Positions 1-64,000 of a stretch of DNA of 64,000 nt are shown piece by piece (the first letter of the stretch is position 1; every line of letters begins with the position of its first letter). This DNA is from an uncultured Opitutia bacterium (GTDB taxonomy: Bacteria > Verrucomicrobiota > Verrucomicrobiia > Opitutales > UBA953): contig CAISXT010000153.1 of NCBI GenBank assembly GCA_903889525.1, positions 2,340-66,339 on the forward strand. Direction: 5' to 3'. The notes beneath the pieces are model-generated. The model saw only the letters and a program-made list of their open reading frames with translations, did not search any database and was not told the origin of the DNA. A program made the translations under genes and the position numbers.

Positions 1-347
1 GTCAGGTAATGCGGAAGTAGCAGGATGCCCTTGGCGCCGAGTCGCTCAGCTTCCTGGGCGTATTGAATGGCGACGCGCGTCGGGCCGCCAGCGCCAGCGA
101 GGATCGGCACAAGGCCGTCGCAGGTGTTAACTGCTGTCTTAATGATGTCCGAATATTCCTTTGGCTCGAGGGAGAAGAATTCGCCCGTGCCGCCGGCCGC
201 GAAGAGCGCCGTAGCACCATAGGGGGCCAGCCACTGCAAGCGCTTGGCGTAACCCGCGGCGTTGAAGTCGCCGTTCGCAGCGAAGTCGGTGATCGGGAAG
301 GAGAGGAGACCAGATGAGAGGACTGTCTTTAATTCGGAGGGAGACAT
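1..347 (-). CDS. kdgD: 5-dehydro-4-deoxyglucarate dehydratase (DapA/DHDPS-like family). Only the N-terminal ~115 codons are present; the C-terminus lies beyond the window start.
   Basis: Reading the minus strand from the ATG at 347-345 gives [60 protein letters not shown]...[20 protein letters not shown], open to the window edge. From memory this matches the N-terminus of characterised proteobacterial KdgD very closely. It is absent from the ORF track because it has no stop codon in the window. Confidence 0.85.
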
Positions 348-378
348 ACGTAGAAGGTGTCAGCGGTTGGCGGTTAGC

Positions 379-1968
379 TTAGAGTGCAGCGGAGGAGCGG
401 GTGCCGTTCAGGAGACGGGAGAGATTGAGTGGATTGGCGTTCTGAAGTTCAGCGGGAAGGGCCGCATCCGGGAAGGTCTGGTAGCAGGTCAGCCGCGTGA
501 AACGATAAATGGCATTTGATCCCACTGAGGTGGTGCGTCCGTCGGACAGCGAAGGGTAGGGGCCGCCATGCACGATAGCGTGCGAGACTTCCACGCCAGT
601 CGGGAAACCGTTGATGACCACGCGTCCAGCGATCGCTTCCAGTTTGGTCAGCAAGGGGGCGTTCGCGATTAGTTCGACGTCGGTGCCGTGGAGGGTGGCG
701 GTAAGGTTGCCGTGCAGTGCGCCAATCGTCGCATCAACTTCCTGGGCGTGGTGACACCAGATGATGAGCGAACTGGGTCCGAAGATTTCATCCTGGAGCG
801 ATGCCTCGGCGACAAACGTCTTGGCTTCAGTGGCAAAGAGCGCGGCCACGCCACGATTGGGCTGGCCGCTGGATTTTCCTTGGGCGAGGAGTTTGACGCC
901 CGCTTGAGCCGAGCGAGTCGTGACGCCCTTCTGATAGGCTTGGTGGATGCCCGCCGTGAGCATGACGCCATCAGCGGCTTCAGTGAAGAGGCTGGAGAGT
1001 TTGGCGACAAAGGCTTCGGAGGCTGCCGAACGCACGAGTACAATCAGGCCAGGCTGGGTGCAGAATTGCCCAACGCCTAGCGTACAAGAGCCGAGGAGGC
1101 CGGTGGCGATGGCGTCACCACGGGCCGCTAAGGCTCCTTCGAGTAGGACGATGGGATTGACGCTGCTCATCTCGGCATAGACCGGAATGGGCGTTGGGCG
1201 GGCTGCCGCTGAATCCATCAAGGCCCGCCCACCGGTGCGTGAGCCCGTGAAGCCGATAGCGCGCAAGGCGGGGTGTTTGGCGACTTGCTGACCGACGACG
1301 CGTCCTTCGCCCATGATGAGCGAGAAGGTGCCCTCAGGCAGGCCGTTGGCCTTAACGGCTTCGACGATCAGGCTGGCCATGATTTCGGCAGTGCCCACGT
1401 GGGCGTGGTGGGCCATGACGATGACAGGGCAACCAGCGGCCAAGGCGGAAGCGGTGTCCCCGCCAGCTACTGAATAAGCAAAGGGGAAGTTGCTCGCGCA
1501 GAAGACGGCGACGGGTCCAATCGGACGCAGCATCGAGCGATGGTCTGGCTTGGGCAGGGGCTTGCGGTCGGGGTTGGCGGTTTCGATTCGGGCATCCACC
1601 CAGTCGCCTTTTTCTACGAGGTCTGCGAACAGGCGAAGTTGGCCCATGGTGCGGCCGATTTCGCCTTGGCAGCGTGCCTCGGGCAGCCCGGTCTCTTGGG
1701 TGGCACGGGCGACGAGTGCGGGCGTGGCGGACTCGATGCGCGTGGCGATGTCACGGAGCAAGACGGCCTTTTTATGGCCCGAGGTCGCGGCCAGCTGAGG
1801 GGTGGCTTGGGCGGCCAGTTCGCAGGCCCGATCGACTTCCCCGGCGGTGGCGGCAAAGAAGTCTGGTGCCAAGGCGGTGGCCGTCGCCGGGTTTACCGCA
1901 CGGTAGGGCTTGGCTTGAGACTGGCTGCGCGTGAAACCGATGAAAGATTGGCCGAGGAGGGAGGACAT
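379..1968 (-). CDS. Aldehyde dehydrogenase, most likely 2,5-dioxovalerate (alpha-ketoglutarate semialdehyde) dehydrogenase
   Basis: Track ORF 379..2010. I trimmed the start to the ATG at 1968 (MSSLLGQSFIGF...). It has aldehyde dehydrogenase hallmarks: FTGS, the catalytic-Cys context GQFCTQPG, and EIFGP. It lies 31 nt upstream of kdgD on the same strand, the classic lower glucarate/galactarate pathway pair. Confidence 0.8.
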   Translation of the reverse strand: MSSLLGQSFIGFTRSQSQAKPYRAVNPATATALAPDFFAATAGEVDRACELAAQATPQLAATSGHKKAVLLRDIATRIESATPALVARATQETGLPEARCQGEIGRTMGQLRLFADLVEKGDWVDARIETANPDRKPLPKPDHRSMLRPIGPVAVFCASNFPFAYSVAGGDTASALAAGCPVIVMAHHAHVGTAEIMASLIVEAVKANGLPEGTFSLIMGEGRVVGQQVAKHPALRAIGFTGSRTGGRALMDSAAARPTPIPVYAEMSSVNPIVLLEGALAARGDAIATGLLGSCTLGVGQFCTQPGLIVLVRSAASEAFVAKLSSLFTEAADGVMLTAGIHQAYQKGVTTRSAQAGVKLLAQGKSSGQPNRGVAALFATEAKTFVAEASLQDEIFGPSSLIIWCHHAQEVDATIGALHGNLTATLHGTDVELIANAPLLTKLEAIAGRVVINGFPTGVEVSHAIVHGGPYPSLSDGRTTSVGSNAIYRFTRLTCYQTFPDAALPAELQNANPLNLSRLLNGTRSSAAL

Positions 1969-2067
1969 AAGAGAGGTTACGAGATAGGGGGGTGAGCGGG
2001 GGTGAGGCAAACAAGATAGGGTTCAGATTGCAGGTAATCGGCGTTTAGGGATGCTTGGACCTATCCT

Positions 2068-3606
2068 ATGGTGCGCTTAATCATTCTGCTTTTTCTTGGC
2101 TGGTCCCTCGTGGTGACCGCCGCCGAACGGCCTAATATTATTGTCATCCTCGCCGACGACCAAGGCTTCGGGGATTTTTCAGCCAATAACCCGCAAAGCA
2201 AAATCCCGACGCCTCAGCTAGATCGACTGGCGGCACAAGGGCTGCGGTTTACGGATGGGCACACGTCTTCTGGGGTTTGTACGCCATCCCGATACAGCCT
2301 CCTCACCGGACGGTACCATTGGCGGACGCGGCTCCAGTCCGGAGTGCTCGGGGGTTTTTCGCCGCCACTCATCAGTCGCGACCGCCTGACGATTGCGGGC
2401 ATGCTGAAAGCTCAGGGTTATGTGACTGGCTGCTTCGGTAAGTGGCATCTCGGCCTCGGTTGGCCGTTGAAGGATGGGTCAGTCGCTGACGATGGGGGCG
2501 ATTACTCGAAGGAGTATCAGAAGATGGGATCGATTGATTATGCCGCCGACATCAAGGACGGCCCCCTCGAACACGGGTTCGACACCTTCTACGGTATCAG
2601 TGCGTCACTTGATATGCCACCGTTTGTCTGGATTAAGGATCGGCGGGTGACGGAGATTCCGAGCGTCACGAAGAAGTGGCTACGCTCCGGGCCGGCTGGC
2701 CCAAAATTTGAAGCGATTGATGTGCTACCTTCGGTCATCGATCACACCATCGACTTCATTGCCGAGAGTAAGAAGGCCAATCCCGTCAGGCCGTTCTTCG
2801 CATATGTACCGCTCAATGCCCCTCACACACCGATTGTGCCTACGAAGGAATTTCAAGGTTCGAGCGGTATCAGCCCCTATGCGGATTTCGTCCGGCAAGT
2901 GGATGCTGATGTCGGTCGATTACTGGTGGCATTAGACAAGCAGGGGTTGAGTGAGAGTACGCTGGTCATCTTTACCTCGGATAATGGCTGCTCGACGGCG
3001 GCCAATATTCCCGAGCTGCAGAAGGCGGGCCATGAACCGAGCTACGTCTATCGCGGTAATAAGGCCGACGCTTATGAAGGCGGTCACCGCGTGCCGTTCG
3101 TGGTTCGCTGGCCGGGTAAAGTAAAGCCGGGTGTGAGCGGTGCCTTGGTTGGACAAATTGATTTCATGGCGACGTTTTCCGAAATCGTCGGCAGCGCGGG
3201 TTCCCCCATGGCGGGCGAGGATAGTGCCAGTTTCCTCCCCGTGCTTTTTGGCCAGAAGGCCGCCGCCCGTCAGGGTATCGTCAGTCAGTCGATTAACGGA
3301 AGTTTCGCCATCCGTGACGGACAGTGGAAACTCATCCTGTGCCCTGGCTCCGGCGGTTGGAGTGCCCCTCACCCTGGCACGAAAGAAGAGGCCGGATTAC
3401 CTGCGGTGCAGCTGTTCGACCTTTCGCAGGATATCGGCGAGCGGAATAATCTTCACGATAAGTACCCCGAACGTGTCGCCGCGATGAAAGCCGAACTCGA
3501 TAAGATCATCGCCCACGGTCGGAGCACGCCGGGCGATGATTTAAAAAACGACGTACCTGTTCAGGTCGTCAAGAAGGCCGGCAAGAAGAAGCTCGCCGAT
3601 AAGTAG
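2068..3606 (+). CDS. Secreted arylsulfatase (formylglycine-dependent sulfatase family)
   Basis: Has an N-terminal signal peptide (MVRLIILLFLGWSLVVTAAE), the DDQGFGD metal-site motif, the formylglycine motif CTPSRYSLLTGR, and GKWHLG. Confidence 0.9.
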   Translation: MVRLIILLFLGWSLVVTAAERPNIIVILADDQGFGDFSANNPQSKIPTPQLDRLAAQGLRFTDGHTSSGVCTPSRYSLLTGRYHWRTRLQSGVLGGFSPPLISRDRLTIAGMLKAQGYVTGCFGKWHLGLGWPLKDGSVADDGGDYSKEYQKMGSIDYAADIKDGPLEHGFDTFYGISASLDMPPFVWIKDRRVTEIPSVTKKWLRSGPAGPKFEAIDVLPSVIDHTIDFIAESKKANPVRPFFAYVPLNAPHTPIVPTKEFQGSSGISPYADFVRQVDADVGRLLVALDKQGLSESTLVIFTSDNGCSTAANIPELQKAGHEPSYVYRGNKADAYEGGHRVPFVVRWPGKVKPGVSGALVGQIDFMATFSEIVGSAGSPMAGEDSASFLPVLFGQKAAARQGIVSQSINGSFAIRDGQWKLILCPGSGGWSAPHPGTKEEAGLPAVQLFDLSQDIGERNNLHDKYPERVAAMKAELDKIIAHGRSTPGDDLKNDVPVQVVKKAGKKKLADK

Positions 3607-3618
3607 GCCAGCCCAGCT

Positions 3619-4077
3619 TTAGTCCGCCAACTGCGCAAGGAGCTTCAGGGTCTCCAGCGGTGCGGCGTGCGACTTGGCGGCGTTATGCAAACCCGCGGGT
3701 AACTGCTCAATGGCCAGCGCTTTCAATTCCTCGAGGCGTAAGCAGAGCTTGTCTAAGGCGGCGTCCGGTTCGGCGGCATCGACCCAGACGTCATAAATGG
3801 TAACCAGTTCACCTGGGGTCTCGCCTTCGATTTCGCCTTCGCCGACTTCATAATCACAATCGAGAAGCTCGTCCCAGAAATTGGCTTCCAGATCGAGGGT
3901 GTCTTCGAGGTCGTACAGACGGATGCCACTCATCCATTCATTGAGGACCGTAAAGGCTTCACGGTGGGCGGGAAGTACTTCGGTGAAAGTGTCGCGGATG
4001 CCGACAGCGACGAGCTTCAGGCCTTCGACGGTGTCGCCGATCTGCGGGCCTTCGAAGGGAGGGGTGGAGTCGGACAT
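3619..4077 (-). CDS. Hypothetical cytoplasmic protein, strongly acidic, no recognisable family
   Basis: 152-aa ORF with no signal peptide. By my count it has about 33 Asp+Glu against 9 Lys+Arg, including the run DCDYEVGEGEIEGETPGE. Codon usage resembles its neighbours. Confidence 0.55.
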   Translation of the reverse strand: MSDSTPPFEGPQIGDTVEGLKLVAVGIRDTFTEVLPAHREAFTVLNEWMSGIRLYDLEDTLDLEANFWDELLDCDYEVGEGEIEGETPGELVTIYDVWVDAAEPDAALDKLCLRLEELKALAIEQLPAGLHNAAKSHAAPLETLKLLAQLAD

Positions 4078-4128
4078 GATTAAGGGGGGATAAGGGAGAA
4101 TGGGCCGTTGGGGGCAAGGGGAAAGGGC

Positions 4129-5358
4129 TTAGCTCGCGGCCGCCGTGCCCGCGAGATAGCCGGTGGTCCATGCGTTCTGAAAATTAAACCCACCGGTGAC
4201 GCCGTCGATGTCCAGTACTTCGCCCGCGAAATGAAGACCCGGACAGAGGCGACTCTCCATGGTTTTGAAATCGACTTCGGATAGTTTAACGCCGCCGCAG
4301 GTCACGAACTCGTCCTTGAACATGCTCTTCCCTTCGACTTTGAAGTCCGCTGCGGTGAGCTGCGTGGCGAGGGCCTGGATGCCTGGGTTGCTCACGTGCG
4401 CCCAAGGGGTGGTCGGAGCAATGCCCGCCGCTGCCACGAAGCGTTCCCAGAGCCGTTGCGGCATCGCTACGGGACTGAAGGTCGTGATTTGCTTACGGGC
4501 GTTCTGCTCACGAATGACGGAAAGCGTCTTGATGAGGGAGTCGCGATTCTGTGGCGGTACCCAGTTGATCGTGATCGGGAACGCATAGTTCTTCGCGGCG
4601 AACTCGCGGGCGCCCCAGGCGGAGAGCTTCAGGATGCCTGGGCCGCTGAGGCCGGCATGGGTGATGAGAACGGGGCCATCTGTTTTGAGCGGAGTACCCG
4701 GGGCGGTAACGACCACGTTCTCCGACGAGATGCCGGCGAGGTCTGCGAGTCGAGGGTCGGTGATGTGGAAGGTGAACAACGACGGCACGGGCGGAATGAT
4801 CGAGTGCCCGAGGTGCTCAGCGACAGCTAAACCGCCGGAGGACTTATTGCCACCCGTCGCGATGATGAGGCGCTCGCATTCAGCCGTAGCGCCTTCGGTG
4901 AGAATTAACCGAAATCCCGTGGCGGTTTTCTCGACGGCCCGGAGGCCGGTTTTAAGCCGGACGGTTACGCCCGCTTTATCGGCGGAGGTGAGCAGGCACT
5001 CGGCGATGGTCGCGGAGTCATCCGTGATCGGAAACATTCGACCATCTTCTTCGGTCTTGGTCTCCACGCCGCGGGCGGCAAACCAGGCAATGGTATCCCG
5101 CGGTTGAAAGCGATGAAAGGCCCCGAGGAGTTCGCGACCACCGCGCGGATATTTCTTCACCAGTTCGGCGGGCTCAAAGCAGGCATGCGTGACATTACAA
5201 CGACCTCCGCCCGAGACTCGTACCTTGGCTAGAAGGTGAGGGGTGGCTTCGTAAAGCGTGACGGCTCCCTTGTCGCCCAGACTTTCCGCACAAGTAATCG
5301 CTGCGAAGAAGCCAGCGGCACCTCCGCCGATAACGGCGATGCGGCGTCGTTCAGGCAT
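4129..5358 (-). CDS. NAD(P)/FAD-dependent oxidoreductase, HI0933/YhiN (BaiN-like, aminoacetone-oxidase-like) family
   Basis: N-terminal dinucleotide-binding motif IAVIGGGAAGFFAAI, followed by SGGGRCNVTH, typical of the HI0933 family. Length is 409 aa. Confidence 0.8.
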   Translation of the reverse strand: MPERRRIAVIGGGAAGFFAAITCAESLGDKGAVTLYEATPHLLAKVRVSGGGRCNVTHACFEPAELVKKYPRGGRELLGAFHRFQPRDTIAWFAARGVETKTEEDGRMFPITDDSATIAECLLTSADKAGVTVRLKTGLRAVEKTATGFRLILTEGATAECERLIIATGGNKSSGGLAVAEHLGHSIIPPVPSLFTFHITDPRLADLAGISSENVVVTAPGTPLKTDGPVLITHAGLSGPGILKLSAWGAREFAAKNYAFPITINWVPPQNRDSLIKTLSVIREQNARKQITTFSPVAMPQRLWERFVAAAGIAPTTPWAHVSNPGIQALATQLTAADFKVEGKSMFKDEFVTCGGVKLSEVDFKTMESRLCPGLHFAGEVLDIDGVTGGFNFQNAWTTGYLAGTAAAS

Positions 5359-5382
5359 GAGGCGGGAATGGCCGCCTTTAGC

Positions 5383-6264
5383 TTATTTTGCCAGCACCGT
5401 CTTCAGGAACGCCAGTACCTCGGCGGTCGAAGGGTCGTTCGGCAAGCCGATGTCATTGTTGATCTTGCCGTGATTGGTGTTGGTGGCACCGAAGGCTTTC
5501 GCGGAGATACCTTTTGAGGTAAGTGCGCTTTCGAGACGCTTGGCTTGGTCCGGCGTCAGGGCTGAGGCCGAGTCGTAGAGGATCAGGAAGGGGGGGATGC
5601 CTTTGCCAGCGGCGACGTGCTGGGTTGCCGAGTAGTCGGCCCAGAGCTCGGGCTTACCGCCAAAGATTTCGCGGTGGCCGTACTTCGGCTCCGGCTTGCC
5701 AGCGGCTTGGCGAGCCGCGGAGGCCATGGCGATGACCGCTGGGATATCGAACGTGTCGGCGTCGACCGGGACGCAGCCCTTGAACATGGAGAGAGAGAGT
5801 CCTTCGGCCTTCAACGGGCGTTCGTCGATGGCCATGTAGGCGGCGAGCTGCGCACCAGACGAATGGCCCATGATGATGACGCGATTAGGGTCGCCGCCGA
5901 ATTCCGCGACGTGGTCATGTGTCCAATGGAGGGACTTGGCGATATCCGCGAAGATTTCGTTCATCGGGACCGCCTTCACGTAGCGGTGGTTGGTGGAGAC
6001 GAACACGTAGCCCATGTCCGTGAAGAATTTCGGCTTCAGTTGGACGCTGGTCTTTTCGCCGCCCTGCCAGCCGCCGCCATGAATCCAGAAGACGACCGGC
6101 GCGGGCTTGGCCGATTTGGTGGCAGGTGCGTAGACGTTGAGCGTCTGGCGGAATTCAGTCGTACCGGCGTAAGGCACATCGGCCTTGATCGGTGCGAGCA
6201 AAGCGGGTGCGTCGGCCGCGAGGGCGAGGCTGAAGGTGGCGAGGAGCGGGAGGAGGGAGCGCAT
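5383..6264 (-). CDS. Secreted alpha/beta hydrolase (esterase/lipase type)
   Basis: Has a signal peptide, the oxyanion motif WIHGGGW and the nucleophile elbow GHSSGA. Confidence 0.75.
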   Translation of the reverse strand: MRSLLPLLATFSLALAADAPALLAPIKADVPYAGTTEFRQTLNVYAPATKSAKPAPVVFWIHGGGWQGGEKTSVQLKPKFFTDMGYVFVSTNHRYVKAVPMNEIFADIAKSLHWTHDHVAEFGGDPNRVIIMGHSSGAQLAAYMAIDERPLKAEGLSLSMFKGCVPVDADTFDIPAVIAMASAARQAAGKPEPKYGHREIFGGKPELWADYSATQHVAAGKGIPPFLILYDSASALTPDQAKRLESALTSKGISAKAFGATNTNHGKINNDIGLPNDPSTAEVLAFLKTVLAK

Positions 6265-6273
6265 AGAGGGAGA

Positions 6274-7758
6274 TTAGAGACCCTTGAGCATGTCGAGGGC
6301 CTGGGATTCAAAAGCCTTTTGCCATTCCGGAGCAACGAGACAGTCGCAGTCTTCTTGGGCATAGCCGGTGTTCAGACGCTGTTTCGTCGTGGGGGCGTAA
6401 TAAATATAACCATTGGTATAGCCGGCGACGAACGTGCCCGGCTGTCCCGAGGATTTCTTGATATTCATCCCGATCTCGCTCGTCAGCTCGCCCGGGAAGG
6501 TGACCAGTCGGAAGTCGCCGACGCGCAGCGCGGTAAGTTCGACGTCGATCGGCTGTTCCTTGGCCTTCTCATTCTGCGCGAGGTGCATCTTTAGGAGGCC
6601 GAGATTCGTGTTGAGACGCGTAATCTGCTCCATGATGGCCAGATTGGCGAGGTAGGTCTCCACGGCCACGCGGTTATCCGCGTCGAGTTTGGCGAGGCTA
6701 TCTTTGCCGACGGAGCGTTCGTGCAGGTAACTTTGAGCAGATTGCGAAGGGTAGTCTGGATTGAGTTTCTGTTGCAGGAGTAGCGGGAGGAAGGATTTGA
6801 AGTTAATGTTGGTGGCCCGTAACGACTGGACCAAGCGGAGGCGTTCTGCTTCCAGCTTGGTGATGCGGGCGGTCAGGTCAGCGCCGCGGGGTAGGAGTAT
6901 GTTCTGGTGGACGAAGCGGAGCGGGCTGTCTGGAAGGGTGGTCAACTTGCGGGCCGCCCGGAGGACGCTGGCGGCCAGTTGATTACCTAAGGGGGTGCTA
7001 TCCGCGGGCTGGGTGACTTCTTTGTAGCGTACGGGATTAATGTCACCAGCACATCCTTGGATGAAGAAGGCGGTGCCGCCAAGTTGTTCCTCGATGATGG
7101 CCGAGGCTACGCCTGGGTAGTCAGCCGAATTGCCGCTACTCGGCGGATTCATGATTGGATGGCAGGCGAAGTTGTAGATGAGCGCAAAGTTGCGTCCGTC
7201 GAGGCGATCGAGGCGAAGCAGGCCGATCTGCGAATCGATGGCACCCACGCTCGCGATGGCTTGGTCGTTCGGCAGGGAGTAAGTGCGGCGCATGTCAACC
7301 TCGCTGCCGTCGCGCATGTGGAGTCGACGGTTCTCGCTGATGCCGCTTTCCTGCCCACTGCCAACGCCGGCACGGACTGGCACGAGTTCAGCCATGGCTG
7401 ACTTGATGACCTGGAAGCATAGTTCCGGGAAGTCTGGCCGGAGGACGCCGTGGCAGTGACTGGCGTTGACTAGGAGGTTTTCGGGCGCGAGGCCCAGCTC
7501 CTTGGCGATGCGGGTGCGGAGTTGCGGCAGGAAGTCGGACTTGATTCGACCGAGTTCGCCGAGCGCAACCGCGTCGATGGTCAGGAGTACGACGGTACGG
7601 TCACCCTCCTTGAGGATGAGGGCTTTGGCGTGCAGCGTGTCATGGACCGGGATTGTCCGGTCGGTGACGTCGACAATCGCCGTGCCCGCTTCGAGTGCGT
7701 GGAGGCTGGGGCAAGCTACACTGAATAAAATAAAGAAAGCTGTGAGGTGTGGTTTCAT
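6274..7758 (-). CDS. Secreted neutral/alkaline ceramidase-like hydrolase (distant)
   Basis: Has a signal peptide. The N-terminal pattern AGTAIVDVT ... HAKALILKEGDRTVVLLTIDAV ... VNASHCHG resembles the N-terminal domain of neutral ceramidase (AG.A..DIT ... L.ARA ... ATHTHS). The assignment is tentative. Confidence 0.45.
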   Translation of the reverse strand: MKPHLTAFFILFSVACPSLHALEAGTAIVDVTDRTIPVHDTLHAKALILKEGDRTVVLLTIDAVALGELGRIKSDFLPQLRTRIAKELGLAPENLLVNASHCHGVLRPDFPELCFQVIKSAMAELVPVRAGVGSGQESGISENRRLHMRDGSEVDMRRTYSLPNDQAIASVGAIDSQIGLLRLDRLDGRNFALIYNFACHPIMNPPSSGNSADYPGVASAIIEEQLGGTAFFIQGCAGDINPVRYKEVTQPADSTPLGNQLAASVLRAARKLTTLPDSPLRFVHQNILLPRGADLTARITKLEAERLRLVQSLRATNINFKSFLPLLLQQKLNPDYPSQSAQSYLHERSVGKDSLAKLDADNRVAVETYLANLAIMEQITRLNTNLGLLKMHLAQNEKAKEQPIDVELTALRVGDFRLVTFPGELTSEIGMNIKKSSGQPGTFVAGYTNGYIYYAPTTKQRLNTGYAQEDCDCLVAPEWQKAFESQALDMLKGL

Positions 7759-7982
7759 ATAACTTTCGGTATCATCGGTCGTATCAGTGTTCGCCTAGGG
7801 TTTGCTTGATGGCGGCGGCCGCTAAGGCGGAAAGCCCCATGCAGTAAACCAGGGCCAGGGTGGCGGTGCGGCGGGGCGGGCGCATGAAGGTAAGCCAATG
7901 CGATCGCGGTGAGACGGCAATGTATTTGGTTCCGTAATTCGTTTGGCGATGGAGCGTTCAGCCGTAATGTCGGAGTTCAGTC

Positions 7983-8786
7983 ATGAAGCCCCGCCCCTTG
8001 CTTGTCGCCCTGTTCTTTATTGCCTGCGTGGGTGCATGCTTGCGGGCCCAGGTCGCTGGCGTCGATGTGGGTCGTCTGGAGGTGATCCGGAGTTGGCCAG
8101 CAAAGGAGGCCAACCAAGGGGTCGCTGTAGATGCGACGCATTTCTACGTCATTGATGATCGGGCTCTCGGTAAATATGAGAAGGCGACCGGACGTAAAGT
8201 CGCCGAGTGGACCGCCCTCGCCGGCTCTGGGGTCATCCACATGAATGCCGGGATTGTCGCTGAAGGCAGGCTGATGGTTGCCCACTCCAATTTCCCATCC
8301 AAGCCCGATGAGAGTTCGCTTGAGTATTTTGACACCACGACGCTACGCCCGACCGGTCGTAAGGTGTTTGCGCATCCCGTTGGATCGTTGACGTGGGCCG
8401 TTCCGGAGGGGAGTGGCTGGCTCGCTTGCTTTGTCCATTATAAGTTTAACAGCGATACGGCTAAGAGTCGGATTGTCCGCTATGATGCGGACTGGAAGGT
8501 CCTAGCGGCCTGGGCGTTTTCGCCGGAGCTAGTCGCTCGCTTCGGTTCATTCAGCAGCTCGGGTGGCGGACTGGGCGCCCATGGTCGAGTCTGGGTCAGT
8601 GGCCATGATGCCAAGGAGCTCTATCGATTGATGCTACCGGAGGGTGGTGGGGTGGCCAAGTGGGAGGGGACGGCAGCCTTCGCTTCAAGCGGTCAGGCTT
8701 TTGCCTGGGATCCGTCCCAGCCGGCTGAACTCTATTCCATTCAGCGTAAGAGCCGCGAGATCATCGTCTCTCGCTTGCGCGAATAG
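7983..8786 (+). CDS. Hypothetical secreted protein or lipoprotein
   Basis: 267-aa ORF with a signal peptide, MKPRPLLVALFFIACVGAC. The beta-rich sequence has no recognisable catalytic motif. Confidence 0.5.
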   Translation: MKPRPLLVALFFIACVGACLRAQVAGVDVGRLEVIRSWPAKEANQGVAVDATHFYVIDDRALGKYEKATGRKVAEWTALAGSGVIHMNAGIVAEGRLMVAHSNFPSKPDESSLEYFDTTTLRPTGRKVFAHPVGSLTWAVPEGSGWLACFVHYKFNSDTAKSRIVRYDADWKVLAAWAFSPELVARFGSFSSSGGGLGAHGRVWVSGHDAKELYRLMLPEGGGVAKWEGTAAFASSGQAFAWDPSQPAELYSIQRKSREIIVSRLRE

Positions 8787-8847
8787 CCCGCCGGTGGTGC
8801 GGGCTTGTGTCTGAGCGGAATCTGCGGAGTGTTGCGTCTGCCCCGCC

Positions 8848-9900
8848 ATGTGCTTGCGCCTACTGATTGCCTGCCTCTCCTTGACCGCTTTCGCGGCCGA
8901 GCCGGGCTTGGTGCGTTCGGAGTTTATTTTTGAGACAAATCCGGTGCCGAGTTGCCATGCGACGACAATTGTCGAGGCGAGGGACGGTACCTTGGTCGCG
9001 GCGTGGTTCGCCGGTGAGGCCGAGGGTAAGCCCGACGTCTCCATCTGGACGGCCAGGCAGGTGGACGGTAAATGGTCGGTTCCCGTCAAGGTGGCCGAAG
9101 GCATTCAGCCGGACGGTAAGCGAATCCCCTGTTGGAATCCGGTGCTCTTTCAGCCCAAGGAAGGCCCGCTGCAGCTTTACTACAAGATTGGACCCAATCC
9201 CGTCGAATGGTGGGGCGTGCTCCGTTTGAGCGAAGACAACGGCAAGACCTGGGGTGCCGCCCGCCGTCTACCGGAAGGTATCCTCGGCCCAATCAAGAAC
9301 AAGCCCGTGCAGCTGAAGGATGGAACGATCTTATCAGGTAGCAGCGCCGAAGGATTAAAAGTCGGCCCATCGTGGCAGATCCATTTTGAGCGTAGCCGTG
9401 ATTGTGGCCTCACCTGGGAGAAGGTCGCCGTGGAGCAGCCGGCCACCGGTCCGGCGTCGATCCAGCCGAGTATTCTCTTCTTACGCGACGGCGGACTGAT
9501 GTCGGTCGGCCGCACCAAGAACGCTAAGGTCTTCAGCACGGTTTCCAATGATCAAGGGACGACTTGGTCGAAGGTGGACCTCGCTGATCTGCCCAATCCA
9601 AATTCCGGGACTGATGCCGTGACCTTGAAAGACGGCCGTCATCTCCTGATTTACAACCACACGGCCAAGGGTCGTAGTCCGTTGAATTTAGCTATTAGTA
9701 AGGACGGCGTTCGGTGGGATGCCGCCCTGGTTCTGGAGACCGAGCCGAAGGCAGAATTCAGTTATCCTGCGATTATCCAGACCGCAGACGGCTTGGTGCA
9801 CGCCACTTATACTTGGAAGCGCAAGCTCGCGAAGCACGTCATCATCGATCCGTCCAAGATCGTCGCCCGACCCATGGAGGGCGCGGCTTGGCCTAAATAA
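8848..9900 (+). CDS. BNR/Asp-box repeat exo-alpha-sialidase-like glycoside hydrolase (GH33-like)
   Basis: Has a signal peptide and three Asp-box motifs of the form S-x-D-x-G-x-T-W: SEDNGKTW, SRDCGLTW and SNDQGTTW. Length is 350 aa. Confidence 0.75.
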   Translation: MCLRLLIACLSLTAFAAEPGLVRSEFIFETNPVPSCHATTIVEARDGTLVAAWFAGEAEGKPDVSIWTARQVDGKWSVPVKVAEGIQPDGKRIPCWNPVLFQPKEGPLQLYYKIGPNPVEWWGVLRLSEDNGKTWGAARRLPEGILGPIKNKPVQLKDGTILSGSSAEGLKVGPSWQIHFERSRDCGLTWEKVAVEQPATGPASIQPSILFLRDGGLMSVGRTKNAKVFSTVSNDQGTTWSKVDLADLPNPNSGTDAVTLKDGRHLLIYNHTAKGRSPLNLAISKDGVRWDAALVLETEPKAEFSYPAIIQTADGLVHATYTWKRKLAKHVIIDPSKIVARPMEGAAWPK

Positions 9901-12092
9901 TGAAATCCGGCTTTTATTACGTGTTGGGTTTATTGCTAGTCGCAGGCGCAAGTGTCCTGTCGGCTCAGTCACTGCCCGGTACGACGCCGCTGGAAGCGCA
10001 GGGGGATTACTCTGCAACCATGGTGAGCGGGATTGATCGCATGGCTTTACGTCTCATCGAAGCCTCCCGTGCCAGTCGTAAGCCTAATCGTGAAACCTTG
10101 AAAAATATCCTGGGTTTGGTCGACGTGCGCCTGCCGGGCGTCTCTCTGGAGTCGGTGGGAGATTCAAAGAACCCTGCGTTACTTGTAGAGAATGATGAGA
10201 TGATGGTCACCCGTGTGCGCTGGCGGGTGCTGGATGGGGTTGCGGGAGAAGGCATCCATATCCGCCCCAAGGGTAGGATTCTCGCCCGCGTGATCTGCCT
10301 GCCCGATGCCGACACCGAGCCGGAGCAGATGGTCTCGAAGCTCGCCTGGTTAGACGGTTGCGAAATCATCATTCCCGCCCTGATTAGTCGGGCGCCGGAG
10401 TTCAGTGATAGCCCTCGGTTAGGGATAAAGACCAATGTCCCGCATCGGGAGTGGATTTACCGTCAGTCCTTTGTGTTCGGGCGTCATATCATTGGATATG
10501 AGCTCCAGAAAACTTTAGCTTTGGTGGATTGGTGCAAGGCGTTGCCCGACCGGAAGCGTCTGATCGTCGCGGGTTATGGAGAGGGTGGCCTCCTCGCCTT
10601 GCATGCCGCCGCCCTCGATCCCCGCATCGATGGCGCCTTGGTCCGAGGTTATTTTGGACCGCGCGAAGGTGTCTGGGCTGAGCCTATCGATCGCAATGTT
10701 TTCGGTTTGCTCCGTGATTTCGGTGATGCGGAGGTGGCCTCGTTAATCGCTCCGCGCCCGCTGGTCATTAGTAACGAGGGCTTTCCGGTAGTGTCCGGGC
10801 CTCCGGCCGCCTCGCCAGGTCGCCGAGCAATCGCCGCCCCCGGACGCGTGACTGCCCCAGATTGGGCTTCAGTTCAGGCCGAAGGTGAGAAGGCCCGCCG
10901 CTTGGCGCCAGGTGATTGGTTGACCGTGCTGCCTGCCGGGCACCTCGGGCGTGATATGGCCGTAAAGTTATTGGGCGAAACGGCAGTGCAGGAAATCTTA
11001 AGTCAGGCCAAGCCCCGCGAGCCAATGCACGTGGCCATTGATGTGACTCGACAGGAACGGCTAGTCCGAGAGTTGGGGGCGTATTCGCAGAAGCTCATTG
11101 GGCTGACCGAAGCTGAGCGCGACCAGAATTTCTGGAAAAAGCTGCCGGTGGCTAATGTCGCCGAATTTGCGAAATACACCGCGGTTTATCGACGGCATTT
11201 AACCGAGGAGGTGATCGGCAAATTACCCGACCCAAATGTGCCCATGAATGCCCGCAGTCGTTTTCTCTGGGAGAACGATAAGGTCCGCGCTTATGAGGTC
11301 ACGCTCGACGTCTGGGAGGGCGTCATGGCCTGGGGTTGGCTGTGTGTGCCCAAGGATATCGGGCCGGATGAACGTCGACCAGTGGTAGTTTGTCAGCATG
11401 GCCTGGAAGGGCTGCCCGCCGATGTCTTCGCCGCCGACCCTAAAGCCCAAGCCTTCGGCTACTATCAGGCGTTCGCACTTCGTTTAGCCGAGCAGGGTTA
11501 TGTGACCTTCGCGCCCCATAACCCTTACCGCGGTTTCGATGCTTTCCGCACCTTGCAACGTAAGCTGAACCCGTTGAGCCTAACGCTTTACAGCGTGATC
11601 AATGGCCAACATCAACGCATCCTGGAGTGGCTGGGCTCACAGCCCTTCGTGCATCGCGAAAAGATTGCGTTCTACGGATTGAGTTATGGGGGCAAGAGTG
11701 CGATGCGGACGCCCGCATTATTGCCCGGGTATTGCCTGAGTATCTGCAGCGGAGATTTCAATGAATGGATTCGCAAGTGCGTTAGCGATGAGATGCCGAT
11801 GAGTTATCTCTTCGCCCCGGAGTACGAAATCTGGGAATGGAATCTCGCTCGCCAGGCGAACTATGCGGAGATGGCGGCCCTGATCGCCCCGCGACCTTTC
11901 ATGGTGGAGCGCGGCCATCGCGATGGCGTAGGGACGGATGAGTGGGTCAGCTATGAGTATGCCAAGGTGCGTCGACTCTACGATACACAAGGTATTCCCG
12001 CCCGGACGCGAATCGAATATTTCAACGCTGGTCACATGATTCACGGTGTGGGAACGTTTGAGTTCCTGCACGAGCACTTACCGGTGCGCTGA
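9900..12092 (+). CDS. Secreted tandem alpha/beta-hydrolase-fold protein (dienelactone hydrolase / acetylxylan esterase-like C-terminal half)
   Basis: The start overlaps the stop of the previous gene (TAATG at 9898-9902). The C-terminal half has the nucleophile elbow GLSYGGKS. The N-terminal half has GYGEGG at the equivalent position. Both halves contain LIAPRP. Confidence 0.65.
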   Translation: MKSGFYYVLGLLLVAGASVLSAQSLPGTTPLEAQGDYSATMVSGIDRMALRLIEASRASRKPNRETLKNILGLVDVRLPGVSLESVGDSKNPALLVENDEMMVTRVRWRVLDGVAGEGIHIRPKGRILARVICLPDADTEPEQMVSKLAWLDGCEIIIPALISRAPEFSDSPRLGIKTNVPHREWIYRQSFVFGRHIIGYELQKTLALVDWCKALPDRKRLIVAGYGEGGLLALHAAALDPRIDGALVRGYFGPREGVWAEPIDRNVFGLLRDFGDAEVASLIAPRPLVISNEGFPVVSGPPAASPGRRAIAAPGRVTAPDWASVQAEGEKARRLAPGDWLTVLPAGHLGRDMAVKLLGETAVQEILSQAKPREPMHVAIDVTRQERLVRELGAYSQKLIGLTEAERDQNFWKKLPVANVAEFAKYTAVYRRHLTEEVIGKLPDPNVPMNARSRFLWENDKVRAYEVTLDVWEGVMAWGWLCVPKDIGPDERRPVVVCQHGLEGLPADVFAADPKAQAFGYYQAFALRLAEQGYVTFAPHNPYRGFDAFRTLQRKLNPLSLTLYSVINGQHQRILEWLGSQPFVHREKIAFYGLSYGGKSAMRTPALLPGYCLSICSGDFNEWIRKCVSDEMPMSYLFAPEYEIWEWNLARQANYAEMAALIAPRPFMVERGHRDGVGTDEWVSYEYAKVRRLYDTQGIPARTRIEYFNAGHMIHGVGTFEFLHEHLPVR

Positions 12093-12101
12093 GCCGCTGG
12101 C

Positions 12102-13559
12102 CTATTTGGAAAGGCAGTCGATGACGTTGCGGGTGATGCGCATCACGGCCGGGTCGTTGCCCTGGAGCCCGTGCGCCCAGTCCGTGGAGCCAGTCGTGAA
12201 GACGGTGCCGCCACGGGTGTAAAGCCCCATGACCGAGTTGCCGACACGACCCTTTTCCCACTTCTCGTACCACTCGCAATCGCCAGCTTCCCAGCGGGCG
12301 GGGCAGGTGGCGAGGACTTCGAAATTCTTTGGGGTACCGTCGCTGCCCGTGGAGCGGGGTAGGCCGTTGTCCCAGATGAGTTCGCAACCGTCACATTCAT
12401 AACCGACAATGGAATCTTTGGCGCCTAAGGCGGCATCTTGCGTCAGCTCCGTGCCGGCAAAGACCCAATGCTGAGGGCGGTGAATCTTATAGGCCGCTGG
12501 TTCAGTCATGAATTGCCCGTGGCTCTTGCGATAGCCGCCCCAGAGGAAGCCGACCCCCGTCAGGGAGTTCTCCGGACGTTTCAGCAGATAGTGACTCCAC
12601 GCCGTCGAGAGAGTCGCCATCTCCCGTGCCTTGAACATCGGATCCACAAAGTAGTTCTGTTTGAAGCACGTCAGGGCTTGGCCTTGGGCTTCGCTTCGTA
12701 CCTGCCAGCAGCAGGTGTTGCCGCTGAAGAAGGCGACGTTGCCGCCCGCTCCGATAAAGGCCTCCAGATGGTCGCGCATCGGGGCGGACCAATACTCGTC
12801 ATGCCCGACGCTCAGTACGAGTTTGTAGGCTTTTAGAATTTCAGGATGAAATTCGAGGTCACTATTGGCGGCGTATTCGAATTCGTAACCGTTGCGTTCT
12901 GCCCATTGGACGAAGCCCTGCTCCCAGCGTGAAAACTGGCTCGCGGGTGGGCGCTCGAAGGAGACGCGCGTGCCTTGGACGCCCCCGCGCCCGTTGTAGG
13001 CGTAGAGGCTCGTGCCGCCCCAGTTGTTGTAGGCGTTATAGGTGTTGGTGGAAAGTTGGAGTAAGATGTTGGATTTCGCGCCGGGCACCGCTGGGCGGAC
13101 GACAAAGAAGCAACTGCCGATGGCCGACACCGCGCTACGGTGGACGAACTTACCGCCCCGATCATCGGCCCGTAGGGTGACTTTGTAATAGCCGCTTCGC
13201 CATTCCATCGGAATCTTGACGGTCGTCGCGGCCGGCCAGCCGCAGCCTTGGGCGGAGGCCAGCTCCGGAATCGGATATTCTTTGCCGGCAATGGGCTTCG
13301 GGGATTTCCAGACGATTTCTTCTTTCGCCCCGATACGGCTCACTTCAACGGTGTAGCTCGGCGCAGAAGTCGAAATGTGCAAGGTGGCCTCTTCGCCTTG
13401 AGCGTAACTGACTTTGCCTGCATAGCCTTCGATGAAAGATGCTGGGCCGTCCTGAGCCTTCAGCCCAAGGGCGGTGCCTAGGGCGATGAGCGTTGAGCTT
13501 GAGCGGATAAACTCACGGCGAGATTGGGCGCGGGCGGCCTCGGCGGCTGGGGATTTCAT
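12102..13559 (-). CDS. Tat-exported N,N-dimethylformamidase beta-subunit-like family protein (function unknown)
   Basis: Has a twin-arginine leader, SRREFIRSSSTLIALGTALG. The motifs NNWGGTSLYAY, GHDEYWS and VAFFSGNTCCWQVR match my recollection of the DMFase large-subunit-like family. Confidence 0.5.
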   Translation of the reverse strand: MKSPAAEAARAQSRREFIRSSSTLIALGTALGLKAQDGPASFIEGYAGKVSYAQGEEATLHISTSAPSYTVEVSRIGAKEEIVWKSPKPIAGKEYPIPELASAQGCGWPAATTVKIPMEWRSGYYKVTLRADDRGGKFVHRSAVSAIGSCFFVVRPAVPGAKSNILLQLSTNTYNAYNNWGGTSLYAYNGRGGVQGTRVSFERPPASQFSRWEQGFVQWAERNGYEFEYAANSDLEFHPEILKAYKLVLSVGHDEYWSAPMRDHLEAFIGAGGNVAFFSGNTCCWQVRSEAQGQALTCFKQNYFVDPMFKAREMATLSTAWSHYLLKRPENSLTGVGFLWGGYRKSHGQFMTEPAAYKIHRPQHWVFAGTELTQDAALGAKDSIVGYECDGCELIWDNGLPRSTGSDGTPKNFEVLATCPARWEAGDCEWYEKWEKGRVGNSVMGLYTRGGTVFTTGSTDWAHGLQGNDPAVMRITRNVIDCLSK

Positions 13560-13565
13560 GGCGGT

Positions 13566-16103
13566 TCAGTGGGGTTGGGAAAGGAAAGCTAGCAAATCGC
13601 GTAATTCGCTGTCGGTCAGGGTGAGAACGAGGCCTGGCGGCATCAGCGAGGTTTTGAGTTCTTCGTGGGAGAGTATTTCTTTCTTCCGGAAAGTGCGTTC
13701 CTTGCCTGCGATATCGCGGTAGGTCTCAACTTCTGATGAGCGCAGCAGGATGCCAACGAACGTTGTGCCGTCGGCGAGCTTGAGCTGCGTTGGGAAATAT
13801 TGCGGAGCGACTTCACGGCTCGGCTCGAGAATTGATTGCAAGATGCCGGCCCGGTCAGTCTGGCGGCTAATAAGCGTGAGGTCAGGGCCGACGACGTTGC
13901 CTCGGCCATCGTGACGGTGGCAGCTTGCGCACATCGCCAGTTTGGGGTGGGCGAACAGTCGACGACCCACTTCCAGATCGGGTTTACCGGGCAGGGCGTC
14001 GAGCCGGCGTAACCAGCTGATGGTATCCTTGAAATCAGGCCGACCCGCGTAGAGCGTGTTAGTATCTGTGAGTGCATTGACCAAGGGGAGTATTTCCGGA
14101 CTGGCGGATGCTAGACTCTTGAGCGCTTTAGTATCCGTCGCGCTGAGGCTGCTGAAGCGCAGAGCGCGGAGGGCTTCATCGCGGATTTGATGTTTAGCGT
14201 GAGCGGTCAAGGAAAGTAGCAAGACCGCGTGCTCAGGGCGATCGGAAGTCGAGATTCCCGCGATGGCATCGGCCCGCAGGGCGGCATCAGCCGATTCGTC
14301 GGCCGCAACTTTTGCGAGTAAAGCGTGGGCATCTGCTGAGTTCCGGCCGACGGCGCTCCGGACGGTTTCACGGGATAGTTCGGGATCACCGACAGCCAGA
14401 AGCTCGCGCATCAGATTTACCGTAAGCTGCTTGGAGACCTCGGGCATCAATCGGAGCGCATAACTGCGGATGCGCGGGGGTGCGGATGGGTTGACGATAT
14501 AGCTACCGAGCACTTGGGCATCAGTGACGCCGGCTTCAGGTTTGCCGAGAAGTGTGTTGCGGGCGGCGAGGGCTGCCTCAAACAGCCGGTAATCCAAGTC
14601 GGGTTGATGGAGCGTCTGTTCGACGTGGGGCAGAAAGGCGGTGAGGACGCCATCGGCGATCCAGCGCAGGCATTCAAAGCGTACTTCCACATCCTTGTCA
14701 TCAAGGAGGGCGCGTATCCAGCGGTCGTCAGCGATGTCGAGGCGTCTTAGGGCCACGAGCGTCCAGGCGCGATCTCCGGCGGACAAAGAACGCAGGTCAG
14801 CGGGTGGGCGCTGGGACCAGTTTCGGGCGAGGGCCGCCAAGGCGGAGTCGGCCAGAATGCGATCGGTGCCGCGGACGTGTTGGTGGAGTTCTGGATCGGC
14901 GAGATGGCTTTTACCTGACCGTAGCTCATCGGCGAGACGTGACGTTGCGTTCGGAGTGTCAATCGCGGGCTTCAGCCAGGCTGCCTTGCTTCGATCAATT
15001 TCCATCTTCCAAATCCGGCCTTTGCCGTGGATGGGATAGGAACTCCAGACCCAGTCATTGAAATAGAAGGCGCCGTCAGAACCGGCCGCTAGGCAGGTTG
15101 GCCGGAAGAACTCTCCACCCCGGATAAGGGTGATTTTCTTGGCTGTGTAGTCGGCGCCCTGGCGGGTGAGTGGATAATATTCCACGCAATGATCGCTCCA
15201 GGATGGGATGAGGACGCCTCCGCCGAGCTCGACGACGGAGCACGGGCCTTCGCCTGAGGGGCGAATCATGCCGAGCGTGCCGCGGAGTTCGCCATTCCAG
15301 GCCACGAAGGGGTGAATCGGCCCGGAGCCATAGACCCATTGGAAGCCGTAGTCGGCGCCTTCATGCACGCGGAGTAGGCGGCAGGGCGGGCGGCTGCCGG
15401 GGTCGTTATCCGCGGCGAAGATTTCGCCGTCGCTACGTACCATGATACCGAAGGGATTCCAGAATCCGCGGGCGATGCGCCGTAGACCAGTGCCGTCGGG
15501 ATGGCAGGTGAAGAAGCCGCCTTCGCCTCGTCCGTTAAGTTTCCGCTCATCGCGGCCTGAAAGCACCCAGTCCTTGCCGAAGTTCTCACCGAGTGAAAAC
15601 ACGAGGTCGCCGTTAAGCGCCCACGCTAAGCCGGATAGACCATTGTGCGGATAGTCTGTCACCGTCGCGAGCGTGGTGACGTTCTCTTCGACGTCGGCCT
15701 TCCCGTCGCCATCGGTATCCTTGAGGCGCAGAATTCGATTACGTTGGGAGACGTAGACCCAGCCGTCTTTCCCCAGTTTCAGATTCATCGTCTTATCGGT
15801 CTGGTTGTAAAAGACGCGGCGATTCTTGCCGGACTTGTCGAAGACCAGAATTTCGTCATGGGCCGGTCCGACGTAATCAGCCGGGCGAAAATGCGTATGC
15901 GAGGAGATCGTCCACAGGTTGCCTTGGGCGTCGACATCGAGTCCCGTCGGTGTAGCGATATCGGGATGTTCAATCAGCAGCGTGAGTTTTATGCCAGGCT
16001 GCAGAATCTGGATCTCTGAGGGCAGTGCCGTCGGCACAACCGGGGATTTCACCGGGTCAGCGGCCAGCGCCAACGCGGCGAAGAAGGGCAGGAGCAGGCG
16101 CAT
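13566..16103 (-). CDS. PVC-type heme-binding CxxCH protein (membrane-bound-dehydrogenase-like beta-propeller + HEAT repeats + C-terminal cytochrome c domain)
   Basis: Has a signal peptide, a propeller region containing DTDGDGKAD, a HEAT-like helical middle, and the C-terminal heme motif CASCHRHDGRGNVVGPDL. Confidence 0.8.
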   Translation of the reverse strand: MRLLLPFFAALALAADPVKSPVVPTALPSEIQILQPGIKLTLLIEHPDIATPTGLDVDAQGNLWTISSHTHFRPADYVGPAHDEILVFDKSGKNRRVFYNQTDKTMNLKLGKDGWVYVSQRNRILRLKDTDGDGKADVEENVTTLATVTDYPHNGLSGLAWALNGDLVFSLGENFGKDWVLSGRDERKLNGRGEGGFFTCHPDGTGLRRIARGFWNPFGIMVRSDGEIFAADNDPGSRPPCRLLRVHEGADYGFQWVYGSGPIHPFVAWNGELRGTLGMIRPSGEGPCSVVELGGGVLIPSWSDHCVEYYPLTRQGADYTAKKITLIRGGEFFRPTCLAAGSDGAFYFNDWVWSSYPIHGKGRIWKMEIDRSKAAWLKPAIDTPNATSRLADELRSGKSHLADPELHQHVRGTDRILADSALAALARNWSQRPPADLRSLSAGDRAWTLVALRRLDIADDRWIRALLDDKDVEVRFECLRWIADGVLTAFLPHVEQTLHQPDLDYRLFEAALAARNTLLGKPEAGVTDAQVLGSYIVNPSAPPRIRSYALRLMPEVSKQLTVNLMRELLAVGDPELSRETVRSAVGRNSADAHALLAKVAADESADAALRADAIAGISTSDRPEHAVLLLSLTAHAKHQIRDEALRALRFSSLSATDTKALKSLASASPEILPLVNALTDTNTLYAGRPDFKDTISWLRRLDALPGKPDLEVGRRLFAHPKLAMCASCHRHDGRGNVVGPDLTLISRQTDRAGILQSILEPSREVAPQYFPTQLKLADGTTFVGILLRSSEVETYRDIAGKERTFRKKEILSHEELKTSLMPPGLVLTLTDSELRDLLAFLSQPH

Positions 16104-16186
16104 TGCGTCGATGGGGTGACCCTAGGACATCGCCAACCTTATCAGGTTGCTAGATTAATGATATACGACAGCAATCGCTCATCCCC

Positions 16187-17335
16187 ATGAAACGCCGTGA
16201 TTTCCTCACCGCCTCGGCGTTAGCCCTATCGGCTTCACTCCTTCGTGCTCAGACCGCCGAGCGTCCGCTCACGGTCGGCGTCATCGGTCATACTGGCCAA
16301 GGTAACTACGGGCATGGCGAAGACGCCGTCTGGCTGAAGATTCCGCAGACGAAAATCATCGCCGTCGCGGACGCCGATGCCAAGGGCCTGGGGCTTGAAG
16401 CCAAGAAGCTCGGGGTCGTAAAAGCCTATACCGATTACCGAGTCATGCTCGCTGAAGCCAAGCCGGATATCGTAGCCATCTGCACCCGGCATATCCATGA
16501 GCATCGCGACATGATCGTCGCGGCTATCGAAGCGGGCGTGAAGGGTGTTTACATTGAAAAACCTTTCGTGCGTACCTTGGTCGAGGCGGACGAGATTACG
16601 AAACTTTGCACAGATAAGGGCGTGCGCCTAGCCATCGCTCATCGCAATCGTTATCACCCTGTCCTCGATACCGTGAAGCAGCTTATCGCCGCCGGTGAAA
16701 TCGGCGCCCTCCAGGAAGTCCGCGTGCGCGGGAAGCAAGACCAGCGTGGGGGTGGCCTCGACCTCTGGGTGCTGGGTGGTCATGGCTTCAACCTCGCGAC
16801 CCTCTTCACCGGTCCGGCAATCTCGTGCGAGGCCACGATCCTCGTCGAAAGCCGTCCGGCGACAAAGGCAGATATTCATCCGGGTGACGAAGGCGTCGGT
16901 CCGATCGTCGGCGACGAAGTCCATGCCCGCTATGAGACCAAGAGTGGGATTCCGTTGTACTTCGATTCAAAGAAAGGGACTTGGAAGAGCGGCGTTCCAT
17001 TCGGGGCGCGCCTCATCGGGACCAAGGGTGTTATCTCCTTGCAGGTCGACGAGGAGCCTCTGGCGATCCTCGAGCGCGACGGAACCAAGATCCCGATTAC
17101 CACGGCAGGCATCGGGAAGCCGGAGCCCATCAAGGACATTAAGCTCGTCAACGCCGGCCACCATGGTGCCGTCCGTGATCTATTAGCCTCCATCGCCGAC
17201 AAGCGCGACCCTCTCTGCGGACCGGAGGCAGGCCGCGAGACCGTCGAACTGACCCAAGCGGTCTTCGCGTCGTTCGCTACCGGCGGGAAGAAGGTCACGC
17301 TCCCGTTGGTTGATCGACTGCATCCTTTGCGCTGA
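16187..17335 (+). CDS. Tat-exported Gfo/Idh/MocA family oxidoreductase
   Basis: Has a twin-arginine leader, MKRRDFLTASALALSASLL, and an N-terminal Rossmann segment, TVGVIGHTGQGNYG. The EKP motif (YIEKPF) is typical of Gfo/Idh/MocA enzymes. Confidence 0.8.
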   Translation: MKRRDFLTASALALSASLLRAQTAERPLTVGVIGHTGQGNYGHGEDAVWLKIPQTKIIAVADADAKGLGLEAKKLGVVKAYTDYRVMLAEAKPDIVAICTRHIHEHRDMIVAAIEAGVKGVYIEKPFVRTLVEADEITKLCTDKGVRLAIAHRNRYHPVLDTVKQLIAAGEIGALQEVRVRGKQDQRGGGLDLWVLGGHGFNLATLFTGPAISCEATILVESRPATKADIHPGDEGVGPIVGDEVHARYETKSGIPLYFDSKKGTWKSGVPFGARLIGTKGVISLQVDEEPLAILERDGTKIPITTAGIGKPEPIKDIKLVNAGHHGAVRDLLASIADKRDPLCGPEAGRETVELTQAVFASFATGGKKVTLPLVDRLHPLR

Positions 17336-17339
17336 ACGC

Positions 17340-18551
17340 TTAGCGGACCGTCGCCGCGCAGACCATCTCGAGGATGCGAGCGATGCTGTAGTTCTCGTTG
17401 AAGTTGTTCTTCGGGTGAGCAGGCGGGGTCGTATGCGTACCGAAATTATCTGGACCCTGGGGGAGGCGGGTCAGGTCAGGGTTCCATTGGCCATCGGGGC
17501 CGCCCATCTTGTAGATGACGAGGTCCAGGGAGGGCACGATGTAGAGACAGAAGCCGCCGGCTCCTGTTTTGTAAAAGGCGTCACGTGGGGCGCCGACGAT
17601 GTGGCCATCGGCGTTGTGTTCGAATTGCAAACTGAACGGTCCGTGGGGATTGTAGGGCAGCGGGGAGCGGCAGAGCTTGAGGTAGTCTGACGGGACGAGT
17701 TGGCGTCCTTCCCAGCGACCATCATGCGCGAGGCAATAGCCGAAACGGGCGGCATCGGTGGAATGGAGGGCAATACTACCCGCGCCGTTAGCGTGCTTCA
17801 TGGTGACATCGCCGCGGAAGAGACAGTAACCCCAGGAACCCCAACCCATGGGCTTAGCAAACTTCTCGCCGATATAGTCCTGAAGTTCTTGGCCAGTGAC
17901 GCGGCGCAGGACCATTGAAGCGATGTGCGGGGCCGGCGACGAGTAGGAGTAGCCTTCACCGGGGCCCGCCCAGAGCGGTGCCCGGAGCGAGGAGCCATCG
18001 ACATCGCGGATGTCCTGTCCTTTGCCCGACTTGAGCTGGCGGAACTCTCCTTGGACGACCGCGGAAGGTGTGGCGCCTTCGCCGTTGTGGCCCGAGGTCA
18101 TGCAGAGCAAGTGGCCGAGAGTGATGTCAGCCTCACGTGGATCGCGTAAGGGGAGGGCTTCGGGCAGGAACTCTTTTGTGTACACCTTGGTGTCGAGGCC
18201 ATGCGGAATCTTTACTTTAAATTCTTCCAGCATAACGCCGCAGGCGATGCTGGTGAACGCTTTGCCTGTGGAGGCCATGTCCGGATTGGCATGGCGATGG
18301 GCGAGACCGTAATATTTCTCCAGCACCAGGTAGCCTTTGCTAATCACCACGAGGCCGCCGTTCGGGGCGTTCGAAAACTCCGTGGCATGATAGGCTTGTT
18401 CCAGCCGGTCCAGGTCAACGCCAGCGAGCGCCCGGGCTTCGGTGGCATCCTTTGGTGTGCGCCAGCCGCCTTGCGCATCCGAGGGGGGGAAGTATTCGGC
18501 CGCGCTGGCGGCGAGGGCGAGGAACGGTAGCAATAAGGCGGCTGATTTCAT
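17340..18551 (-). CDS. Secreted serine hydrolase, beta-lactamase/class-C-like family
   Basis: Has a signal peptide and an S-x-x-K motif (ASTGKAFTS). Length is 403 aa. Confidence 0.7.
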   Translation of the reverse strand: MKSAALLLPFLALAASAAEYFPPSDAQGGWRTPKDATEARALAGVDLDRLEQAYHATEFSNAPNGGLVVISKGYLVLEKYYGLAHRHANPDMASTGKAFTSIACGVMLEEFKVKIPHGLDTKVYTKEFLPEALPLRDPREADITLGHLLCMTSGHNGEGATPSAVVQGEFRQLKSGKGQDIRDVDGSSLRAPLWAGPGEGYSYSSPAPHIASMVLRRVTGQELQDYIGEKFAKPMGWGSWGYCLFRGDVTMKHANGAGSIALHSTDAARFGYCLAHDGRWEGRQLVPSDYLKLCRSPLPYNPHGPFSLQFEHNADGHIVGAPRDAFYKTGAGGFCLYIVPSLDLVIYKMGGPDGQWNPDLTRLPQGPDNFGTHTTPPAHPKNNFNENYSIARILEMVCAATVR

Positions 18552-18655
18552 GGGTAAGTGGTGGGACAGCGGGGTGGCTGTAAGGTTTGGCGGAATCTGT
18601 GGGCCAAGGCGAGGGCAGGTTTGACCCCGGGCGGCGGCCTGTTCATACGAAACTT

Positions 18656-19954
18656 ATGAACCGACTCTTACCCCTCGTCGCTGCCCTCTGCTTGTCGTCG
18701 CTGGCGGCGCAGGTCGCCAAGCCTGAATCCCCGATTAAAATCACGGCCCGCGCCCAACGTGCGGATGCCGTTTATCATCAGGGCGAGAAGGTGGTCTTTG
18801 ATGTCAGTGTCACAGATGAGGGGCGACCAGCGAACGGCATGATTGAATGGGCCATCGTCAAGGACGGCTTGCCGACGGATCAGAAAGGTAAAGCCGAGCT
18901 CGCGAACGGCAAAGCCGTGGCCGAAGGCTCGTTGAAGGAGCCGGGGTTTATTCAGGTACGCGTCACCTATCGGCTGGGCACCGCGCCCAAATCACCCGTC
19001 TTTGTCGGACTCGGCGGTGCCGCGATCGACCCGACGGAGATTAAGCCCAGCCTGGCGGTCCCCGCTAATTTTGATGCCTTCTGGGCTAGTATGAAGAAAA
19101 AGTTGGCCGCCATCCCCGTCGATCCGAAGCTCGTCCCGGTCAAGTCGCCAGTCAAAGGCATTGAGTCATTCGACGTCACCGCTCCGGCGCTTGGCCTCCA
19201 GATTTCCGGTTACATGTCCAAGCCGATTGGGGCGAAGCCCAAGAGCCTGCCGATTATCCTGACCGTGCATGGCGCAGGGGTGAGCGATAGTTCGCTCGGT
19301 GGTTCCGCGGGTTGGGCGAGCCGGGGTTTTATCGCGATGGATATGAATGCACACGGGCTACCTAACGGTCAGCCGAAGCAGTTTTACACCGACCTGTATG
19401 CCGGCCCGATGAATCCCTATCGCTATGAACACCGCGACGATCCAGAGAAGGCCTATTTCACCGGCATGATGTTGCGCCTTATTCGGGGTATCGACGTCCT
19501 GACCGCCCAGCCAGAGTGGGATGGTAAGCGGGTGATTGTCTTCGGCGCTAGTCAGGGCGGCTACCAAGCCATTGCTGCGGCCGGCCTCGATGCCCGGGTC
19601 ACTTATTTTGTGGCCGGCGTCCCCGCCGGATGTGATCACAGCGGCATGATGGCTAATCGTGTCGCCGGCTGGCCGAAGATCGCACCGATGAAGGAAGGCA
19701 AACCGGACATGAGCGTCGTCGAGGCCTTCCGTTATATCGATTGTATGAACTTCGCGACGCGCACCAAGGCGGCGGGCTGCTATTTCACCGTCGGCTTCAT
19801 CGATACCGTCTGCCCACCCACGAGTGTCTACGCGGCCTATAACCAGCTCACCATCCCCAAGGAAATCTATAACGATATCCCCAGCGGCCATGCGAATTCT
19901 CCGCAGGCAAGCGAAGGCATGCGGCAGGCGGTCATGAAGTACGTTGGCAAATAG
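18656..19954 (+). CDS. Secreted acetylxylan esterase / cephalosporin-C deacetylase-like (CE7-like) with an N-terminal Ig-like extension
   Basis: Track ORF 18587..19954. I trimmed the start to the ATG at 18656, which gives the signal peptide MNRLLPLVAALCLSSLAAQ. The nucleophile elbow is GASQGG and there is a C-terminal His in PSGHAN. Confidence 0.7.
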   Translation: MNRLLPLVAALCLSSLAAQVAKPESPIKITARAQRADAVYHQGEKVVFDVSVTDEGRPANGMIEWAIVKDGLPTDQKGKAELANGKAVAEGSLKEPGFIQVRVTYRLGTAPKSPVFVGLGGAAIDPTEIKPSLAVPANFDAFWASMKKKLAAIPVDPKLVPVKSPVKGIESFDVTAPALGLQISGYMSKPIGAKPKSLPIILTVHGAGVSDSSLGGSAGWASRGFIAMDMNAHGLPNGQPKQFYTDLYAGPMNPYRYEHRDDPEKAYFTGMMLRLIRGIDVLTAQPEWDGKRVIVFGASQGGYQAIAAAGLDARVTYFVAGVPAGCDHSGMMANRVAGWPKIAPMKEGKPDMSVVEAFRYIDCMNFATRTKAAGCYFTVGFIDTVCPPTSVYAAYNQLTIPKEIYNDIPSGHANSPQASEGMRQAVMKYVGK

Positions 19955-19981
19955 AGTATAGAGTTTTGAGTATCGAGTATC
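19954..19981. repeat. Heptamer tandem repeat x4 (GAGTATA GAGTTTT GAGTATC GAGTATC)
   Basis: Read directly from the sequence. It begins at the last base of the esterase stop codon and is AT-rich relative to its surroundings. A related GAGTATA x2 repeat occurs at 36087-36100. Confidence 0.8.
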
Positions 19982-20259
19982 GGTAGGGGTTCGGCTGGCA
20001 TGGTGAACGACTGCGAAGCAGGCGCGGCGGAGCCGCGAGGGGGCAAGCTGGCACGGGGTTATGGGGTAGGGCGTGGCTCTCCGCGCCCGCCGTTGACCGT
20101 GCGGAGGATAGGTTGTCGGGTGAGGTGCGCATGTCTGTCCGCGAACGGACGGCTCGGAGAGCCATCCCTACCCGAGGCAAGGAGTCATCTCCGTGGCGGG
20201 AGGTTTGGTCGGAAAGGCTGGTAACCTTTGGTCGATCTCATTGTCTTAAGGATACCCCA

Positions 20260-23200
20260 ATGAGACTGCTTTGCGCCTTCCTGCTAACCTTGCTGGCTTT
20301 ACCGGCCGCCGAGCCGCTCTACGACCAGAAGAATCTAGCCGCGTGGTGTATTGTGCCGTTCGACAACCAGAAGCGCACGCCGGAGCAACGGGCTACGATG
20401 GTGGCGAAGATGGGCCTGACCAAGGTTGCCTACGATTGGCGGAGCGAACATGTCGCCGAGTTCGAACAGGAGATTCTCGCCTACCAGAAGAATGGCATCG
20501 AATACTTCGCTTTCTGGGCGCAGCACGACGAGGCCTTTCGTCTGTTCGAGAAGTACCAGCTCCACCCGCAAATCTGGGTAATCGCCGGCGTCAAGGGTGA
20601 CACCCAAGAAGCCAAGGTGAAGAACGCCGCGGAAGGGTTGCTGCCGACGATCGCTAAGACGGCGAAGATTGGGAGCAAGCTGGCGATTTATAATCACGGC
20701 GGTTGGTCCGGTGAGCCGGAGAACATGGTAGCCATCTGCGAATACCTAAAGAAGAACCACGGCGTCACCAACGTCGGCATTGTTTACAATCTGCACCACG
20801 GTCACAGCCATCTTGCCAGGTTAGACGAAGCGTTGAAGTTGATGCTCCCTCATCTGCTCTGTCTCAATATCAATGGCATGGACATCGAGGGAGACGCCAA
20901 GGGGCGCAAGATCCTGCCGGTCGGCGCGGGCACCCAAGACCTCAAGGTGCTGCGACAGGTCCGCGCCAGCGGTTACGCCGGTGTCATTGGCATTCTGAAT
21001 CATACCATGGAAGACGCCGAAGGCCGTCTGCTCGACAATCTGGACGGACTCAAGTGGCTCGTGCCGCAACTCGACGACGCGCCGACTGGCCCCAAGCCTA
21101 AGTATCGGACGTGGTCGGACAAATCCGTCATGAAGAAGACGGCCATCCCCTCAGGGCGACCCGCCGGGGTGCCTTCTGTCAGTTCTGAATTCGGGAAGGC
21201 TCTCGCGGGTGGCTGGGTCGTCGATGGCGGAGCTCAGTTTGAGCAATGGCCGCTCACCATTGAGTGTCTCGCCAAACTAAATTCCAAGAGTGGTTTCAAT
21301 ATCCTCGTTTCAAATAATGAAAAATCCGCCAGTACGCACTGGGAGGTCTATAGTTATGTCAAAACAGGTTACCTCAGTATCTACCTGCCAGGCTTCGGCG
21401 GTGAGTATCGTAGCGAGACGGATATTTGCGACGGCAAGTGGCACGACATTCTCGCCAGCGTCTCGGCGGAGAAAGTTCGCCTCTGGGTGGATGGTAAAAT
21501 GGTGCTCGAGCGGGCGACAGCCCCGGCGGGCCCTCTCCGCCCGCCACAGCAACATAAGCTCGGCTTTGGACAGTTGATTGATGCTTCTGTGGGCTGTGAC
21601 GGCATTATTGATGACGTCCGCATTTCGCGTGGAGCGAATGATCCCACGACTTGGATTAAGGGCCCGCGTAAGCGCATGGATATCTCCCTCGGTCTTTGGA
21701 ACTTTGATGACATCGATCAGATTACGGCCCGCCGGGCTGGACCCGCACCCGCGCCGTTCACTCCGGGGCTCGCGCCTTTACGACGGGAAGATAATATCAT
21801 CGCCGATCAATTCGTAAATCGCGACCGCGTGTTTGATTACTACGCCAAGGAGGCGATGGAGTTTATGGGACATCAGCCGGCACCGGTCATGCTTCCTTCC
21901 TATCCTGGCCTAGATGGAGGCAGTCAGGGGCATTGGGGCAATCAGAACGACGCGGTCACCTGGAAGGACGGACGCTGGGATAAGGCCGACCATGGGGTTC
22001 TGTTCAGCGGCGTCTTTCGTGGTGCCGGGCTGACGATTCCCAAGGCGGTTTGCGTACGCAAGGGTACTGAAGCCGCTTGCTTCGATCCACTCACGCTTTC
22101 TTTCCCGGTTCGCTGGACGGGTGACTTCATTAAACTTGGAGATGGCCGGCACGGCTTCGGGGGCGGTGCGAACATGGCCGGGAAGTTATCCCTGAAAACT
22201 TTAGCCGAAAAGCCTAAGGGTGATTGGAAATACCACGGCTTCTATCGCCACGGCGAACGGACGATTTTTGCCTATAACAAAGGCGGCAGCGAATACCTAG
22301 CCGATGCTTGGGAGGGTGAGCAGCCGGCGGAGAAACTGGCTGCCTTCACTAAGGGTGGCCCTGCACAGTGGCCCGCCTGGCTTGAAACGACAGGGAAATT
22401 GGGTACGCAGCAGCCCTTTGCCACGGATACGGTGCTGCCCCCGTTCAAGAATCCCTATGGGACGCTCTTCTTTATCACCGGGATCGACTTCTTTAAGGAT
22501 GGCACGGCGGCCGTCTGCACCATGACCGGTGAGGTTTGGTTGGTGAAGGGTCTGGACGCCCAGTTTGATCACGTGCGCTGGAAGCGTTTTGCCACCGGGC
22601 TGCACCACGCCCTCGGGGTCAAAATCATCGACGATAAGCTTTACGTGCTGGGGCGTGATCAGATTACCCGCTTGCATGACCTTAACGGGGATGGCGAAGC
22701 GGACTTCTACGAGTGTGTGAACAACGCGATGACCACTTCACCAGGCGGCCATGACTTCATCGTTGGCCTGGATGCAGATGCCCAGGGGCGATTCTACACC
22801 TCGTCGGGAAATCAAGGTGTCTTACGGCTTAGCGATTCCAATAAAGTAGAAGTGCTCGCCACTGGCTTACGTAATCCCAACGGGATCACCGTCACGCCGG
22901 ATGGCAAATTCATCCTTTCCAATGTGCAGGAAGGCAATTGGACGCCCGCTTCCGCGGTCTGTCAGGTGGAAGTGGGTCGCAATGAAGGCACGCACTTCGG
23001 TTCAGGTGGCCTCAAGCCATCTGGCATGAATACGTTACCGATTCTGCAGCTTCCGCGCGGGGAAGACAATTCCTGTGGTGGGCAGATTTTCCTCTCTGAG
23101 TCTGGCTGGTCGGGCTTAAAGGGTGATGGCAATTTCCTCCACTTCTCATTTGGCACTGGCAGCGCCTGGTTGGTTTCACGTCAGTTGCTCGAGGGCGTCT

Positions 23201-24201
23201 GGCAGTCGGCAGCCGTGAAGATTACCGGTAATTTTATGACGGGACCTCAGCATGGCCGCTTCGGCCCGCATGACGGCCACCTGTATGTGAGCGGCATGGT
23301 GGGGTGGGGGAGCTATACACCTGAAGACGGGGCTCTCCATCGAGTTCGTCACACTGGCGGAGAATATCCGACCCTCATTGGCCATGAAGCCCGGGATAAC
23401 GGCGTGCTGCTTCGATTTAATCGTGTTGTGGATGCATCGTTCGCGGCGAAAGCTTCTTCGCATTTCGCCCAATGTTGGAACTACCTCTTCGGGCCGGCTT
23501 ATGGTTCGCCGGAATATTCCGTGAAGTATCCCGACTCCATCGGTCACGACCCGCTGGAGATTCGGAGCGCCCATGTCGTGGAGCAGGGCCGGGCCATCTT
23601 CTTAGAAATTCCACAGCTTACCCCGGCGAACCAGATTCATCTGCATGTTGGGGTGATGCCGGTACGTTCTCAGGATGTTTTCCTGACCGCCCATCACCTG
23701 GGTAAGCCGTATACCGATTACCCTGGTTATGTTGCGGTGCCTAAGGTCATGGGGCATGATCACGTCGCTCCGGTTGCGACCGGTAAAGTTAATCCCGTTA
23801 AATGGGAAATCGAGATGTGTCGTGGCCCGGTCCGTGAAATGAAACTGCAGGCCGCCACGGGTCTGCAATACCTCCAGAAGGAATTACGAGCCAAGGCAGG
23901 TGAGGGTATCGCTTTGCAGTTCGATAATCCGGATATCATGCCGCACAATTTCGTCTTGGTCGCCCCTGGTGCGGTGGATCGGGTAGGAGAACTTTCGGCG
24001 AAGATGGTGGCCATGCCTGACGGCTATGCCCGACATTACGTCCCCGAGTCGCCCGAGGTGCTCTGCTATTCGCGTATGCTCGACCCGGGGAAGCAGGCCA
24101 CCGTCTACTTTAATGCGCCGAAGGAGCCTGGTCGTTACCCGTACTTCTGTTCGTTCCCGGGGCATTCTCAAATGATGCGTGGGGTGCTGATTGTGGAATA
24201 G
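20260..24201 (+). CDS. Secreted 1314-aa multidomain protein: xylose-isomerase-like TIM barrel + LamG/concanavalin-like lectin domain + beta-propeller region + C-terminal azurin-like cupredoxin domain
   Basis: Track ORF 20113..24201. I trimmed the start to the ATG at 20260 (signal peptide MRLLCAFLLTLLALPAAEP). TIM-barrel motifs include IYNHGGW and VYNLHHGH. The LamG region reads GKWHDILASVSAEKVRLWVDGKMV ... IDDVRISRG. The propeller region contains LNGDGEADFYE. The C-terminus has MPHNFVL and YFCSFPGHSQMMRGVL, aligning with azurin MGHNWVL and FFCTFPGHSALMKGTL. Confidence 0.8.
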   Translation: MRLLCAFLLTLLALPAAEPLYDQKNLAAWCIVPFDNQKRTPEQRATMVAKMGLTKVAYDWRSEHVAEFEQEILAYQKNGIEYFAFWAQHDEAFRLFEKYQLHPQIWVIAGVKGDTQEAKVKNAAEGLLPTIAKTAKIGSKLAIYNHGGWSGEPENMVAICEYLKKNHGVTNVGIVYNLHHGHSHLARLDEALKLMLPHLLCLNINGMDIEGDAKGRKILPVGAGTQDLKVLRQVRASGYAGVIGILNHTMEDAEGRLLDNLDGLKWLVPQLDDAPTGPKPKYRTWSDKSVMKKTAIPSGRPAGVPSVSSEFGKALAGGWVVDGGAQFEQWPLTIECLAKLNSKSGFNILVSNNEKSASTHWEVYSYVKTGYLSIYLPGFGGEYRSETDICDGKWHDILASVSAEKVRLWVDGKMVLERATAPAGPLRPPQQHKLGFGQLIDASVGCDGIIDDVRISRGANDPTTWIKGPRKRMDISLGLWNFDDIDQITARRAGPAPAPFTPGLAPLRREDNIIADQFVNRDRVFDYYAKEAMEFMGHQPAPVMLPSYPGLDGGSQGHWGNQNDAVTWKDGRWDKADHGVLFSGVFRGAGLTIPKAVCVRKGTEAACFDPLTLSFPVRWTGDFIKLGDGRHGFGGGANMAGKLSLKTLAEKPKGDWKYHGFYRHGERTIFAYNKGGSEYLADAWEGEQPAEKLAAFTKGGPAQWPAWLETTGKLGTQQPFATDTVLPPFKNPYGTLFFITGIDFFKDGTAAVCTMTGEVWLVKGLDAQFDHVRWKRFATGLHHALGVKIIDDKLYVLGRDQITRLHDLNGDGEADFYECVNNAMTTSPGGHDFIVGLDADAQGRFYTSSGNQGVLRLSDSNKVEVLATGLRNPNGITVTPDGKFILSNVQEGNWTPASAVCQVEVGRNEGTHFGSGGLKPSGMNTLPILQLPRGEDNSCGGQIFLSESGWSGLKGDGNFLHFSFGTGSAWLVSRQLLEGVWQSAAVKITGNFMTGPQHGRFGPHDGHLYVSGMVGWGSYTPEDGALHRVRHTGGEYPTLIGHEARDNGVLLRFNRVVDASFAAKASSHFAQCWNYLFGPAYGSPEYSVKYPDSIGHDPLEIRSAHVVEQGRAIFLEIPQLTPANQIHLHVGVMPVRSQDVFLTAHHLGKPYTDYPGYVAVPKVMGHDHVAPVATGKVNPVKWEIEMCRGPVREMKLQAATGLQYLQKELRAKAGEGIALQFDNPDIMPHNFVLVAPGAVDRVGELSAKMVAMPDGYARHYVPESPEVLCYSRMLDPGKQATVYFNAPKEPGRYPYFCSFPGHSQMMRGVLIVE

Positions 24202-24229
24202 GGTTTGGCGTTGCAGGTGAGCACCTGGC

Positions 24230-24664
24230 ATGGATTATCCACTTATGGATAAATCCTATCTACGCCTCATCCTGCGCATCTCGCTGCTGGCCCTGTGGGC
24301 TTCTGTCGTCCTCTCGATTGCTCTAGCGTTTCTTCAGGATAAGCTGCTCCCGGATGCCTTGGTCGAATGGCATAAGTCGAGTGCTGGCCAGTTCGGCTTC
24401 GGCGATATTATCGCTTTATTGTTCTGGGGCCTTGGCCTCTTCCTGTTTTTCGTCAGCTCCATCGGCATCTTCTTTTATCAGCGATGGGCGGCCTGGATGT
24501 TCACGATTGTTACCGCCGTCTTCTCGCTTCAGCTCCTGGCCAGTCCCGCGGTGGAGCCAGGAATTTCCTCGTTCATCGGAAGCTGGAGTGACGTCCTTAC
24601 GGGGATGGTCATTACCCTCGTCTTCTTCACGGATGTTCTCCGTGATGATAATCACGCTGCGTGA
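24230..24664 (+). CDS. Hypothetical integral membrane protein (about 4 TM helices)
   Basis: 144-aa ORF with four hydrophobic stretches. It starts 28 nt after the multidomain gene, and its stop overlaps the next ORF. Confidence 0.55.
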   Translation: MDYPLMDKSYLRLILRISLLALWASVVLSIALAFLQDKLLPDALVEWHKSSAGQFGFGDIIALLFWGLGLFLFFVSSIGIFFYQRWAAWMFTIVTAVFSLQLLASPAVEPGISSFIGSWSDVLTGMVITLVFFTDVLRDDNHAA

Positions 24665-24672
24665 GTCGTTGG

Positions 24673-25749
24673 ATGTTATTACTGGCTCGGATGGCCGTGG
24701 TGGCGGCCCTGTTGATTTCGCCGTTAAGCGCCGCTGATTCTATCGATTGGGACAAGGCCCGTGTAATTTATCAGAAAGTCCAGCAGGGGCAGGAGGTCAG
24801 TGCGGAAGATCGGGCGTACCTTGAGAAAGCCAAAGCCGTACGGGCAGCTCAAGGCGGGCAAGCTCCGCGTGGCCAGGTAGGGGGCCGCCCAGTTAAGGCG
24901 GAGACGGGGTTCATTCCATTGACTGAGTTGACGACAACTTACAACGGGCAGGATGGCGGCTTGTATGGCGCTGGCCAGAACCTGCCGCCGCCAGCTTTGG
25001 ATGTGATGGCGCGGGCGGCCATGGCTAAGATCACTCCGCTCGATGCGGAGGGTAAGCCGAATTCGGGCGGGAAAGTAGTCCTGCTTTCGATCGGTATGTC
25101 TAATACCACGATGGAGTTCAGTGGTTTCGTGGAGTTAGCGAAGATAGATAAGCGTAAGGCTGATGCGGTTGTGGTCGTCGACGGTGCCCAGGGCGGACAG
25201 TCAGCGGATCGCATTGCGGACGAAGCCGCGCCCTTTTGGAAAGTTATCGATCAGCGTCTCGCGTCCGCCGGAGTTTCTCCCAAGCAAGTTCAAGCCATCT
25301 GGATGAAGCAGGCTTTCCCGGGTCCGCGAGAGGAGTTTCCAGTAGAGGCTCGTCGGCTGGCGGGTTACTTGGAGCAGGATGTCGCCATCGCCCGGAAGCG
25401 TTACCCGAATCTGCGCATCATTTATCTCTCTAGCCGCATTTATGCCGGCTACGCTACCACCGGCCTCAACCCCGAGCCGCATGCTTATGAGGGCGCCTTT
25501 GCGGTGCGCTGGACGATTTTGAAACAGTTGGAGCCAGCGGCCGCCAAGTCCGACTCCGTGTTGCTCTGGGGCCCTTACCTTTGGGCGGATGGCATCCGGG
25601 CTCGTAAGCAGGATGGATTGGTCTGGAAGGCGGAAGATTTCGCCCAGGATGGTACGCATCCCGGGCCGGGAGGAAGGGTGAAGGTAGGTGAGCAATTGCT
25701 GGGCTTTTTCCACACTTCGCCGTACGCAGCTTGGTATCGCCGGCCTTAA
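24673..25749 (+). CDS. Secreted SGNH/GDSL-like hydrolase (putative carbohydrate esterase)
   Basis: Signal peptide MLLLARMAVVAALLISPLSAAD, starting at ATG 24673. An alternative GTG start at 24661 overlaps the upstream stop codon. It has a block-I-like motif LLSIGMSNT and a block-V-like motif DGTHP. The assignment is tentative. Confidence 0.45.
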   Translation: MLLLARMAVVAALLISPLSAADSIDWDKARVIYQKVQQGQEVSAEDRAYLEKAKAVRAAQGGQAPRGQVGGRPVKAETGFIPLTELTTTYNGQDGGLYGAGQNLPPPALDVMARAAMAKITPLDAEGKPNSGGKVVLLSIGMSNTTMEFSGFVELAKIDKRKADAVVVVDGAQGGQSADRIADEAAPFWKVIDQRLASAGVSPKQVQAIWMKQAFPGPREEFPVEARRLAGYLEQDVAIARKRYPNLRIIYLSSRIYAGYATTGLNPEPHAYEGAFAVRWTILKQLEPAAAKSDSVLLWGPYLWADGIRARKQDGLVWKAEDFAQDGTHPGPGGRVKVGEQLLGFFHTSPYAAWYRRP

Positions 25750-25857
25750 GGGTCGGGACGGCTTAAGGCTGTAAGGCTGGGATGCTGGTGGGTGCATCTG
25801 GGTGAAACCTCTCGCTGTTCACTGGGGTTTAATCATTAAGAGAACCTTAAGAACCCC

Positions 25858-28020
25858 ATGAAGTCTTACCCCTATCGCTTGGCCCTTTCGGTATTCCTTC
25901 TGGCCCTTTGTCCCTTGGACGGCCTCGCCGCGGTGCCTGCTAAAAAGGCCGGCAAGAAGGATGACGGACCCTCCATTAAGGTGGCCGCCCCCGTCGCCAA
26001 GCCGGTGCAGGCCTTGGCCGACAAGACGCAAATCTGGCACACTTGGACGGATACCGAGGGCCGTAAGATCGACGCGATGTTCTGCGGTCTTTCCGGCGAC
26101 TTCATCACGATGCAGACGAAGGATGGCCGGACCTACCATTTTTCCACGAGCCTGCTGGTTCCGGAGGATGTCGAATTCGCGAAGAGCTGTCTCACTAAGA
26201 ATCGCGATGCCAGTTTCAGTCCCGCGATTATCGCCTCGGCCGCCGCGGATATTGATCGTCTGGTCGGTGCCATCTTGGTCGCGAACGAACAGAAGCCGAA
26301 TCCTCCTTCCTCTGATGAGCAATTCCTGCGTCGTATCTATGTGGACGCGACGGGTCGCGTACCGACCGCCAAGGAGGCCGACACTTTTCTGAGGAGCACC
26401 GCCCCCGATAAGCGTGCCAAGCTCATTGATGACCTGGTCTTCTCGCCCGGCTACTCGATGCAGATGTTCAACTGGATGGCCGACCTGCTCCGCGTAAAAG
26501 ACACTTTCGGCAAGGGCGTCCCCGCCTTCACCTTCGAAGACTGGCTCAAGATGCGCATCGCAGCGGACGCTCCTTGGGATAAGCTCGTGTATGAGATGAT
26601 TACGGCGGATGGGCGGCTCTGCGATAACGGGGCGACGGGCTTCATGCTGTTCGATGCCGAGATGCCATTGGATGGCGTCGCGAATCTGATGACCACGTTC
26701 CTCGGGACTAATATGGCGTGTGCCCAATGCCACGATCACCCGTTGGCGGATTGGAAGCAGCGCGATTTCTATCAGATGGCTGCATTTTTTGGCGCGACGG
26801 ACGGCAAGGATGAATCGATTAAAGGCGCGATTACCAAACTGACTAAAGCGGATACCTCGTTGCCCAAGGCACTCCTAACCAAGATCAGCGAAATGAATGC
26901 CTTCCGCATGGAGGATACCACCAAGCAGAAGCTCACCTTCCCGAAGGATTATAAATATAAGGATGCCAAGCCCAGCTCGCCGGTCACGCCTGCCCTCATT
27001 GCCTGGGAGAAGGGGGATAAGGCCCTGCCGATTTATAACGTGTCCATCAAGGACCCCGCCCAGCTGCGTGCCCAGTTTAGTCATTGGATGACTAGTCCGC
27101 AAAATCCGCGCTTCGCCACTAATATCGCGAATCGGATCTGGAAGAAAGCTTTCGGCGTGGCCGTACTCGAGCCCGTCAATGATATCGACGACTTTAAGCA
27201 GGCGAGCAGTCCGGAGTTACTGGCGCACCTGACTTTCATCATGAAGGCGGCCAAGTTCGACCTGCGCGAGGTTCAGCGGGTTATTTATAACTCGAAGACC
27301 TATCAGGCTTCGGCCAGTCCGACGCCTGACCTTGGTAAGGCCAAGTATCTCTTCCCGGGGCCGGTTGTCCGTCGCTTCACGGCCGAGGAGGCCTGGGACA
27401 GTCTCATTGTCAATGCGCTCGGCACTTATGCCGACAACGTGCTCCTGCGTCGGGGTAACGATATTAAGGCCATGGCGCTGCCTCCGGGCAAAATCACCCT
27501 GGCGGAGGTCAAGGAGGCCGTCACGCGCACGCAGGCGGCTTTTGCGGGCTCCTCTAAGGGTAAGGCTGTCGCCGGCAAGAAAGGCGCGGGCGGTTCCACG
27601 CTCGGCTTGGCGAATGGCTACGAGGGTGACAAGCCGGTGACCCGTTTCAGTATGATGCTGGCCCGGGCGAGCGAATTGCCGCAGCCTTCCGGCGAGACGC
27701 ACTTCTTGCGGGTCTGGGGTCAGGGTGACCGACTGCTGGCTGATTCGGCCACGAACGACGGCAGTGTCCCGCAGGTTCTGCAGATGATGAATGGTGGCGT
27801 CGGAAAAATGATCGCCGACCCCCGTTCGGCTGCGGTCATGGATGCCACCAAGGAGAAGACCACCGACGGGCAGATTCGCTCACTTTATCTTTCATATTTA
27901 TCCCGTACGCCCACCGCCAAGGAACTCGCCTCCGCCAATAAGTCCCTAAAGGACGGCCTAGGTCTGACTGATCTGGCCTGGGTCCTCGCCAACACCCGCG
28001 AATTTCTCTTCGTCCAATGA
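25858..28020 (+). CDS. DUF1549/DUF1553 (PSCyt2/PSD1) protein with an N-terminal SHD1-like domain; lacks the PSCyt1 cytochrome module
   Basis: Has a signal peptide. The SHD1-like segment is WHTWTDTEGRKIDAMFCGLSGDFITMQTKDGRTYHFSTSLLVPEDVEFA. DUF1549 motifs are FLRRIYVDATGRVPT and CAQCHDHPLADW. The DUF1553 motif is NPRFATNIANRIWKKAFG. Confidence 0.85.
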   Translation: MKSYPYRLALSVFLLALCPLDGLAAVPAKKAGKKDDGPSIKVAAPVAKPVQALADKTQIWHTWTDTEGRKIDAMFCGLSGDFITMQTKDGRTYHFSTSLLVPEDVEFAKSCLTKNRDASFSPAIIASAAADIDRLVGAILVANEQKPNPPSSDEQFLRRIYVDATGRVPTAKEADTFLRSTAPDKRAKLIDDLVFSPGYSMQMFNWMADLLRVKDTFGKGVPAFTFEDWLKMRIAADAPWDKLVYEMITADGRLCDNGATGFMLFDAEMPLDGVANLMTTFLGTNMACAQCHDHPLADWKQRDFYQMAAFFGATDGKDESIKGAITKLTKADTSLPKALLTKISEMNAFRMEDTTKQKLTFPKDYKYKDAKPSSPVTPALIAWEKGDKALPIYNVSIKDPAQLRAQFSHWMTSPQNPRFATNIANRIWKKAFGVAVLEPVNDIDDFKQASSPELLAHLTFIMKAAKFDLREVQRVIYNSKTYQASASPTPDLGKAKYLFPGPVVRRFTAEEAWDSLIVNALGTYADNVLLRRGNDIKAMALPPGKITLAEVKEAVTRTQAAFAGSSKGKAVAGKKGAGGSTLGLANGYEGDKPVTRFSMMLARASELPQPSGETHFLRVWGQGDRLLADSATNDGSVPQVLQMMNGGVGKMIADPRSAAVMDATKEKTTDGQIRSLYLSYLSRTPTAKELASANKSLKDGLGLTDLAWVLANTREFLFVQ

Positions 28021-29324
28021 GCATCCTCACCTCCGCCAGTCTCCTTCGTGAACCCGAAGATCGCCGCCGCTTCATTGAGAAGTGCGCGAAAATGTCATTC
28101 GGCCTGAGTATCCTGCCGTTCTTCACCGGAATCGCGGAGGCGGCGGAGCAGGCAGGCGTTGCCGCGGCGCCGAATGCCGGCCTCCCAGGCTTCGGTAAGG
28201 CCAAGCGCGTCATCTTCTTGGAGTTGCAGGGCGGCATGTCGCACATCGACACCTTTGACCCGAAGACCGGTGCCAACAAAGGTCCGGGCAAAGCGATTTC
28301 CGCCAAAGGCGATTACCAGCTGACGGAATACCTTCCGGAGATCGCCAAAATCGGCGACAAGATCACCGTCGTCCGCAATATGACGGCCAAGGTCGGCGTG
28401 CACGCTTCGGCCTCTTACCTCATGCGCACGGGCTTTGAACAGCGGGGAACCTTGCAGCACCCGACGCTCGGCGCGTGGGCGCAGCACTTCCTCGGAGCGA
28501 GCCACAAGACTTTGCCTTCCTCGGTGGCCGTCAATCGGTCGTCGAATCATGGGAACGGTTGGTTCCCGGCTTCATTCTCCCCTTTGCCGATTCAGAATCC
28601 GGACGACGGCCTGCTCGATACCAAGAGCCCGGTTACGACGGAAGTTGCGGCCAAGCGTGCCGGCTTATTGGCCCAATTGGACTCCGGGTTTGGGGGTAAG
28701 GCGGCAGATGAAAACGTGAAGGCTTACAACGAATTCTACGACACGACCTTCCAGCTCATGAAGAGCACCGACCTCAAGGCCTTTGATCTCGCTTCCGAGC
28801 CCGCCGAAGTGCGCGCCCGCTACGGTAAGAGCAAGTTTGGACAAGGTTGTCTCTTAGCTCGCCGTCTCATTGAGAACGGCGTCCGCTTCGTCGAGGTCGC
28901 TAATGGCGGCTGGGACATGCATGCCACCTTGGGTGATCGGATGGAAACGCTCGGCGGCGACTTCGATCGCGTCTTTGCCACGTTGATCCAGGATCTTGAT
29001 TCCAAGGGCTTGCTCGACACCACGTTGGTCGCGGTCACTACCGAATTCGGCCGGAAGCCTGATTTCAGTGGCGGCGGTCGCGGGCACCATCCGCTCGTCT
29101 TCTCCACCGTCTTGGCTGGCGGCGGGGTGAAGCGCGGGTTTGTGAACGGTGCCAGCGATGCCAAGGGCTACGCTCCAGATGGGGACGGCGTTTCGCCTGG
29201 TAGCCTCCACGCGACTATCGCGCATGCTGCCGGCTTGCCAGTACAGACGGATATCATCACGCCGGCGGGACGTCCGATGCAGGTCGGGAACAAGGCCAAG
29301 CCCGCCATGAGCGTCTTTATCTAA
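28017..29324 (+). CDS. Tat-exported DUF1501 protein (sulfatase/alkaline-phosphatase-like fold)
   Basis: ATGA start/stop overlap with the upstream gene. Has an RRRF twin-arginine leader and the motifs GGMSHIDTFDPK, GGWDMH, TEFGRKP and GRGHHP. Confidence 0.85.
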   Translation: MSILTSASLLREPEDRRRFIEKCAKMSFGLSILPFFTGIAEAAEQAGVAAAPNAGLPGFGKAKRVIFLELQGGMSHIDTFDPKTGANKGPGKAISAKGDYQLTEYLPEIAKIGDKITVVRNMTAKVGVHASASYLMRTGFEQRGTLQHPTLGAWAQHFLGASHKTLPSSVAVNRSSNHGNGWFPASFSPLPIQNPDDGLLDTKSPVTTEVAAKRAGLLAQLDSGFGGKAADENVKAYNEFYDTTFQLMKSTDLKAFDLASEPAEVRARYGKSKFGQGCLLARRLIENGVRFVEVANGGWDMHATLGDRMETLGGDFDRVFATLIQDLDSKGLLDTTLVAVTTEFGRKPDFSGGGRGHHPLVFSTVLAGGGVKRGFVNGASDAKGYAPDGDGVSPGSLHATIAHAAGLPVQTDIITPAGRPMQVGNKAKPAMSVFI

Positions 29325-29341
29325 GACCAAGCAGTTTATCG

Positions 29342-29374
29342 AAAAAGACCCGGTCACTTGACCGGGTCTTTTAT
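29342..29374. terminator. Bidirectional rho-independent terminator between convergent genes
   Basis: AAAAAGACCCGGTCA-CT-TGACCGGGTCTTTTATTTT. It forms a stem of about 12 bp, flanked by an A-tract on one side and a T-tract on the other. Confidence 0.8.
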
Positions 29375-29375
29375 T

Positions 29376-30110
29376 TTACCGTAGGAGCATCGCCAGGTCG
29401 GCGGGTTGCTCGAGGTGGACGGCGTGGTCGGCGTCTTCGATGATGCTCAGTCGAGCTTTCGGCAGGTGGGCGCCCATATCTTGGGCGAGGCGCGTAAATT
29501 TCGAATCGTGTTCCCCCGTGACGATATCGATGGGCATGCGGAGCTCTTTGAGTCGATGCCAGAGCGAAGGCAGGGTGCCGGTGCCAACGTTCTCTAGGCT
29601 GAGGGCGAGGGCTTCGGGTTCATTGCGGGTCCGGCGTGCTAGGATTGGAGCAAGTCTTTCTGGAGGGAGTTCGAGCAGTTTTTCAAAGAACGTCTGGTTG
29701 TGCCAGTACTTGAAGAAGGCCTCGATTCCTTGGGTGCGGATGAAGCCCGCCAGCGAGGCATCCGCGAGTCGACGTTCATCGCATTGCTCCGGGGTGGCGA
29801 GTCCCGGGCTGGCGCCGATTAGGATTAGATGGGCGACGCGTTCGGGGTGGGCCACGGCCCAGTGGAGGGCGAGTCTTCCGCCCAGCGAATAGCCGAGAAG
29901 GGTGATCTGTCGGGAGTTACCGGCGGCTACGTCGATGGCAGCTAGGTGGGCGGCCATTGAGAAGTCGGCGGGTTGGCGGAGGGCGGAGAGTTTGCCGTGG
30001 CCGGGTAGATCGATGGCCTGCAGCGCGTCTTCCGGGCGCAAATGTTGGCGCAAGGGGTCGAAGTCCTCCGCGGAGCCCGTAAATCCGTGAATGGCGATAA
30101 TGGTGGCCAT
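29376..30110 (-). CDS. menH: Alpha/beta hydrolase, MenH-like (2-succinyl-6-hydroxy-2,4-cyclohexadiene-1-carboxylate synthase-like)
   Basis: Motifs IHGFTGS, DLPGHG, the nucleophile elbow GYSLGGR and GEHDSKF parallel E. coli MenH (LHGFSGD, GYSLGGR, GERDSKF; from memory). No other men genes are nearby. Confidence 0.55.
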   Translation of the reverse strand: MATIIAIHGFTGSAEDFDPLRQHLRPEDALQAIDLPGHGKLSALRQPADFSMAAHLAAIDVAAGNSRQITLLGYSLGGRLALHWAVAHPERVAHLILIGASPGLATPEQCDERRLADASLAGFIRTQGIEAFFKYWHNQTFFEKLLELPPERLAPILARRTRNEPEALALSLENVGTGTLPSLWHRLKELRMPIDIVTGEHDSKFTRLAQDMGAHLPKARLSIIEDADHAVHLEQPADLAMLLR

Positions 30111-30401
30111 GGGTCAGCCCTTGAGGCCTAAGGGGCAGGCCGCTGGGGCGGCGGGGGGTGATTTGTGGGGAGCAAGTCGAGTTCCTGCCTAGCGTGGCCT
30201 GCAGTGAGGCGGGGGATGTCTTTAAGGGGGTGTTCGGAGGTCGTCCAGGGGGTAGAGCCAGCCAGACCACCCAGAAAGGATAGGGAAGGGAGGCGAAAGG
30301 GCCAAGTCATCGGGGGTAGGGATAAGCTGGCCAGTGATATAGGTCAGTAAAATTTAGGGAACATTACCCATGGAGGCGGGTATTATCCTTACCCCGATTT
30401 A

Positions 30402-30887
30402 ATGCCTGGAATCCGCGTCAAGCCATGGAACCGTGTGGACGGCCCTATCTACAGCCTTGCGACCACCGCAAATGGTAGGGGGAATCTTAACATCTGCAGT
30501 TACGTGACGCCGATTAGTCTGAAGCCGAAGCGTTTTATTGTCGGGGTCTATAAGGATACCAAGACGCTCGCCAATCTTGAGATCAATCCGGTCGGCTTAT
30601 TAAACTACATGGCGAAGGATCAGGCCAACCACATCAAATTGCTCGGGAAGAAGTCCGGCAACTCTACGGACAAAATCGCGCAGCTCGGTGACCAGATTGA
30701 ACACGTCGGCGATGGGCTATATTTCCTCAAAGGCTCCATCGCCACACTCCGCCTCCGCTTCGCGGAACGGATGGATTGTGGCGATCATTGGGCTTGGCTG
30801 GCCAACGTTGATTCCTACGAGAATCTCCGCGAGGCGCCTCCGCTTACGCTCGACGAGCTGAAGCGTCTGAAACTGATCTTGGCCTAA
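30402..30887 (+). CDS. Flavin reductase-like (FMN-binding split-barrel) protein
   Basis: 161 aa. The pattern NLNICSYVTPISLKPKRFIVGV ... KLLGKKSGNSTDK fits the flavin reductase-like domain consensus. Confidence 0.55.
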   Translation: MPGIRVKPWNRVDGPIYSLATTANGRGNLNICSYVTPISLKPKRFIVGVYKDTKTLANLEINPVGLLNYMAKDQANHIKLLGKKSGNSTDKIAQLGDQIEHVGDGLYFLKGSIATLRLRFAERMDCGDHWAWLANVDSYENLREAPPLTLDELKRLKLILA

Positions 30888-30971
30888 GGGCCAGTGGGGC
30901 AGGGGCAGGCGGGCACGTGGAACGGGTAAAATCGGACGCCACGCATTGGCGCCCCTCCCTTTTGGCTCCGC

Positions 30972-32921
30972 TTACTTCTTTTTCGAGGCCTTCTTCGGCT
31001 TGGCCTCTTCTCGGTCAGGGATAAGGTAGGTCTGGCTGCGGATCAGTCGTTCGTAAAGGTCGACCATCGCGACGCCTTCGCGGGGTCGGACCGAGTCGGC
31101 CTTGGTGGCGCGGTCCACCTGGCGCTTCAGCATACGGCAGAGGTCTTCGGCGTTGTACTGAATCATGCCCAAGATACGTTCGACGGAGTAGCCTGGAATG
31201 CTTTCTTCGATGTAGAAGCCGTCTTCTTCATCATCTTCGAGGAAGACGTGGGCCTCGTTGACGCGGCCGAAGAGATTATGAAGGTCGCCCATGATATCCT
31301 GATAGGCGCCGACCATGAAGGCGCCGATGTAGTAAGGCTGGCCTTCCTTGAGGGGGTGGAGCGAGAGGGTCTTGCGGACGTCTTCCAGGTCGATGAAGTC
31401 ATCGACCTTACCGTCGGAGTCGCAGGTGATGTCCACGAGGGTGGCCTCGACGGTCGGACGTTCGTTGAGTCGATGAATCGGCGCGATGGGGAAGAGTTGA
31501 TCGAGTGCCCAATGGTCGAGGAGGGATTGGAAGACCGAAAAGTTGCAGACGTATTGCTCGGCCAGCATCGAATCGAGTCGGGCGAGTTCGTCGGGGACGT
31601 CGGAGATGTCCTTTAGGTCCTGGCGGATCTGGCGGCAGATATCCCAGAAGAGGCGATCGGCGTGTGCACGTTCTTCCAGACGGAGATGGCCGAGGCTGAA
31701 GCGAGCGTGGGCTTCTTCGCGCTTTTCTTTCGCATCGTGGTAGCGTTCCAGTGGGTCGTACTTGCGCTTGTTCTTGCGGATGGCCTCCAGCTCGCGGACG
31801 AGTTGGTGAAGTTTTCCCTTGGGCGGCTGGACGGTTAGCTTATCGCGGGTGATACGGTCGACGGCTTCGAAGATGAGAATCGAGTGGGGAGCGACGAGGG
31901 CGCGGCCGGACTCCGAGACGATGTCAGGCAGCGGGACGCCGCTCTCCTCGCAAATCTGCTTCACGTTGGCGACCACGTCGCGGGCGTAGCCTTCCATGCT
32001 GTAATTCATGGAGGATTCGTAAGCGGAGCGGCTACCATCGTAGTCGATACCGAGGCCGCCACCGACGTCCAGTAGACCCATCGGGAAGCCCATGCGCTTG
32101 AGCTCGCAGTAGAAGCGGGTGGCTTCGACCACGGCCTTCTTAATGGTGCCGATATTCGGGACCTGCGAGCCGATGTGGAAGTGAACGAGACGAAGGGCGT
32201 CCTTCATCTTCGCCTTGGCGAGGCGCTGGGAGACTTCGACAATCTCGGAGGCTGTTAGGCCGAATTTGGCGTTCTCGCCGGTGCTTTCCGCCCACTTGCC
32301 TTCGCCGGCGGTGGTGAGCTTAACGCGCAGTCCGATGTGGGGCTGGACGCCCATGCGGCGGGCGATGCGGATGATGGCGTCGATTTCGGAAAGCTGCTCG
32401 ACGACAATGATAGTCTGTTTACCGAGGCGGCGCCCCATGAGCGCGAGCTCGATGTATTCTTCGTCTTTGTAGCCGTTGCAAATCAGGAGGGCCTTGCGGT
32501 TCTCGAGGAGGGCGAGCGCGATGATCAGTTCGGGCTTGGAGCCCGCTTCGAGGCCGAAATCATATTCTTCGCCGGCATCGAGGATTTCTTCGACCACTTC
32601 GCGCAGCTGGTTGACCTTGATCGGGAAGACGCCTCGGTAGCGACCAGAGTAATCCTCTTCTTCGATAGCCCGGCGGAAAGCTTCGTTGATCTGGGTGACG
32701 CGATGGCGGAGGAGATCCTGGACGCGGATCGTCAGCGGCGGCTTCAGGCCAGAGGCCTCGACCTCCTTGATGATGTCGGAGATGCGGATCTTCCGATGGT
32801 CACCTTTGGGGTGTACGCAGAGATTTCCCTGCGGATCGACGGAGAAGTTATTACCTCCCCAGCGTTTGAAGCCGTAATAGTCTTCGGCGTCTTTAGTAGT
32901 CCAGGGCTGCGGTTTGCTCAC
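30972..32921 (-). CDS. speA: Biosynthetic arginine decarboxylase
   Basis: 649 aa. The N-terminus YYGFKRWGGNNFSVDPQGNLCVHP and the PLP-fold region PIKVNQ, HFHIGSQ and GGGLGIDYDGS are typical of SpeA. Confidence 0.9.
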   Translation of the reverse strand: MSKPQPWTTKDAEDYYGFKRWGGNNFSVDPQGNLCVHPKGDHRKIRISDIIKEVEASGLKPPLTIRVQDLLRHRVTQINEAFRRAIEEEDYSGRYRGVFPIKVNQLREVVEEILDAGEEYDFGLEAGSKPELIIALALLENRKALLICNGYKDEEYIELALMGRRLGKQTIIVVEQLSEIDAIIRIARRMGVQPHIGLRVKLTTAGEGKWAESTGENAKFGLTASEIVEVSQRLAKAKMKDALRLVHFHIGSQVPNIGTIKKAVVEATRFYCELKRMGFPMGLLDVGGGLGIDYDGSRSAYESSMNYSMEGYARDVVANVKQICEESGVPLPDIVSESGRALVAPHSILIFEAVDRITRDKLTVQPPKGKLHQLVRELEAIRKNKRKYDPLERYHDAKEKREEAHARFSLGHLRLEERAHADRLFWDICRQIRQDLKDISDVPDELARLDSMLAEQYVCNFSVFQSLLDHWALDQLFPIAPIHRLNERPTVEATLVDITCDSDGKVDDFIDLEDVRKTLSLHPLKEGQPYYIGAFMVGAYQDIMGDLHNLFGRVNEAHVFLEDDEEDGFYIEESIPGYSVERILGMIQYNAEDLCRMLKRQVDRATKADSVRPREGVAMVDLYERLIRSQTYLIPDREEAKPKKASKKK

Positions 32922-33011
32922 GTCGGTAGGAAGGTGGACTTTTTATCCTGCGGGGGGAAGCGCAAGGGGAAATCGCACCCCGGCGCCCGCCTTACGGCTC
33001 GACCCGGTGGC

Positions 33012-33761
33012 ATGGGCTGTTTGTCTTTCGCTATGTCTGCCGAACCAGTCATCCGGGCGACGATCGCGTTACGAAAAGCCCTTGCGGGGCTCTCGTTCCC
33101 TTCGCCCGCTGACTTTGTCTACCGCCCGTTGGACTACGCCTGGGCGGGCCATGAGGCCTACTTGCGGCGGTACGCGGCGGCTGGCCCTCGCCAAGTTCTC
33201 TTCCTCGGGATGAATCCCGGTCCGTTTGGGATGGCCCAGACCGGCGTGCCGTTCGGTGAAATTGCCGCAGTCCGTGATTGGATGGGCATCGAATTACCCA
33301 TCGGCTGTCCAGAGGTCGAGCATCCCGGCAAGAAGGTCACCGGTTTTGCCTGCCATCGTTCCGAAGTCAGTGGGCGGCGGCTCTGGGGGCTTTGCCAGGA
33401 GCGCTTTGGAACAGCCGACAAATTCTTCACTGAACATTTGGTGCATAATTATTGTCCGCTCCTCTTTCTTGAAAATACGAAGCAGGGTCGCAATGTCATC
33501 CCCGAGGAGCTTCCGGCCGACTCGATGGCTCCCGTGAACGCCGAATGCAATCGTCTCCTGCGCGTTATGGTGGAGACCTTGGGCGTGACGACAGTGGTCG
33601 GGGTAGGTGGGTATGCCGAGACCCGAGCCCGGGAAGCCTTGGATGGATTAGCGGTGAAGTTTGCCAAGGTGCCGCATCCGAGTCCGGCCAACCCGGTGGC
33701 GAATCGTGGTTGGTCCGCCGCCGCGACCAAGGCCCTCATCGAACAGGGAGTCTGGGCTTAA
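33012..33761 (+). CDS. SMUG1-type (family 3) uracil-DNA glycosylase
   Basis: This is the C-terminal 250 codons of track ORF 32337..33761. Possible starts are ATG 33012 or ATG 33033. VLFLGMNPGPFGMAQTGVPFGE is identical over this stretch to the human SMUG1 motif as I recall it. It also has HNYCPLLF, and the HPSPANP motif corresponds to HPSPRNP. Confidence 0.88.
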   Translation: MGCLSFAMSAEPVIRATIALRKALAGLSFPSPADFVYRPLDYAWAGHEAYLRRYAAAGPRQVLFLGMNPGPFGMAQTGVPFGEIAAVRDWMGIELPIGCPEVEHPGKKVTGFACHRSEVSGRRLWGLCQERFGTADKFFTEHLVHNYCPLLFLENTKQGRNVIPEELPADSMAPVNAECNRLLRVMVETLGVTTVVGVGGYAETRAREALDGLAVKFAKVPHPSPANPVANRGWSAAATKALIEQGVWA

Positions 33762-33762
33762 G

Positions 33763-34569
33763 ATGGGACTCATCGAAGAAATCCTCGTCCGCCCGAAGCT
33801 GAGGCAGAAGCTCTGGCAGTGGTGGTATCCGTTCTTTACGCGTCGGGTTAGGGCACAGGGCATCAGTTTTCTAAATTATTCATTCGCAGCTGTCGGTGAG
33901 CCCCGACTTGAGTTGCGACCTGAGGACGAAGCCGACCGACCAAACATTCAGCTCTACCACCATGTCTTGGGCGGAGTTGATTTGCGGGGTAAGCGGGTGC
34001 TAGAGGTGAGCTGCGGCCATGGCGGCGGTGCGTCCTATTTCACCCGATATCTTGGTCCTGCCGAATATATCGGGCTGGACCTGAATCCCGAAGCCATTCG
34101 CTATTGTCAGGACAAGCACCGCAGCGAGGGGCTGCATTTCATGGTGGGAGATGCCCAGTCGCTGCCTTTTCCCGAAGCTTCCTTCGACGTCGTCATCAAC
34201 GTCGAGGCCTCCCATTGCTACCCCGATTTCCCTGGCTTCGTGGATCAGGTCGCCCGGGTCTTGAAACCCGGAGGCTGGTTTTACCATGCGGATATGCGCT
34301 ACCCCAATGGGCTGGCTGAATGGGTCGATGCTTTGGCCCGACATCCCCAAATGCGCTTAGATCAGATGCGCTTAATCAATCCCGAGGTCATGCGTGGCAT
34401 GGAATTAAATACGCTGCGATATGAAGCGATGGTGCGGGAGGCGTTGCCGCGTTATCTGCACGGAGTGGCGATGGATTTTGCCGGTGTGAAGGGGTCGCGA
34501 CTTTACCGCGATGCGGCTTCCGGGGAGATGACTTATCGTTCGTTTAGGTTGCAGCGGCGTCACGCTTGA
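33763..34569 (+). CDS. Class I SAM-dependent methyltransferase, similar to the mycobacterial phthiotriol/phenolphthiotriol dimycocerosate O-methyltransferase family
   Basis: The start ATG is 2 nt after the SMUG1 stop (1-nt gap). Motif I is VLEVSCGHGGGASYF. WWYPFFTR, DVVINVEASHCYP and VLKPGGWF parallel Rv2952-type proteins (from memory). Confidence 0.75.
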   Translation: MGLIEEILVRPKLRQKLWQWWYPFFTRRVRAQGISFLNYSFAAVGEPRLELRPEDEADRPNIQLYHHVLGGVDLRGKRVLEVSCGHGGGASYFTRYLGPAEYIGLDLNPEAIRYCQDKHRSEGLHFMVGDAQSLPFPEASFDVVINVEASHCYPDFPGFVDQVARVLKPGGWFYHADMRYPNGLAEWVDALARHPQMRLDQMRLINPEVMRGMELNTLRYEAMVREALPRYLHGVAMDFAGVKGSRLYRDAASGEMTYRSFRLQRRHA

Positions 34570-34610
34570 GGTTGCTTCCGGGTGGGGTTGGCTCACGCTG
34601 GTAAATCCCC

Positions 34611-36080
34611 ATGCGATTCCTTGCCGGACTTTTATTCTGTGGCCTGACCGCTCTCGCTGCGGACCGCCCCAACATCATTTTTATCCTGACTGACGATCAG
34701 GGCTACGGCGACTTAAGCGCCCACGGTAACCCCGTCTTAAAGACTCCGAACCTTGATAAACTGCGGACGCAAAGCGTTCGCTTTACCGACTTTCAAGTCT
34801 CACCCACCTGTTCGCCGACGCGCAGTGCTTTGCTGACGGGACGTCATGAGTTTAAGAATGGCATCACCCATACCATTCTCGAGCGTGAGCGGATGGCCTT
34901 GGGGGCGGCGACTTTACCTCAGCAGTTGCAGAAGGCTGGCTACCGCACCGGGATCTTCGGGAAGTGGCATCTCGGGGATGAGGCGGAGTATCAACCGAAC
35001 AAGCGAGGCTTTGACGAAGTCTATATCCATGGCGCCGGTGGTATCGGTCAGAGCTACCCGGGCAGCTGCGGTGACGTACCCAAGAATTCTTATTACGGAC
35101 CGACCCTGTTGCATAACGGCAAGTTCGTGAAGACCGAGGGGTATTGTACCGACATGTTCTTTAAGCAGGCCACCCGCTGGATCGAGGGGGAGGTCGCGGC
35201 CAAGCGTCCGTTTTATGCCTATATCGCCACCAATGCGCCCCACGGACCCTATCACGCCAAGCCGGAGGATGCCGCACTTTATGAAGGCAAGAAGCTTGGT
35301 AAAGATACGGAAAACTTCTTCGGCATGCTGCATAACATCGACCTGAATGTCGGGCAGCTCATGGCCAAGGTTGATGCCCTGGGCGTCGCGAACGAAACTC
35401 TCGTCGTATTCATGAATGACAACGGCGGTACGGCCGGCGTGGATGTTTTTAATGCGGGCATGCGCGCCTCCAAGGGTACGCCTTTTATGGGCGGCATCCG
35501 GGCGATGTCCTTCTGGCGTCTGCCGGGACAATTTCAGCCAGCCGATATCAAGGCACTTGCTGCACACCTTGATTTCGCTCCCACGATTCTGGAGCTCACC
35601 GGTACTCCAGCCTCGGAGCAAATGAAAGCTCAGATGGAAGGTCGGAGCTTGGTGCCGCTGCTGCGTGCTAAGGTGGGCGAAGATATCGCTTGGCCGGACC
35701 GCACGCTTTTCACCCACGTGGGTCGCTGGGGGAATATGGTGAAGGGAGTCGATCCTGAGGTTGGGAAGTATGCCCAGACGAGCGTCCGGACCGCCCAGTG
35801 GCATCTCGTTTCGATGGGTAAGAGCAAGGCGACAAAGAAAGCTCAGCGGGTGCCGGCTGACTTTACGGCGGTGGTAGCTAACTGGCAGCTCTTTGACCTG
35901 AGTAAGGATTATGGCGAAACCACCGATGTTGCTGCGCAGCATCCTGAGGTCGTCGCCAGCCTCATCGCTAAGCACGACGCTTGGTGGAAGGAATGTCGCC
36001 CGATGATGGTGAATGAGAACGTGCAAGGCCCAGCCGAGAACCCATTTAGGGTGATGTATCGGGAGCAGACGGGGAAGTAG
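34611..36080 (+). CDS. Secreted arylsulfatase (formylglycine-dependent)
   Basis: Has a signal peptide and the motifs TDDQGYGD, CSPTRSALLTGR and GKWHLG. Confidence 0.9.
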   Translation: MRFLAGLLFCGLTALAADRPNIIFILTDDQGYGDLSAHGNPVLKTPNLDKLRTQSVRFTDFQVSPTCSPTRSALLTGRHEFKNGITHTILERERMALGAATLPQQLQKAGYRTGIFGKWHLGDEAEYQPNKRGFDEVYIHGAGGIGQSYPGSCGDVPKNSYYGPTLLHNGKFVKTEGYCTDMFFKQATRWIEGEVAAKRPFYAYIATNAPHGPYHAKPEDAALYEGKKLGKDTENFFGMLHNIDLNVGQLMAKVDALGVANETLVVFMNDNGGTAGVDVFNAGMRASKGTPFMGGIRAMSFWRLPGQFQPADIKALAAHLDFAPTILELTGTPASEQMKAQMEGRSLVPLLRAKVGEDIAWPDRTLFTHVGRWGNMVKGVDPEVGKYAQTSVRTAQWHLVSMGKSKATKKAQRVPADFTAVVANWQLFDLSKDYGETTDVAAQHPEVVASLIAKHDAWWKECRPMMVNENVQGPAENPFRVMYREQTGK

Positions 36081-36086
36081 GCGGGC

Positions 36087-36100
36087 GAGTATAGAGTATA
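36087..36100. repeat. Heptamer tandem repeat x2 (GAGTATA GAGTATA)
   Basis: Read directly, 6 nt after the sulfatase stop codon. It uses the same unit as the repeat at 19954-19981. Confidence 0.7.
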
Positions 36101-36163
36101 GGCGAGGTGGCCTATGCTCCATAACCGAGGACTCGCGGGCCGGAGGGCCTGAGGGCTCGAGGC

Positions 36164-37627
36164 TTACGCCAGAAGCTTCTTCACGACTTTGCCGTGGATA
36201 TCAGTCAGGCGAAAATCGCGCCCTTGGTAGCGATAGGTCAGGCGAGTGTGGTCAACGCCCATGAGATGTAGGATGGTCGCATTGAGGTCGTGCACGTGGA
36301 CGCCGTCCTTGACGATGTTGTAACTAAAATCGTCGGTCTCGCCAAACGTGGTGCCTTTATTGACGCCCGCGCCAGCCATCAAGACCGTGAAGCAGCGTGG
36401 GTGGTGATCGCGGCCGTAGTTCGTCTCGGTCAGCGCGCCTTGGGAGTAAATTGTGCGTCCGAATTCGCCCCCCCAGACGATGAGCGTGTCATCGAGTAGT
36501 CCGCGTTGTTTGAGGTCGGTGAGTAGGCCGGCGGTGGCCTGGTCGGTGTCGTTGCACTGGCCTTTGATGGCCTTGGGGAGGCCGCCGTGGTGATCCCAAC
36601 CCATGTGGAAGAGTTGCACAAACCGGACATCACGTTCGCACAGCCTGCGGGCGAGTAGGCAATTAGAGGCGAAGGAGCCGGGGCGCTTCACATCAGGGCC
36701 GTAAAGATCGAGGACGTGTTGCGGTTCATTAGAGATGTCGAGCAGGTCAGGCACGCTGCTTTGCATGCGGAACGCCATTTCGTATTGAGCAATGCGGGTC
36801 TGAATCTCGGGATCACCGAGCACGCCGTGGCGTTGTTGGTTCAGTTCGGCGAGTTCATCCAGTTCGGCTCGGCGAACTTCGCGGGGGATGCCTTCGGGGT
36901 CTTTCAGGTAAAGGACACGTTCGCCTTTGTTGCGTAGTTTGACGCCTTGGAGTTTCGAGGGTAGGAAGCCGGCCCCCCAAAGACGATCGTAGAGGGGTTG
37001 ATCATCTGGACGCCCACTGCCGAAAGAGCTCATCACGACATAGGCAGGCAGGTTGGCGTTTTCGCTGCCGAGACCGTAGGCGGACCATGAGCCGATGCTG
37101 GGTCGGCCGGCGAGCTGACTGCCCGTCTGCATGAAGGTGATCGCCGGGTCATGATTAATCGCCTCGGTATTCATACCGCGAATCACGCACCATTCATCGG
37201 CTTTGCCCGCCATGTGCGGCATCAATTCGCTGAACCAGTTGCCACTTTGGCCGTGCTGGGCGAATTTGAACATCGACGGAGCTACCGGGAAGTTTTTCTG
37301 GCCCGATGTCATGGTCGTCAGTCGCTGGCCTTTGCGAATGGTCTCGGGGAGGTCTTTGCCGCGCATCTTCTCCATCTCCGGTTTTGGGTCGAAGAGATCG
37401 AGTTGCGAGGGAGCACCCGATTGGAAGAGGTAGATGATGCGTTTGGCTTTCGGTTTGAAATTCGGGAAGCCGAGTCCGGGGTTGGCGGCGAAGCCTGGCG
37501 TGCTCATGAGCGAGCCGAGGGCCGCGAGGCCAATCCCCCCCGCGGAGCCTTTGATGAAGGTCCGCCGGGAGAGCGCCATGCGCGTCGCCAGGTCTAATCC
37601 TTGGAATTGTCGATCGTTGCAGTTCAT
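36164..37627 (-). CDS. Tat-exported DUF1501 protein
   Basis: Twin-arginine leader SRRTFIKGSAGGIGLAALG, with the motifs WDHHG, GEFGRT and GRDHHP. It has an ATGA overlap with the upstream PSCyt gene. Confidence 0.85.
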   Translation of the reverse strand: MNCNDRQFQGLDLATRMALSRRTFIKGSAGGIGLAALGSLMSTPGFAANPGLGFPNFKPKAKRIIYLFQSGAPSQLDLFDPKPEMEKMRGKDLPETIRKGQRLTTMTSGQKNFPVAPSMFKFAQHGQSGNWFSELMPHMAGKADEWCVIRGMNTEAINHDPAITFMQTGSQLAGRPSIGSWSAYGLGSENANLPAYVVMSSFGSGRPDDQPLYDRLWGAGFLPSKLQGVKLRNKGERVLYLKDPEGIPREVRRAELDELAELNQQRHGVLGDPEIQTRIAQYEMAFRMQSSVPDLLDISNEPQHVLDLYGPDVKRPGSFASNCLLARRLCERDVRFVQLFHMGWDHHGGLPKAIKGQCNDTDQATAGLLTDLKQRGLLDDTLIVWGGEFGRTIYSQGALTETNYGRDHHPRCFTVLMAGAGVNKGTTFGETDDFSYNIVKDGVHVHDLNATILHLMGVDHTRLTYRYQGRDFRLTDIHGKVVKKLLA

Positions 37628-40600
37628 TCGCGGGTCACGGTTTCGTCTAAGTTAAGGAGAACGTTGGCGGTCACGGTCCAGGCGGCGACTTCCTCGGGCT
37701 TGAGGTCCGCGGCGGCTGGAGAGGATCCGGCGGCGAGGAGCTTCTTCGCTAAGGCTGGGTCGCTGGCGTAGGTCTGGAGGCGCCGTTCAAGTCCCTGGCG
37801 GAGGACGGCTAGCTCCTTCGGGTTGGCGTCCCGAGACGTCACGCGATGGAAGGCCCAAGCCAAGCGCACGGAGAGGTCACCGGGTTGGCGGAGGGTTAAT
37901 TCCGCTAATTTACGGGCAGCCTCGACGTAGGTGACTTCATTCAACAGGGACAACGCCTGAAGTGGCGTATTCGAGCGTGAGCGCTTGACCGTGCAGACTT
38001 CGCGGCCAGCCGAATCAAACAGGAGCATCGACGGCGGGGCCGCGGTACGTTTCCAAATGGTGTAAAGCGAACGGCGATAGAGGCCTTCACCCATGTCGGG
38101 TTTATAATTACGCATGTCACCATAGACGCTGGTTTCGTCCCAGACGGCTTCGGGCATGTAAGGTTTCACGCTCGGTCCGCCCTGTTTTTCGATGAGCAGG
38201 CCGCTGATGGCCAAGGCTTGATCACGGATGAGTTCAGCTGGCATGCGGAAGCGAGGCCCGCGCGCGAGTAAGCGGTTATCGGGATCTTTCTCTAGCATGT
38301 CCTTGGTGACGGCCGCGCTGCGGCGGTAGGCGGCGCTCGTGAGCATGAGTTTATGCATCGCCTTCATGTCCCACTTGCGGTCAACGAACTCGACGGCCAG
38401 CCAGTCGAGAAGCGCAGGGTTACTCGGCCACTCGGCTTGCGAGCCGAAATTCTCAGAGGTTTTGACTAAGCCGACACCGAAGAATCGTTCCCAGGCACGA
38501 TTAACCCAGACGCGTCCGGTGAGTGGATGGCGGCCGCTGACGAGCCAGGAGGCGAAGCCAAGTCGATTGTTGGGGGCGCCTTCAGGCAACGGCGGCAGGA
38601 AGGCTGGCAGTTTGCGTTCCACCTTGGGGCCGATGCGGTCATATTCTCCGCGGAGCAGGAGGAAGGCGTCGCGGGGTTTGTCGTTTTCCTTCATCACCAT
38701 GATATTCACTGGGGCGCCCGTGGCATTATCGAGGGATGTCTTGGCGGCGGCGACTTTTTCCATCGCTTGTTGGCGGGGGTGTTCCGGGCTTTCGGTGAAC
38801 AGCTTGACGATGGCCTTTCGATCAATGTCCGTGAGTTCGGCGTCTGGGCGCGCGAGAAGTCGGCGGAGGGATTCCGACTTGGGGTCGGATTTTAGCGACA
38901 GGAGTTTGGCATCTTGGCTCGAGGTGTTGAGGCGGAAGCGCCCGATGCTGTGACCGCCGAACGAATCATGGCGGAGCACCACGATTAATTTAGCACCCGT
39001 TGGGATGAGGGTCGGTGCCACGGTGAAGATGGCCTGACGGTGGACGCGGTTTTCGGGGATGTTGCCGCCGATGGCCCAGCCGACGCTGCCAGGCGCGGCC
39101 TTCTTGGCTTTGCCCTTGGCGGGAGGAGCTTTAGCGAGGCCAGCGATGGACCAGCCGGGTTGGTCAAAGTCGGTTTCCGCCTTGGTGATCGGCAGGGAGG
39201 AGGTTTTACCGTCAGCCGTGACGAGACGCACATCGATAGAGCTGAGCACGAAGTTTCCGTTAGAGCCTCGGCCAAGGCTTTTTTCCGGGAGGCTATCATC
39301 TGGGAAAGCCTCCAGTCGAACCGCGGTGAGAAGTCCGGCCGCTGGCTGGGATTCGATGAGATACGTTTCTTTCGCTGGTGCTATCCCGAGCGCGAGCCAG
39401 GTGCCATCCTCGAGTCGTTTGAAGGTGCTTCCTTGCTGAGCCGTGACTTTCTCGCCTTCTAAGATATTCCAAGGAGTGCCGCTCTGGCTGAAGGCCAAGC
39501 GTTTTTCGCTCAACCATTTGTGGTAGAGTTCAGGCTGCTCGGCGGGCGTGTTCTTGAGTGCAGCTTCCGCCGTCGCCAAGACGCTGGCGGCGTCATCAAT
39601 CTTTTTTTGCTCTTCTGGGGTGGGCAGCGAGAGTAGCGGCGGGGTGTTGCCACCGCGTCGGGTGGTGCCGGCCCCGCCGAAATCTCCCAAAACGCCAGAT
39701 TCTTGGTTAGAATTAAAATAGGCGAAGAACTGGTAGAATTCTTTCTGTGTGATCGGGTCGTATTTATGGTCGTGGCAGCGACAGCAATTCATCGTCAAGG
39801 CCATCCAGGTCGACCCAGTGGTTTCCACGCGGTCGATGACGTTTTCCGCAAACCATTCCTCGACGATGCGGCCTCCCTCGCCGTTGAGGCGGTGGTTGCG
39901 GTGGAAGGCCGTGGCGACGATCTGGTCGCGGTTGGCGCTCGGAAGCAGATCACCGGCGAGCTGCTCGACTGTGAAGGCGTCGAACGGCTTATTGTCGTTG
40001 AAGGCCTTGATGACCCAATCGCGATAGGGCCACATGGTACGCTGGGTGTCGCTCTGGAAGCCATTGCTGTCCGCATAGCGGGCGAAGTCGAGCCACTGCA
40101 TTGCCATGTTCTCGCCGTAGCGCGGCGAGGCGAGCAGGCGGTCAACGGCTTTCGGCCAGGCCTCCGTGGAGGTGTCTCCGAGAAAGGCTTGGAGGTCGGC
40201 GTCGGTCGGGGGGAGGCCGGTCAGGTCGAGCGCAGCGCGACGGAGCAGGGTGGCCTTCGGGGCATCACCGTTCGGGGTGAGGCCTTTGGCGGTCAGCCCT
40301 TGGGCTAAGAACCCGTCGATGGCGTTACCGTTGGCCGGAATCGTCGGAGTGGCTGGTTTGCTGGGAGGGATGAATGCCCAGTGGCCTTGGTACTCGGCAC
40401 CCTCCTTAATCCAGCGCCGCACCGTCTCAATTTGGGTTGCAGACAGCACCTTGTGGAAATCCGCGGGCGGCATGTGCTCATCCGTATCCTTCGTGAGGAG
40501 GCGTTCCATGACTTGACTCTTTTCTGGGTGCCCGGGGACGATGGCTGGCTTCTCGGATTTGCCGCCTTTGATCGCTGCTTCAAATGAATCTAGCCGTAGC

Positions 40601-40761
40601 TTGGCTTTGACCTTGGCGACATCGGGGCCGTGGCAAGCGAAGCAGGTGTCGGAGAAGATGGGCCGGATGTCGCGGTTGAATTCGACGCGCTCCTCGGCCG
40701 AGGCAAAGGGACCAAGGGCGAGGGCGCTGAGCGCGACCAGATGGGGGAGCGAGGGGCGCAT
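37624..40761 (-). CDS. PSCyt1 + DUF1549 (PSCyt2) + DUF1553 (PSD1) protein
   Basis: I trimmed the start to the ATG at 40761 (signal peptide MRPSLPHLVALSALALGPFASA). The N-terminal heme-type motif is CFACHGPD, the internal motif is CCRCHDHKYDPI, and the DUF1553 motif is VWVNRAWERFFG. Confidence 0.85.
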   Translation of the reverse strand: MRPSLPHLVALSALALGPFASAEERVEFNRDIRPIFSDTCFACHGPDVAKVKAKLRLDSFEAAIKGGKSEKPAIVPGHPEKSQVMERLLTKDTDEHMPPADFHKVLSATQIETVRRWIKEGAEYQGHWAFIPPSKPATPTIPANGNAIDGFLAQGLTAKGLTPNGDAPKATLLRRAALDLTGLPPTDADLQAFLGDTSTEAWPKAVDRLLASPRYGENMAMQWLDFARYADSNGFQSDTQRTMWPYRDWVIKAFNDNKPFDAFTVEQLAGDLLPSANRDQIVATAFHRNHRLNGEGGRIVEEWFAENVIDRVETTGSTWMALTMNCCRCHDHKYDPITQKEFYQFFAYFNSNQESGVLGDFGGAGTTRRGGNTPPLLSLPTPEEQKKIDDAASVLATAEAALKNTPAEQPELYHKWLSEKRLAFSQSGTPWNILEGEKVTAQQGSTFKRLEDGTWLALGIAPAKETYLIESQPAAGLLTAVRLEAFPDDSLPEKSLGRGSNGNFVLSSIDVRLVTADGKTSSLPITKAETDFDQPGWSIAGLAKAPPAKGKAKKAAPGSVGWAIGGNIPENRVHRQAIFTVAPTLIPTGAKLIVVLRHDSFGGHSIGRFRLNTSSQDAKLLSLKSDPKSESLRRLLARPDAELTDIDRKAIVKLFTESPEHPRQQAMEKVAAAKTSLDNATGAPVNIMVMKENDKPRDAFLLLRGEYDRIGPKVERKLPAFLPPLPEGAPNNRLGFASWLVSGRHPLTGRVWVNRAWERFFGVGLVKTSENFGSQAEWPSNPALLDWLAVEFVDRKWDMKAMHKLMLTSAAYRRSAAVTKDMLEKDPDNRLLARGPRFRMPAELIRDQALAISGLLIEKQGGPSVKPYMPEAVWDETSVYGDMRNYKPDMGEGLYRRSLYTIWKRTAAPPSMLLFDSAGREVCTVKRSRSNTPLQALSLLNEVTYVEAARKLAELTLRQPGDLSVRLAWAFHRVTSRDANPKELAVLRQGLERRLQTYASDPALAKKLLAAGSSPAAADLKPEEVAAWTVTANVLLNLDETVTRE

Positions 40762-40818
40762 GGGGTGTGCGAGTTCTGAAAAGTTAGGTGCCCTCCACAC
40801 CCTTGCAACGAGTAGTTA

Positions 40819-40846
40819 ATAAAAAACCCCTCATACGAGGGGTTTT
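40819..40846 (-). terminator. Rho-independent terminator after the DUF1080 genes
   Basis: The minus strand reads AAAACCCCTC-GTAT-GAGGGGTTTTTTATT, 20 nt after the stop at 40867. Confidence 0.8.
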
Positions 40847-40866
40847 GAAGCGAGCTGGGGAGCTCC

Positions 40867-42159
40867 TTACTTTGACTCGATTGTTTTGAGGGACAGATTG
40901 CGGAAGCCAACGGGATCAGCATGGCCAGCAAAACCGAAGTAGCCGTGCGTATTGTCTTTTCCGGGGTGAGCGCTCTTGGCCATTACGGTCGCCATATCGA
41001 CCTTGGAGAGGTCGCAGTCGAGGATGAGGTAGCCATTGAGTTCCACCTTGATGGTGGAACCTACGACGGTGACTTCTTCGAAGTTCCATTCGCCGATGGG
41101 GCGCTGGTAGCCGCGCTGGGCCGCGACCATGCCGTAAGCCGAGCCATGGACTTGGCGCGGGTCGAGTTTGCCCTTCACCTTGTCGTAGTTGTCATCCAAC
41201 ACCTGGATTTCGCACATGCCGACATAGGCGGTGTTGCCCTGTCCAGGGAAGCGAATGCAGAAGCCGTTATTGCCGCCGACGGGAATCTTGATTTCCGAGC
41301 GAACCGAGAAGTCCTTTAGGTCATCCTTGTAGTAGAGGTTGCCGCCTTTCTTGGGTTTGCAGAAGATGGCTCCATCGACGACTTCATATTCGGTCAGGGC
41401 GCCGCGCCAGTCGGTCAGATCCTTGCCATTGAAGATGGACTTGAAGCCCTCGTTGCCATGAGCGGCCAGGATTTTGTTCGCTTCTTCGCCGCCGATTTCG
41501 CGGATAGCGATGTTGCGCCACTTAATCTGAGCACCGTGGGTTTGCAGGCAGATCGGGCCTTTAGTGGGGATGGCCGACTTGCGGTCGTAGTAGTTTTCGA
41601 GGATGGCGTGGTCGACGGTCTGCTTGCCGTTGAGCCAGACGCTGACGCGGGAGCCAACCATCAGGATGCGCATCGTGTTCCATTCGCCAGGCGGCTTATC
41701 CGCGAGGACTAGGGCGTTTCTGCCGGGAGCACCCTTGGTGTTATTCCAAAGGGAACCTGAACCCAGTTGGGCGTCATTTTTAACTTCCTTGGGATTAGCG
41801 GGATCCCAGATTTGCACCTGGGGGCAGGCGCGGAGGTAGATGCCGGAGTCGCCCAGAGGAGCCATGTTGTATTCCAGGACGAGTTCGATGTCGCCGTATT
41901 CCTTGTCAGTGGTGGCGTAGGCGCCGGTGCCGGGATTGATGAGTTCGCCGTCCTTTGCGGACCAGTGCTGCGGGAATTCGTCGCGCATCTTCTTGAGGAT
42001 GGCGTCCTTCTTTTCGCCGGTTTGCTTGCCGACGGAATGGGGGTTGTAGCCATACCAGCCGGTGAGGTCTTTGCCATTGAACAAAGGCGTGAAGCCGGCG
42101 GGCGAGTCCGCAAAGAGAGCGGAAGCCGCGACGGCGAGGAGGGTGGTGAGGAGGCGCAT
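40867..42159 (-). CDS. Secreted tandem double DUF1080 (3-keto-disaccharide hydrolase family) protein
   Basis: I trimmed the start to the ATG at 42159 (MRLLTTLLAVAASALFA). Two repeats each begin with the LFNGKDLTGW / IFNGKDLTDW signature and end with the LNGK / LNGY strand. Confidence 0.8.
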   Translation of the reverse strand: MRLLTTLLAVAASALFADSPAGFTPLFNGKDLTGWYGYNPHSVGKQTGEKKDAILKKMRDEFPQHWSAKDGELINPGTGAYATTDKEYGDIELVLEYNMAPLGDSGIYLRACPQVQIWDPANPKEVKNDAQLGSGSLWNNTKGAPGRNALVLADKPPGEWNTMRILMVGSRVSVWLNGKQTVDHAILENYYDRKSAIPTKGPICLQTHGAQIKWRNIAIREIGGEEANKILAAHGNEGFKSIFNGKDLTDWRGALTEYEVVDGAIFCKPKKGGNLYYKDDLKDFSVRSEIKIPVGGNNGFCIRFPGQGNTAYVGMCEIQVLDDNYDKVKGKLDPRQVHGSAYGMVAAQRGYQRPIGEWNFEEVTVVGSTIKVELNGYLILDCDLSKVDMATVMAKSAHPGKDNTHGYFGFAGHADPVGFRNLSLKTIESK

Positions 42160-42202
42160 ATATCGAGGAAGGGAGGACAGGAGGGCCTGAAGGCAGGAGT
42201 GT

Positions 42203-42856
42203 TTAGAGGGGTTCGAGGGTGCAGCGCTTGACTTCGAAGGCACCGCCTTCGACTTGGAGGCCGATGAAGCCTTCGGTTAGGTTGGCGCCGGTAGCTTTGT
42301 TTACTTCCTTACCATTCACGATGATGGTGACGGTGTCCTTGTCGCAGATGGTGGTAAAGGTGTTCCATTCGCCCGCTGGCTTCTCGGCGTCGACCTGTTT
42401 GCCCAGACGGTAGCCACGGATCTTGCCCGACTTCTTGTCTTTGAGTTCCGTACCGCCCGTGAGCGTCGCACCGTTCCAGAAGTAGAAGTCGCCTTGGTTC
42501 TTGTGCATGCCTTGGCATTCGATGCTCTTCGGCCAGATGGCGTCCGGCGGGGTCATGTGGACGACCACACCGGTATTGCCTACTTTGGTGAAGCGCCACT
42601 CGACCGTAAAGCGATACTGCTTGTAGCTCTTTTCGGTTCGCAGGAAACCGTTGGGCTTACCGGTGCAGGCAAGCAAACCGTCCTTGATACTCCAGGTGTC
42701 CTTGGAGGTGGCTTCCGGAAAGACCACCCAGCCGACGGTGTCCTTGCCATTGAAGAGCTCCGTCTTAGCGGAAGGGGTGATGGCGTCAGCGGCGAAGACG
42801 TTCGCGAAGTTCGCAAACAGCAGGGTAGCTAGGAGGGCTAGGCGGGTGGGGTGCAT
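42203..42856 (-). CDS. Secreted single-domain DUF1080 (3-keto-disaccharide hydrolase family) protein
   Basis: Has a signal peptide and the motifs ELFNGKDTVGW, PAGEWNTF and VNGKEV. Confidence 0.8.
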   Translation of the reverse strand: MHPTRLALLATLLFANFANVFAADAITPSAKTELFNGKDTVGWVVFPEATSKDTWSIKDGLLACTGKPNGFLRTEKSYKQYRFTVEWRFTKVGNTGVVVHMTPPDAIWPKSIECQGMHKNQGDFYFWNGATLTGGTELKDKKSGKIRGYRLGKQVDAEKPAGEWNTFTTICDKDTVTIIVNGKEVNKATGANLTEGFIGLQVEGGAFEVKRCTLEPL

Positions 42857-42892
42857 CCCTTGAACTTACAACTTAGCGTCCACCTATGAAGG

Positions 42893-42916
42893 AAAAACGC
42901 CAAATTTTAACGGCGT
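42893..42916 (-). terminator. Possible weak terminator or attenuating hairpin
   Basis: The minus strand reads ACGCC-(10 nt loop)-GGCGT followed by TTTTT. The stem is only 5 bp. Confidence 0.3.
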
Positions 42917-42934
42917 ATAAGTGTCGTTTACCGC

Positions 42935-44374
42935 TCAGCCAATAATCCCTTTGACGGCCTTTCCGGCAATGCCTGTCAGGCGAACGTCGAGGCCTTGGTA
43001 CTTCATGCTCAGCTGCCGATGGTCGATACCCATCAGCTGGAGCATGGTGGCGTGGAGGTCGTGCACATCGACGACGTTCTCAACGGCGTGGTAGCCCAGC
43101 TCGTCCGTGGCGCCGTAAGTGGTGCCGGCTTTGACGCCGCCGCCGGCCATGAAGACGCTGTAACCAGCGATATGGTGATCGCGGCCGGAACCTTGGCCCA
43201 TGGGCGTGCGCCCGAATTCTCCGCCCCAGAGGATGAGGGTGTCTTCAAGCATGCCGCGTTCTTTCAAATCACGAATCAAGGCGGCGGTGGCTTTGTCCAC
43301 ATCTTCGGCGCCCATCTTCATGCCGTTCTCAAGATTACCGTGGAGATCCCACGCGCGGTGGTAGAGCTGGATCATGCGTACGCCGCGTTCGGCAAGTCGG
43401 CGAGCCATGAGACAATTGGAGGCGAAGGAGCCGTCGCCGATTTCCTTGATGCCGTATGATTCGATGGTCTTGGCGGACTCACTCTTGAAATCAAGTAACT
43501 CCGGCACACTCGACTGCATCTTGAATGCCATTTCATATTGCGCGATGCGCGTGGCGATCTCGGGGTCGACGGTTTCTTCGGCGAGTTGTCCGTTGAGACG
43601 ACGAATCTCATCGATGACTTGGCGCTGGGTGCTTTGGCAGACGCCTTCCGGATTGCCGATGTAGTGGACGGCTTCGCCTTTGGACTGGAACTGAATGCCT
43701 TGGTATTTGCTCGGAAGGACGCCGCTGGACCACTGGCGGGCCGAAATGGGCTGCTGGCCGGTGCGGCCAGTGGAAGTAAGGACGATGTAGCCAGGCAGGT
43801 TCTCAGTCTCCGCGCCGAGGCCGTAGAGGAGCCAGGAACCCATGCAGGGGCGGCCCTTGATGATGGAGCCGGTGTTGATAAAGGCGTGCGCCGTATCGTG
43901 GTTGATCTGCTCCGTCTTCAGCGAGCGAATGACGCACATCTCGTCGGCGACACTGCCGATGTGCGGGAAAATATCCGTCATCTCCATGCCGGATTTACCC
44001 CACTTCTTAAATTCGAAGGAGCCACCGCGGGCCTTGAGCACCGTATTTTGAAGCTGGGCGATTTGTTGCCCCTTCGTGAATGACTCAGGGAAGGGTTGGC
44101 CATCGAGTTTTTTCAGGACGGGCTTGTTGTCGAAAAGCTCGAGATGAGGCGGGCCGCCAGCCATGCAGAGGAAGATGACGCGCTTAGCTTTGACGGGGAA
44201 GTGGGGCGAACGGAGGAAGCCTTTGGAAAAGCCGGAGGCGGGCGGGGTGACGGCGGCACTCGCCTTGGCGGCGAGCATCGCAAAGGCCGCTCCACCGAGC
44301 CCGTAGGCACTCTTGGTCAGGAAGCTGCGCCGATTGATGGACAGCGCGTGGGCGATGGGGTCGTAAGGCTTCAT
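42935..44374 (-). CDS. Tat-exported DUF1501 protein
   Basis: I trimmed the start to the ATG at 44374 (MKPYDPIAHALSINRRSFLTKSAYGLGGAAFA), 2 nt after the stop of the upstream PSCyt gene. Motifs are WDLHG, GEFGRTP and GRDHH. Confidence 0.85.
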   Translation of the reverse strand: MKPYDPIAHALSINRRSFLTKSAYGLGGAAFAMLAAKASAAVTPPASGFSKGFLRSPHFPVKAKRVIFLCMAGGPPHLELFDNKPVLKKLDGQPFPESFTKGQQIAQLQNTVLKARGGSFEFKKWGKSGMEMTDIFPHIGSVADEMCVIRSLKTEQINHDTAHAFINTGSIIKGRPCMGSWLLYGLGAETENLPGYIVLTSTGRTGQQPISARQWSSGVLPSKYQGIQFQSKGEAVHYIGNPEGVCQSTQRQVIDEIRRLNGQLAEETVDPEIATRIAQYEMAFKMQSSVPELLDFKSESAKTIESYGIKEIGDGSFASNCLMARRLAERGVRMIQLYHRAWDLHGNLENGMKMGAEDVDKATAALIRDLKERGMLEDTLILWGGEFGRTPMGQGSGRDHHIAGYSVFMAGGGVKAGTTYGATDELGYHAVENVVDVHDLHATMLQLMGIDHRQLSMKYQGLDVRLTGIAGKAVKGIIG

Positions 44375-44376
44375 GA

Positions 44377-47300
44377 TTAGTAGCGGGTAATCGCTTCGTG
44401 GGAATTGAGGATGACGCGGCACGCCTGCGTCCAGGCGGCGACTTCGATGGGGTCGGCCGTGGGAGCGGCGGCGAAGCCGACTTTCATCAGTTTAGCGGCT
44501 TCGGCTGGGTTCGCTTTATAATAGGCGGTCTGGTCCGTGATGAGTTTACCGAGGGAGTCGCGTTCGGATGCTTTGATTTCTCGTCCCACGGCGAGGCGGA
44601 AACTTTGGGCCAATCGGTCGGTGCCGGCAGGGGTGGTGAGCAGGCGAGCGGCCATCACGCGAGCAGCTTCCACGAAGGTCGGGTCGTTCAGTAAGGTGAG
44701 CGCTTGCTGCGGGGTGTTACTGTAGTTGCGCAGGGCGGTGCACTCGTCGCGGGCCGGTGCATCGAAATTAATGAGCATCGGGTGGAGGAACATCCGTTGC
44801 CAGTGCATGTAGAGCCCTCGCCGCCATTGGCTGTCGTCGGTACTCGCGATATAAGTACGGTTCGGGAATTGGATGGGCTCGTAGTAGCCCGCGGGCTGAT
44901 AGGGTTTCACGCTTGGACCGCCGATGTCTTTGAGGTTGATTAAGCCAGCGATGAACAAGGCGTTATCGCGGACAAATTCAGCGTCGAGTCGCCGAGGGTT
45001 CTGCGAGGCGAGTAGGCGGTTATTGGGATCGAGCTCCTTCAGCTCTGGCCGCAGGCTGCTGCTTTGGCGGTAGGTGCGGCTGGTGACCATCAGTTTGACC
45101 ATCCGTTTCATATCCCACCCTTTGTCTCGAAATTCGACCGACAGCCATTCGAGTAATTCAGGATGGGAGGGAGGTTCGCCCTGTGAGCCGAGGTCATCGA
45201 GCGCGGCACTGAGTCCAGCACCATAGTATTGTTGCCAGAGGCGATTCATGACCGCGCGGGCGGTAATGGGATTGTCCTTGGAGGTGATCCAGTTGGCGAG
45301 GTCGAGGCGGGTGAGGCGTTTCTCCGGGGTGCTTTCCCGGCGGCCTGGAAGAAAGGATGGAGTGCTGGGCAGGACAACCGGTCCAGACACATCAAGGAAG
45401 TTGCCGCGGGGGAGCACGCGTACGGTCAGGGGGGCGACGGATTTGGTCGTCATCGACCAGGCGAACCCCTCGTATTGCCAGCGAATGCGGCTGGCGATAG
45501 CGCGGGCTTTCTCGAGCGCGGGGCGATCGCTGGCTCGTGAGTAGAGGAAACTTCCCATGCTGGCTGGAGATGGCTGACCCGTCTTAAGAGCGGTTAGAAA
45601 GGCTCCATCCGTGACCTTGAGCGGGTCGTGGTGTGAGATCGGTGAGACCGAGACTTTGAATGACAAGGCGGCGGAGCTCTCGAAGTGGACGATAAACTTC
45701 TCGTCCTTCTTCAGGGTGACTGGGGAGTCGAGGAGCCAGACAGCATGGACATCGGCATCGCGCATCTTCAGGGTCCAGCCGGTGACGATGTCTACCGCTT
45801 CGACGGTGCTGTTATAGCGGGGCTCGCGATGGGAGGCATCGGCGAGGAAGAAACCCACGGGGCGTTCTTTGCCCTTGGCATCCGCGATGCCGAAGCGCGC
45901 GGTGATATTGCTGGTGGCGTCCAGGGCGAGCGAGCCTTTCGGGATGTCGATACGGACCGAGGCGATGGGCGTGGCGGTCGGTGCCAGGCTCATCGCGAAG
46001 TCTTCGCCTTTGGCGACGCCGCGTTTCAACTGAATGGGTTCACCGGCCGCAAACTCGGTGGGCATCACGGGCGCAACCGGCTTCTTGACGGCCGCTGTCG
46101 CGTTGGTGTTTTTGGGGGCAGCTTTGGCGGGTGCCGGTGGGGCGGCTTTGTGCAGGAAACTTCCACTGGGGGTAACGAGGCCGGAAGGGTGGGCGGTCAG
46201 GAATTCGTTGGTTTCTTTGAGCCAGGCGGCGAACGCGGTGCGTTTCTGGTCGTCGGCCTGAATCGACTGGGTGAGCTGAGCATAGTGCGCCTGCAGTTCC
46301 GCGCGGCCTTCTTGGTCCTTCTTGGAGAGGTACGCGTTCTTCGAGCGGACTTCTGGGGCGAAGGGGTGTTCATTGCCAACGCCCTTGAGTTCGGGCTCGG
46401 GGGTATAGGAGTAGTCTGCATAGACACCCCATTGTTTTACGTCCGCGAAGAAGGATTGAAGTGAATAGAAGTCAGCCGACTTGATGGGGTCGAATTTATG
46501 ATCATGGCACTCGGCGCAACCGAAGGTACTGCCGAACCACGCGTTGGAAACCGAGCGAACGCGTTCGGCGCCATACTTGGCTAAGTATTCCTTGGCCTGG
46601 GCGCCGCCTTCGCGGGTCATCATGTTTAAGCGATTGTAGCCGCTCGCGACGCGTTGTTCTTCCGTCGGGTTGGGCAGGAGATCGCCGGCAAGTTGTTCTT
46701 GGGTGAAGGTGTCGAACGGCTTATTAGCGTTAAACGCGTTGATGACGTAATCTCGGTACGGGAAGATGCGCTGGTTTTGGTCACCGTGGTAACCGACCGT
46801 GTCGGCGAAGCGGGCAATATCGAGCCACCAGACGGCCATGCGTTCGCCGAAGTGTGGCGAAGCCATCAGTCGATCCACCTGTTTTTCATAAGCGGTGGGG
46901 GAGTGGTCTTGGACGAAGGCGGCCGTCTCTTCGGGCGTGGGTGGAAGGCCGAGTAAATCGAGCGAGACTCGGCGGAGGAGGCGCTCTTTGTTCGCTTCGG
47001 CCGAGGGGGTGATTTTCTTCTCGGCGAGTTTGGCACCGACAAAGGCGTCGATGGGGTTGTGGCCTCCCGCCGGCATCGCCGGCACCGTGGGTGCTTCCAG
47101 TGGCTTGTAGGACCAGTGCGGCTCATAGGAGGCACCTTGAGCAATCCAGCGCTTGAAGAGGGCTTTTTGCTTTTCGGTAAGGTTCTTATGGGATTCCTTA
47201 TTGGGCATCACTTCGTCGGCATCCTGCGAATAGAGCCGCTTGATGACTTCGCTCTCTTCGGGTTTGCCGGGGACGATCGCAATGGCCCCGCTCTTCCCGG

Positions 47301-47499
47301 CTTTTAAGGCATCCTCCCGGAGGTCGAGCCGGAGTTTGCCTTTACGGCTCTTGGCATCGAAGCCGTGGCAATGGAAGCAGGTGTCCGACATGATCGGGCG
47401 GATGTCGCGATTGAAACGAACGGTCTCGTCGGGCTGTTCGGCCGCAAGGCAGCTGAGTCCGATGCAGAGGCTCAGGAAGATAGGCGAAGACACACGCAT
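44377..47499 (-). CDS. PSCyt1 + DUF1549 + DUF1553 protein
   Basis: I trimmed the start to the ATG at 47499 (MRVSSPIFLSLCIGLSCLAA). Motifs are CFHCHGFD, CAECHDHKFDPI and VMNRLWQQYYG. Confidence 0.85.
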   Translation of the reverse strand: MRVSSPIFLSLCIGLSCLAAEQPDETVRFNRDIRPIMSDTCFHCHGFDAKSRKGKLRLDLREDALKAGKSGAIAIVPGKPEESEVIKRLYSQDADEVMPNKESHKNLTEKQKALFKRWIAQGASYEPHWSYKPLEAPTVPAMPAGGHNPIDAFVGAKLAEKKITPSAEANKERLLRRVSLDLLGLPPTPEETAAFVQDHSPTAYEKQVDRLMASPHFGERMAVWWLDIARFADTVGYHGDQNQRIFPYRDYVINAFNANKPFDTFTQEQLAGDLLPNPTEEQRVASGYNRLNMMTREGGAQAKEYLAKYGAERVRSVSNAWFGSTFGCAECHDHKFDPIKSADFYSLQSFFADVKQWGVYADYSYTPEPELKGVGNEHPFAPEVRSKNAYLSKKDQEGRAELQAHYAQLTQSIQADDQKRTAFAAWLKETNEFLTAHPSGLVTPSGSFLHKAAPPAPAKAAPKNTNATAAVKKPVAPVMPTEFAAGEPIQLKRGVAKGEDFAMSLAPTATPIASVRIDIPKGSLALDATSNITARFGIADAKGKERPVGFFLADASHREPRYNSTVEAVDIVTGWTLKMRDADVHAVWLLDSPVTLKKDEKFIVHFESSAALSFKVSVSPISHHDPLKVTDGAFLTALKTGQPSPASMGSFLYSRASDRPALEKARAIASRIRWQYEGFAWSMTTKSVAPLTVRVLPRGNFLDVSGPVVLPSTPSFLPGRRESTPEKRLTRLDLANWITSKDNPITARAVMNRLWQQYYGAGLSAALDDLGSQGEPPSHPELLEWLSVEFRDKGWDMKRMVKLMVTSRTYRQSSSLRPELKELDPNNRLLASQNPRRLDAEFVRDNALFIAGLINLKDIGGPSVKPYQPAGYYEPIQFPNRTYIASTDDSQWRRGLYMHWQRMFLHPMLINFDAPARDECTALRNYSNTPQQALTLLNDPTFVEAARVMAARLLTTPAGTDRLAQSFRLAVGREIKASERDSLGKLITDQTAYYKANPAEAAKLMKVGFAAAPTADPIEVAAWTQACRVILNSHEAITRY

Positions 47500-47595
47500 G
47501 GCAGGGGTAGGCTTTAGACAAGCTGGCACCGCCCGGGTTTCAATGGGAATCCCGGGGAAACCCCTCAGGGCCGATCGACCTCGAGAGAGGTAAGC

Positions 47596-49302
47596 TTATC
47601 GGGCCGGGGCTGCAGGGAGTTTCTTGCCGCCCACTTGATTGTCTTCGTGGGCCGGGTACTTGGATAGGTCGATGGCTTTGTTGAGCACCTGTCCATCCGC
47701 CAGCAGCCGGGCCTTGAGTTGGGCGTAAGCTACGTCTTGGACGGCAAGATTGCCGTCGATGGCGAGGGCGGCGGCGGTGGCGGCGGATTGTCCAAGGATC
47801 ATGAAGACGGGCTCCATCCGAATTGAACCATAGGCGATATGGGTGGCACCGCAGGCGACGGGGACGAGTAGGTTGGTGGCCTGCGTTTTCTTGGGGACCA
47901 AGGCACCGTAGGCGATTTCGTAAGGGCCGCGCGGGGAGACACCGATATCGCCTTCGTTCTGCACGTAGCCTTCTGGGGTGACGTAGCGCTGGGTGTTGTG
48001 CGAATCGATCATGTATGAGCCCATGCCGACGGAATCGGGCGTCGGCTTTACCTTGGTGAGCTCATTCTCGGTCATCACAAATGTGCCGACGAGACGACGG
48101 GCTTCGCGGACGTAGATTTGGTGCGACCAGTTACCGTTATCTTTGAATTCGTCCTTGGGTAAGCCCCACGTATTCATCTTGGCGCGGACGTCCGGGGGGA
48201 CGCGCGGATCGGTGCAGATGAAGTAGAGGAGTCCTTTTTGGTAGGTTTCGTGTTCCTGGATAATCTCCTTGCGACGGGCATAGCTGGCCTCGGGGTAATC
48301 GTAGTTATAGCCGATATTATCGAAGCTGAAACCACCGTGGTTGTTGGTGTCAGTCTTGCCGTTCGGAATGAGGTCGAACTTATCGAACGTCTCTTTCCAT
48401 CCAGCCGCATAGGCCCGGGCGAGGACCTCATATTGTTTGGGATCATAACCTTCGGGGGCCGTGAAGGGGACCCGGTTTTCCGGGACGTTGGTCAGGCACA
48501 TCCGGAAGCAGTAAGCTTGCAGGCGCTGATCAGCTTCGCCGAAGGCCGCAGGCTTCACGGGGGTGACGCGGGCGACGAGGCCGCTCTTAGGGTCGCCAGG
48601 GGTGATGTAAGGGTCGATGCCGGTCTGCAGGACGCCGAAATGGTGGCGGTGGTGCAGGACGCCGATTTGGGAGCCGTTATGCTTTTCGCCATACTCGGCG
48701 TTGGCTTCTCGGCCAACCCGGTAGGTGACGCCGGCGGCCGCCATGAGGTCGCCCTCGTAAGTGGCGTCGATGAATACCTTCCCCGCGAAACTCTTGCCTG
48801 AGAGCATGCGGATCTCGGCGATACGTCCGTTTTCGAGGGTTACACCCTTGGCGCGATCGAGCCATTCGTTGCGGAAGACGGGTAGCGAGAATTCATTGAC
48901 GTAATCCTCAAAAACTTTCTCGGCGATGCTCGGCTCGAAAATCCACATGGTCCGTTCACGCTGATCCATGGCGACGGTGCTCTGGCCTTTGTTGCCGAAG
49001 GCTTCGCGCTTTTGGTGTACCCAGGTTTCGGGCTGCTGATAATATTGCCAGACGCGGTGGTAGAAGTTGCGGGAAAGGCCGCCGATGACGGACTTGTCGC
49101 CGCTATCGGTGTAGCCGAGCCCGCCGCTGCTCAGGCCTCCGAGATGACGATCCGGCCCGACGATGACGACGGACTTACCCATCTTCTTGGCTTGGACGGC
49201 GGCGATGACGCCCGCGGAGGTTCCACCATAGATAACGATATCGAAATTTTCTGCGGCCGTGAGGCGATACGCGCACAGGCAGAGGAGGGCGAGGAGGCGC
49301 AT
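47596..49302 (-). CDS. Secreted FAD-dependent oxidoreductase (FAD_oxidored family)
   Basis: A signal peptide is followed by the dinucleotide-binding motif DIVIYGGTSAGVIAAVQA and LGGLSSGGLGYTD. Confidence 0.75.
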   Translation of the reverse strand: MRLLALLCLCAYRLTAAENFDIVIYGGTSAGVIAAVQAKKMGKSVVIVGPDRHLGGLSSGGLGYTDSGDKSVIGGLSRNFYHRVWQYYQQPETWVHQKREAFGNKGQSTVAMDQRERTMWIFEPSIAEKVFEDYVNEFSLPVFRNEWLDRAKGVTLENGRIAEIRMLSGKSFAGKVFIDATYEGDLMAAAGVTYRVGREANAEYGEKHNGSQIGVLHHRHHFGVLQTGIDPYITPGDPKSGLVARVTPVKPAAFGEADQRLQAYCFRMCLTNVPENRVPFTAPEGYDPKQYEVLARAYAAGWKETFDKFDLIPNGKTDTNNHGGFSFDNIGYNYDYPEASYARRKEIIQEHETYQKGLLYFICTDPRVPPDVRAKMNTWGLPKDEFKDNGNWSHQIYVREARRLVGTFVMTENELTKVKPTPDSVGMGSYMIDSHNTQRYVTPEGYVQNEGDIGVSPRGPYEIAYGALVPKKTQATNLLVPVACGATHIAYGSIRMEPVFMILGQSAATAAALAIDGNLAVQDVAYAQLKARLLADGQVLNKAIDLSKYPAHEDNQVGGKKLPAAPAR

Positions 49303-49304
49303 GC

Positions 49305-50150
49305 TCAGCGGTTGGTCGACTGTTTAACGATGAAGTTCAGCACTGCCAGCCGGGCCGGGTCATCAAGATTGCGCATGTTGTGGCCAACGCTGTCATGGTC
49401 GCGGTTTTCCACGCGGAGCGAATAGCTCTCCGTATGCCCAGCGGCCTTCAGGGTCGCGACGAAGAATTGATTCTCTTCGCCCCGGGTGATCATGTCGTTC
49501 TGGGCGTAAATGGTGAGGACGGGCGGCAAGGCTTTCTTAATGTAGAAGCAGGGCGCAGCTTCGTCGGCGGTGAGGCCATACTTGGCTTGGCCGCGTTCCT
49601 CGCGGACGGTGTAGTGTGTCAGGACCTGTCCGCTCACCTGGGCGATGCCAGCGACGGAACCAAGGGTGAGTCCGTGGGGCTTGAGTCGTTCGGGGTCGAA
49701 GCCAACAAGCAGTGCGAGGTAGCCTCCGGCGGAGTGGCCACCGATGAAAACTTTGTGCGGATCGCCGCCGTATTCGGCGATGTGTTTGACGGTCCAGGCG
49801 AAAGCTGCCGCTGCGTCATTCACGTAGGCGGGGTATTTGGCCTTGGGGCTCAGGCGGTAGTTCGGTGTGACGGTGGCGACGCCGCCTTTGGCGAAGCTCA
49901 TCGCGATATCCGTGGCATGCACGTTCGGCATGTCCTTGTTGCCGTTCTTTAATCCGCCGCCGTAGAACCAGACAAAGGTCGCGAAGCCTTTGCCTTCGGC
50001 CGGGATTGCGATGTCCAGTTTGCAGCGCTCCTGCTCGTAGGGGGTAAGGGAGACGACATCATCCTTGTAGGGGATATCCTTAATAAGTTTGGGGGCAGCG
50101 GACTCGGCGAGCAGTGCCGCCGGCAACAAGAGGAGGACGGAGAGGCGCAT
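49305..50150 (-). CDS. Secreted alpha/beta hydrolase (esterase)
   Basis: Has a signal peptide, the oxyanion region WFYGGGL and the nucleophile elbow GGHSAGG. It has a 1-nt overlap (TAATG) with the upstream DUF1501 gene and a 2-nt gap to the downstream FAD oxidoreductase gene. Confidence 0.75.
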   Translation of the reverse strand: MRLSVLLLLPAALLAESAAPKLIKDIPYKDDVVSLTPYEQERCKLDIAIPAEGKGFATFVWFYGGGLKNGNKDMPNVHATDIAMSFAKGGVATVTPNYRLSPKAKYPAYVNDAAAAFAWTVKHIAEYGGDPHKVFIGGHSAGGYLALLVGFDPERLKPHGLTLGSVAGIAQVSGQVLTHYTVREERGQAKYGLTADEAAPCFYIKKALPPVLTIYAQNDMITRGEENQFFVATLKAAGHTESYSLRVENRDHDSVGHNMRNLDDPARLAVLNFIVKQSTNR

Positions 50151-51589
50151 TAGGCGATGATGGAGTCGACAATCTTGCCGTGGACGTCGGTGAGGCGATA
50201 GTCGCGACCGGCGTTACGGAAAGTGAACTCCTCGTGGTTGAACCCGAGGAGGCGCAGGATGGTGGCGTGTAAGTCATGGACATGCACCACGTCCTTGACG
50301 GCCTTGAAGCCGAACTCGTCGCTCTCGCCATGGATGTGGCCAGGTTTCACGCCACCACCGGCCATCCACATGGTGAAGCCGTGGCTGTTATGATCGCGTC
50401 CATTAATCTTGCCAGCGTTGGAGCCAGGTGTGGGAAGTTCCACGGTGGGAGTTCGGCCGAATTCTCCTCCCCAGATGACGAGCGTATCTTCGAGCATGCC
50501 GAGTCGTTTGAGATCCGTTAGGAGTGCCGCAATGGGTTGATCGGCTTCAAGGGCGAGGCGCTTATGATTTTTCTCGATGTCGTCATGGCTGTCCCATGGC
50601 TGTCCGGCGCCGTGCCAGAGCTGGATGAAGCGCACGCCGCGTTCGGCGAGGCGACGAGCGATGAGGAACTGTCGGCCAAGGGTCGTATCACCATACATCT
50701 CACGCGTCTTTTCAGGCTCGCGGCCGATGTCAAAGGCGTCGGTGGCTTCGAGTTGCATACGATAGGCCATCTCGAAGGACTGGGCTCGGGCTTCCAGGGC
50801 GGCATCCTGCGAGCGGGTCGCTTGGTGGGCGGCGTTGAGCTTCGCGAGGAGGTCGAGTTGCTTGCGCTGGGCGGGCCGGGAGAGGCCGTGGTTGCGGATA
50901 TTCTCCACGAGTTCGTCGACGTTGCGTTTAGCGGTGTCGACGTAGTTGCCCTGATAGACGCCAGGCAGGAACCCGCATTGCCAGTTCTGGGTTTCTTGAA
51001 TCGGGAAGCCACCCGGACAAAGGGTCATGAAGCCGGGCAGATTTTCGTTCTCGGTGCCGAGTCCGTAGGTGACCCAAGAGCCGAGGGAGGGGCGAATCTG
51101 CCGGGCGTCGCCGCAATTCATCAGCAATAGAGAGGGTTCGTGATTCGGCACATCGGCCTTCATCGAACGAATTACGCAGAGATCGTCGGCATGCTCGGCG
51201 GTTTTCTCAAAGAGTTCGCTGACTTCGAGTCCGCTCTTGCCGTAACGTTTCCAACTGAAGGGTGAACGGAAGGCGGCCCCGGTCTTGCGTTCGGTGGCGA
51301 TGTAGTCGCCGGGGAGGGTCTTGCCGTGGTATTTATCGAGGCTGATCTTGCGATCGAAGGTATCGACCTGGGAGGCACCGCCGTTGGCGAAGATATGGAT
51401 GACGCGCTTGGCCTTGAAGGGGAGGGGCGGTTTGCGAGCCGCCAAGGGGTGCATCGGGTCGACGTTAATCTGCGCGGCCTGCAGGTCGCGCTGCAGGAGC
51501 GAACTCAGGGCGACGCCGCCGAGCCCCATGCCGCAACGGCGGAGGAATTCGCGCCGCGAACCGAGGGAGAGTGTGTCGATGTGTTGCAT
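50150..51589 (-). CDS. Tat-exported DUF1501 protein
   Basis: Twin-arginine leader SRREFLRRCGMGLGG, with the motifs WDSHD, GEFGRTP and GRDHN. It has a TAATG overlap with the upstream PSCyt gene. Confidence 0.85.
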   Translation of the reverse strand: MQHIDTLSLGSRREFLRRCGMGLGGVALSSLLQRDLQAAQINVDPMHPLAARKPPLPFKAKRVIHIFANGGASQVDTFDRKISLDKYHGKTLPGDYIATERKTGAAFRSPFSWKRYGKSGLEVSELFEKTAEHADDLCVIRSMKADVPNHEPSLLLMNCGDARQIRPSLGSWVTYGLGTENENLPGFMTLCPGGFPIQETQNWQCGFLPGVYQGNYVDTAKRNVDELVENIRNHGLSRPAQRKQLDLLAKLNAAHQATRSQDAALEARAQSFEMAYRMQLEATDAFDIGREPEKTREMYGDTTLGRQFLIARRLAERGVRFIQLWHGAGQPWDSHDDIEKNHKRLALEADQPIAALLTDLKRLGMLEDTLVIWGGEFGRTPTVELPTPGSNAGKINGRDHNSHGFTMWMAGGGVKPGHIHGESDEFGFKAVKDVVHVHDLHATILRLLGFNHEEFTFRNAGRDYRLTDVHGKIVDSIIA

Positions 51590-54500
51590 TAGTCGGCGAA
51601 GATGAATTCGTTGCTCTCTAGAAGGACCTGTGCGAAGGTCGACCAGGCTGACTGCGGGTCGGTCTTTTTGCCGAAGTCAGCGGCACCTGAGGCGATGACT
51701 TCCCCCGACTTGGCATCTTTGATTACGGCCGACCATTTGAAGCCGTCGCTATTGGAGCCGATCAGATTATCGGCGACGAAGTTAATCGACTCACCGGGGG
51801 CGAGTTCGATTTCCTCGAGATTAAGCGTGGCGGCACCAGCCCCTTTGGCCACGGCTTCCAAGAGTAAGCCGGCCCGGCTACTCGCAATTCGTCCGCGGAC
51901 GCCATCGCTAGATTTGCTGGGGACTTCTAGTTTACTTTCGATGCGGAATTTACCGCCGCCACCTGCGGTCCAGCGCCGCACCACCGCCGTATCTTGTCGG
52001 TCGCCAGGATGTCCGCCGGCCGCAGAGAGGAAGGCGTGGCCGAACTCCTTATTGGGCATTTTGTCGCCGGGTCCGAAGCCTTCCTTGATTTTGAATTTCA
52101 TCTCCGTGAACTTCAACTGTTTGGTGGCGGGGTCCCATCCGCCTACGCCGTACGTCCAGGTGGCGGGCGCAGGTGCCTGGCCCGCGTCGCGAATGTATTG
52201 GACGGCGAGTTGGGTTTCGGTGCTCGTCGGGCGACGGCTGAGGACAGCGGCGTAGAGTGCGGCGACCTTGGCTTCGTCGTTGGCTAAGGTAGTTACCTTG
52301 GACGCAAGCGCATCAGCTTGGGTTCTCGCGAAGGGATGGTTGAGCATCCACAGGGCCTGCTGGGGTGTCGTGGTCTGGTTGCGCTTCGGCACGTGATAGT
52401 CCGGATTAGCGAAGTCAAAGGTCCGGAAGACGGCGGGCAGGTTCTGGCGGTCGATGAAACTGTAGATGGTTCGGCGGGGGGTCGAGAAGTTGGCGACCAG
52501 GTCGAAGGGTTGGCCGCCCGTCTTTATTTCGAGATTTCCGGCGACGCGGAGGATGCTGTCCCGCATCGCTTCAAAATCGAGTCGGCGGCGATTGGCGCGC
52601 CAAGCAAGAAGGTTGTCGGGGTCTTTGGCGACGCCCGCGGGGTTGAGTTCGGAGGACTGGCGGAAAGTGCTGGAGAGCACGATGGTGCGGATGAGCTTCT
52701 TCATCGACCAGTTGTCGGCCATGAAGGTGGTGGCGAGGTGATCGAGAAGCTCGGGGTTTTTGGACGCGGCAGTGCGGACGCCGAAGTCGCTCGGGGTCTC
52801 CACCAGCGGTACACCGATGAGCTCCGTCCAGACGCGATTGACCATGACGCGAGCCGTCAGCGGATTGGTTTTGCTGGCGATCGCATTGGCGAGTTCCAGA
52901 CGCCCGCTGCCTTCTTTGAATTCCTTAGGCGGGCCGTCGGAAAGGATCGCGAGGAACTGGCGTGCAACGTTCTTGCCGGGTCGGCTGGGGCTGCCTCGAA
53001 GGAAGACCACGCCCTGGGCTGGCTTGGCTTTATCCTGGAGCGCCATGGCGTGGGGCGGGCTCTTGGGGCTCGTGGCCTTGAAGGCCATGACTTCAGTCTC
53101 AAGTTTGGTGCGCGTGTTGCGGTCGGCGATGTTGTAGCCGGGGATGAGCGAGTCGGCGGTAACGGCAGTCGGGCCGTTTGGGGCCTCGATGAGTGCGCGC
53201 CACGACTTCCATTCGGCGAGGGCGGCCTTCTCGGGCTTGTGGGCTTCGGCGAGGGTAGCGGCGAGGCAGGCGGTGAGTTCGCTGAACTTCTTCGGGGCCT
53301 TCTTCTGAATCTCGGCGCGCAGGAGTGCATCCTTCAGGGATTCCGGCTGAGCCAGCTGGGCAGCGAGGGCCCCGACGAATTTATCATCAGCGACATCTCT
53401 CAGCTGATACCAGCCACCCCAGACGGGGTCTTTGTCGTTCAACTTCGCTTTGAGGATGCGTTGCCAGCCAGTCAGGACCGTGGGGTAGAGGTTGGTGCGT
53501 TTCGCTTCCTGGGTGAAATTGAAATTGGGTTCTTTGATGGAGCGGAGCACCAGGGTGAGATAGTCGGCGGTCTTGGCGGCGGAAAAAGAGAGCTCGCGGC
53601 GGCTGGTGACGAACTCGTCATATTTCTTTTGCAGGGCGCCCAGCTCGGTTTCGAATTCTGCGGTTTCCTTCGTGCGGGTGAAGGGCTTGAGCGCGGGGAG
53701 CTCCTTCGGCTCTTCGCTCGAATTGAAGATTGAGTAGAGGGAGTAGTATTCGGTGGTGGGAAGCGGGTCGAACTTGTGGTCATGGCAACGGGCACAGGCC
53801 ATCGTCAGTGCTTGCGTGCCACGCATGACCACGTCGATGCGGTCATCGATGATGTCCTGCTGGTTATTAATGAAACGCCGCCCGAGGGTCACGTAACCTA
53901 GGGCGGCGAGGTCGCGGTTGTCTTCACCCTGCACGATTTTATCCGCGGCGAGCTGCAGGCGGAGAAATTGATCGTAGGGTAGGTCCTTGTTGAATGCGTT
54001 CACAACCCAGTCGCGGTAAGTATAGGCGTAAGGGTAGCGGCGCTCTTCCTGGAAAACGTAGCCTTTGGTGTCGGAGTAGCGGGCGACATCGAGCCAGTGG
54101 CGACCCCAGCGTTCCCCGAAGGCTTGGTCTGCCATGAGCCGGTCGACAAATTTTTCCGCGGCAGCGGGGTCCTTGTCGTCAACGAAGGCGGCGACTTCCG
54201 GCGCACTCGGGTTTACGCCCCAAAGCGCTAAGGTGAAACGGCGGGCCAAGGTTTCGCGGTTGGCTTCGGGCGAAGCCTGCAAGCCATTCGCTTCGAGTTT
54301 GGCCAAGACAAAGCGATCAAGCGGTTGGCGCACGGCCGCAGTATTTTTAATCGAGGGCAGCGGCGGGTTTTTGACCGGCTGGAAGGCCCAGTGATTGCGA
54401 GGGTCGTTGGCGACGGGCGAACTTTCGGTCGGCCAAGGCAGGCCCATGCGCACCCATTCGGTCAGCGCGGCGATGGCCTTGTCGGAAATTTTATCATCCG

Positions 54501-54813
54501 CGTTGGGCATCGGTTCGACGTCCTTCGTCTTGGCGTGGTTGATGGCGAGGATTAGGCGGCTGAGTTCAGGCTTCCCGGCAACGACGGCGGCACCGACTTC
54601 TCCGCCCTTGAGAATCAATTCGCGCGAGTCCAGGCGTAGTCCCGATTTCTGCTTTTTAGGGCCATGGCACTTAAAACAGTTATCGGCCAGTACCGGGCGT
54701 ACCTCCTTTTCAAAGAACTCGATCTGGGCGGCCGTGGGTGCGGGCGTGGTTTCCGCCCCCTTCCCTAGCAAAGGAAGGAGCAAAAGGGCGATGAGGGCAG
54801 GGCGGAAAGGCAT
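51589..54813 (-). CDS. PSCyt1 + DUF1549 + DUF1553 protein
   Basis: Signal peptide MPFRPALIALLLLPLLGKGA, with the motifs CFKCHGPKK, CARCHDHKFDPL and VMVNRVWTELIG. Confidence 0.85.
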   Translation of the reverse strand: MPFRPALIALLLLPLLGKGAETTPAPTAAQIEFFEKEVRPVLADNCFKCHGPKKQKSGLRLDSRELILKGGEVGAAVVAGKPELSRLILAINHAKTKDVEPMPNADDKISDKAIAALTEWVRMGLPWPTESSPVANDPRNHWAFQPVKNPPLPSIKNTAAVRQPLDRFVLAKLEANGLQASPEANRETLARRFTLALWGVNPSAPEVAAFVDDKDPAAAEKFVDRLMADQAFGERWGRHWLDVARYSDTKGYVFQEERRYPYAYTYRDWVVNAFNKDLPYDQFLRLQLAADKIVQGEDNRDLAALGYVTLGRRFINNQQDIIDDRIDVVMRGTQALTMACARCHDHKFDPLPTTEYYSLYSIFNSSEEPKELPALKPFTRTKETAEFETELGALQKKYDEFVTSRRELSFSAAKTADYLTLVLRSIKEPNFNFTQEAKRTNLYPTVLTGWQRILKAKLNDKDPVWGGWYQLRDVADDKFVGALAAQLAQPESLKDALLRAEIQKKAPKKFSELTACLAATLAEAHKPEKAALAEWKSWRALIEAPNGPTAVTADSLIPGYNIADRNTRTKLETEVMAFKATSPKSPPHAMALQDKAKPAQGVVFLRGSPSRPGKNVARQFLAILSDGPPKEFKEGSGRLELANAIASKTNPLTARVMVNRVWTELIGVPLVETPSDFGVRTAASKNPELLDHLATTFMADNWSMKKLIRTIVLSSTFRQSSELNPAGVAKDPDNLLAWRANRRRLDFEAMRDSILRVAGNLEIKTGGQPFDLVANFSTPRRTIYSFIDRQNLPAVFRTFDFANPDYHVPKRNQTTTPQQALWMLNHPFARTQADALASKVTTLANDEAKVAALYAAVLSRRPTSTETQLAVQYIRDAGQAPAPATWTYGVGGWDPATKQLKFTEMKFKIKEGFGPGDKMPNKEFGHAFLSAAGGHPGDRQDTAVVRRWTAGGGGKFRIESKLEVPSKSSDGVRGRIASSRAGLLLEAVAKGAGAATLNLEEIELAPGESINFVADNLIGSNSDGFKWSAVIKDAKSGEVIASGAADFGKKTDPQSAWSTFAQVLLESNEFIFAD

Positions 54814-54966
54814 GCTTGGGAAGTGGAACAGTCAGGGGGGCAGAATGTTCCTAAAAGGTGCTGGGCATCAGGGGGATGTAAAGCCGGGGATGCATAATAA
54901 CGTCTGATGTCTATTTTTCTTCCAACCGAAGCGTAAATGCAGTGTCTCAATGCCATACCCCGTCCT

Positions 54967-57900
54967 ATGAGCACGTCCTCCGTCCGTATCTTCCGCTTGG
55001 CTGCCACCCTGGTGGCCATGACTTTACCATTCCCGAGCTTCGCCGCTCCCAAACCTGTCGCCCAGTCGGCTGACTTGCGTGCGCGCGACAAGGTTCGGAT
55101 TGTCGATCTATCCGCTGACCTCACAGGGGCGAAAGAACTCTTCCTGGTTGTCAATGATCTGGGTGAGCAAGCCTTCGATTGGTCCGACTGGCTTGAGCCA
55201 GTGTTGGTGATGGCCGATGGTTCGACGAAGGACCTGACGACCCTGAAGTGGAAGCTCGCTGAATCGGCCGCTGGTGCCGTGAGTGTTGGGAAGAATTATG
55301 CCAAGCGACCCCTCGTTGTGGCGGGTAAGACTTACGCCAATGGCATCGGTACGCATGCCAACTCCGTGATCGGTTACGATCTCCCTGCGGGAGTCGTCGG
55401 CTTCCGGGCCAAGGTTGCCATCGATGACGGTGGGGCATTTCAAGGCGGCAAAACCACGACTGCGGACGTCCGTTTTCTCGTCTACACCGAAGCCCCGGCC
55501 GCCCAGAAGTTGGCCGATTTCGATACTGGCCCCAAGCTCGTTCCGCCTGAACTCTTCACGGTGCCGGCCGGTTTTGAAGTGACGGTCTGGGCTACCTCCC
55601 CGCAGATTTTCAACCCGACGAACATCGATTTCGATGAACGCGGCCGGATGTATGTGGCCGAAGGCGTTAATTACCGTGGCAAGAAGGGGCGTCGCAAGGA
55701 AGGCGATCGGATCGTCACCCTCGAGGATACGACGGGCGCCGGTAAGGCCGACAAGGTCACGGTCTTTATTCAGGATACAAATCTCGAATCACCGCTCGGG
55801 GTGGCTCACATCGATGGCAAAATCGTCGTCTCGATGCCGCCCGACCTGATCGTCTATACCGACGTCAATCACAACGGCGTCTTTGACCCGGCCGTCGATA
55901 AGCGCGAAGTCCTGCTCACGGGCTTTAATGGCCGCCAGCATGACCACAGTCTCCATAGCGTGACTTTCGGTCCGGACGGTAAGTGGAACTTCAACCAAGG
56001 TAACACGGGGGCCAATTTTGTCGATAAGACTGGCCGTCACTTCACCATGGGCAGCCCTTACATGCTGCAGGATATCGCGGGTCGTCGTAGCGACGACGGC
56101 AATGTGTGGATTGGTGGCTTCTCCGTGCGCATGAACAGCGACGGCTCCGACCTCAAGATCGTCGGCCACAATTATCGCAACAGCTTCGAGCAGTCCATCA
56201 ACTCGTTCGGTGATATGTACCAGAGCGATAACGATGACCCGCCCGCTTGCCGCGTCTCCCTGATTATGGAAGGTGGTAACGCCGGGTTCGCTTCGCTCGA
56301 CGGCAAGCGCTCCTGGGGCGCCGATAAACGTCCCGGTCAGGATACCCCCACCGCCGAATGGCGTCAGGAAGATCCGAACACTATGCCTGCCGGCGATGTC
56401 TACGGCGGCGGTTCCCCGACCGGGGTCGCGTTCTACGAGAACGGCGCGTTGGGTGATAAGTGGAACGGTTTGCTGCTCGCCTGTGAGGCCGGCAAGAATG
56501 TCGTTTTTGGTTACCTTCCTAAGCCTGACGGCGCGGGGATGAAGCTCGAACGCTTCGACTTCTTTACCTCAAATAAGGAGAAGGAGTGGGCAGGTTCCGA
56601 CTTCCTCGGTGGCAAGCCGACCGGCGTGTTGAAGACGATGTTCCGTCCGAGCGATGTAACCGTCGGTCCCGATGGGGCTATCTATGTGGCCGATTGGTTC
56701 GACCCCGGTGTGGGCGGCCACGGTACCCGCGATAACGGTGCCTCCGGTACGATTTATCGCATCGCCCCCAAGGGATTTAAGTCGGTGATGCCCAAGATCG
56801 ACCTGACGACAGTCGAGGGCCAGCTCGCCGCACTTCGTAATCCTGCCCCGAATGTTCGCGCAGGTGGCTTTAATCGTCTCAAGGCTCAGGGTGACAAGGT
56901 GGTCGAGCCGGTTGCGGCCCTGTTGAGCGATGCTAATCCTTATGTGGCTTCGCGTGCCCTCTGGCTCCTTGCTCAGTTAGGAGACAAGGGTGCGGCCATC
57001 GTTCAGAAGGAACTGCGTTCCTCGGATGATAACCGTCGTCTCGTCGCCTATCGCGCTTTGCGCGCCGCAGGTCGCGATGTCTTTGCTTTGGCCAAGGCTT
57101 CCGCTGAAGACACCTCTCCAGCGGTGCGCCGCGAGGTCGCTATCACCTTGCGCGAATTCAAGACGCCCGAGGCGGTGGCCCTGCTGGTGAAGATCGCCAA
57201 GTTGTACGACGGCAAGGATCGTGCCTACCTCGAAGCCATCGGTCTTGCTTCGACCGACCGCGAAGCCGAAGTCCACGCCGCCATTGCCAAAGAGATGTCG
57301 TCCGCGGCGATGTCTTGGTCGCCCGCCTATGCTGGGCTGACCTGGCGCCTGCACCCCGCTAGCGCCGTGCGCGACCTGCGGACGCGCCTGCTTTCGGGCA
57401 AGCTCGCAGAAGTTGAACTGAAGCGCGACCTCACGACGTTGGCCTTTACGCCGAGCCTCGAAGCTGCTGGCACGATGGTCGAGCTCTCGCTGAACAAGGC
57501 TTTTGCCCAGGTTGAGCTGGCCAAATGGTGGGTCGGTAATCGTAAGAGCAATCTGTGGAAGCCGTTCGACGTCGATGCGATCGTGAAGGCGCGTGGCGGT
57601 GACGCCTCGGCCGCCAAGCTCGTCGGCTCTGATCTTCCGCCTGAACCGGCGGGCACGAAGCCGTTGGCCTCAGTCGAGGTTATCGCCGCGCTCAAGGGTG
57701 ACGTCGCCAAGGGTAAGGGTACCTCGGCGGTCTGTCAGGCTTGCCACAAGTTCGACGGCAAGGGCATCGATTTCGGTCCGGACCTCACGACCTACGCCAA
57801 ACAGCAGTCGCTCGAGACCCTCGTGCTCAACATCTCGCAGCCGTCCAACAACATCTCGCACGGCTTCGAAGGAACGCGTGTGGTGCTCGATGACGGTATG

Positions 57901-58098
57901 GTCATCACTGGCATGGTCTTGTCGTCGGGCGATCCGCTGATGATCAAGTCCATGGGCGGCCTTGTGCAATCCATCCCGCGCAATCGCGTTAAGGAAGAGA
58001 AGTCGCTCGACCGCTCGCTCATGTTCACGCCCGCTCAGATGGGCCTCAACGAACAGGGTGTCGCTGATATCGCTGCATATTTAAGGAGCCTCCGATAA
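54967..58098 (+). CDS. NPCBM carbohydrate-binding module + PVC-type heme-binding CxxCH dehydrogenase-like propeller + HEAT repeats + cytochrome c domain
   Basis: Start is ATG 54967 (MSTSSVRIFRLAATLVAMTLPFPSFAAP); an alternative ATG lies at 54937. The NPCBM-like segment is FLVVNDLGEQAFDWSDWLEP ... YANGIGTHANSVIGYDL. The C-terminal heme motif is CQACHKFDGKGIDFGPDL. It is paralogous to 13566..16103. Confidence 0.8.
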   Translation: MSTSSVRIFRLAATLVAMTLPFPSFAAPKPVAQSADLRARDKVRIVDLSADLTGAKELFLVVNDLGEQAFDWSDWLEPVLVMADGSTKDLTTLKWKLAESAAGAVSVGKNYAKRPLVVAGKTYANGIGTHANSVIGYDLPAGVVGFRAKVAIDDGGAFQGGKTTTADVRFLVYTEAPAAQKLADFDTGPKLVPPELFTVPAGFEVTVWATSPQIFNPTNIDFDERGRMYVAEGVNYRGKKGRRKEGDRIVTLEDTTGAGKADKVTVFIQDTNLESPLGVAHIDGKIVVSMPPDLIVYTDVNHNGVFDPAVDKREVLLTGFNGRQHDHSLHSVTFGPDGKWNFNQGNTGANFVDKTGRHFTMGSPYMLQDIAGRRSDDGNVWIGGFSVRMNSDGSDLKIVGHNYRNSFEQSINSFGDMYQSDNDDPPACRVSLIMEGGNAGFASLDGKRSWGADKRPGQDTPTAEWRQEDPNTMPAGDVYGGGSPTGVAFYENGALGDKWNGLLLACEAGKNVVFGYLPKPDGAGMKLERFDFFTSNKEKEWAGSDFLGGKPTGVLKTMFRPSDVTVGPDGAIYVADWFDPGVGGHGTRDNGASGTIYRIAPKGFKSVMPKIDLTTVEGQLAALRNPAPNVRAGGFNRLKAQGDKVVEPVAALLSDANPYVASRALWLLAQLGDKGAAIVQKELRSSDDNRRLVAYRALRAAGRDVFALAKASAEDTSPAVRREVAITLREFKTPEAVALLVKIAKLYDGKDRAYLEAIGLASTDREAEVHAAIAKEMSSAAMSWSPAYAGLTWRLHPASAVRDLRTRLLSGKLAEVELKRDLTTLAFTPSLEAAGTMVELSLNKAFAQVELAKWWVGNRKSNLWKPFDVDAIVKARGGDASAAKLVGSDLPPEPAGTKPLASVEVIAALKGDVAKGKGTSAVCQACHKFDGKGIDFGPDLTTYAKQQSLETLVLNISQPSNNISHGFEGTRVVLDDGMVITGMVLSSGDPLMIKSMGGLVQSIPRNRVKEEKSLDRSLMFTPAQMGLNEQGVADIAAYLRSLR

Positions 58099-58134
58099 AA
58101 GCAGGGCCCGGGCTACAGCCAGGGCTAATGATGA

Positions 58135-58177
58135 AAGGGCTGGGGTCTGCGGACTCCGGCCCTTTTCTTTGATTTTT
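58135..58177 (+). terminator. Rho-independent terminator
   Basis: The stem AAGGGCTGG ... CCGGCCCTT (9 bp including one G-U pair) is followed by TTTTCTTTGATTTTT, 37 nt after the stop at 58098. Confidence 0.7.
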
Positions 58178-58235
58178 GTATGGGGTCAGACCGCTTCTGA
58201 TCGATATCACTCGGAAGCGGTCTGACCCCATACAA
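58176..58235. repeat. Perfect 22-bp inverted repeat with a 16-nt spacer
   Basis: TTGTATGGGGTCAGACCGCTTC (58176-58197), then the spacer TGATCGATATCACTCG, then GAAGCGGTCTGACCCCATACAA (58214-58235). I checked this base by base. It lies 30 nt upstream of the ATG at 58266. Confidence 0.9.
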
Positions 58236-58265
58236 TATTCTGTCCCTAACCCTGTCTTTGTCCCT

Positions 58266-60542
58266 ATGAATTCATTCATGCGTTCGTCCCTCGTCGCCTT
58301 GTTCCTGTCGGCTGGCCTGCTTTTCGGGCAGGCGAAGAAGCCGGCTAAGAAGGGCGCGCCCGCTGTCGCCGAGGCGCCTGGTCAGTGGATTCTCGGTACC
58401 ATCGGCGTCGGTAAGCAGAAGGACGGCTCGATTGATTCAACAGGGTTGAAGGGCCTCGCCGTCCGCTTGGGTGATGATGGCAAGAAGGGTCTCGCCTATG
58501 ATTTGGACCTTTGTCGCCCCATTGGCGCCTGGGCTGGTAGGTTTACCACCGAGATGAATCTGATGTCCCGCGGAGATTATCCGACGGCCATCGGCGAGGC
58601 GATTTTTGTGACGGGTGATGTTGCGGGATTCGAGCCCGACGCCGCTGCGATTGCCTTATCGGTGCGTAAGGGCTATGGTCCTTCGCCCGCCGGTATGGCC
58701 CGCTTCACGGGCTTTCATAATGCAGGTCGGCAGGTCGTCGTACAGTGGAAGGTTGGTGGCGTTAGGGTAGATGAAACCGCGGAAGTGATCACCGCTAATG
58801 AGGTTCAGTTTGTCGTACGGACGCTTGAGATTGCCCCGTCTGCGAAAGGACTGACGGTGATGCTAGGCAAATCAGCCGACGCCGCCCGGATTGTCACGAC
58901 GGGCGCCTCCAAGGTTGATCAACTTGAAGGGCATGCCGTCGCTCGCATTGCTGGCTCTGGTGAAATCACCACGGTGCGAATCGCTTATCTGCCCGCGGGT
59001 GTCCCGCTGCCGCAGTCTTTCGAAACCGAACTGCCGTCGAAACTGCTCAAGAGCACTAAGCAGCTCTGGCCCGAGACGGTTGAGACCGCGGGGGAACTTT
59101 CCACCAAACAAGGCGAAGCCTATGTGGTGGATAAGATTAAACTGCCTGAAGCGAACCCATGGAAGGCGCCGATGTTTACCTCGGGCTTCGATTTCCTGCC
59201 CGATGGCCGTGCGGTCATCTGCACATTTCATGGCGATGTCTTCATCGCTTCAGGGGTTGATGCCCGGCTGGCGAACGTCACCTGGCGTCGGTTTGCCGCT
59301 GGTCTTTATCATCCGCTCGGGCTGAAGGTCGTGAGGGGTGAAATCTACGTTACTTGCCGCGATGGCATCTGGAAACTCCGTGACACCGATGGCGACGGCG
59401 AGTGCGACACTTACGAAGCCTTTAACTTCGATGTGATGGTGACAAAGAACTTCCACGAGTTCGTCTTCGATCTGCAGACCGACCCAGCAGGAAATTTCTA
59501 TTTCATCAAGGCCGGACCTGTCCGTAAAGGTGGCCGAGGCTTTGATGAAATCTGCGACCACCATGGATCGCTCTTCAAAGTCTCGCCCGACGGGAAGAAG
59601 CTAGAAGTCATCGCCACGGGCTTCCGTGCACCCAATGGCATTGGGGTTAGTCCCACAGGCCAAATCACCACAGGGGATAATGAAGGTACTTGGACCCCCG
59701 TCTGCCGTCTTAATTGGGTGCAGCCAGGCGGCTTCTATGGGGTGCCCCCGCTGGCGCATCGTGCTACCGAGCCGGCGGACTACGACCGCCCGCTTTGCTG
59801 GTTCCCGAAGGATGTCGATAATTCCAGCGGCGGACAGGTGTGGGTGACCTCGGATAAGTGGGGCCCTTGGAAGAATCGCCTGCTCCACCTTAGCTATGGC
59901 ACTTGTTCGTTGTATGGCGTGTTGCCGCAGGAGGTCACCTTCAAGGGCCAGCCTCAGATGCAGGGTGGGGTGGTCCGCTTCAATGTGAACTTTGATAGCG
60001 GTGCCATGCGTGCCCGCTTTAATCCGCTCGATGGTCAGCTCTACGTGACTGGGTTGCGCGGCTGGCAGACCACGGCGACGCATAATGGATGCTTCCAGCG
60101 CGTACGTTGCACTGGCGATGCGGTGCGCTTGCCGTTAAATATGAAGGCCACCGCCAAGGGGGTGCGGATTGAATTCGATTGCGCCTTGGATGCTCGGCTC
60201 GCCCTCGATGCTGGTAATTGGAACATTGAAGCTTGGAACTATGTCTGGTCGTCTGCCTACGGCTCGCCTGACATCTCCACGCTCGAGCAGAAGGTGGCCG
60301 CCAGTGAGCTGGGCAATGATGGCAAGATGCAGTTCAGCAAGGAGCAGATGGCGGAGCGCAAGCACGACCCTCTGAACGTCAAGTCGGTGACTCTCTCCGC
60401 GGATGGACGCTCCGTCTTCCTCGAGATCCCCGACCTGCGTCCCGCGATGCAGATGAGGATTAAGTATGACCTGAAGTCAGCCGATGGCGTTGAGCTGCGC
60501 GGACAGATTATCAACACCATCCACGCGCTTCCGGAGGCTTAG
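58266..60542 (+). CDS. Secreted beta-propeller protein, paralogous to the central part of 20260..24201 (no TIM barrel, LamG or cupredoxin module)
   Basis: Track ORF 58176..60542 starts at a TTG inside the inverted repeat. I prefer ATG 58266 (signal peptide MNSFMRSSLVALFLSAGLLFGQ). Shared blocks include FDFLPDGRAVICTFHGDVF against IDFFKDGTAAVCTMTGEVW, DTDGDGECDTYE against LNGDGEADFYE, and SVFLEIPDL against AIFLEIPQL. Confidence 0.75.
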   Translation: MNSFMRSSLVALFLSAGLLFGQAKKPAKKGAPAVAEAPGQWILGTIGVGKQKDGSIDSTGLKGLAVRLGDDGKKGLAYDLDLCRPIGAWAGRFTTEMNLMSRGDYPTAIGEAIFVTGDVAGFEPDAAAIALSVRKGYGPSPAGMARFTGFHNAGRQVVVQWKVGGVRVDETAEVITANEVQFVVRTLEIAPSAKGLTVMLGKSADAARIVTTGASKVDQLEGHAVARIAGSGEITTVRIAYLPAGVPLPQSFETELPSKLLKSTKQLWPETVETAGELSTKQGEAYVVDKIKLPEANPWKAPMFTSGFDFLPDGRAVICTFHGDVFIASGVDARLANVTWRRFAAGLYHPLGLKVVRGEIYVTCRDGIWKLRDTDGDGECDTYEAFNFDVMVTKNFHEFVFDLQTDPAGNFYFIKAGPVRKGGRGFDEICDHHGSLFKVSPDGKKLEVIATGFRAPNGIGVSPTGQITTGDNEGTWTPVCRLNWVQPGGFYGVPPLAHRATEPADYDRPLCWFPKDVDNSSGGQVWVTSDKWGPWKNRLLHLSYGTCSLYGVLPQEVTFKGQPQMQGGVVRFNVNFDSGAMRARFNPLDGQLYVTGLRGWQTTATHNGCFQRVRCTGDAVRLPLNMKATAKGVRIEFDCALDARLALDAGNWNIEAWNYVWSSAYGSPDISTLEQKVAASELGNDGKMQFSKEQMAERKHDPLNVKSVTLSADGRSVFLEIPDLRPAMQMRIKYDLKSADGVELRGQIINTIHALPEA

Positions 60543-60545
60543 GCC

Positions 60546-62357
<1,812 letters not shown>

Positions 62358-62535
62358 TGCCCGCAGATGTGAGGAAGGGGAAGGGCGGAGGCGAGGAAAA
62401 TGGCCGCCTAGGTCCATTCGTGTCGTATTATCAATAGAAGGAACACTTGTCGGAGGGGTGGGTGGTAGTCTAAACCTTCCAAGCCCCCCTAGTAACTAAC
62501 CGACACGCCTCGGCGGTCGGCTCCCTCTTCCCCCA

Positions 62536-64000
62536 ATGCGTCATCTTCTCCCCCTTGTGCTCATGGCTGTCGCCGCTTTCGCGGACGGACCTAAGGACAA
62601 CATCCCCACGGCGGTCCGCCCAATCCCGCCGACGGATAAGGCCTTGGCCCTGCCTGATGCCGACAAGGCCTCACTGCCCAAGGAACTTGCCGAGCTCCGC
62701 GTCGCGATCGACGCCGCCGCTAAGGCGCAGGCCAAGCACCCTCGACTCGAGGAATATCTTCCTGACCTCGAGATTTTCTACAAGTCCGTCGATTGGGCCG
62801 TGAAGTACAATGAGTTCTTCAACAAGGGCGAATTCAAGTCCGCCCATGACCTCGTCGTCGAAGGCAAGGCTCGCGCCGTATCCTTCCTTAAAGGCGAGAC
62901 ACCTTGGACGAATCAGACGGGTCTCGTGGTGCGCGGCTACAAGTCGAAGATTGATGGCTCAGTGCAGCCTTACGGTATGGTTATTCCCGAGAACTATTCC
63001 GGCTCCCTGATGCGCCTAGATTTCTGGTGCCACGGCCGCGGCGAGGTCCTCACCGAACTTTCGTTCCTGAATGACCGTCGCAAGAACATCGGCCAGATCC
63101 CCGCTAACAATCGCTTGGTGCTCCATCTTTACGGCCGCTACTGTTGCGCCAATAAGTTCGCTGGCGAGATGGACCTCTGGGAGGCGTATGCCCACGCCCG
63201 TAAGAGCTACAATATCGACGACGACCGTCTGATGATTCGCGGCTTCTCGATGGGGGGTGCTGCCGTCTGGCAGTTTGGCGCCCATTACACTGATCGCTGG
63301 TGCGCCATCAGCCCCGGTGCGGGCTTCTCGGAAACCCCGGAGTTCCTCAAGGTCTTCCAGTCCGAAGAAGTGAACCGTATCCCGTCCTGGCAGAAGACCC
63401 TCTGGTCTTGGTATAACGCGACCGACGTCGCCGCGAACTTCGTCAACGCCCCGACTATTGCTTACAGCGGTGAGATCGACGGGCAGAAGCAGGCCGCGGA
63501 CATCATGGCCCGTTACCTTGCCAAGGAAAATATCGAACTCACGCACATCATTGGTCCGAAGACCGCGCATAAGTTTCACCCAGATGCTTTTGCTGAGATT
63601 GAGCGTCGCCTTGATATCGTCGCGGCCGCTGGCCGCAACCGCATGCCGAAGGAAGTCAGTTTTGTGACGTACTTCCTCCGCTACAACCGCATGCACTGGG
63701 TGCAGGTGGATCGCATGGAGAACCACTGGCAGATGGCCCGCGTCGACGCCAAGACCGTGGATGACCGCAATGTGGTCGTGCAGACCAAGAATGTGAGTGC
63801 GCTCACGCTCGACATGCCGGCTGGCTTCGCTCCTCAATCGCTGCGCGAGAAGACCATCGTGAAGATCGATGGCCAAGACATTGATGCTGGCCGGGCCACT
63901 TCCGAACGCTCGTGGACGGCCAAGTTCGCTCGGCAGAACGGCAAGTGGGCGCTGGTCCAAGGCCTCGATGAAGCCGTGATCGCGAAGAAGCACGGCCTCT
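62536..64000 (+). CDS. Secreted alpha/beta hydrolase (peptidase S9 / esterase-like); the 3' end lies beyond the window
   Basis: I translated by hand from the ATG at 62536: MRHLLPLVLMAVAAFADGPKDN ... GFSMGGAAVWQFG (nucleophile elbow) ... The frame stays open with no stop to position 64000. It is absent from the ORF track because it has no stop codon in the window. Confidence 0.7.
   Translation, partial: MRHLLPLVLMAVAAFADGPKDNIPTAVRPIPPTDKALALPDADKASLPKELAELRVAIDAAAKAQAKHPRLEEYLPDLEIFYKSVDWAVKYNEFFNKGEFKSAHDLVVEGKARAVSFLKGETPWTNQTGLVVRGYKSKIDGSVQPYGMVIPENYSGSLMRLDFWCHGRGEVLTELSFLNDRRKNIGQIPANNRLVLHLYGRYCCANKFAGEMDLWEAYAHARKSYNIDDDRLMIRGFSMGGAAVWQFGAHYTDRWCAISPGAGFSETPEFLKVFQSEEVNRIPSWQKTLWSWYNATDVAANFVNAPTIAYSGEIDGQKQAADIMARYLAKENIELTHIIGPKTAHKFHPDAFAEIERRLDIVAAAGRNRMPKEVSFVTYFLRYNRMHWVQVDRMENHWQMARVDAKTVDDRNVVVQTKNVSALTLDMPAGFAPQSLREKTIVKIDGQDIDAGRATSERSWTAKFARQNGKWALVQGLDEAVIAKKHGL

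Follow-up and report, generated by a model that had tools for sequence, protein, structure and literature searches.

When exported sugar-processing enzymes with fused haem or copper electron carriers lie close together on a chromosome, do they form one pathway or several neighbouring ones? The question is raised by a 64,000-nucleotide stretch (the window) of a freshwater Opitutales genome, a Verrucomicrobia chromosome, in which such proteins are present. The first-pass annotation had read 47 kb of it (13566–60542) as a single periplasmic route in which sugars are oxidised and cleaved and the electrons pass to built-in cytochrome c and cupredoxin modules rather than to NAD. Profile searches against Pfam and NCBIfam upheld its domain calls and, together with motifs, placed every protein type that it had named to within a few codons; the exported redox-fusion proteins are real and are conserved in relatives. 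The integrated 47-kb pathway fared worse, as its parts are gained and lost independently among related loci. A module around the Gfo gene (module A) and a ten-gene array (module D) are each kept as blocks, but the 47 kb as a whole is not. Because the related loci, sampled mostly inside one order, show modules inherited separately, we consider with about even confidence that the interval is no single machine or pathway and is instead a glycan-utilisation island of at least five separately inherited modules, A to E, of Sec- or Tat-exported enzymes.

Module A comprises a sulfatase, an acetylesterase, a BNR_2 protein, a Tat-exported Gfo protein and a TIM/propeller/azurin protein, and was compared using Gfo-anchored loci from 48 related genomes. 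Its first gene encodes an exported sulfatase (2068..3606, plus strand; Pfam Sulfatase 183 bits, Sec signal) with an orthologue in the equivalent position, at 64–66% identity, in loci L008 and L142, which were counted as one lineage (86–93% nucleotide identity). An exported BNR_2 (sialidase-like propeller) protein (8848..9900, plus; Pfam BNR_2 294 bits) precedes Gfo on its upstream side at the majority of the 48 loci, usually with fused FG-GAP repeats, and an exported esterase-like protein of 730 aa (9900..12092, plus; DLH/AXE1-like, with a faint glucuronoyl-esterase match) is 52% identical to its orthologue in L008 and L142. The Gfo/Idh/MocA oxidoreductase itself (16187..17335, plus) has both the N- and C-terminal Pfam domains and a twin-arginine N-terminus, MKRRDFLTASALALSASLLRAQ, with the motif RRDFL. 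Against solved structures and NCBIfam equivalogs it gives generic N-terminal matches only, and its score with the BT_2158 glycoside 3-dehydrogenase model is 44 bits, where the cut-off is 750, so that its proposed identity as a glycoside 3-dehydrogenase is not borne out. Convergent with it, and kept downstream of it in close relatives, is the gene for an exported beta-lactamase-fold protein that is possibly an esterase (17340..18551, minus; Pfam Beta-lactamase 76 bits).

The most elaborate product of module A is a 1313-aa fusion (20260..24201, plus) of a xylose-isomerase-like TIM barrel, LamG, DUF6797, a TIGR02604-like propeller and an azurin-like type-1 copper domain. Its AP_endonuc_2 match falls below the Pfam cut-off (25.8 vs 31.1), but residues 18–300 form a TIM barrel in the AlphaFold model (pLDDT 90), with UlaE, the 3-keto-glucoside 4-epimerase YcjR and ketose 3-epimerases as top fold matches. 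The four type-1 copper ligands of the cupredoxin domain (His-Cys-His-Met) align to azurin H46, C112, H117 and M121, and the full-length architecture is kept in at least 120 protein clusters at 56–79% identity. The modelled propeller is of moderate confidence (pLDDT 65), and its best single-domain fold match, to the glucose-dehydrogenase-like propeller 2ism, is a weak similarity (TM 0.55–0.58). Upstream lies the gene for an AXE1-type acetyl esterase (18656..19954, plus; Pfam AXE1 125 bits), which stands immediately before the fusion gene in L142 and is separated from it by an AraC gene in L008. The fusion gene lies within 10 kb of Gfo in 10 of 17 related loci; its orthologues in Verrucomicrobiales have quite different neighbours. 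In the second lineage (L008, L142) the order is Sulf-AXE1-(AraC)-fusion-BNR_2-Metallophos-esterase-Sulf-BNR_2-FG-GAP-Gfo, a co-directional string with overlapping stops that is conserved down to about 60% identity. The sulfatases and esterases which had been noticed among the redox genes are not only interleaved with Gfo and the TIM-cupredoxin gene but co-operonic with them in that lineage.

Module A is back-to-back with a divergent glucarate/galactarate operon (GudD, MFS, KdgD, ALDH) that reaches upstream past the window and ends with an aldehyde dehydrogenase gene (379..2010, minus; Pfam Aldedh, best NCBIfam match the alpha-ketoglutaric semialdehyde dehydrogenase GucD). Its upstream genes match TIGR03247 glucarate dehydratase at 818 bits and TIGR03249 KdgD at 420 bits (cut-off 374). 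The string in L008 and L142 is likewise divergent from GudD-MFS-KdgD, and this catabolic operon is the conserved partner of the Gfo/TIM-cupredoxin module. Its position speaks for oxidation at C1 of uronates no less than for 3-keto chemistry; most plausibly, module A would act at C1 of uronates or of other aldoses, yielding sugar acids that the cell would import. Uronate dehydrogenase as known is cytoplasmic and NAD-linked, and we know of no description of a periplasmic, copper-wired form of uronate oxidation.

Two PVC-type haem-binding proteins define modules B and E. Module B is a lineage-specific insertion with the first of them (13566..16103, minus), in which a Sec signal, a TIGR02604 propeller (178 bits, cut-off 122), HEAT and a TIGR02603 haem domain (105 bits, cut-off 68) with CxxCH at residue 725 were found; an orthologue stands beside Gfo, on its upstream side, in only 3 of 29 related loci. 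Downstream of it is the gene for a Tat-exported DMFA2_C-like protein (12102..13559, minus; Pfam DMFA2_C 284 bits, motif SRREFIRSS) that is also lineage-specific and is missing from all 40 related Gfo loci examined. Module E carries the second haem propeller, which adds NPCBM to the propeller, HEAT and cytochrome c domains (plus strand; TIGR02604 453 bits, TIGR02603 124 bits, CxxCH at residue 933). The domains are as previously annotated at 54967–58098, but the open reading frame starts at 54937. The neighbouring gene (58176..60542, plus) encodes a DUF6797-propeller protein without a haem or copper domain that is paralogous to the central portion of the 1313-aa fusion (34% identity across 485 aa). 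DUF1080 domains are recurrently fused to or adjoining PVC haem propellers: a haem propeller gene followed by a DUF1080 gene forms a two-gene operon in at least seven related genomes, and independent fusions of DUF1080 with propeller/NPCBM/HEAT/cytochrome c occur in three of nine long DUF1080 relatives.

Between the Gfo region and the array, domain searches identified housekeeping genes (module C) that interrupt the interval: a flavin reductase (30402–30887), an arginine decarboxylase (30972–32921) and a methyltransferase (33661–34569). The same genes border the ten-gene array in one relative. About a third of the interval is taken up by four PSCyt/DUF1501 pairs that the first-pass annotation had not listed. 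One pair, kept in relatives, consists of a PSCyt2-PSD1 protein with one CxxCH and without PSCyt1, and a Tat-exported DUF1501 protein (25858..29324, plus); two CxxCH motifs apiece were found in three PSCyt proteins. An exported sulfatase (34611..36080, plus; Pfam Sulfatase 172 bits, active-site motif CSPTR) has an orthologue at 80% identity in locus L137.

Module D, the array, lies on the minus strand and holds three PSCyt/DUF1501 pairs, an esterase, a PF12831 protein and DUF1080 genes. Pair 1 (50150..54813) has 1-nt overlaps, pair 2 occupies 42935..47529 with a terminator-like hairpin past its DUF1501 gene (42916–42897), and pair 3 (36164..40800; PSCyt1-PSCyt2-PSD1 and DUF1501) has CxxCH at 53 and 339, the Tat motif SRRTFIK and a 4-nt overlap between its genes. 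An exported BD-FAE/carboxylesterase gene (49305..50150) overlaps the upstream DUF1501 stop by 1 nt at its start and is 2 nt away from the PF12831 gene. Two exported DUF1080 proteins follow, one with a single domain (42203..42856; PF06439 117 bits) from a family of 4870 clusters at 50% identity, and one with two (open reading frame 40867..42243, or 40867..42159 from the likely start, about 430 aa; PF06439 268 bits in two stretches), whose 431-aa orthologues fall into at least 120 clusters at 71–91% identity. The array is kept as a block where its proteins share 70–93% identity, while its flanks vary. The FAD oxidoreductase reported at 47596–49302 is present (PF12831 FAD_oxidored, 364 bits), but it is not of the GMC type of known FAD glycoside 3-dehydrogenases, and was rejected as such an enzyme on that ground. 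Its signal is Sec rather than Tat, which is unusual for a flavoenzyme, and a sequence search of the PDB gave no match. At least 592 relatives were found, and most of the 80 kept (65–99% identity) are without array-type neighbours.

The export route agrees with the cofactor. Proteins that acquire haem c or copper (possibly PQQ) in the periplasm use Sec, whereas Tat serves Gfo, which is NAD-dependent, the DUF1501 proteins and a GMC flavoprotein's small subunit. Judged from their motifs, both kinds of electron-carrier module, haem c and type-1 copper, are complete and conserved.

This GMC flavoprotein belongs to a cluster on the same scaffold (L139; window-equivalent 62536–70804) that lies almost wholly outside the window, reaching into it with the start of an exported esterase-like gene (S9/PHB-depolymerase-like; 62536..64000, plus, continuing beyond). 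The esterase is followed by the GMC flavoprotein, a Tat small subunit and a 1208-aa DUF1080-GDSL-TIGR02604-HEAT-cytochrome c fusion. The cluster is known from three closely related genomes, L140 and L141 retaining the esterase-GMC-small subunit order and both ending within the small-subunit gene; the fusion gene is known from L139 only. The GMC protein, which has no signal peptide, matches the alpha subunit of FAD-glucose dehydrogenase (FAD-GDH; 6a2u) and the large subunit of fructose dehydrogenase with E about 1e-38 to 1e-36, and the match to 6a2u is full-length (E about 6e-39). Its cysteine cluster coincides in position with the 3Fe-4S site of FAD-GDH, where the spacing is Cx4Cx3C as against Cx5Cx3C here. 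LacABC and the Agrobacterium-type glucoside 3-dehydrogenase combine a GMC flavoprotein with two further subunits, a small one carrying a Tat signal and a cytochrome c. No separate multi-haem cytochrome subunit was seen in the L139 cluster, and the fused single-haem domain would stand in its place. By homology, the cluster is a fused PVC variant of known cytochrome-c-dependent glycoside 3-dehydrogenase systems and the best evidence here for a putative cytochrome-wired 3-keto route.

The chemistry of the island probably differs from module to module. Esterases and sulfatases may remove acetyl and sulfate groups from periplasmic oligosaccharides; cofactor-loaded exported dehydrogenases would then oxidise the sugars, with cytochrome c or azurin-like domains, covalently linked to the enzymes, relaying the electrons into the aerobic respiratory chain, and TIM-barrel and DUF1080 domains would process the products. 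A 3-keto glycoside route is most plausible for the units that contain DUF1080, the clearest case being the GMC protein with its small subunit and the DUF1080-propeller-cytochrome c fusion. The three array pairs belong to a known type of PVC gene pair and travel with the DUF1080 genes.

A non-redox reading, conceivable though unlikely, follows the classification by Naumoff and Dedysh and takes the propellers, DUF1080 and Gfo for glycoside hydrolases or lyases of an unconventional kind. The propeller would then resemble a beta-galactosidase and DUF1080 an endo-xanthanase/lichenase, Gfo would work in GH4/GH109 style by cycling NAD internally, and haem and copper would not serve substrate electrons. 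Lac161_ORF7, which shares the TIGR02604-HEAT-cytochrome c architecture of both haem propellers and is the one such protein to have been characterised, freed glucose from lactose without an added electron acceptor (Km 1.8 mM; PMC5342196), which suggests hydrolysis rather than oxidation. Moreover, THTE_1561, a planctomycete protein with DUF1080, has been catalogued as an endo-xanthanase/lichenase (PMC9007349), the three families all appear in a list of putative glycoside hydrolase families (PMC7397252), and periplasmic Gfo enzymes of the AL/BT type recycle bound NAD internally (bioRxiv 10.1101/2024.03.25.586180). However, CxxCH and the four copper ligands are strictly conserved in orthologues at 56–86% identity, which would be difficult to account for if they had no redox function; the DUF1080-cytochrome fusion adjoins a GMC flavoprotein and small subunit that have no cytochrome subunit of their own; and the haem domain of 54937–58098 has a homologue in 7zs0, a dihaem cytochrome c from anammox that is a genuine high-potential cytochrome c (PMC11791136).

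The original proposal, that Gfo and FAD enzymes oxidise C3, TIM and DUF1080 proteins cleave, and cytochrome c and cupredoxin replace NAD throughout the 47 kb, now appears quite improbable. Every component type is present, a second lineage keeps Gfo together with the TIM-cupredoxin protein, YcjR is among the fold neighbours of the TIM domain, and DUF1080-cytochrome fusions exist. Against this, the interval is broken by the housekeeping genes and at least eight strand changes, and 24 kb separate Gfo from the DUF1080 genes, which belong to an array conserved on its own. The haem propeller at Gfo is an insertion of one lineage, the Gfo score is far from the BT_2158 cut-off, the PF12831 protein mostly lacks these neighbours elsewhere, and the conserved partner of module A is aldarate catabolism.

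The clustering of these families is probably real. Uniform random placement gives about 3e-9 per window, using family counts borrowed from a planctomycete rather than this genome (20 TIGR02604, 17 DUF1080 and 33 Gfo; PMC7397252), and chance clustering becomes likely only at about 50 copies per family in 3 Mb. A mere background of families massively expanded in PVC genomes, suggested by such counts, by high coding densities of PSCyt genes in epilimnion Verrucomicrobia (PMC5615132), by DUF1501, PSCyt, Gfo and esterase genes at unrelated anchor loci and by the many neighbours that differ among relatives, is very unlikely given that density, the 20 kb upstream of the window in which none of the clustered families was found, the block conservation of module A and the array with overlapping genes, and the domain fusions that tie DUF1080 to haem propellers.

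Several known systems resemble parts of this island. GudD, an aldarate-type MFS, KdgD and a KGSADH-like ALDH adjoining module A recall the oxidative uronate/aldarate pathway (Udh, GudD, KdgD, KGSADH), and the fold match to 2ism recalls periplasmic PQQ aldose dehydrogenases. As in nitrous oxide reductase, which is among the fold matches of the 1313-aa fusion, a beta-propeller precedes a cupredoxin, but TM-scores are low (0.11–0.21), the copper site is mononuclear type-1 (one Cys) rather than CuA, and there is no sign of CuZ. In BT2156-BT2159 and AL1-AL4 of Bacteroides and Alistipes, a Tat-exported Gfo/Idh/MocA protein, a xylose-isomerase-like TIM barrel and DUF1080 act in the periplasm (PMC8121099; bioRxiv 10.1101/2024.03.25.586180). 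All three families occur in the window; there, however, the genes are non-adjacent, Gfo is far under the BT_2158 and BT_2159 model cut-offs, and the TIM barrel forms one domain within a 1313-aa protein, whereas the known pathway is redox-neutral via bound NAD. Cytochrome re-oxidation of such Gfo enzymes has already been suggested (bioRxiv 10.1101/2024.03.25.586180).

Both haem propellers exceed both NCBIfam cut-offs and share the order propeller-HEAT-cytochrome c with other PVC TIGR02604/TIGR02603 proteins, including Lac161_ORF7, which was reported as a beta-galactosidase and not a dehydrogenase (PMC5342196). They differ from it in gaining NPCBM or in adjoining the DMFA2_C-like protein, and the 1313-aa fusion has copper instead of haem, plus TIM and LamG. 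Pairs of PSCyt1-PSCyt2-PSD1 and DUF1501 near sulfatases are described in freshwater Verrucomicrobia, and He et al. (2017) had put forward a carbohydrate-related role for those PVC cytochrome c proteins that adjoin sulfatases (PMC5615132). The four pairs of the window likewise have Tat-DUF1501 directly downstream and lie near sulfatases, but the array interleaves three of them with an esterase, a PF12831 protein and three DUF1080 domains, an arrangement of which we found no description in the literature. The GMC cluster shares a homologous catalytic subunit with Burkholderia cepacia FAD-GDH (gamma-alpha-beta; 6a2u), and a Tat small subunit beside a catalytic subunit without signal peptide with both this enzyme and Gluconobacter fructose dehydrogenase (7w2j), but lacks their multi-haem membrane cytochrome subunit.

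A wired version of this chemistry, which had been thought uncharacterised, is in fact described: both LacABC and ThuAB have been described as 3-ketoglycoside dehydrogenases of the periplasm that depend on cytochrome c, the partner of LacABC being DUF1080 (PMC8121099, PMC9007349), which acts on 3-keto glycosides (PMC8121099, PMC9007349, bioRxiv 10.1101/2024.03.25.586180). Like LacABC, the Caulobacter lactose 3-dehydrogenase, and the Agrobacterium-type enzymes, where glycosides are oxidised in the periplasm with DUF1080 encoded nearby, the L139 cluster has a GMC protein, a small subunit, a haem c domain and DUF1080; its cytochrome, however, is a single-haem domain terminating a 1208-aa protein with DUF1080, GDSL esterase, PVC propeller and HEAT.

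The 47-kb interval may be best read as a patchwork of periplasmic modules for sugar processing, inherited separately and with integral electron carriers, a view taken from the predicted proteins and their neighbourhoods and held with middling confidence. Thirty-seven genes were called from the list of open reading frames; all were scanned with Pfam and the key ones also with NCBIfam, and N-termini, twin-arginine motifs and CxxCH motifs were taken straight from the translations. Every domain named in the first-pass annotation was present, the three DUF1080 domains among them by Pfam. That account left out the arginine decarboxylase, flavin reductase and methyltransferase that lie mid-interval, as well as four PSCyt/DUF1501 gene pairs that make up about one third of the interval and add haem c motifs. 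Two open reading frames lying antisense to the arginine decarboxylase and a sulfatase, 32337-33761 (plus strand, 474 aa) and 34914-36122 (minus strand, 402 aa), lack any Pfam match and are unlikely to be real genes, which fits the high G+C content. Promoter and terminator scans gave nothing above shuffled sequence, and the one intergenic hairpin lies in the ten-gene array.

Both propellers with a C-terminal cytochrome c domain pass the NCBIfam cut-offs of TIGR02604 (122 bits) and TIGR02603 (68 bits), with one CxxCH motif each. Haem propeller 1 (13566-16103, minus strand) scores 178 and 105 bits with its motif at 725, and haem propeller 2 (54937-58098, plus strand) scores 453 and 124 bits with its motif at 933. 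The haem domain of the latter shares homology with a dihaem cytochrome c of an anammox planctomycete that has been crystallised (PMC11791136). Among the matches listed, homologues of haem propeller 2 and of the double DUF1080 protein were all at least 71% identical and gave no distant contexts. The 1313-aa fusion (20260-24201) and the protein at 58176-60542 fall below cut-off, at 23 and 50 bits, and their translations contain no haem motif. Between the DUF6797-propeller gene and the ABC-F gene the window has a 4-nt gap (60542-60546) and no gene; in two relatives a regulator of the periplasmic-binding-domain/AraC type occupies this position (L140:15523-16674 and L141:15577-16728).

Co-conservation was followed from three anchors, Gfo (in genome contigs), the 1313-aa fusion and the PF12831 protein (in metagenome contigs), and the proposal of a single co-inherited system survives for one part of the interval. 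In a second lineage, with approximately 60% identity to the window, module A forms one co-directional string of overlapping genes in the order sulfatase, AXE1, (AraC), fusion, BNR_2, metallophosphoesterase, esterase-like protein, sulfatase, BNR_2, FG-GAP, Gfo. The two loci that display it, L008 and L142, share 86-93% nucleotide identity and represent one lineage, not two independent ones. Nine genes of the string have orthologues inside or just upstream of the window, so the Gfo and the 1313-aa fusion are truly co-conserved with the sulfatase and esterases; haem propeller 1 and the ten-gene array belong to separate modules. The TIM-cupredoxin gene is no more than 10 kb away from Gfo in 10 of the 17 loci with sufficient flank, and the usual gene upstream of Gfo, abutting it, is a BNR_2 gene, mostly fused to FG-GAP repeats. 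Since an orthologue of haem propeller 1 is found beside Gfo in only three of 29 loci (those with at least 3 kb upstream), and BNR_2 is usual there, haem propeller 1 is a lineage-specific insertion and not a conserved partner; the same count rules out a partnership with Gfo through their common 83-bp divergent region. Haem propeller 1 is followed after 7 nt by the gene of a Tat-exported DMFA2_C-like protein (12102-13559; N,N-dimethylformamidase C-terminal domain, 284 bits), a gene found in none of the related loci examined.

Judged by its sequence, the Gfo (16187-17335, plus strand) is a generic Tat-exported member of its family. Its N-terminus has a textbook RRDFL Tat signal, and its orthologues, 71-90% identical, come from 48 genome assemblies labelled mostly Opitutae, Opitutales or Verrucomicrobiota. 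It scores 44 bits against the model for the glycoside 3-dehydrogenase BT_2158 family (NF058561, cut-off 750) and 20 bits against NF058563 (cut-off 650). A sequence search of solved structures returned generic Rossmann-domain matches only, which assign no substrate.

The xylose-isomerase-like TIM barrel of the 1313-aa fusion falls below the Pfam threshold, yet it is modelled as a TIM barrel (pLDDT 90). Its nearest Foldseek matches are UlaE, the 3-keto-glucoside 4-epimerase YcjR and ketose 3-epimerases (TM approximately 0.64, 9-16% identity), and a profile search of PDB sequences found no more than a spurious TAL-effector match and a weak xylose-isomerase-domain match. The azurin-like domain scores 37 bits against Copper-bind (cut-off 21) and has a complete predicted type-1 site whose ligands align with azurin H46, C112, H117 and M121. 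These His, Cys, His and Met ligands are invariant among nine orthologues, and a profile built from the nine matches auracyanin A with E = 1e-17. In sequence the propeller does not match GSDH, and in fold it resembles 2ism weakly (TM 0.55-0.58; model pLDDT 65); the top Foldseek matches of the combined propeller and cupredoxin model are global mismatches (TM 0.1-0.2), and informative matches are confined to those of single domains, with 2ism and auracyanin. At least 120 protein clusters, 56-79% identical, keep the full architecture. Downstream, between the fusion and a PSCyt2/DUF1501 pair, lie two genes of approximately 144 and 358 aa (24202-25749); the product of the larger has a signal peptide and 95% identity in L013 and L014, with no Pfam or NCBIfam match.

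In two Verrucomicrobiales loci the neighbours of the fusion orthologue are unrelated to those in the window. One, from Prosthecobacter, has AKR, FAA hydrolase, SDR and amidohydrolase genes nearby that look like an oxidative deoxy-sugar or sugar-acid pathway. A ThuA-family gene also lies there directly beside a DUF6797-propeller-cytochrome c gene (L006:19011-22235). The latter adjoins a 60% identical orthologue (L006:22443-23900) of the exported protein at 6274-7758, which weakly matches the N-terminal domain of neutral ceramidase.

Divergent from the sulfatase at the start of the window is a D-glucarate/galactarate operon of GudD, MFS, KdgD and ALDH genes, most of it upstream of the window (L138:4721-9901 plus window 379-2010). 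The glucarate dehydratase GudD scores 818 bits against TIGR03247 (cut-off 829, E = 1e-246), and KdgD exceeds its equivalog cut-off (TIGR03249, 420 bits against 374). The transporter belongs to the galactonate-transporter subfamily, of galactonate/aldarate type, and the best match of the ALDH, below cut-off, is GucD, the alpha-ketoglutaric semialdehyde dehydrogenase. Together they form a predicted aldarate-to-2-oxoglutarate pathway, and in the second lineage GudD, MFS and KdgD are found at the corresponding divergent site. Since import and catabolism of aldaric acids are thus the conserved neighbour of module A, C1 oxidation of uronates would be the simplest explanation of it, and the best single-domain fold match of the propeller, which is glucose-dehydrogenase-like, weakly agrees. 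We therefore favour C1 oxidation by module A tentatively, at less than even odds. Oxidation at C3 appears unlikely for this module, and stays alive because the TIM domain resembles a 3-keto-glucoside epimerase. Of the electron-wired 3-keto route suggested for the whole locus, what is left applies plausibly to the DUF1080 units above all; for the Gfo/TIM-cupredoxin module, C1 oxidation of uronates is a serious alternative.

The DUF1080 genes of the window belong to a different module. The ten-gene array (36164-54813, minus strand) runs PSCyt, DUF1501, esterase, PF12831, PSCyt, DUF1501, DUF1080, double DUF1080, PSCyt, DUF1501, and is intact as a block in relatives with 70-93% identical proteins and different flanks. 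In each of the four PSCyt/DUF1501 pairs a protein with PSCyt2 and PSD1 domains is followed by a Tat-exported DUF1501 protein, with overlaps of 1-46 nt and an RR motif in every DUF1501 protein. Beside the conserved array, one relative encodes a cytochrome c domain joined to a GSDH (soluble glucose/sorbosone dehydrogenase) protein (L137:20484-21296), a further haem-wired propeller but from another family.

The PF12831 protein (47596-49302, minus strand), first described as an FAD oxidoreductase, does contain PF12831 as its sole match, but does not belong to the GMC family of known FAD glycoside 3-dehydrogenases or to the LacABC/FAD-GDH type; no GMC domains were found and a sequence search of the PDB was empty. 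At least 592 relatives were found in metagenome contigs, of which 80 were kept, 76 of them more distant at 65-72% identity. PSCyt, DUF1501 and DUF1080 neighbours are missing in almost all of these distant loci, and PSCyt-DUF1501-PF12831 is repeated in about five. Family membership and neighbourhoods together rule the protein out as a flavoprotein 3-dehydrogenase. The 65-72% identical orthologues come from soil, marine and freshwater metagenomes, often as tandem copies, and two relatives (L137:2490-4574 and L140:2183-4267) exceed it in length by approximately 125 aa and contain a Golvesin_C domain.

DUF1080 and haem propellers are joined elsewhere. Of nine long DUF1080 relatives, three have a propeller/NPCBM/HEAT/cytochrome c layout that ends in a C-terminal DUF1080. 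In at least seven related genomes a haem propeller gene is followed after 2 nt by a DUF1080 gene; the pair encodes proteins of 1015 and 224 aa (L010:487-4210, minus strand; also L011, L022, L027, L028, L031 and L035). In these relatives the pair stands just upstream of the BNR_2/Gfo region, where the window has no such pair.

The window falls on a 442-kb lake-metagenome scaffold, and reading this scaffold past the end of the window revealed four co-directional genes at window-equivalent positions 62536-70804. The first encodes an esterase-like protein (from 62536), and the other three occupy L139:1554-7791 (window-equivalent 64567-70804). The GMC flavoprotein (L139:6016-7791) has GMC_oxred_N and GMC_oxred_C domains (E = 6e-39 to 6a2u_B), a signal-less N-terminus, MPIITEKDL, and a Cx5Cx3C motif; it shows homology to the FAD-glucose dehydrogenase catalytic subunit, over its full length, and to that of fructose dehydrogenase (E approximately 1e-38 to 1e-36). 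The Gluconate_2-dh3 small subunit (L139:5336-6016; PF13618, 73 bits) matches TAT_signal and contains the motif RRQALK. The Sec-exported 1208-aa fusion combines DUF1080, a GDSL esterase, a TIGR02604 propeller, HEAT and cytochrome c, the opposite domain order to the DUF1080 relatives described before, with a single CxxCH at 1099. The order of esterase, GMC and small subunit is kept in two relatives, whose loci stop inside the small-subunit gene. No NCBIfam equivalog was found for the GMC protein, small subunit, DUF1501 or PSCyt proteins, and no separate multi-haem cytochrome c subunit within the L139 locus.

Throughout the region the export route tracks the type of cofactor. Sec signals are found on proteins expected to load haem c or copper (possibly PQQ) in the periplasm, and Tat signals on the NAD enzyme (Gfo), the DUF1501 proteins and the small subunit of the GMC flavoprotein. 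This fits real cofactor sites, with the PF12831 protein as the exception: it is Sec-exported, not Tat, and may not function as a flavoenzyme. A non-redox role, in which the propeller, DUF1080 and Gfo proteins would be glycoside hydrolase-type enzymes, seems improbable. Against a redox reading stand the release of glucose from lactose, with no acceptor added, by Lac161_ORF7, the sole tested propeller-HEAT-cytochrome c protein (PMC5342196), and the placing of TIGR02604, DUF1080 and Gfo among putative glycoside hydrolase families by specialists on planctomycetes (PMC7397252).

In lakes, oceans and soil, much of the degradation of sulfated and complex polysaccharides is the work of PVC bacteria, and to our knowledge hundreds of their exported haem- or copper-fused proteins have no assigned function. 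The haem c and type-1 copper propellers could be the missing partners that accept electrons from exported sugar dehydrogenases and process the keto- or acid sugars, the dehydrogenase being the GMC flavoprotein with its small subunit, the Tat-Gfo or the propeller itself. In that case, aerobic Verrucomicrobia and Planctomycetes would oxidise glycosides and uronates in the periplasm to degrade them, feeding the respiratory chain directly. We consider this wider idea doubtful as a whole. If true, it would be an energy-conserving alternative to hydrolytic glycosidases, oxidative routes would carry part of the carbon flux credited to hydrolases, and glycan choice would be governed by oxygen availability; if wrong, the locus simply adds to the glycan-utilisation islands of Verrucomicrobia. 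The GMC protein, small subunit and DUF1080-propeller-cytochrome c protein make a concrete three-protein system for testing, and the 1313-aa TIM-propeller-azurin protein beside the aldarate operon is a second test case.

He et al. (2017) reported that sulfatases neighbour PSCyt genes, that these genes carry carbohydrate-binding modules, and that their density is inversely related to that of glycoside hydrolase genes, and proposed a non-hydrolytic carbohydrate role (PMC5615132); the wider idea would explain this inverse relation in oxic lake water. The action of DUF1080 proteins is specific to 3-keto glycosides (PMC8121099; bioRxiv 10.1101/2024.03.25.586180), and cytochromes have been suggested before as re-oxidants of periplasmic Gfo enzymes (bioRxiv 10.1101/2024.03.25.586180). 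The first-pass annotation was aware of no characterised wired version, yet cytochrome-dependent periplasmic 3-ketoglycoside dehydrogenases are known, such as the cytochrome c-dependent lactose 3-dehydrogenase LacABC, with DUF1080 encoded alongside (PMC8121099, PMC9007349). In the literature searched we found no description of a GMC/small subunit with a DUF1080-propeller-cytochrome c protein, of a TIM-LamG-propeller-azurin protein tied to an aldarate operon, or of a ten-gene PSCyt/DUF1501/DUF1080 array.

In oxidative glycoside cleavage of the BT2156-2159/AL type the dehydrogenase, TIM barrel and DUF1080 genes are adjacent in one operon, whereas in the window they lie apart (Gfo at 16.2 kb, TIM domain at 20.3 kb, DUF1080 at 40.9-42.9 kb), with the DUF1080 genes on the opposite strand and housekeeping genes intervening. 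The L139 cluster is closer to a known system, since it shares with the LacABC/FAD-GDH type a signal-less GMC catalytic subunit and a Tat-exported Gluconate_2-dh3 small subunit. While LacABC has a separate cytochrome subunit, in the L139 cluster a PVC haem protein carrying DUF1080 appears to replace it, and by its predicted domains the cluster looks like a LacABC-type enzyme with the cytochrome subunit fused to a keto-sugar-processing domain.
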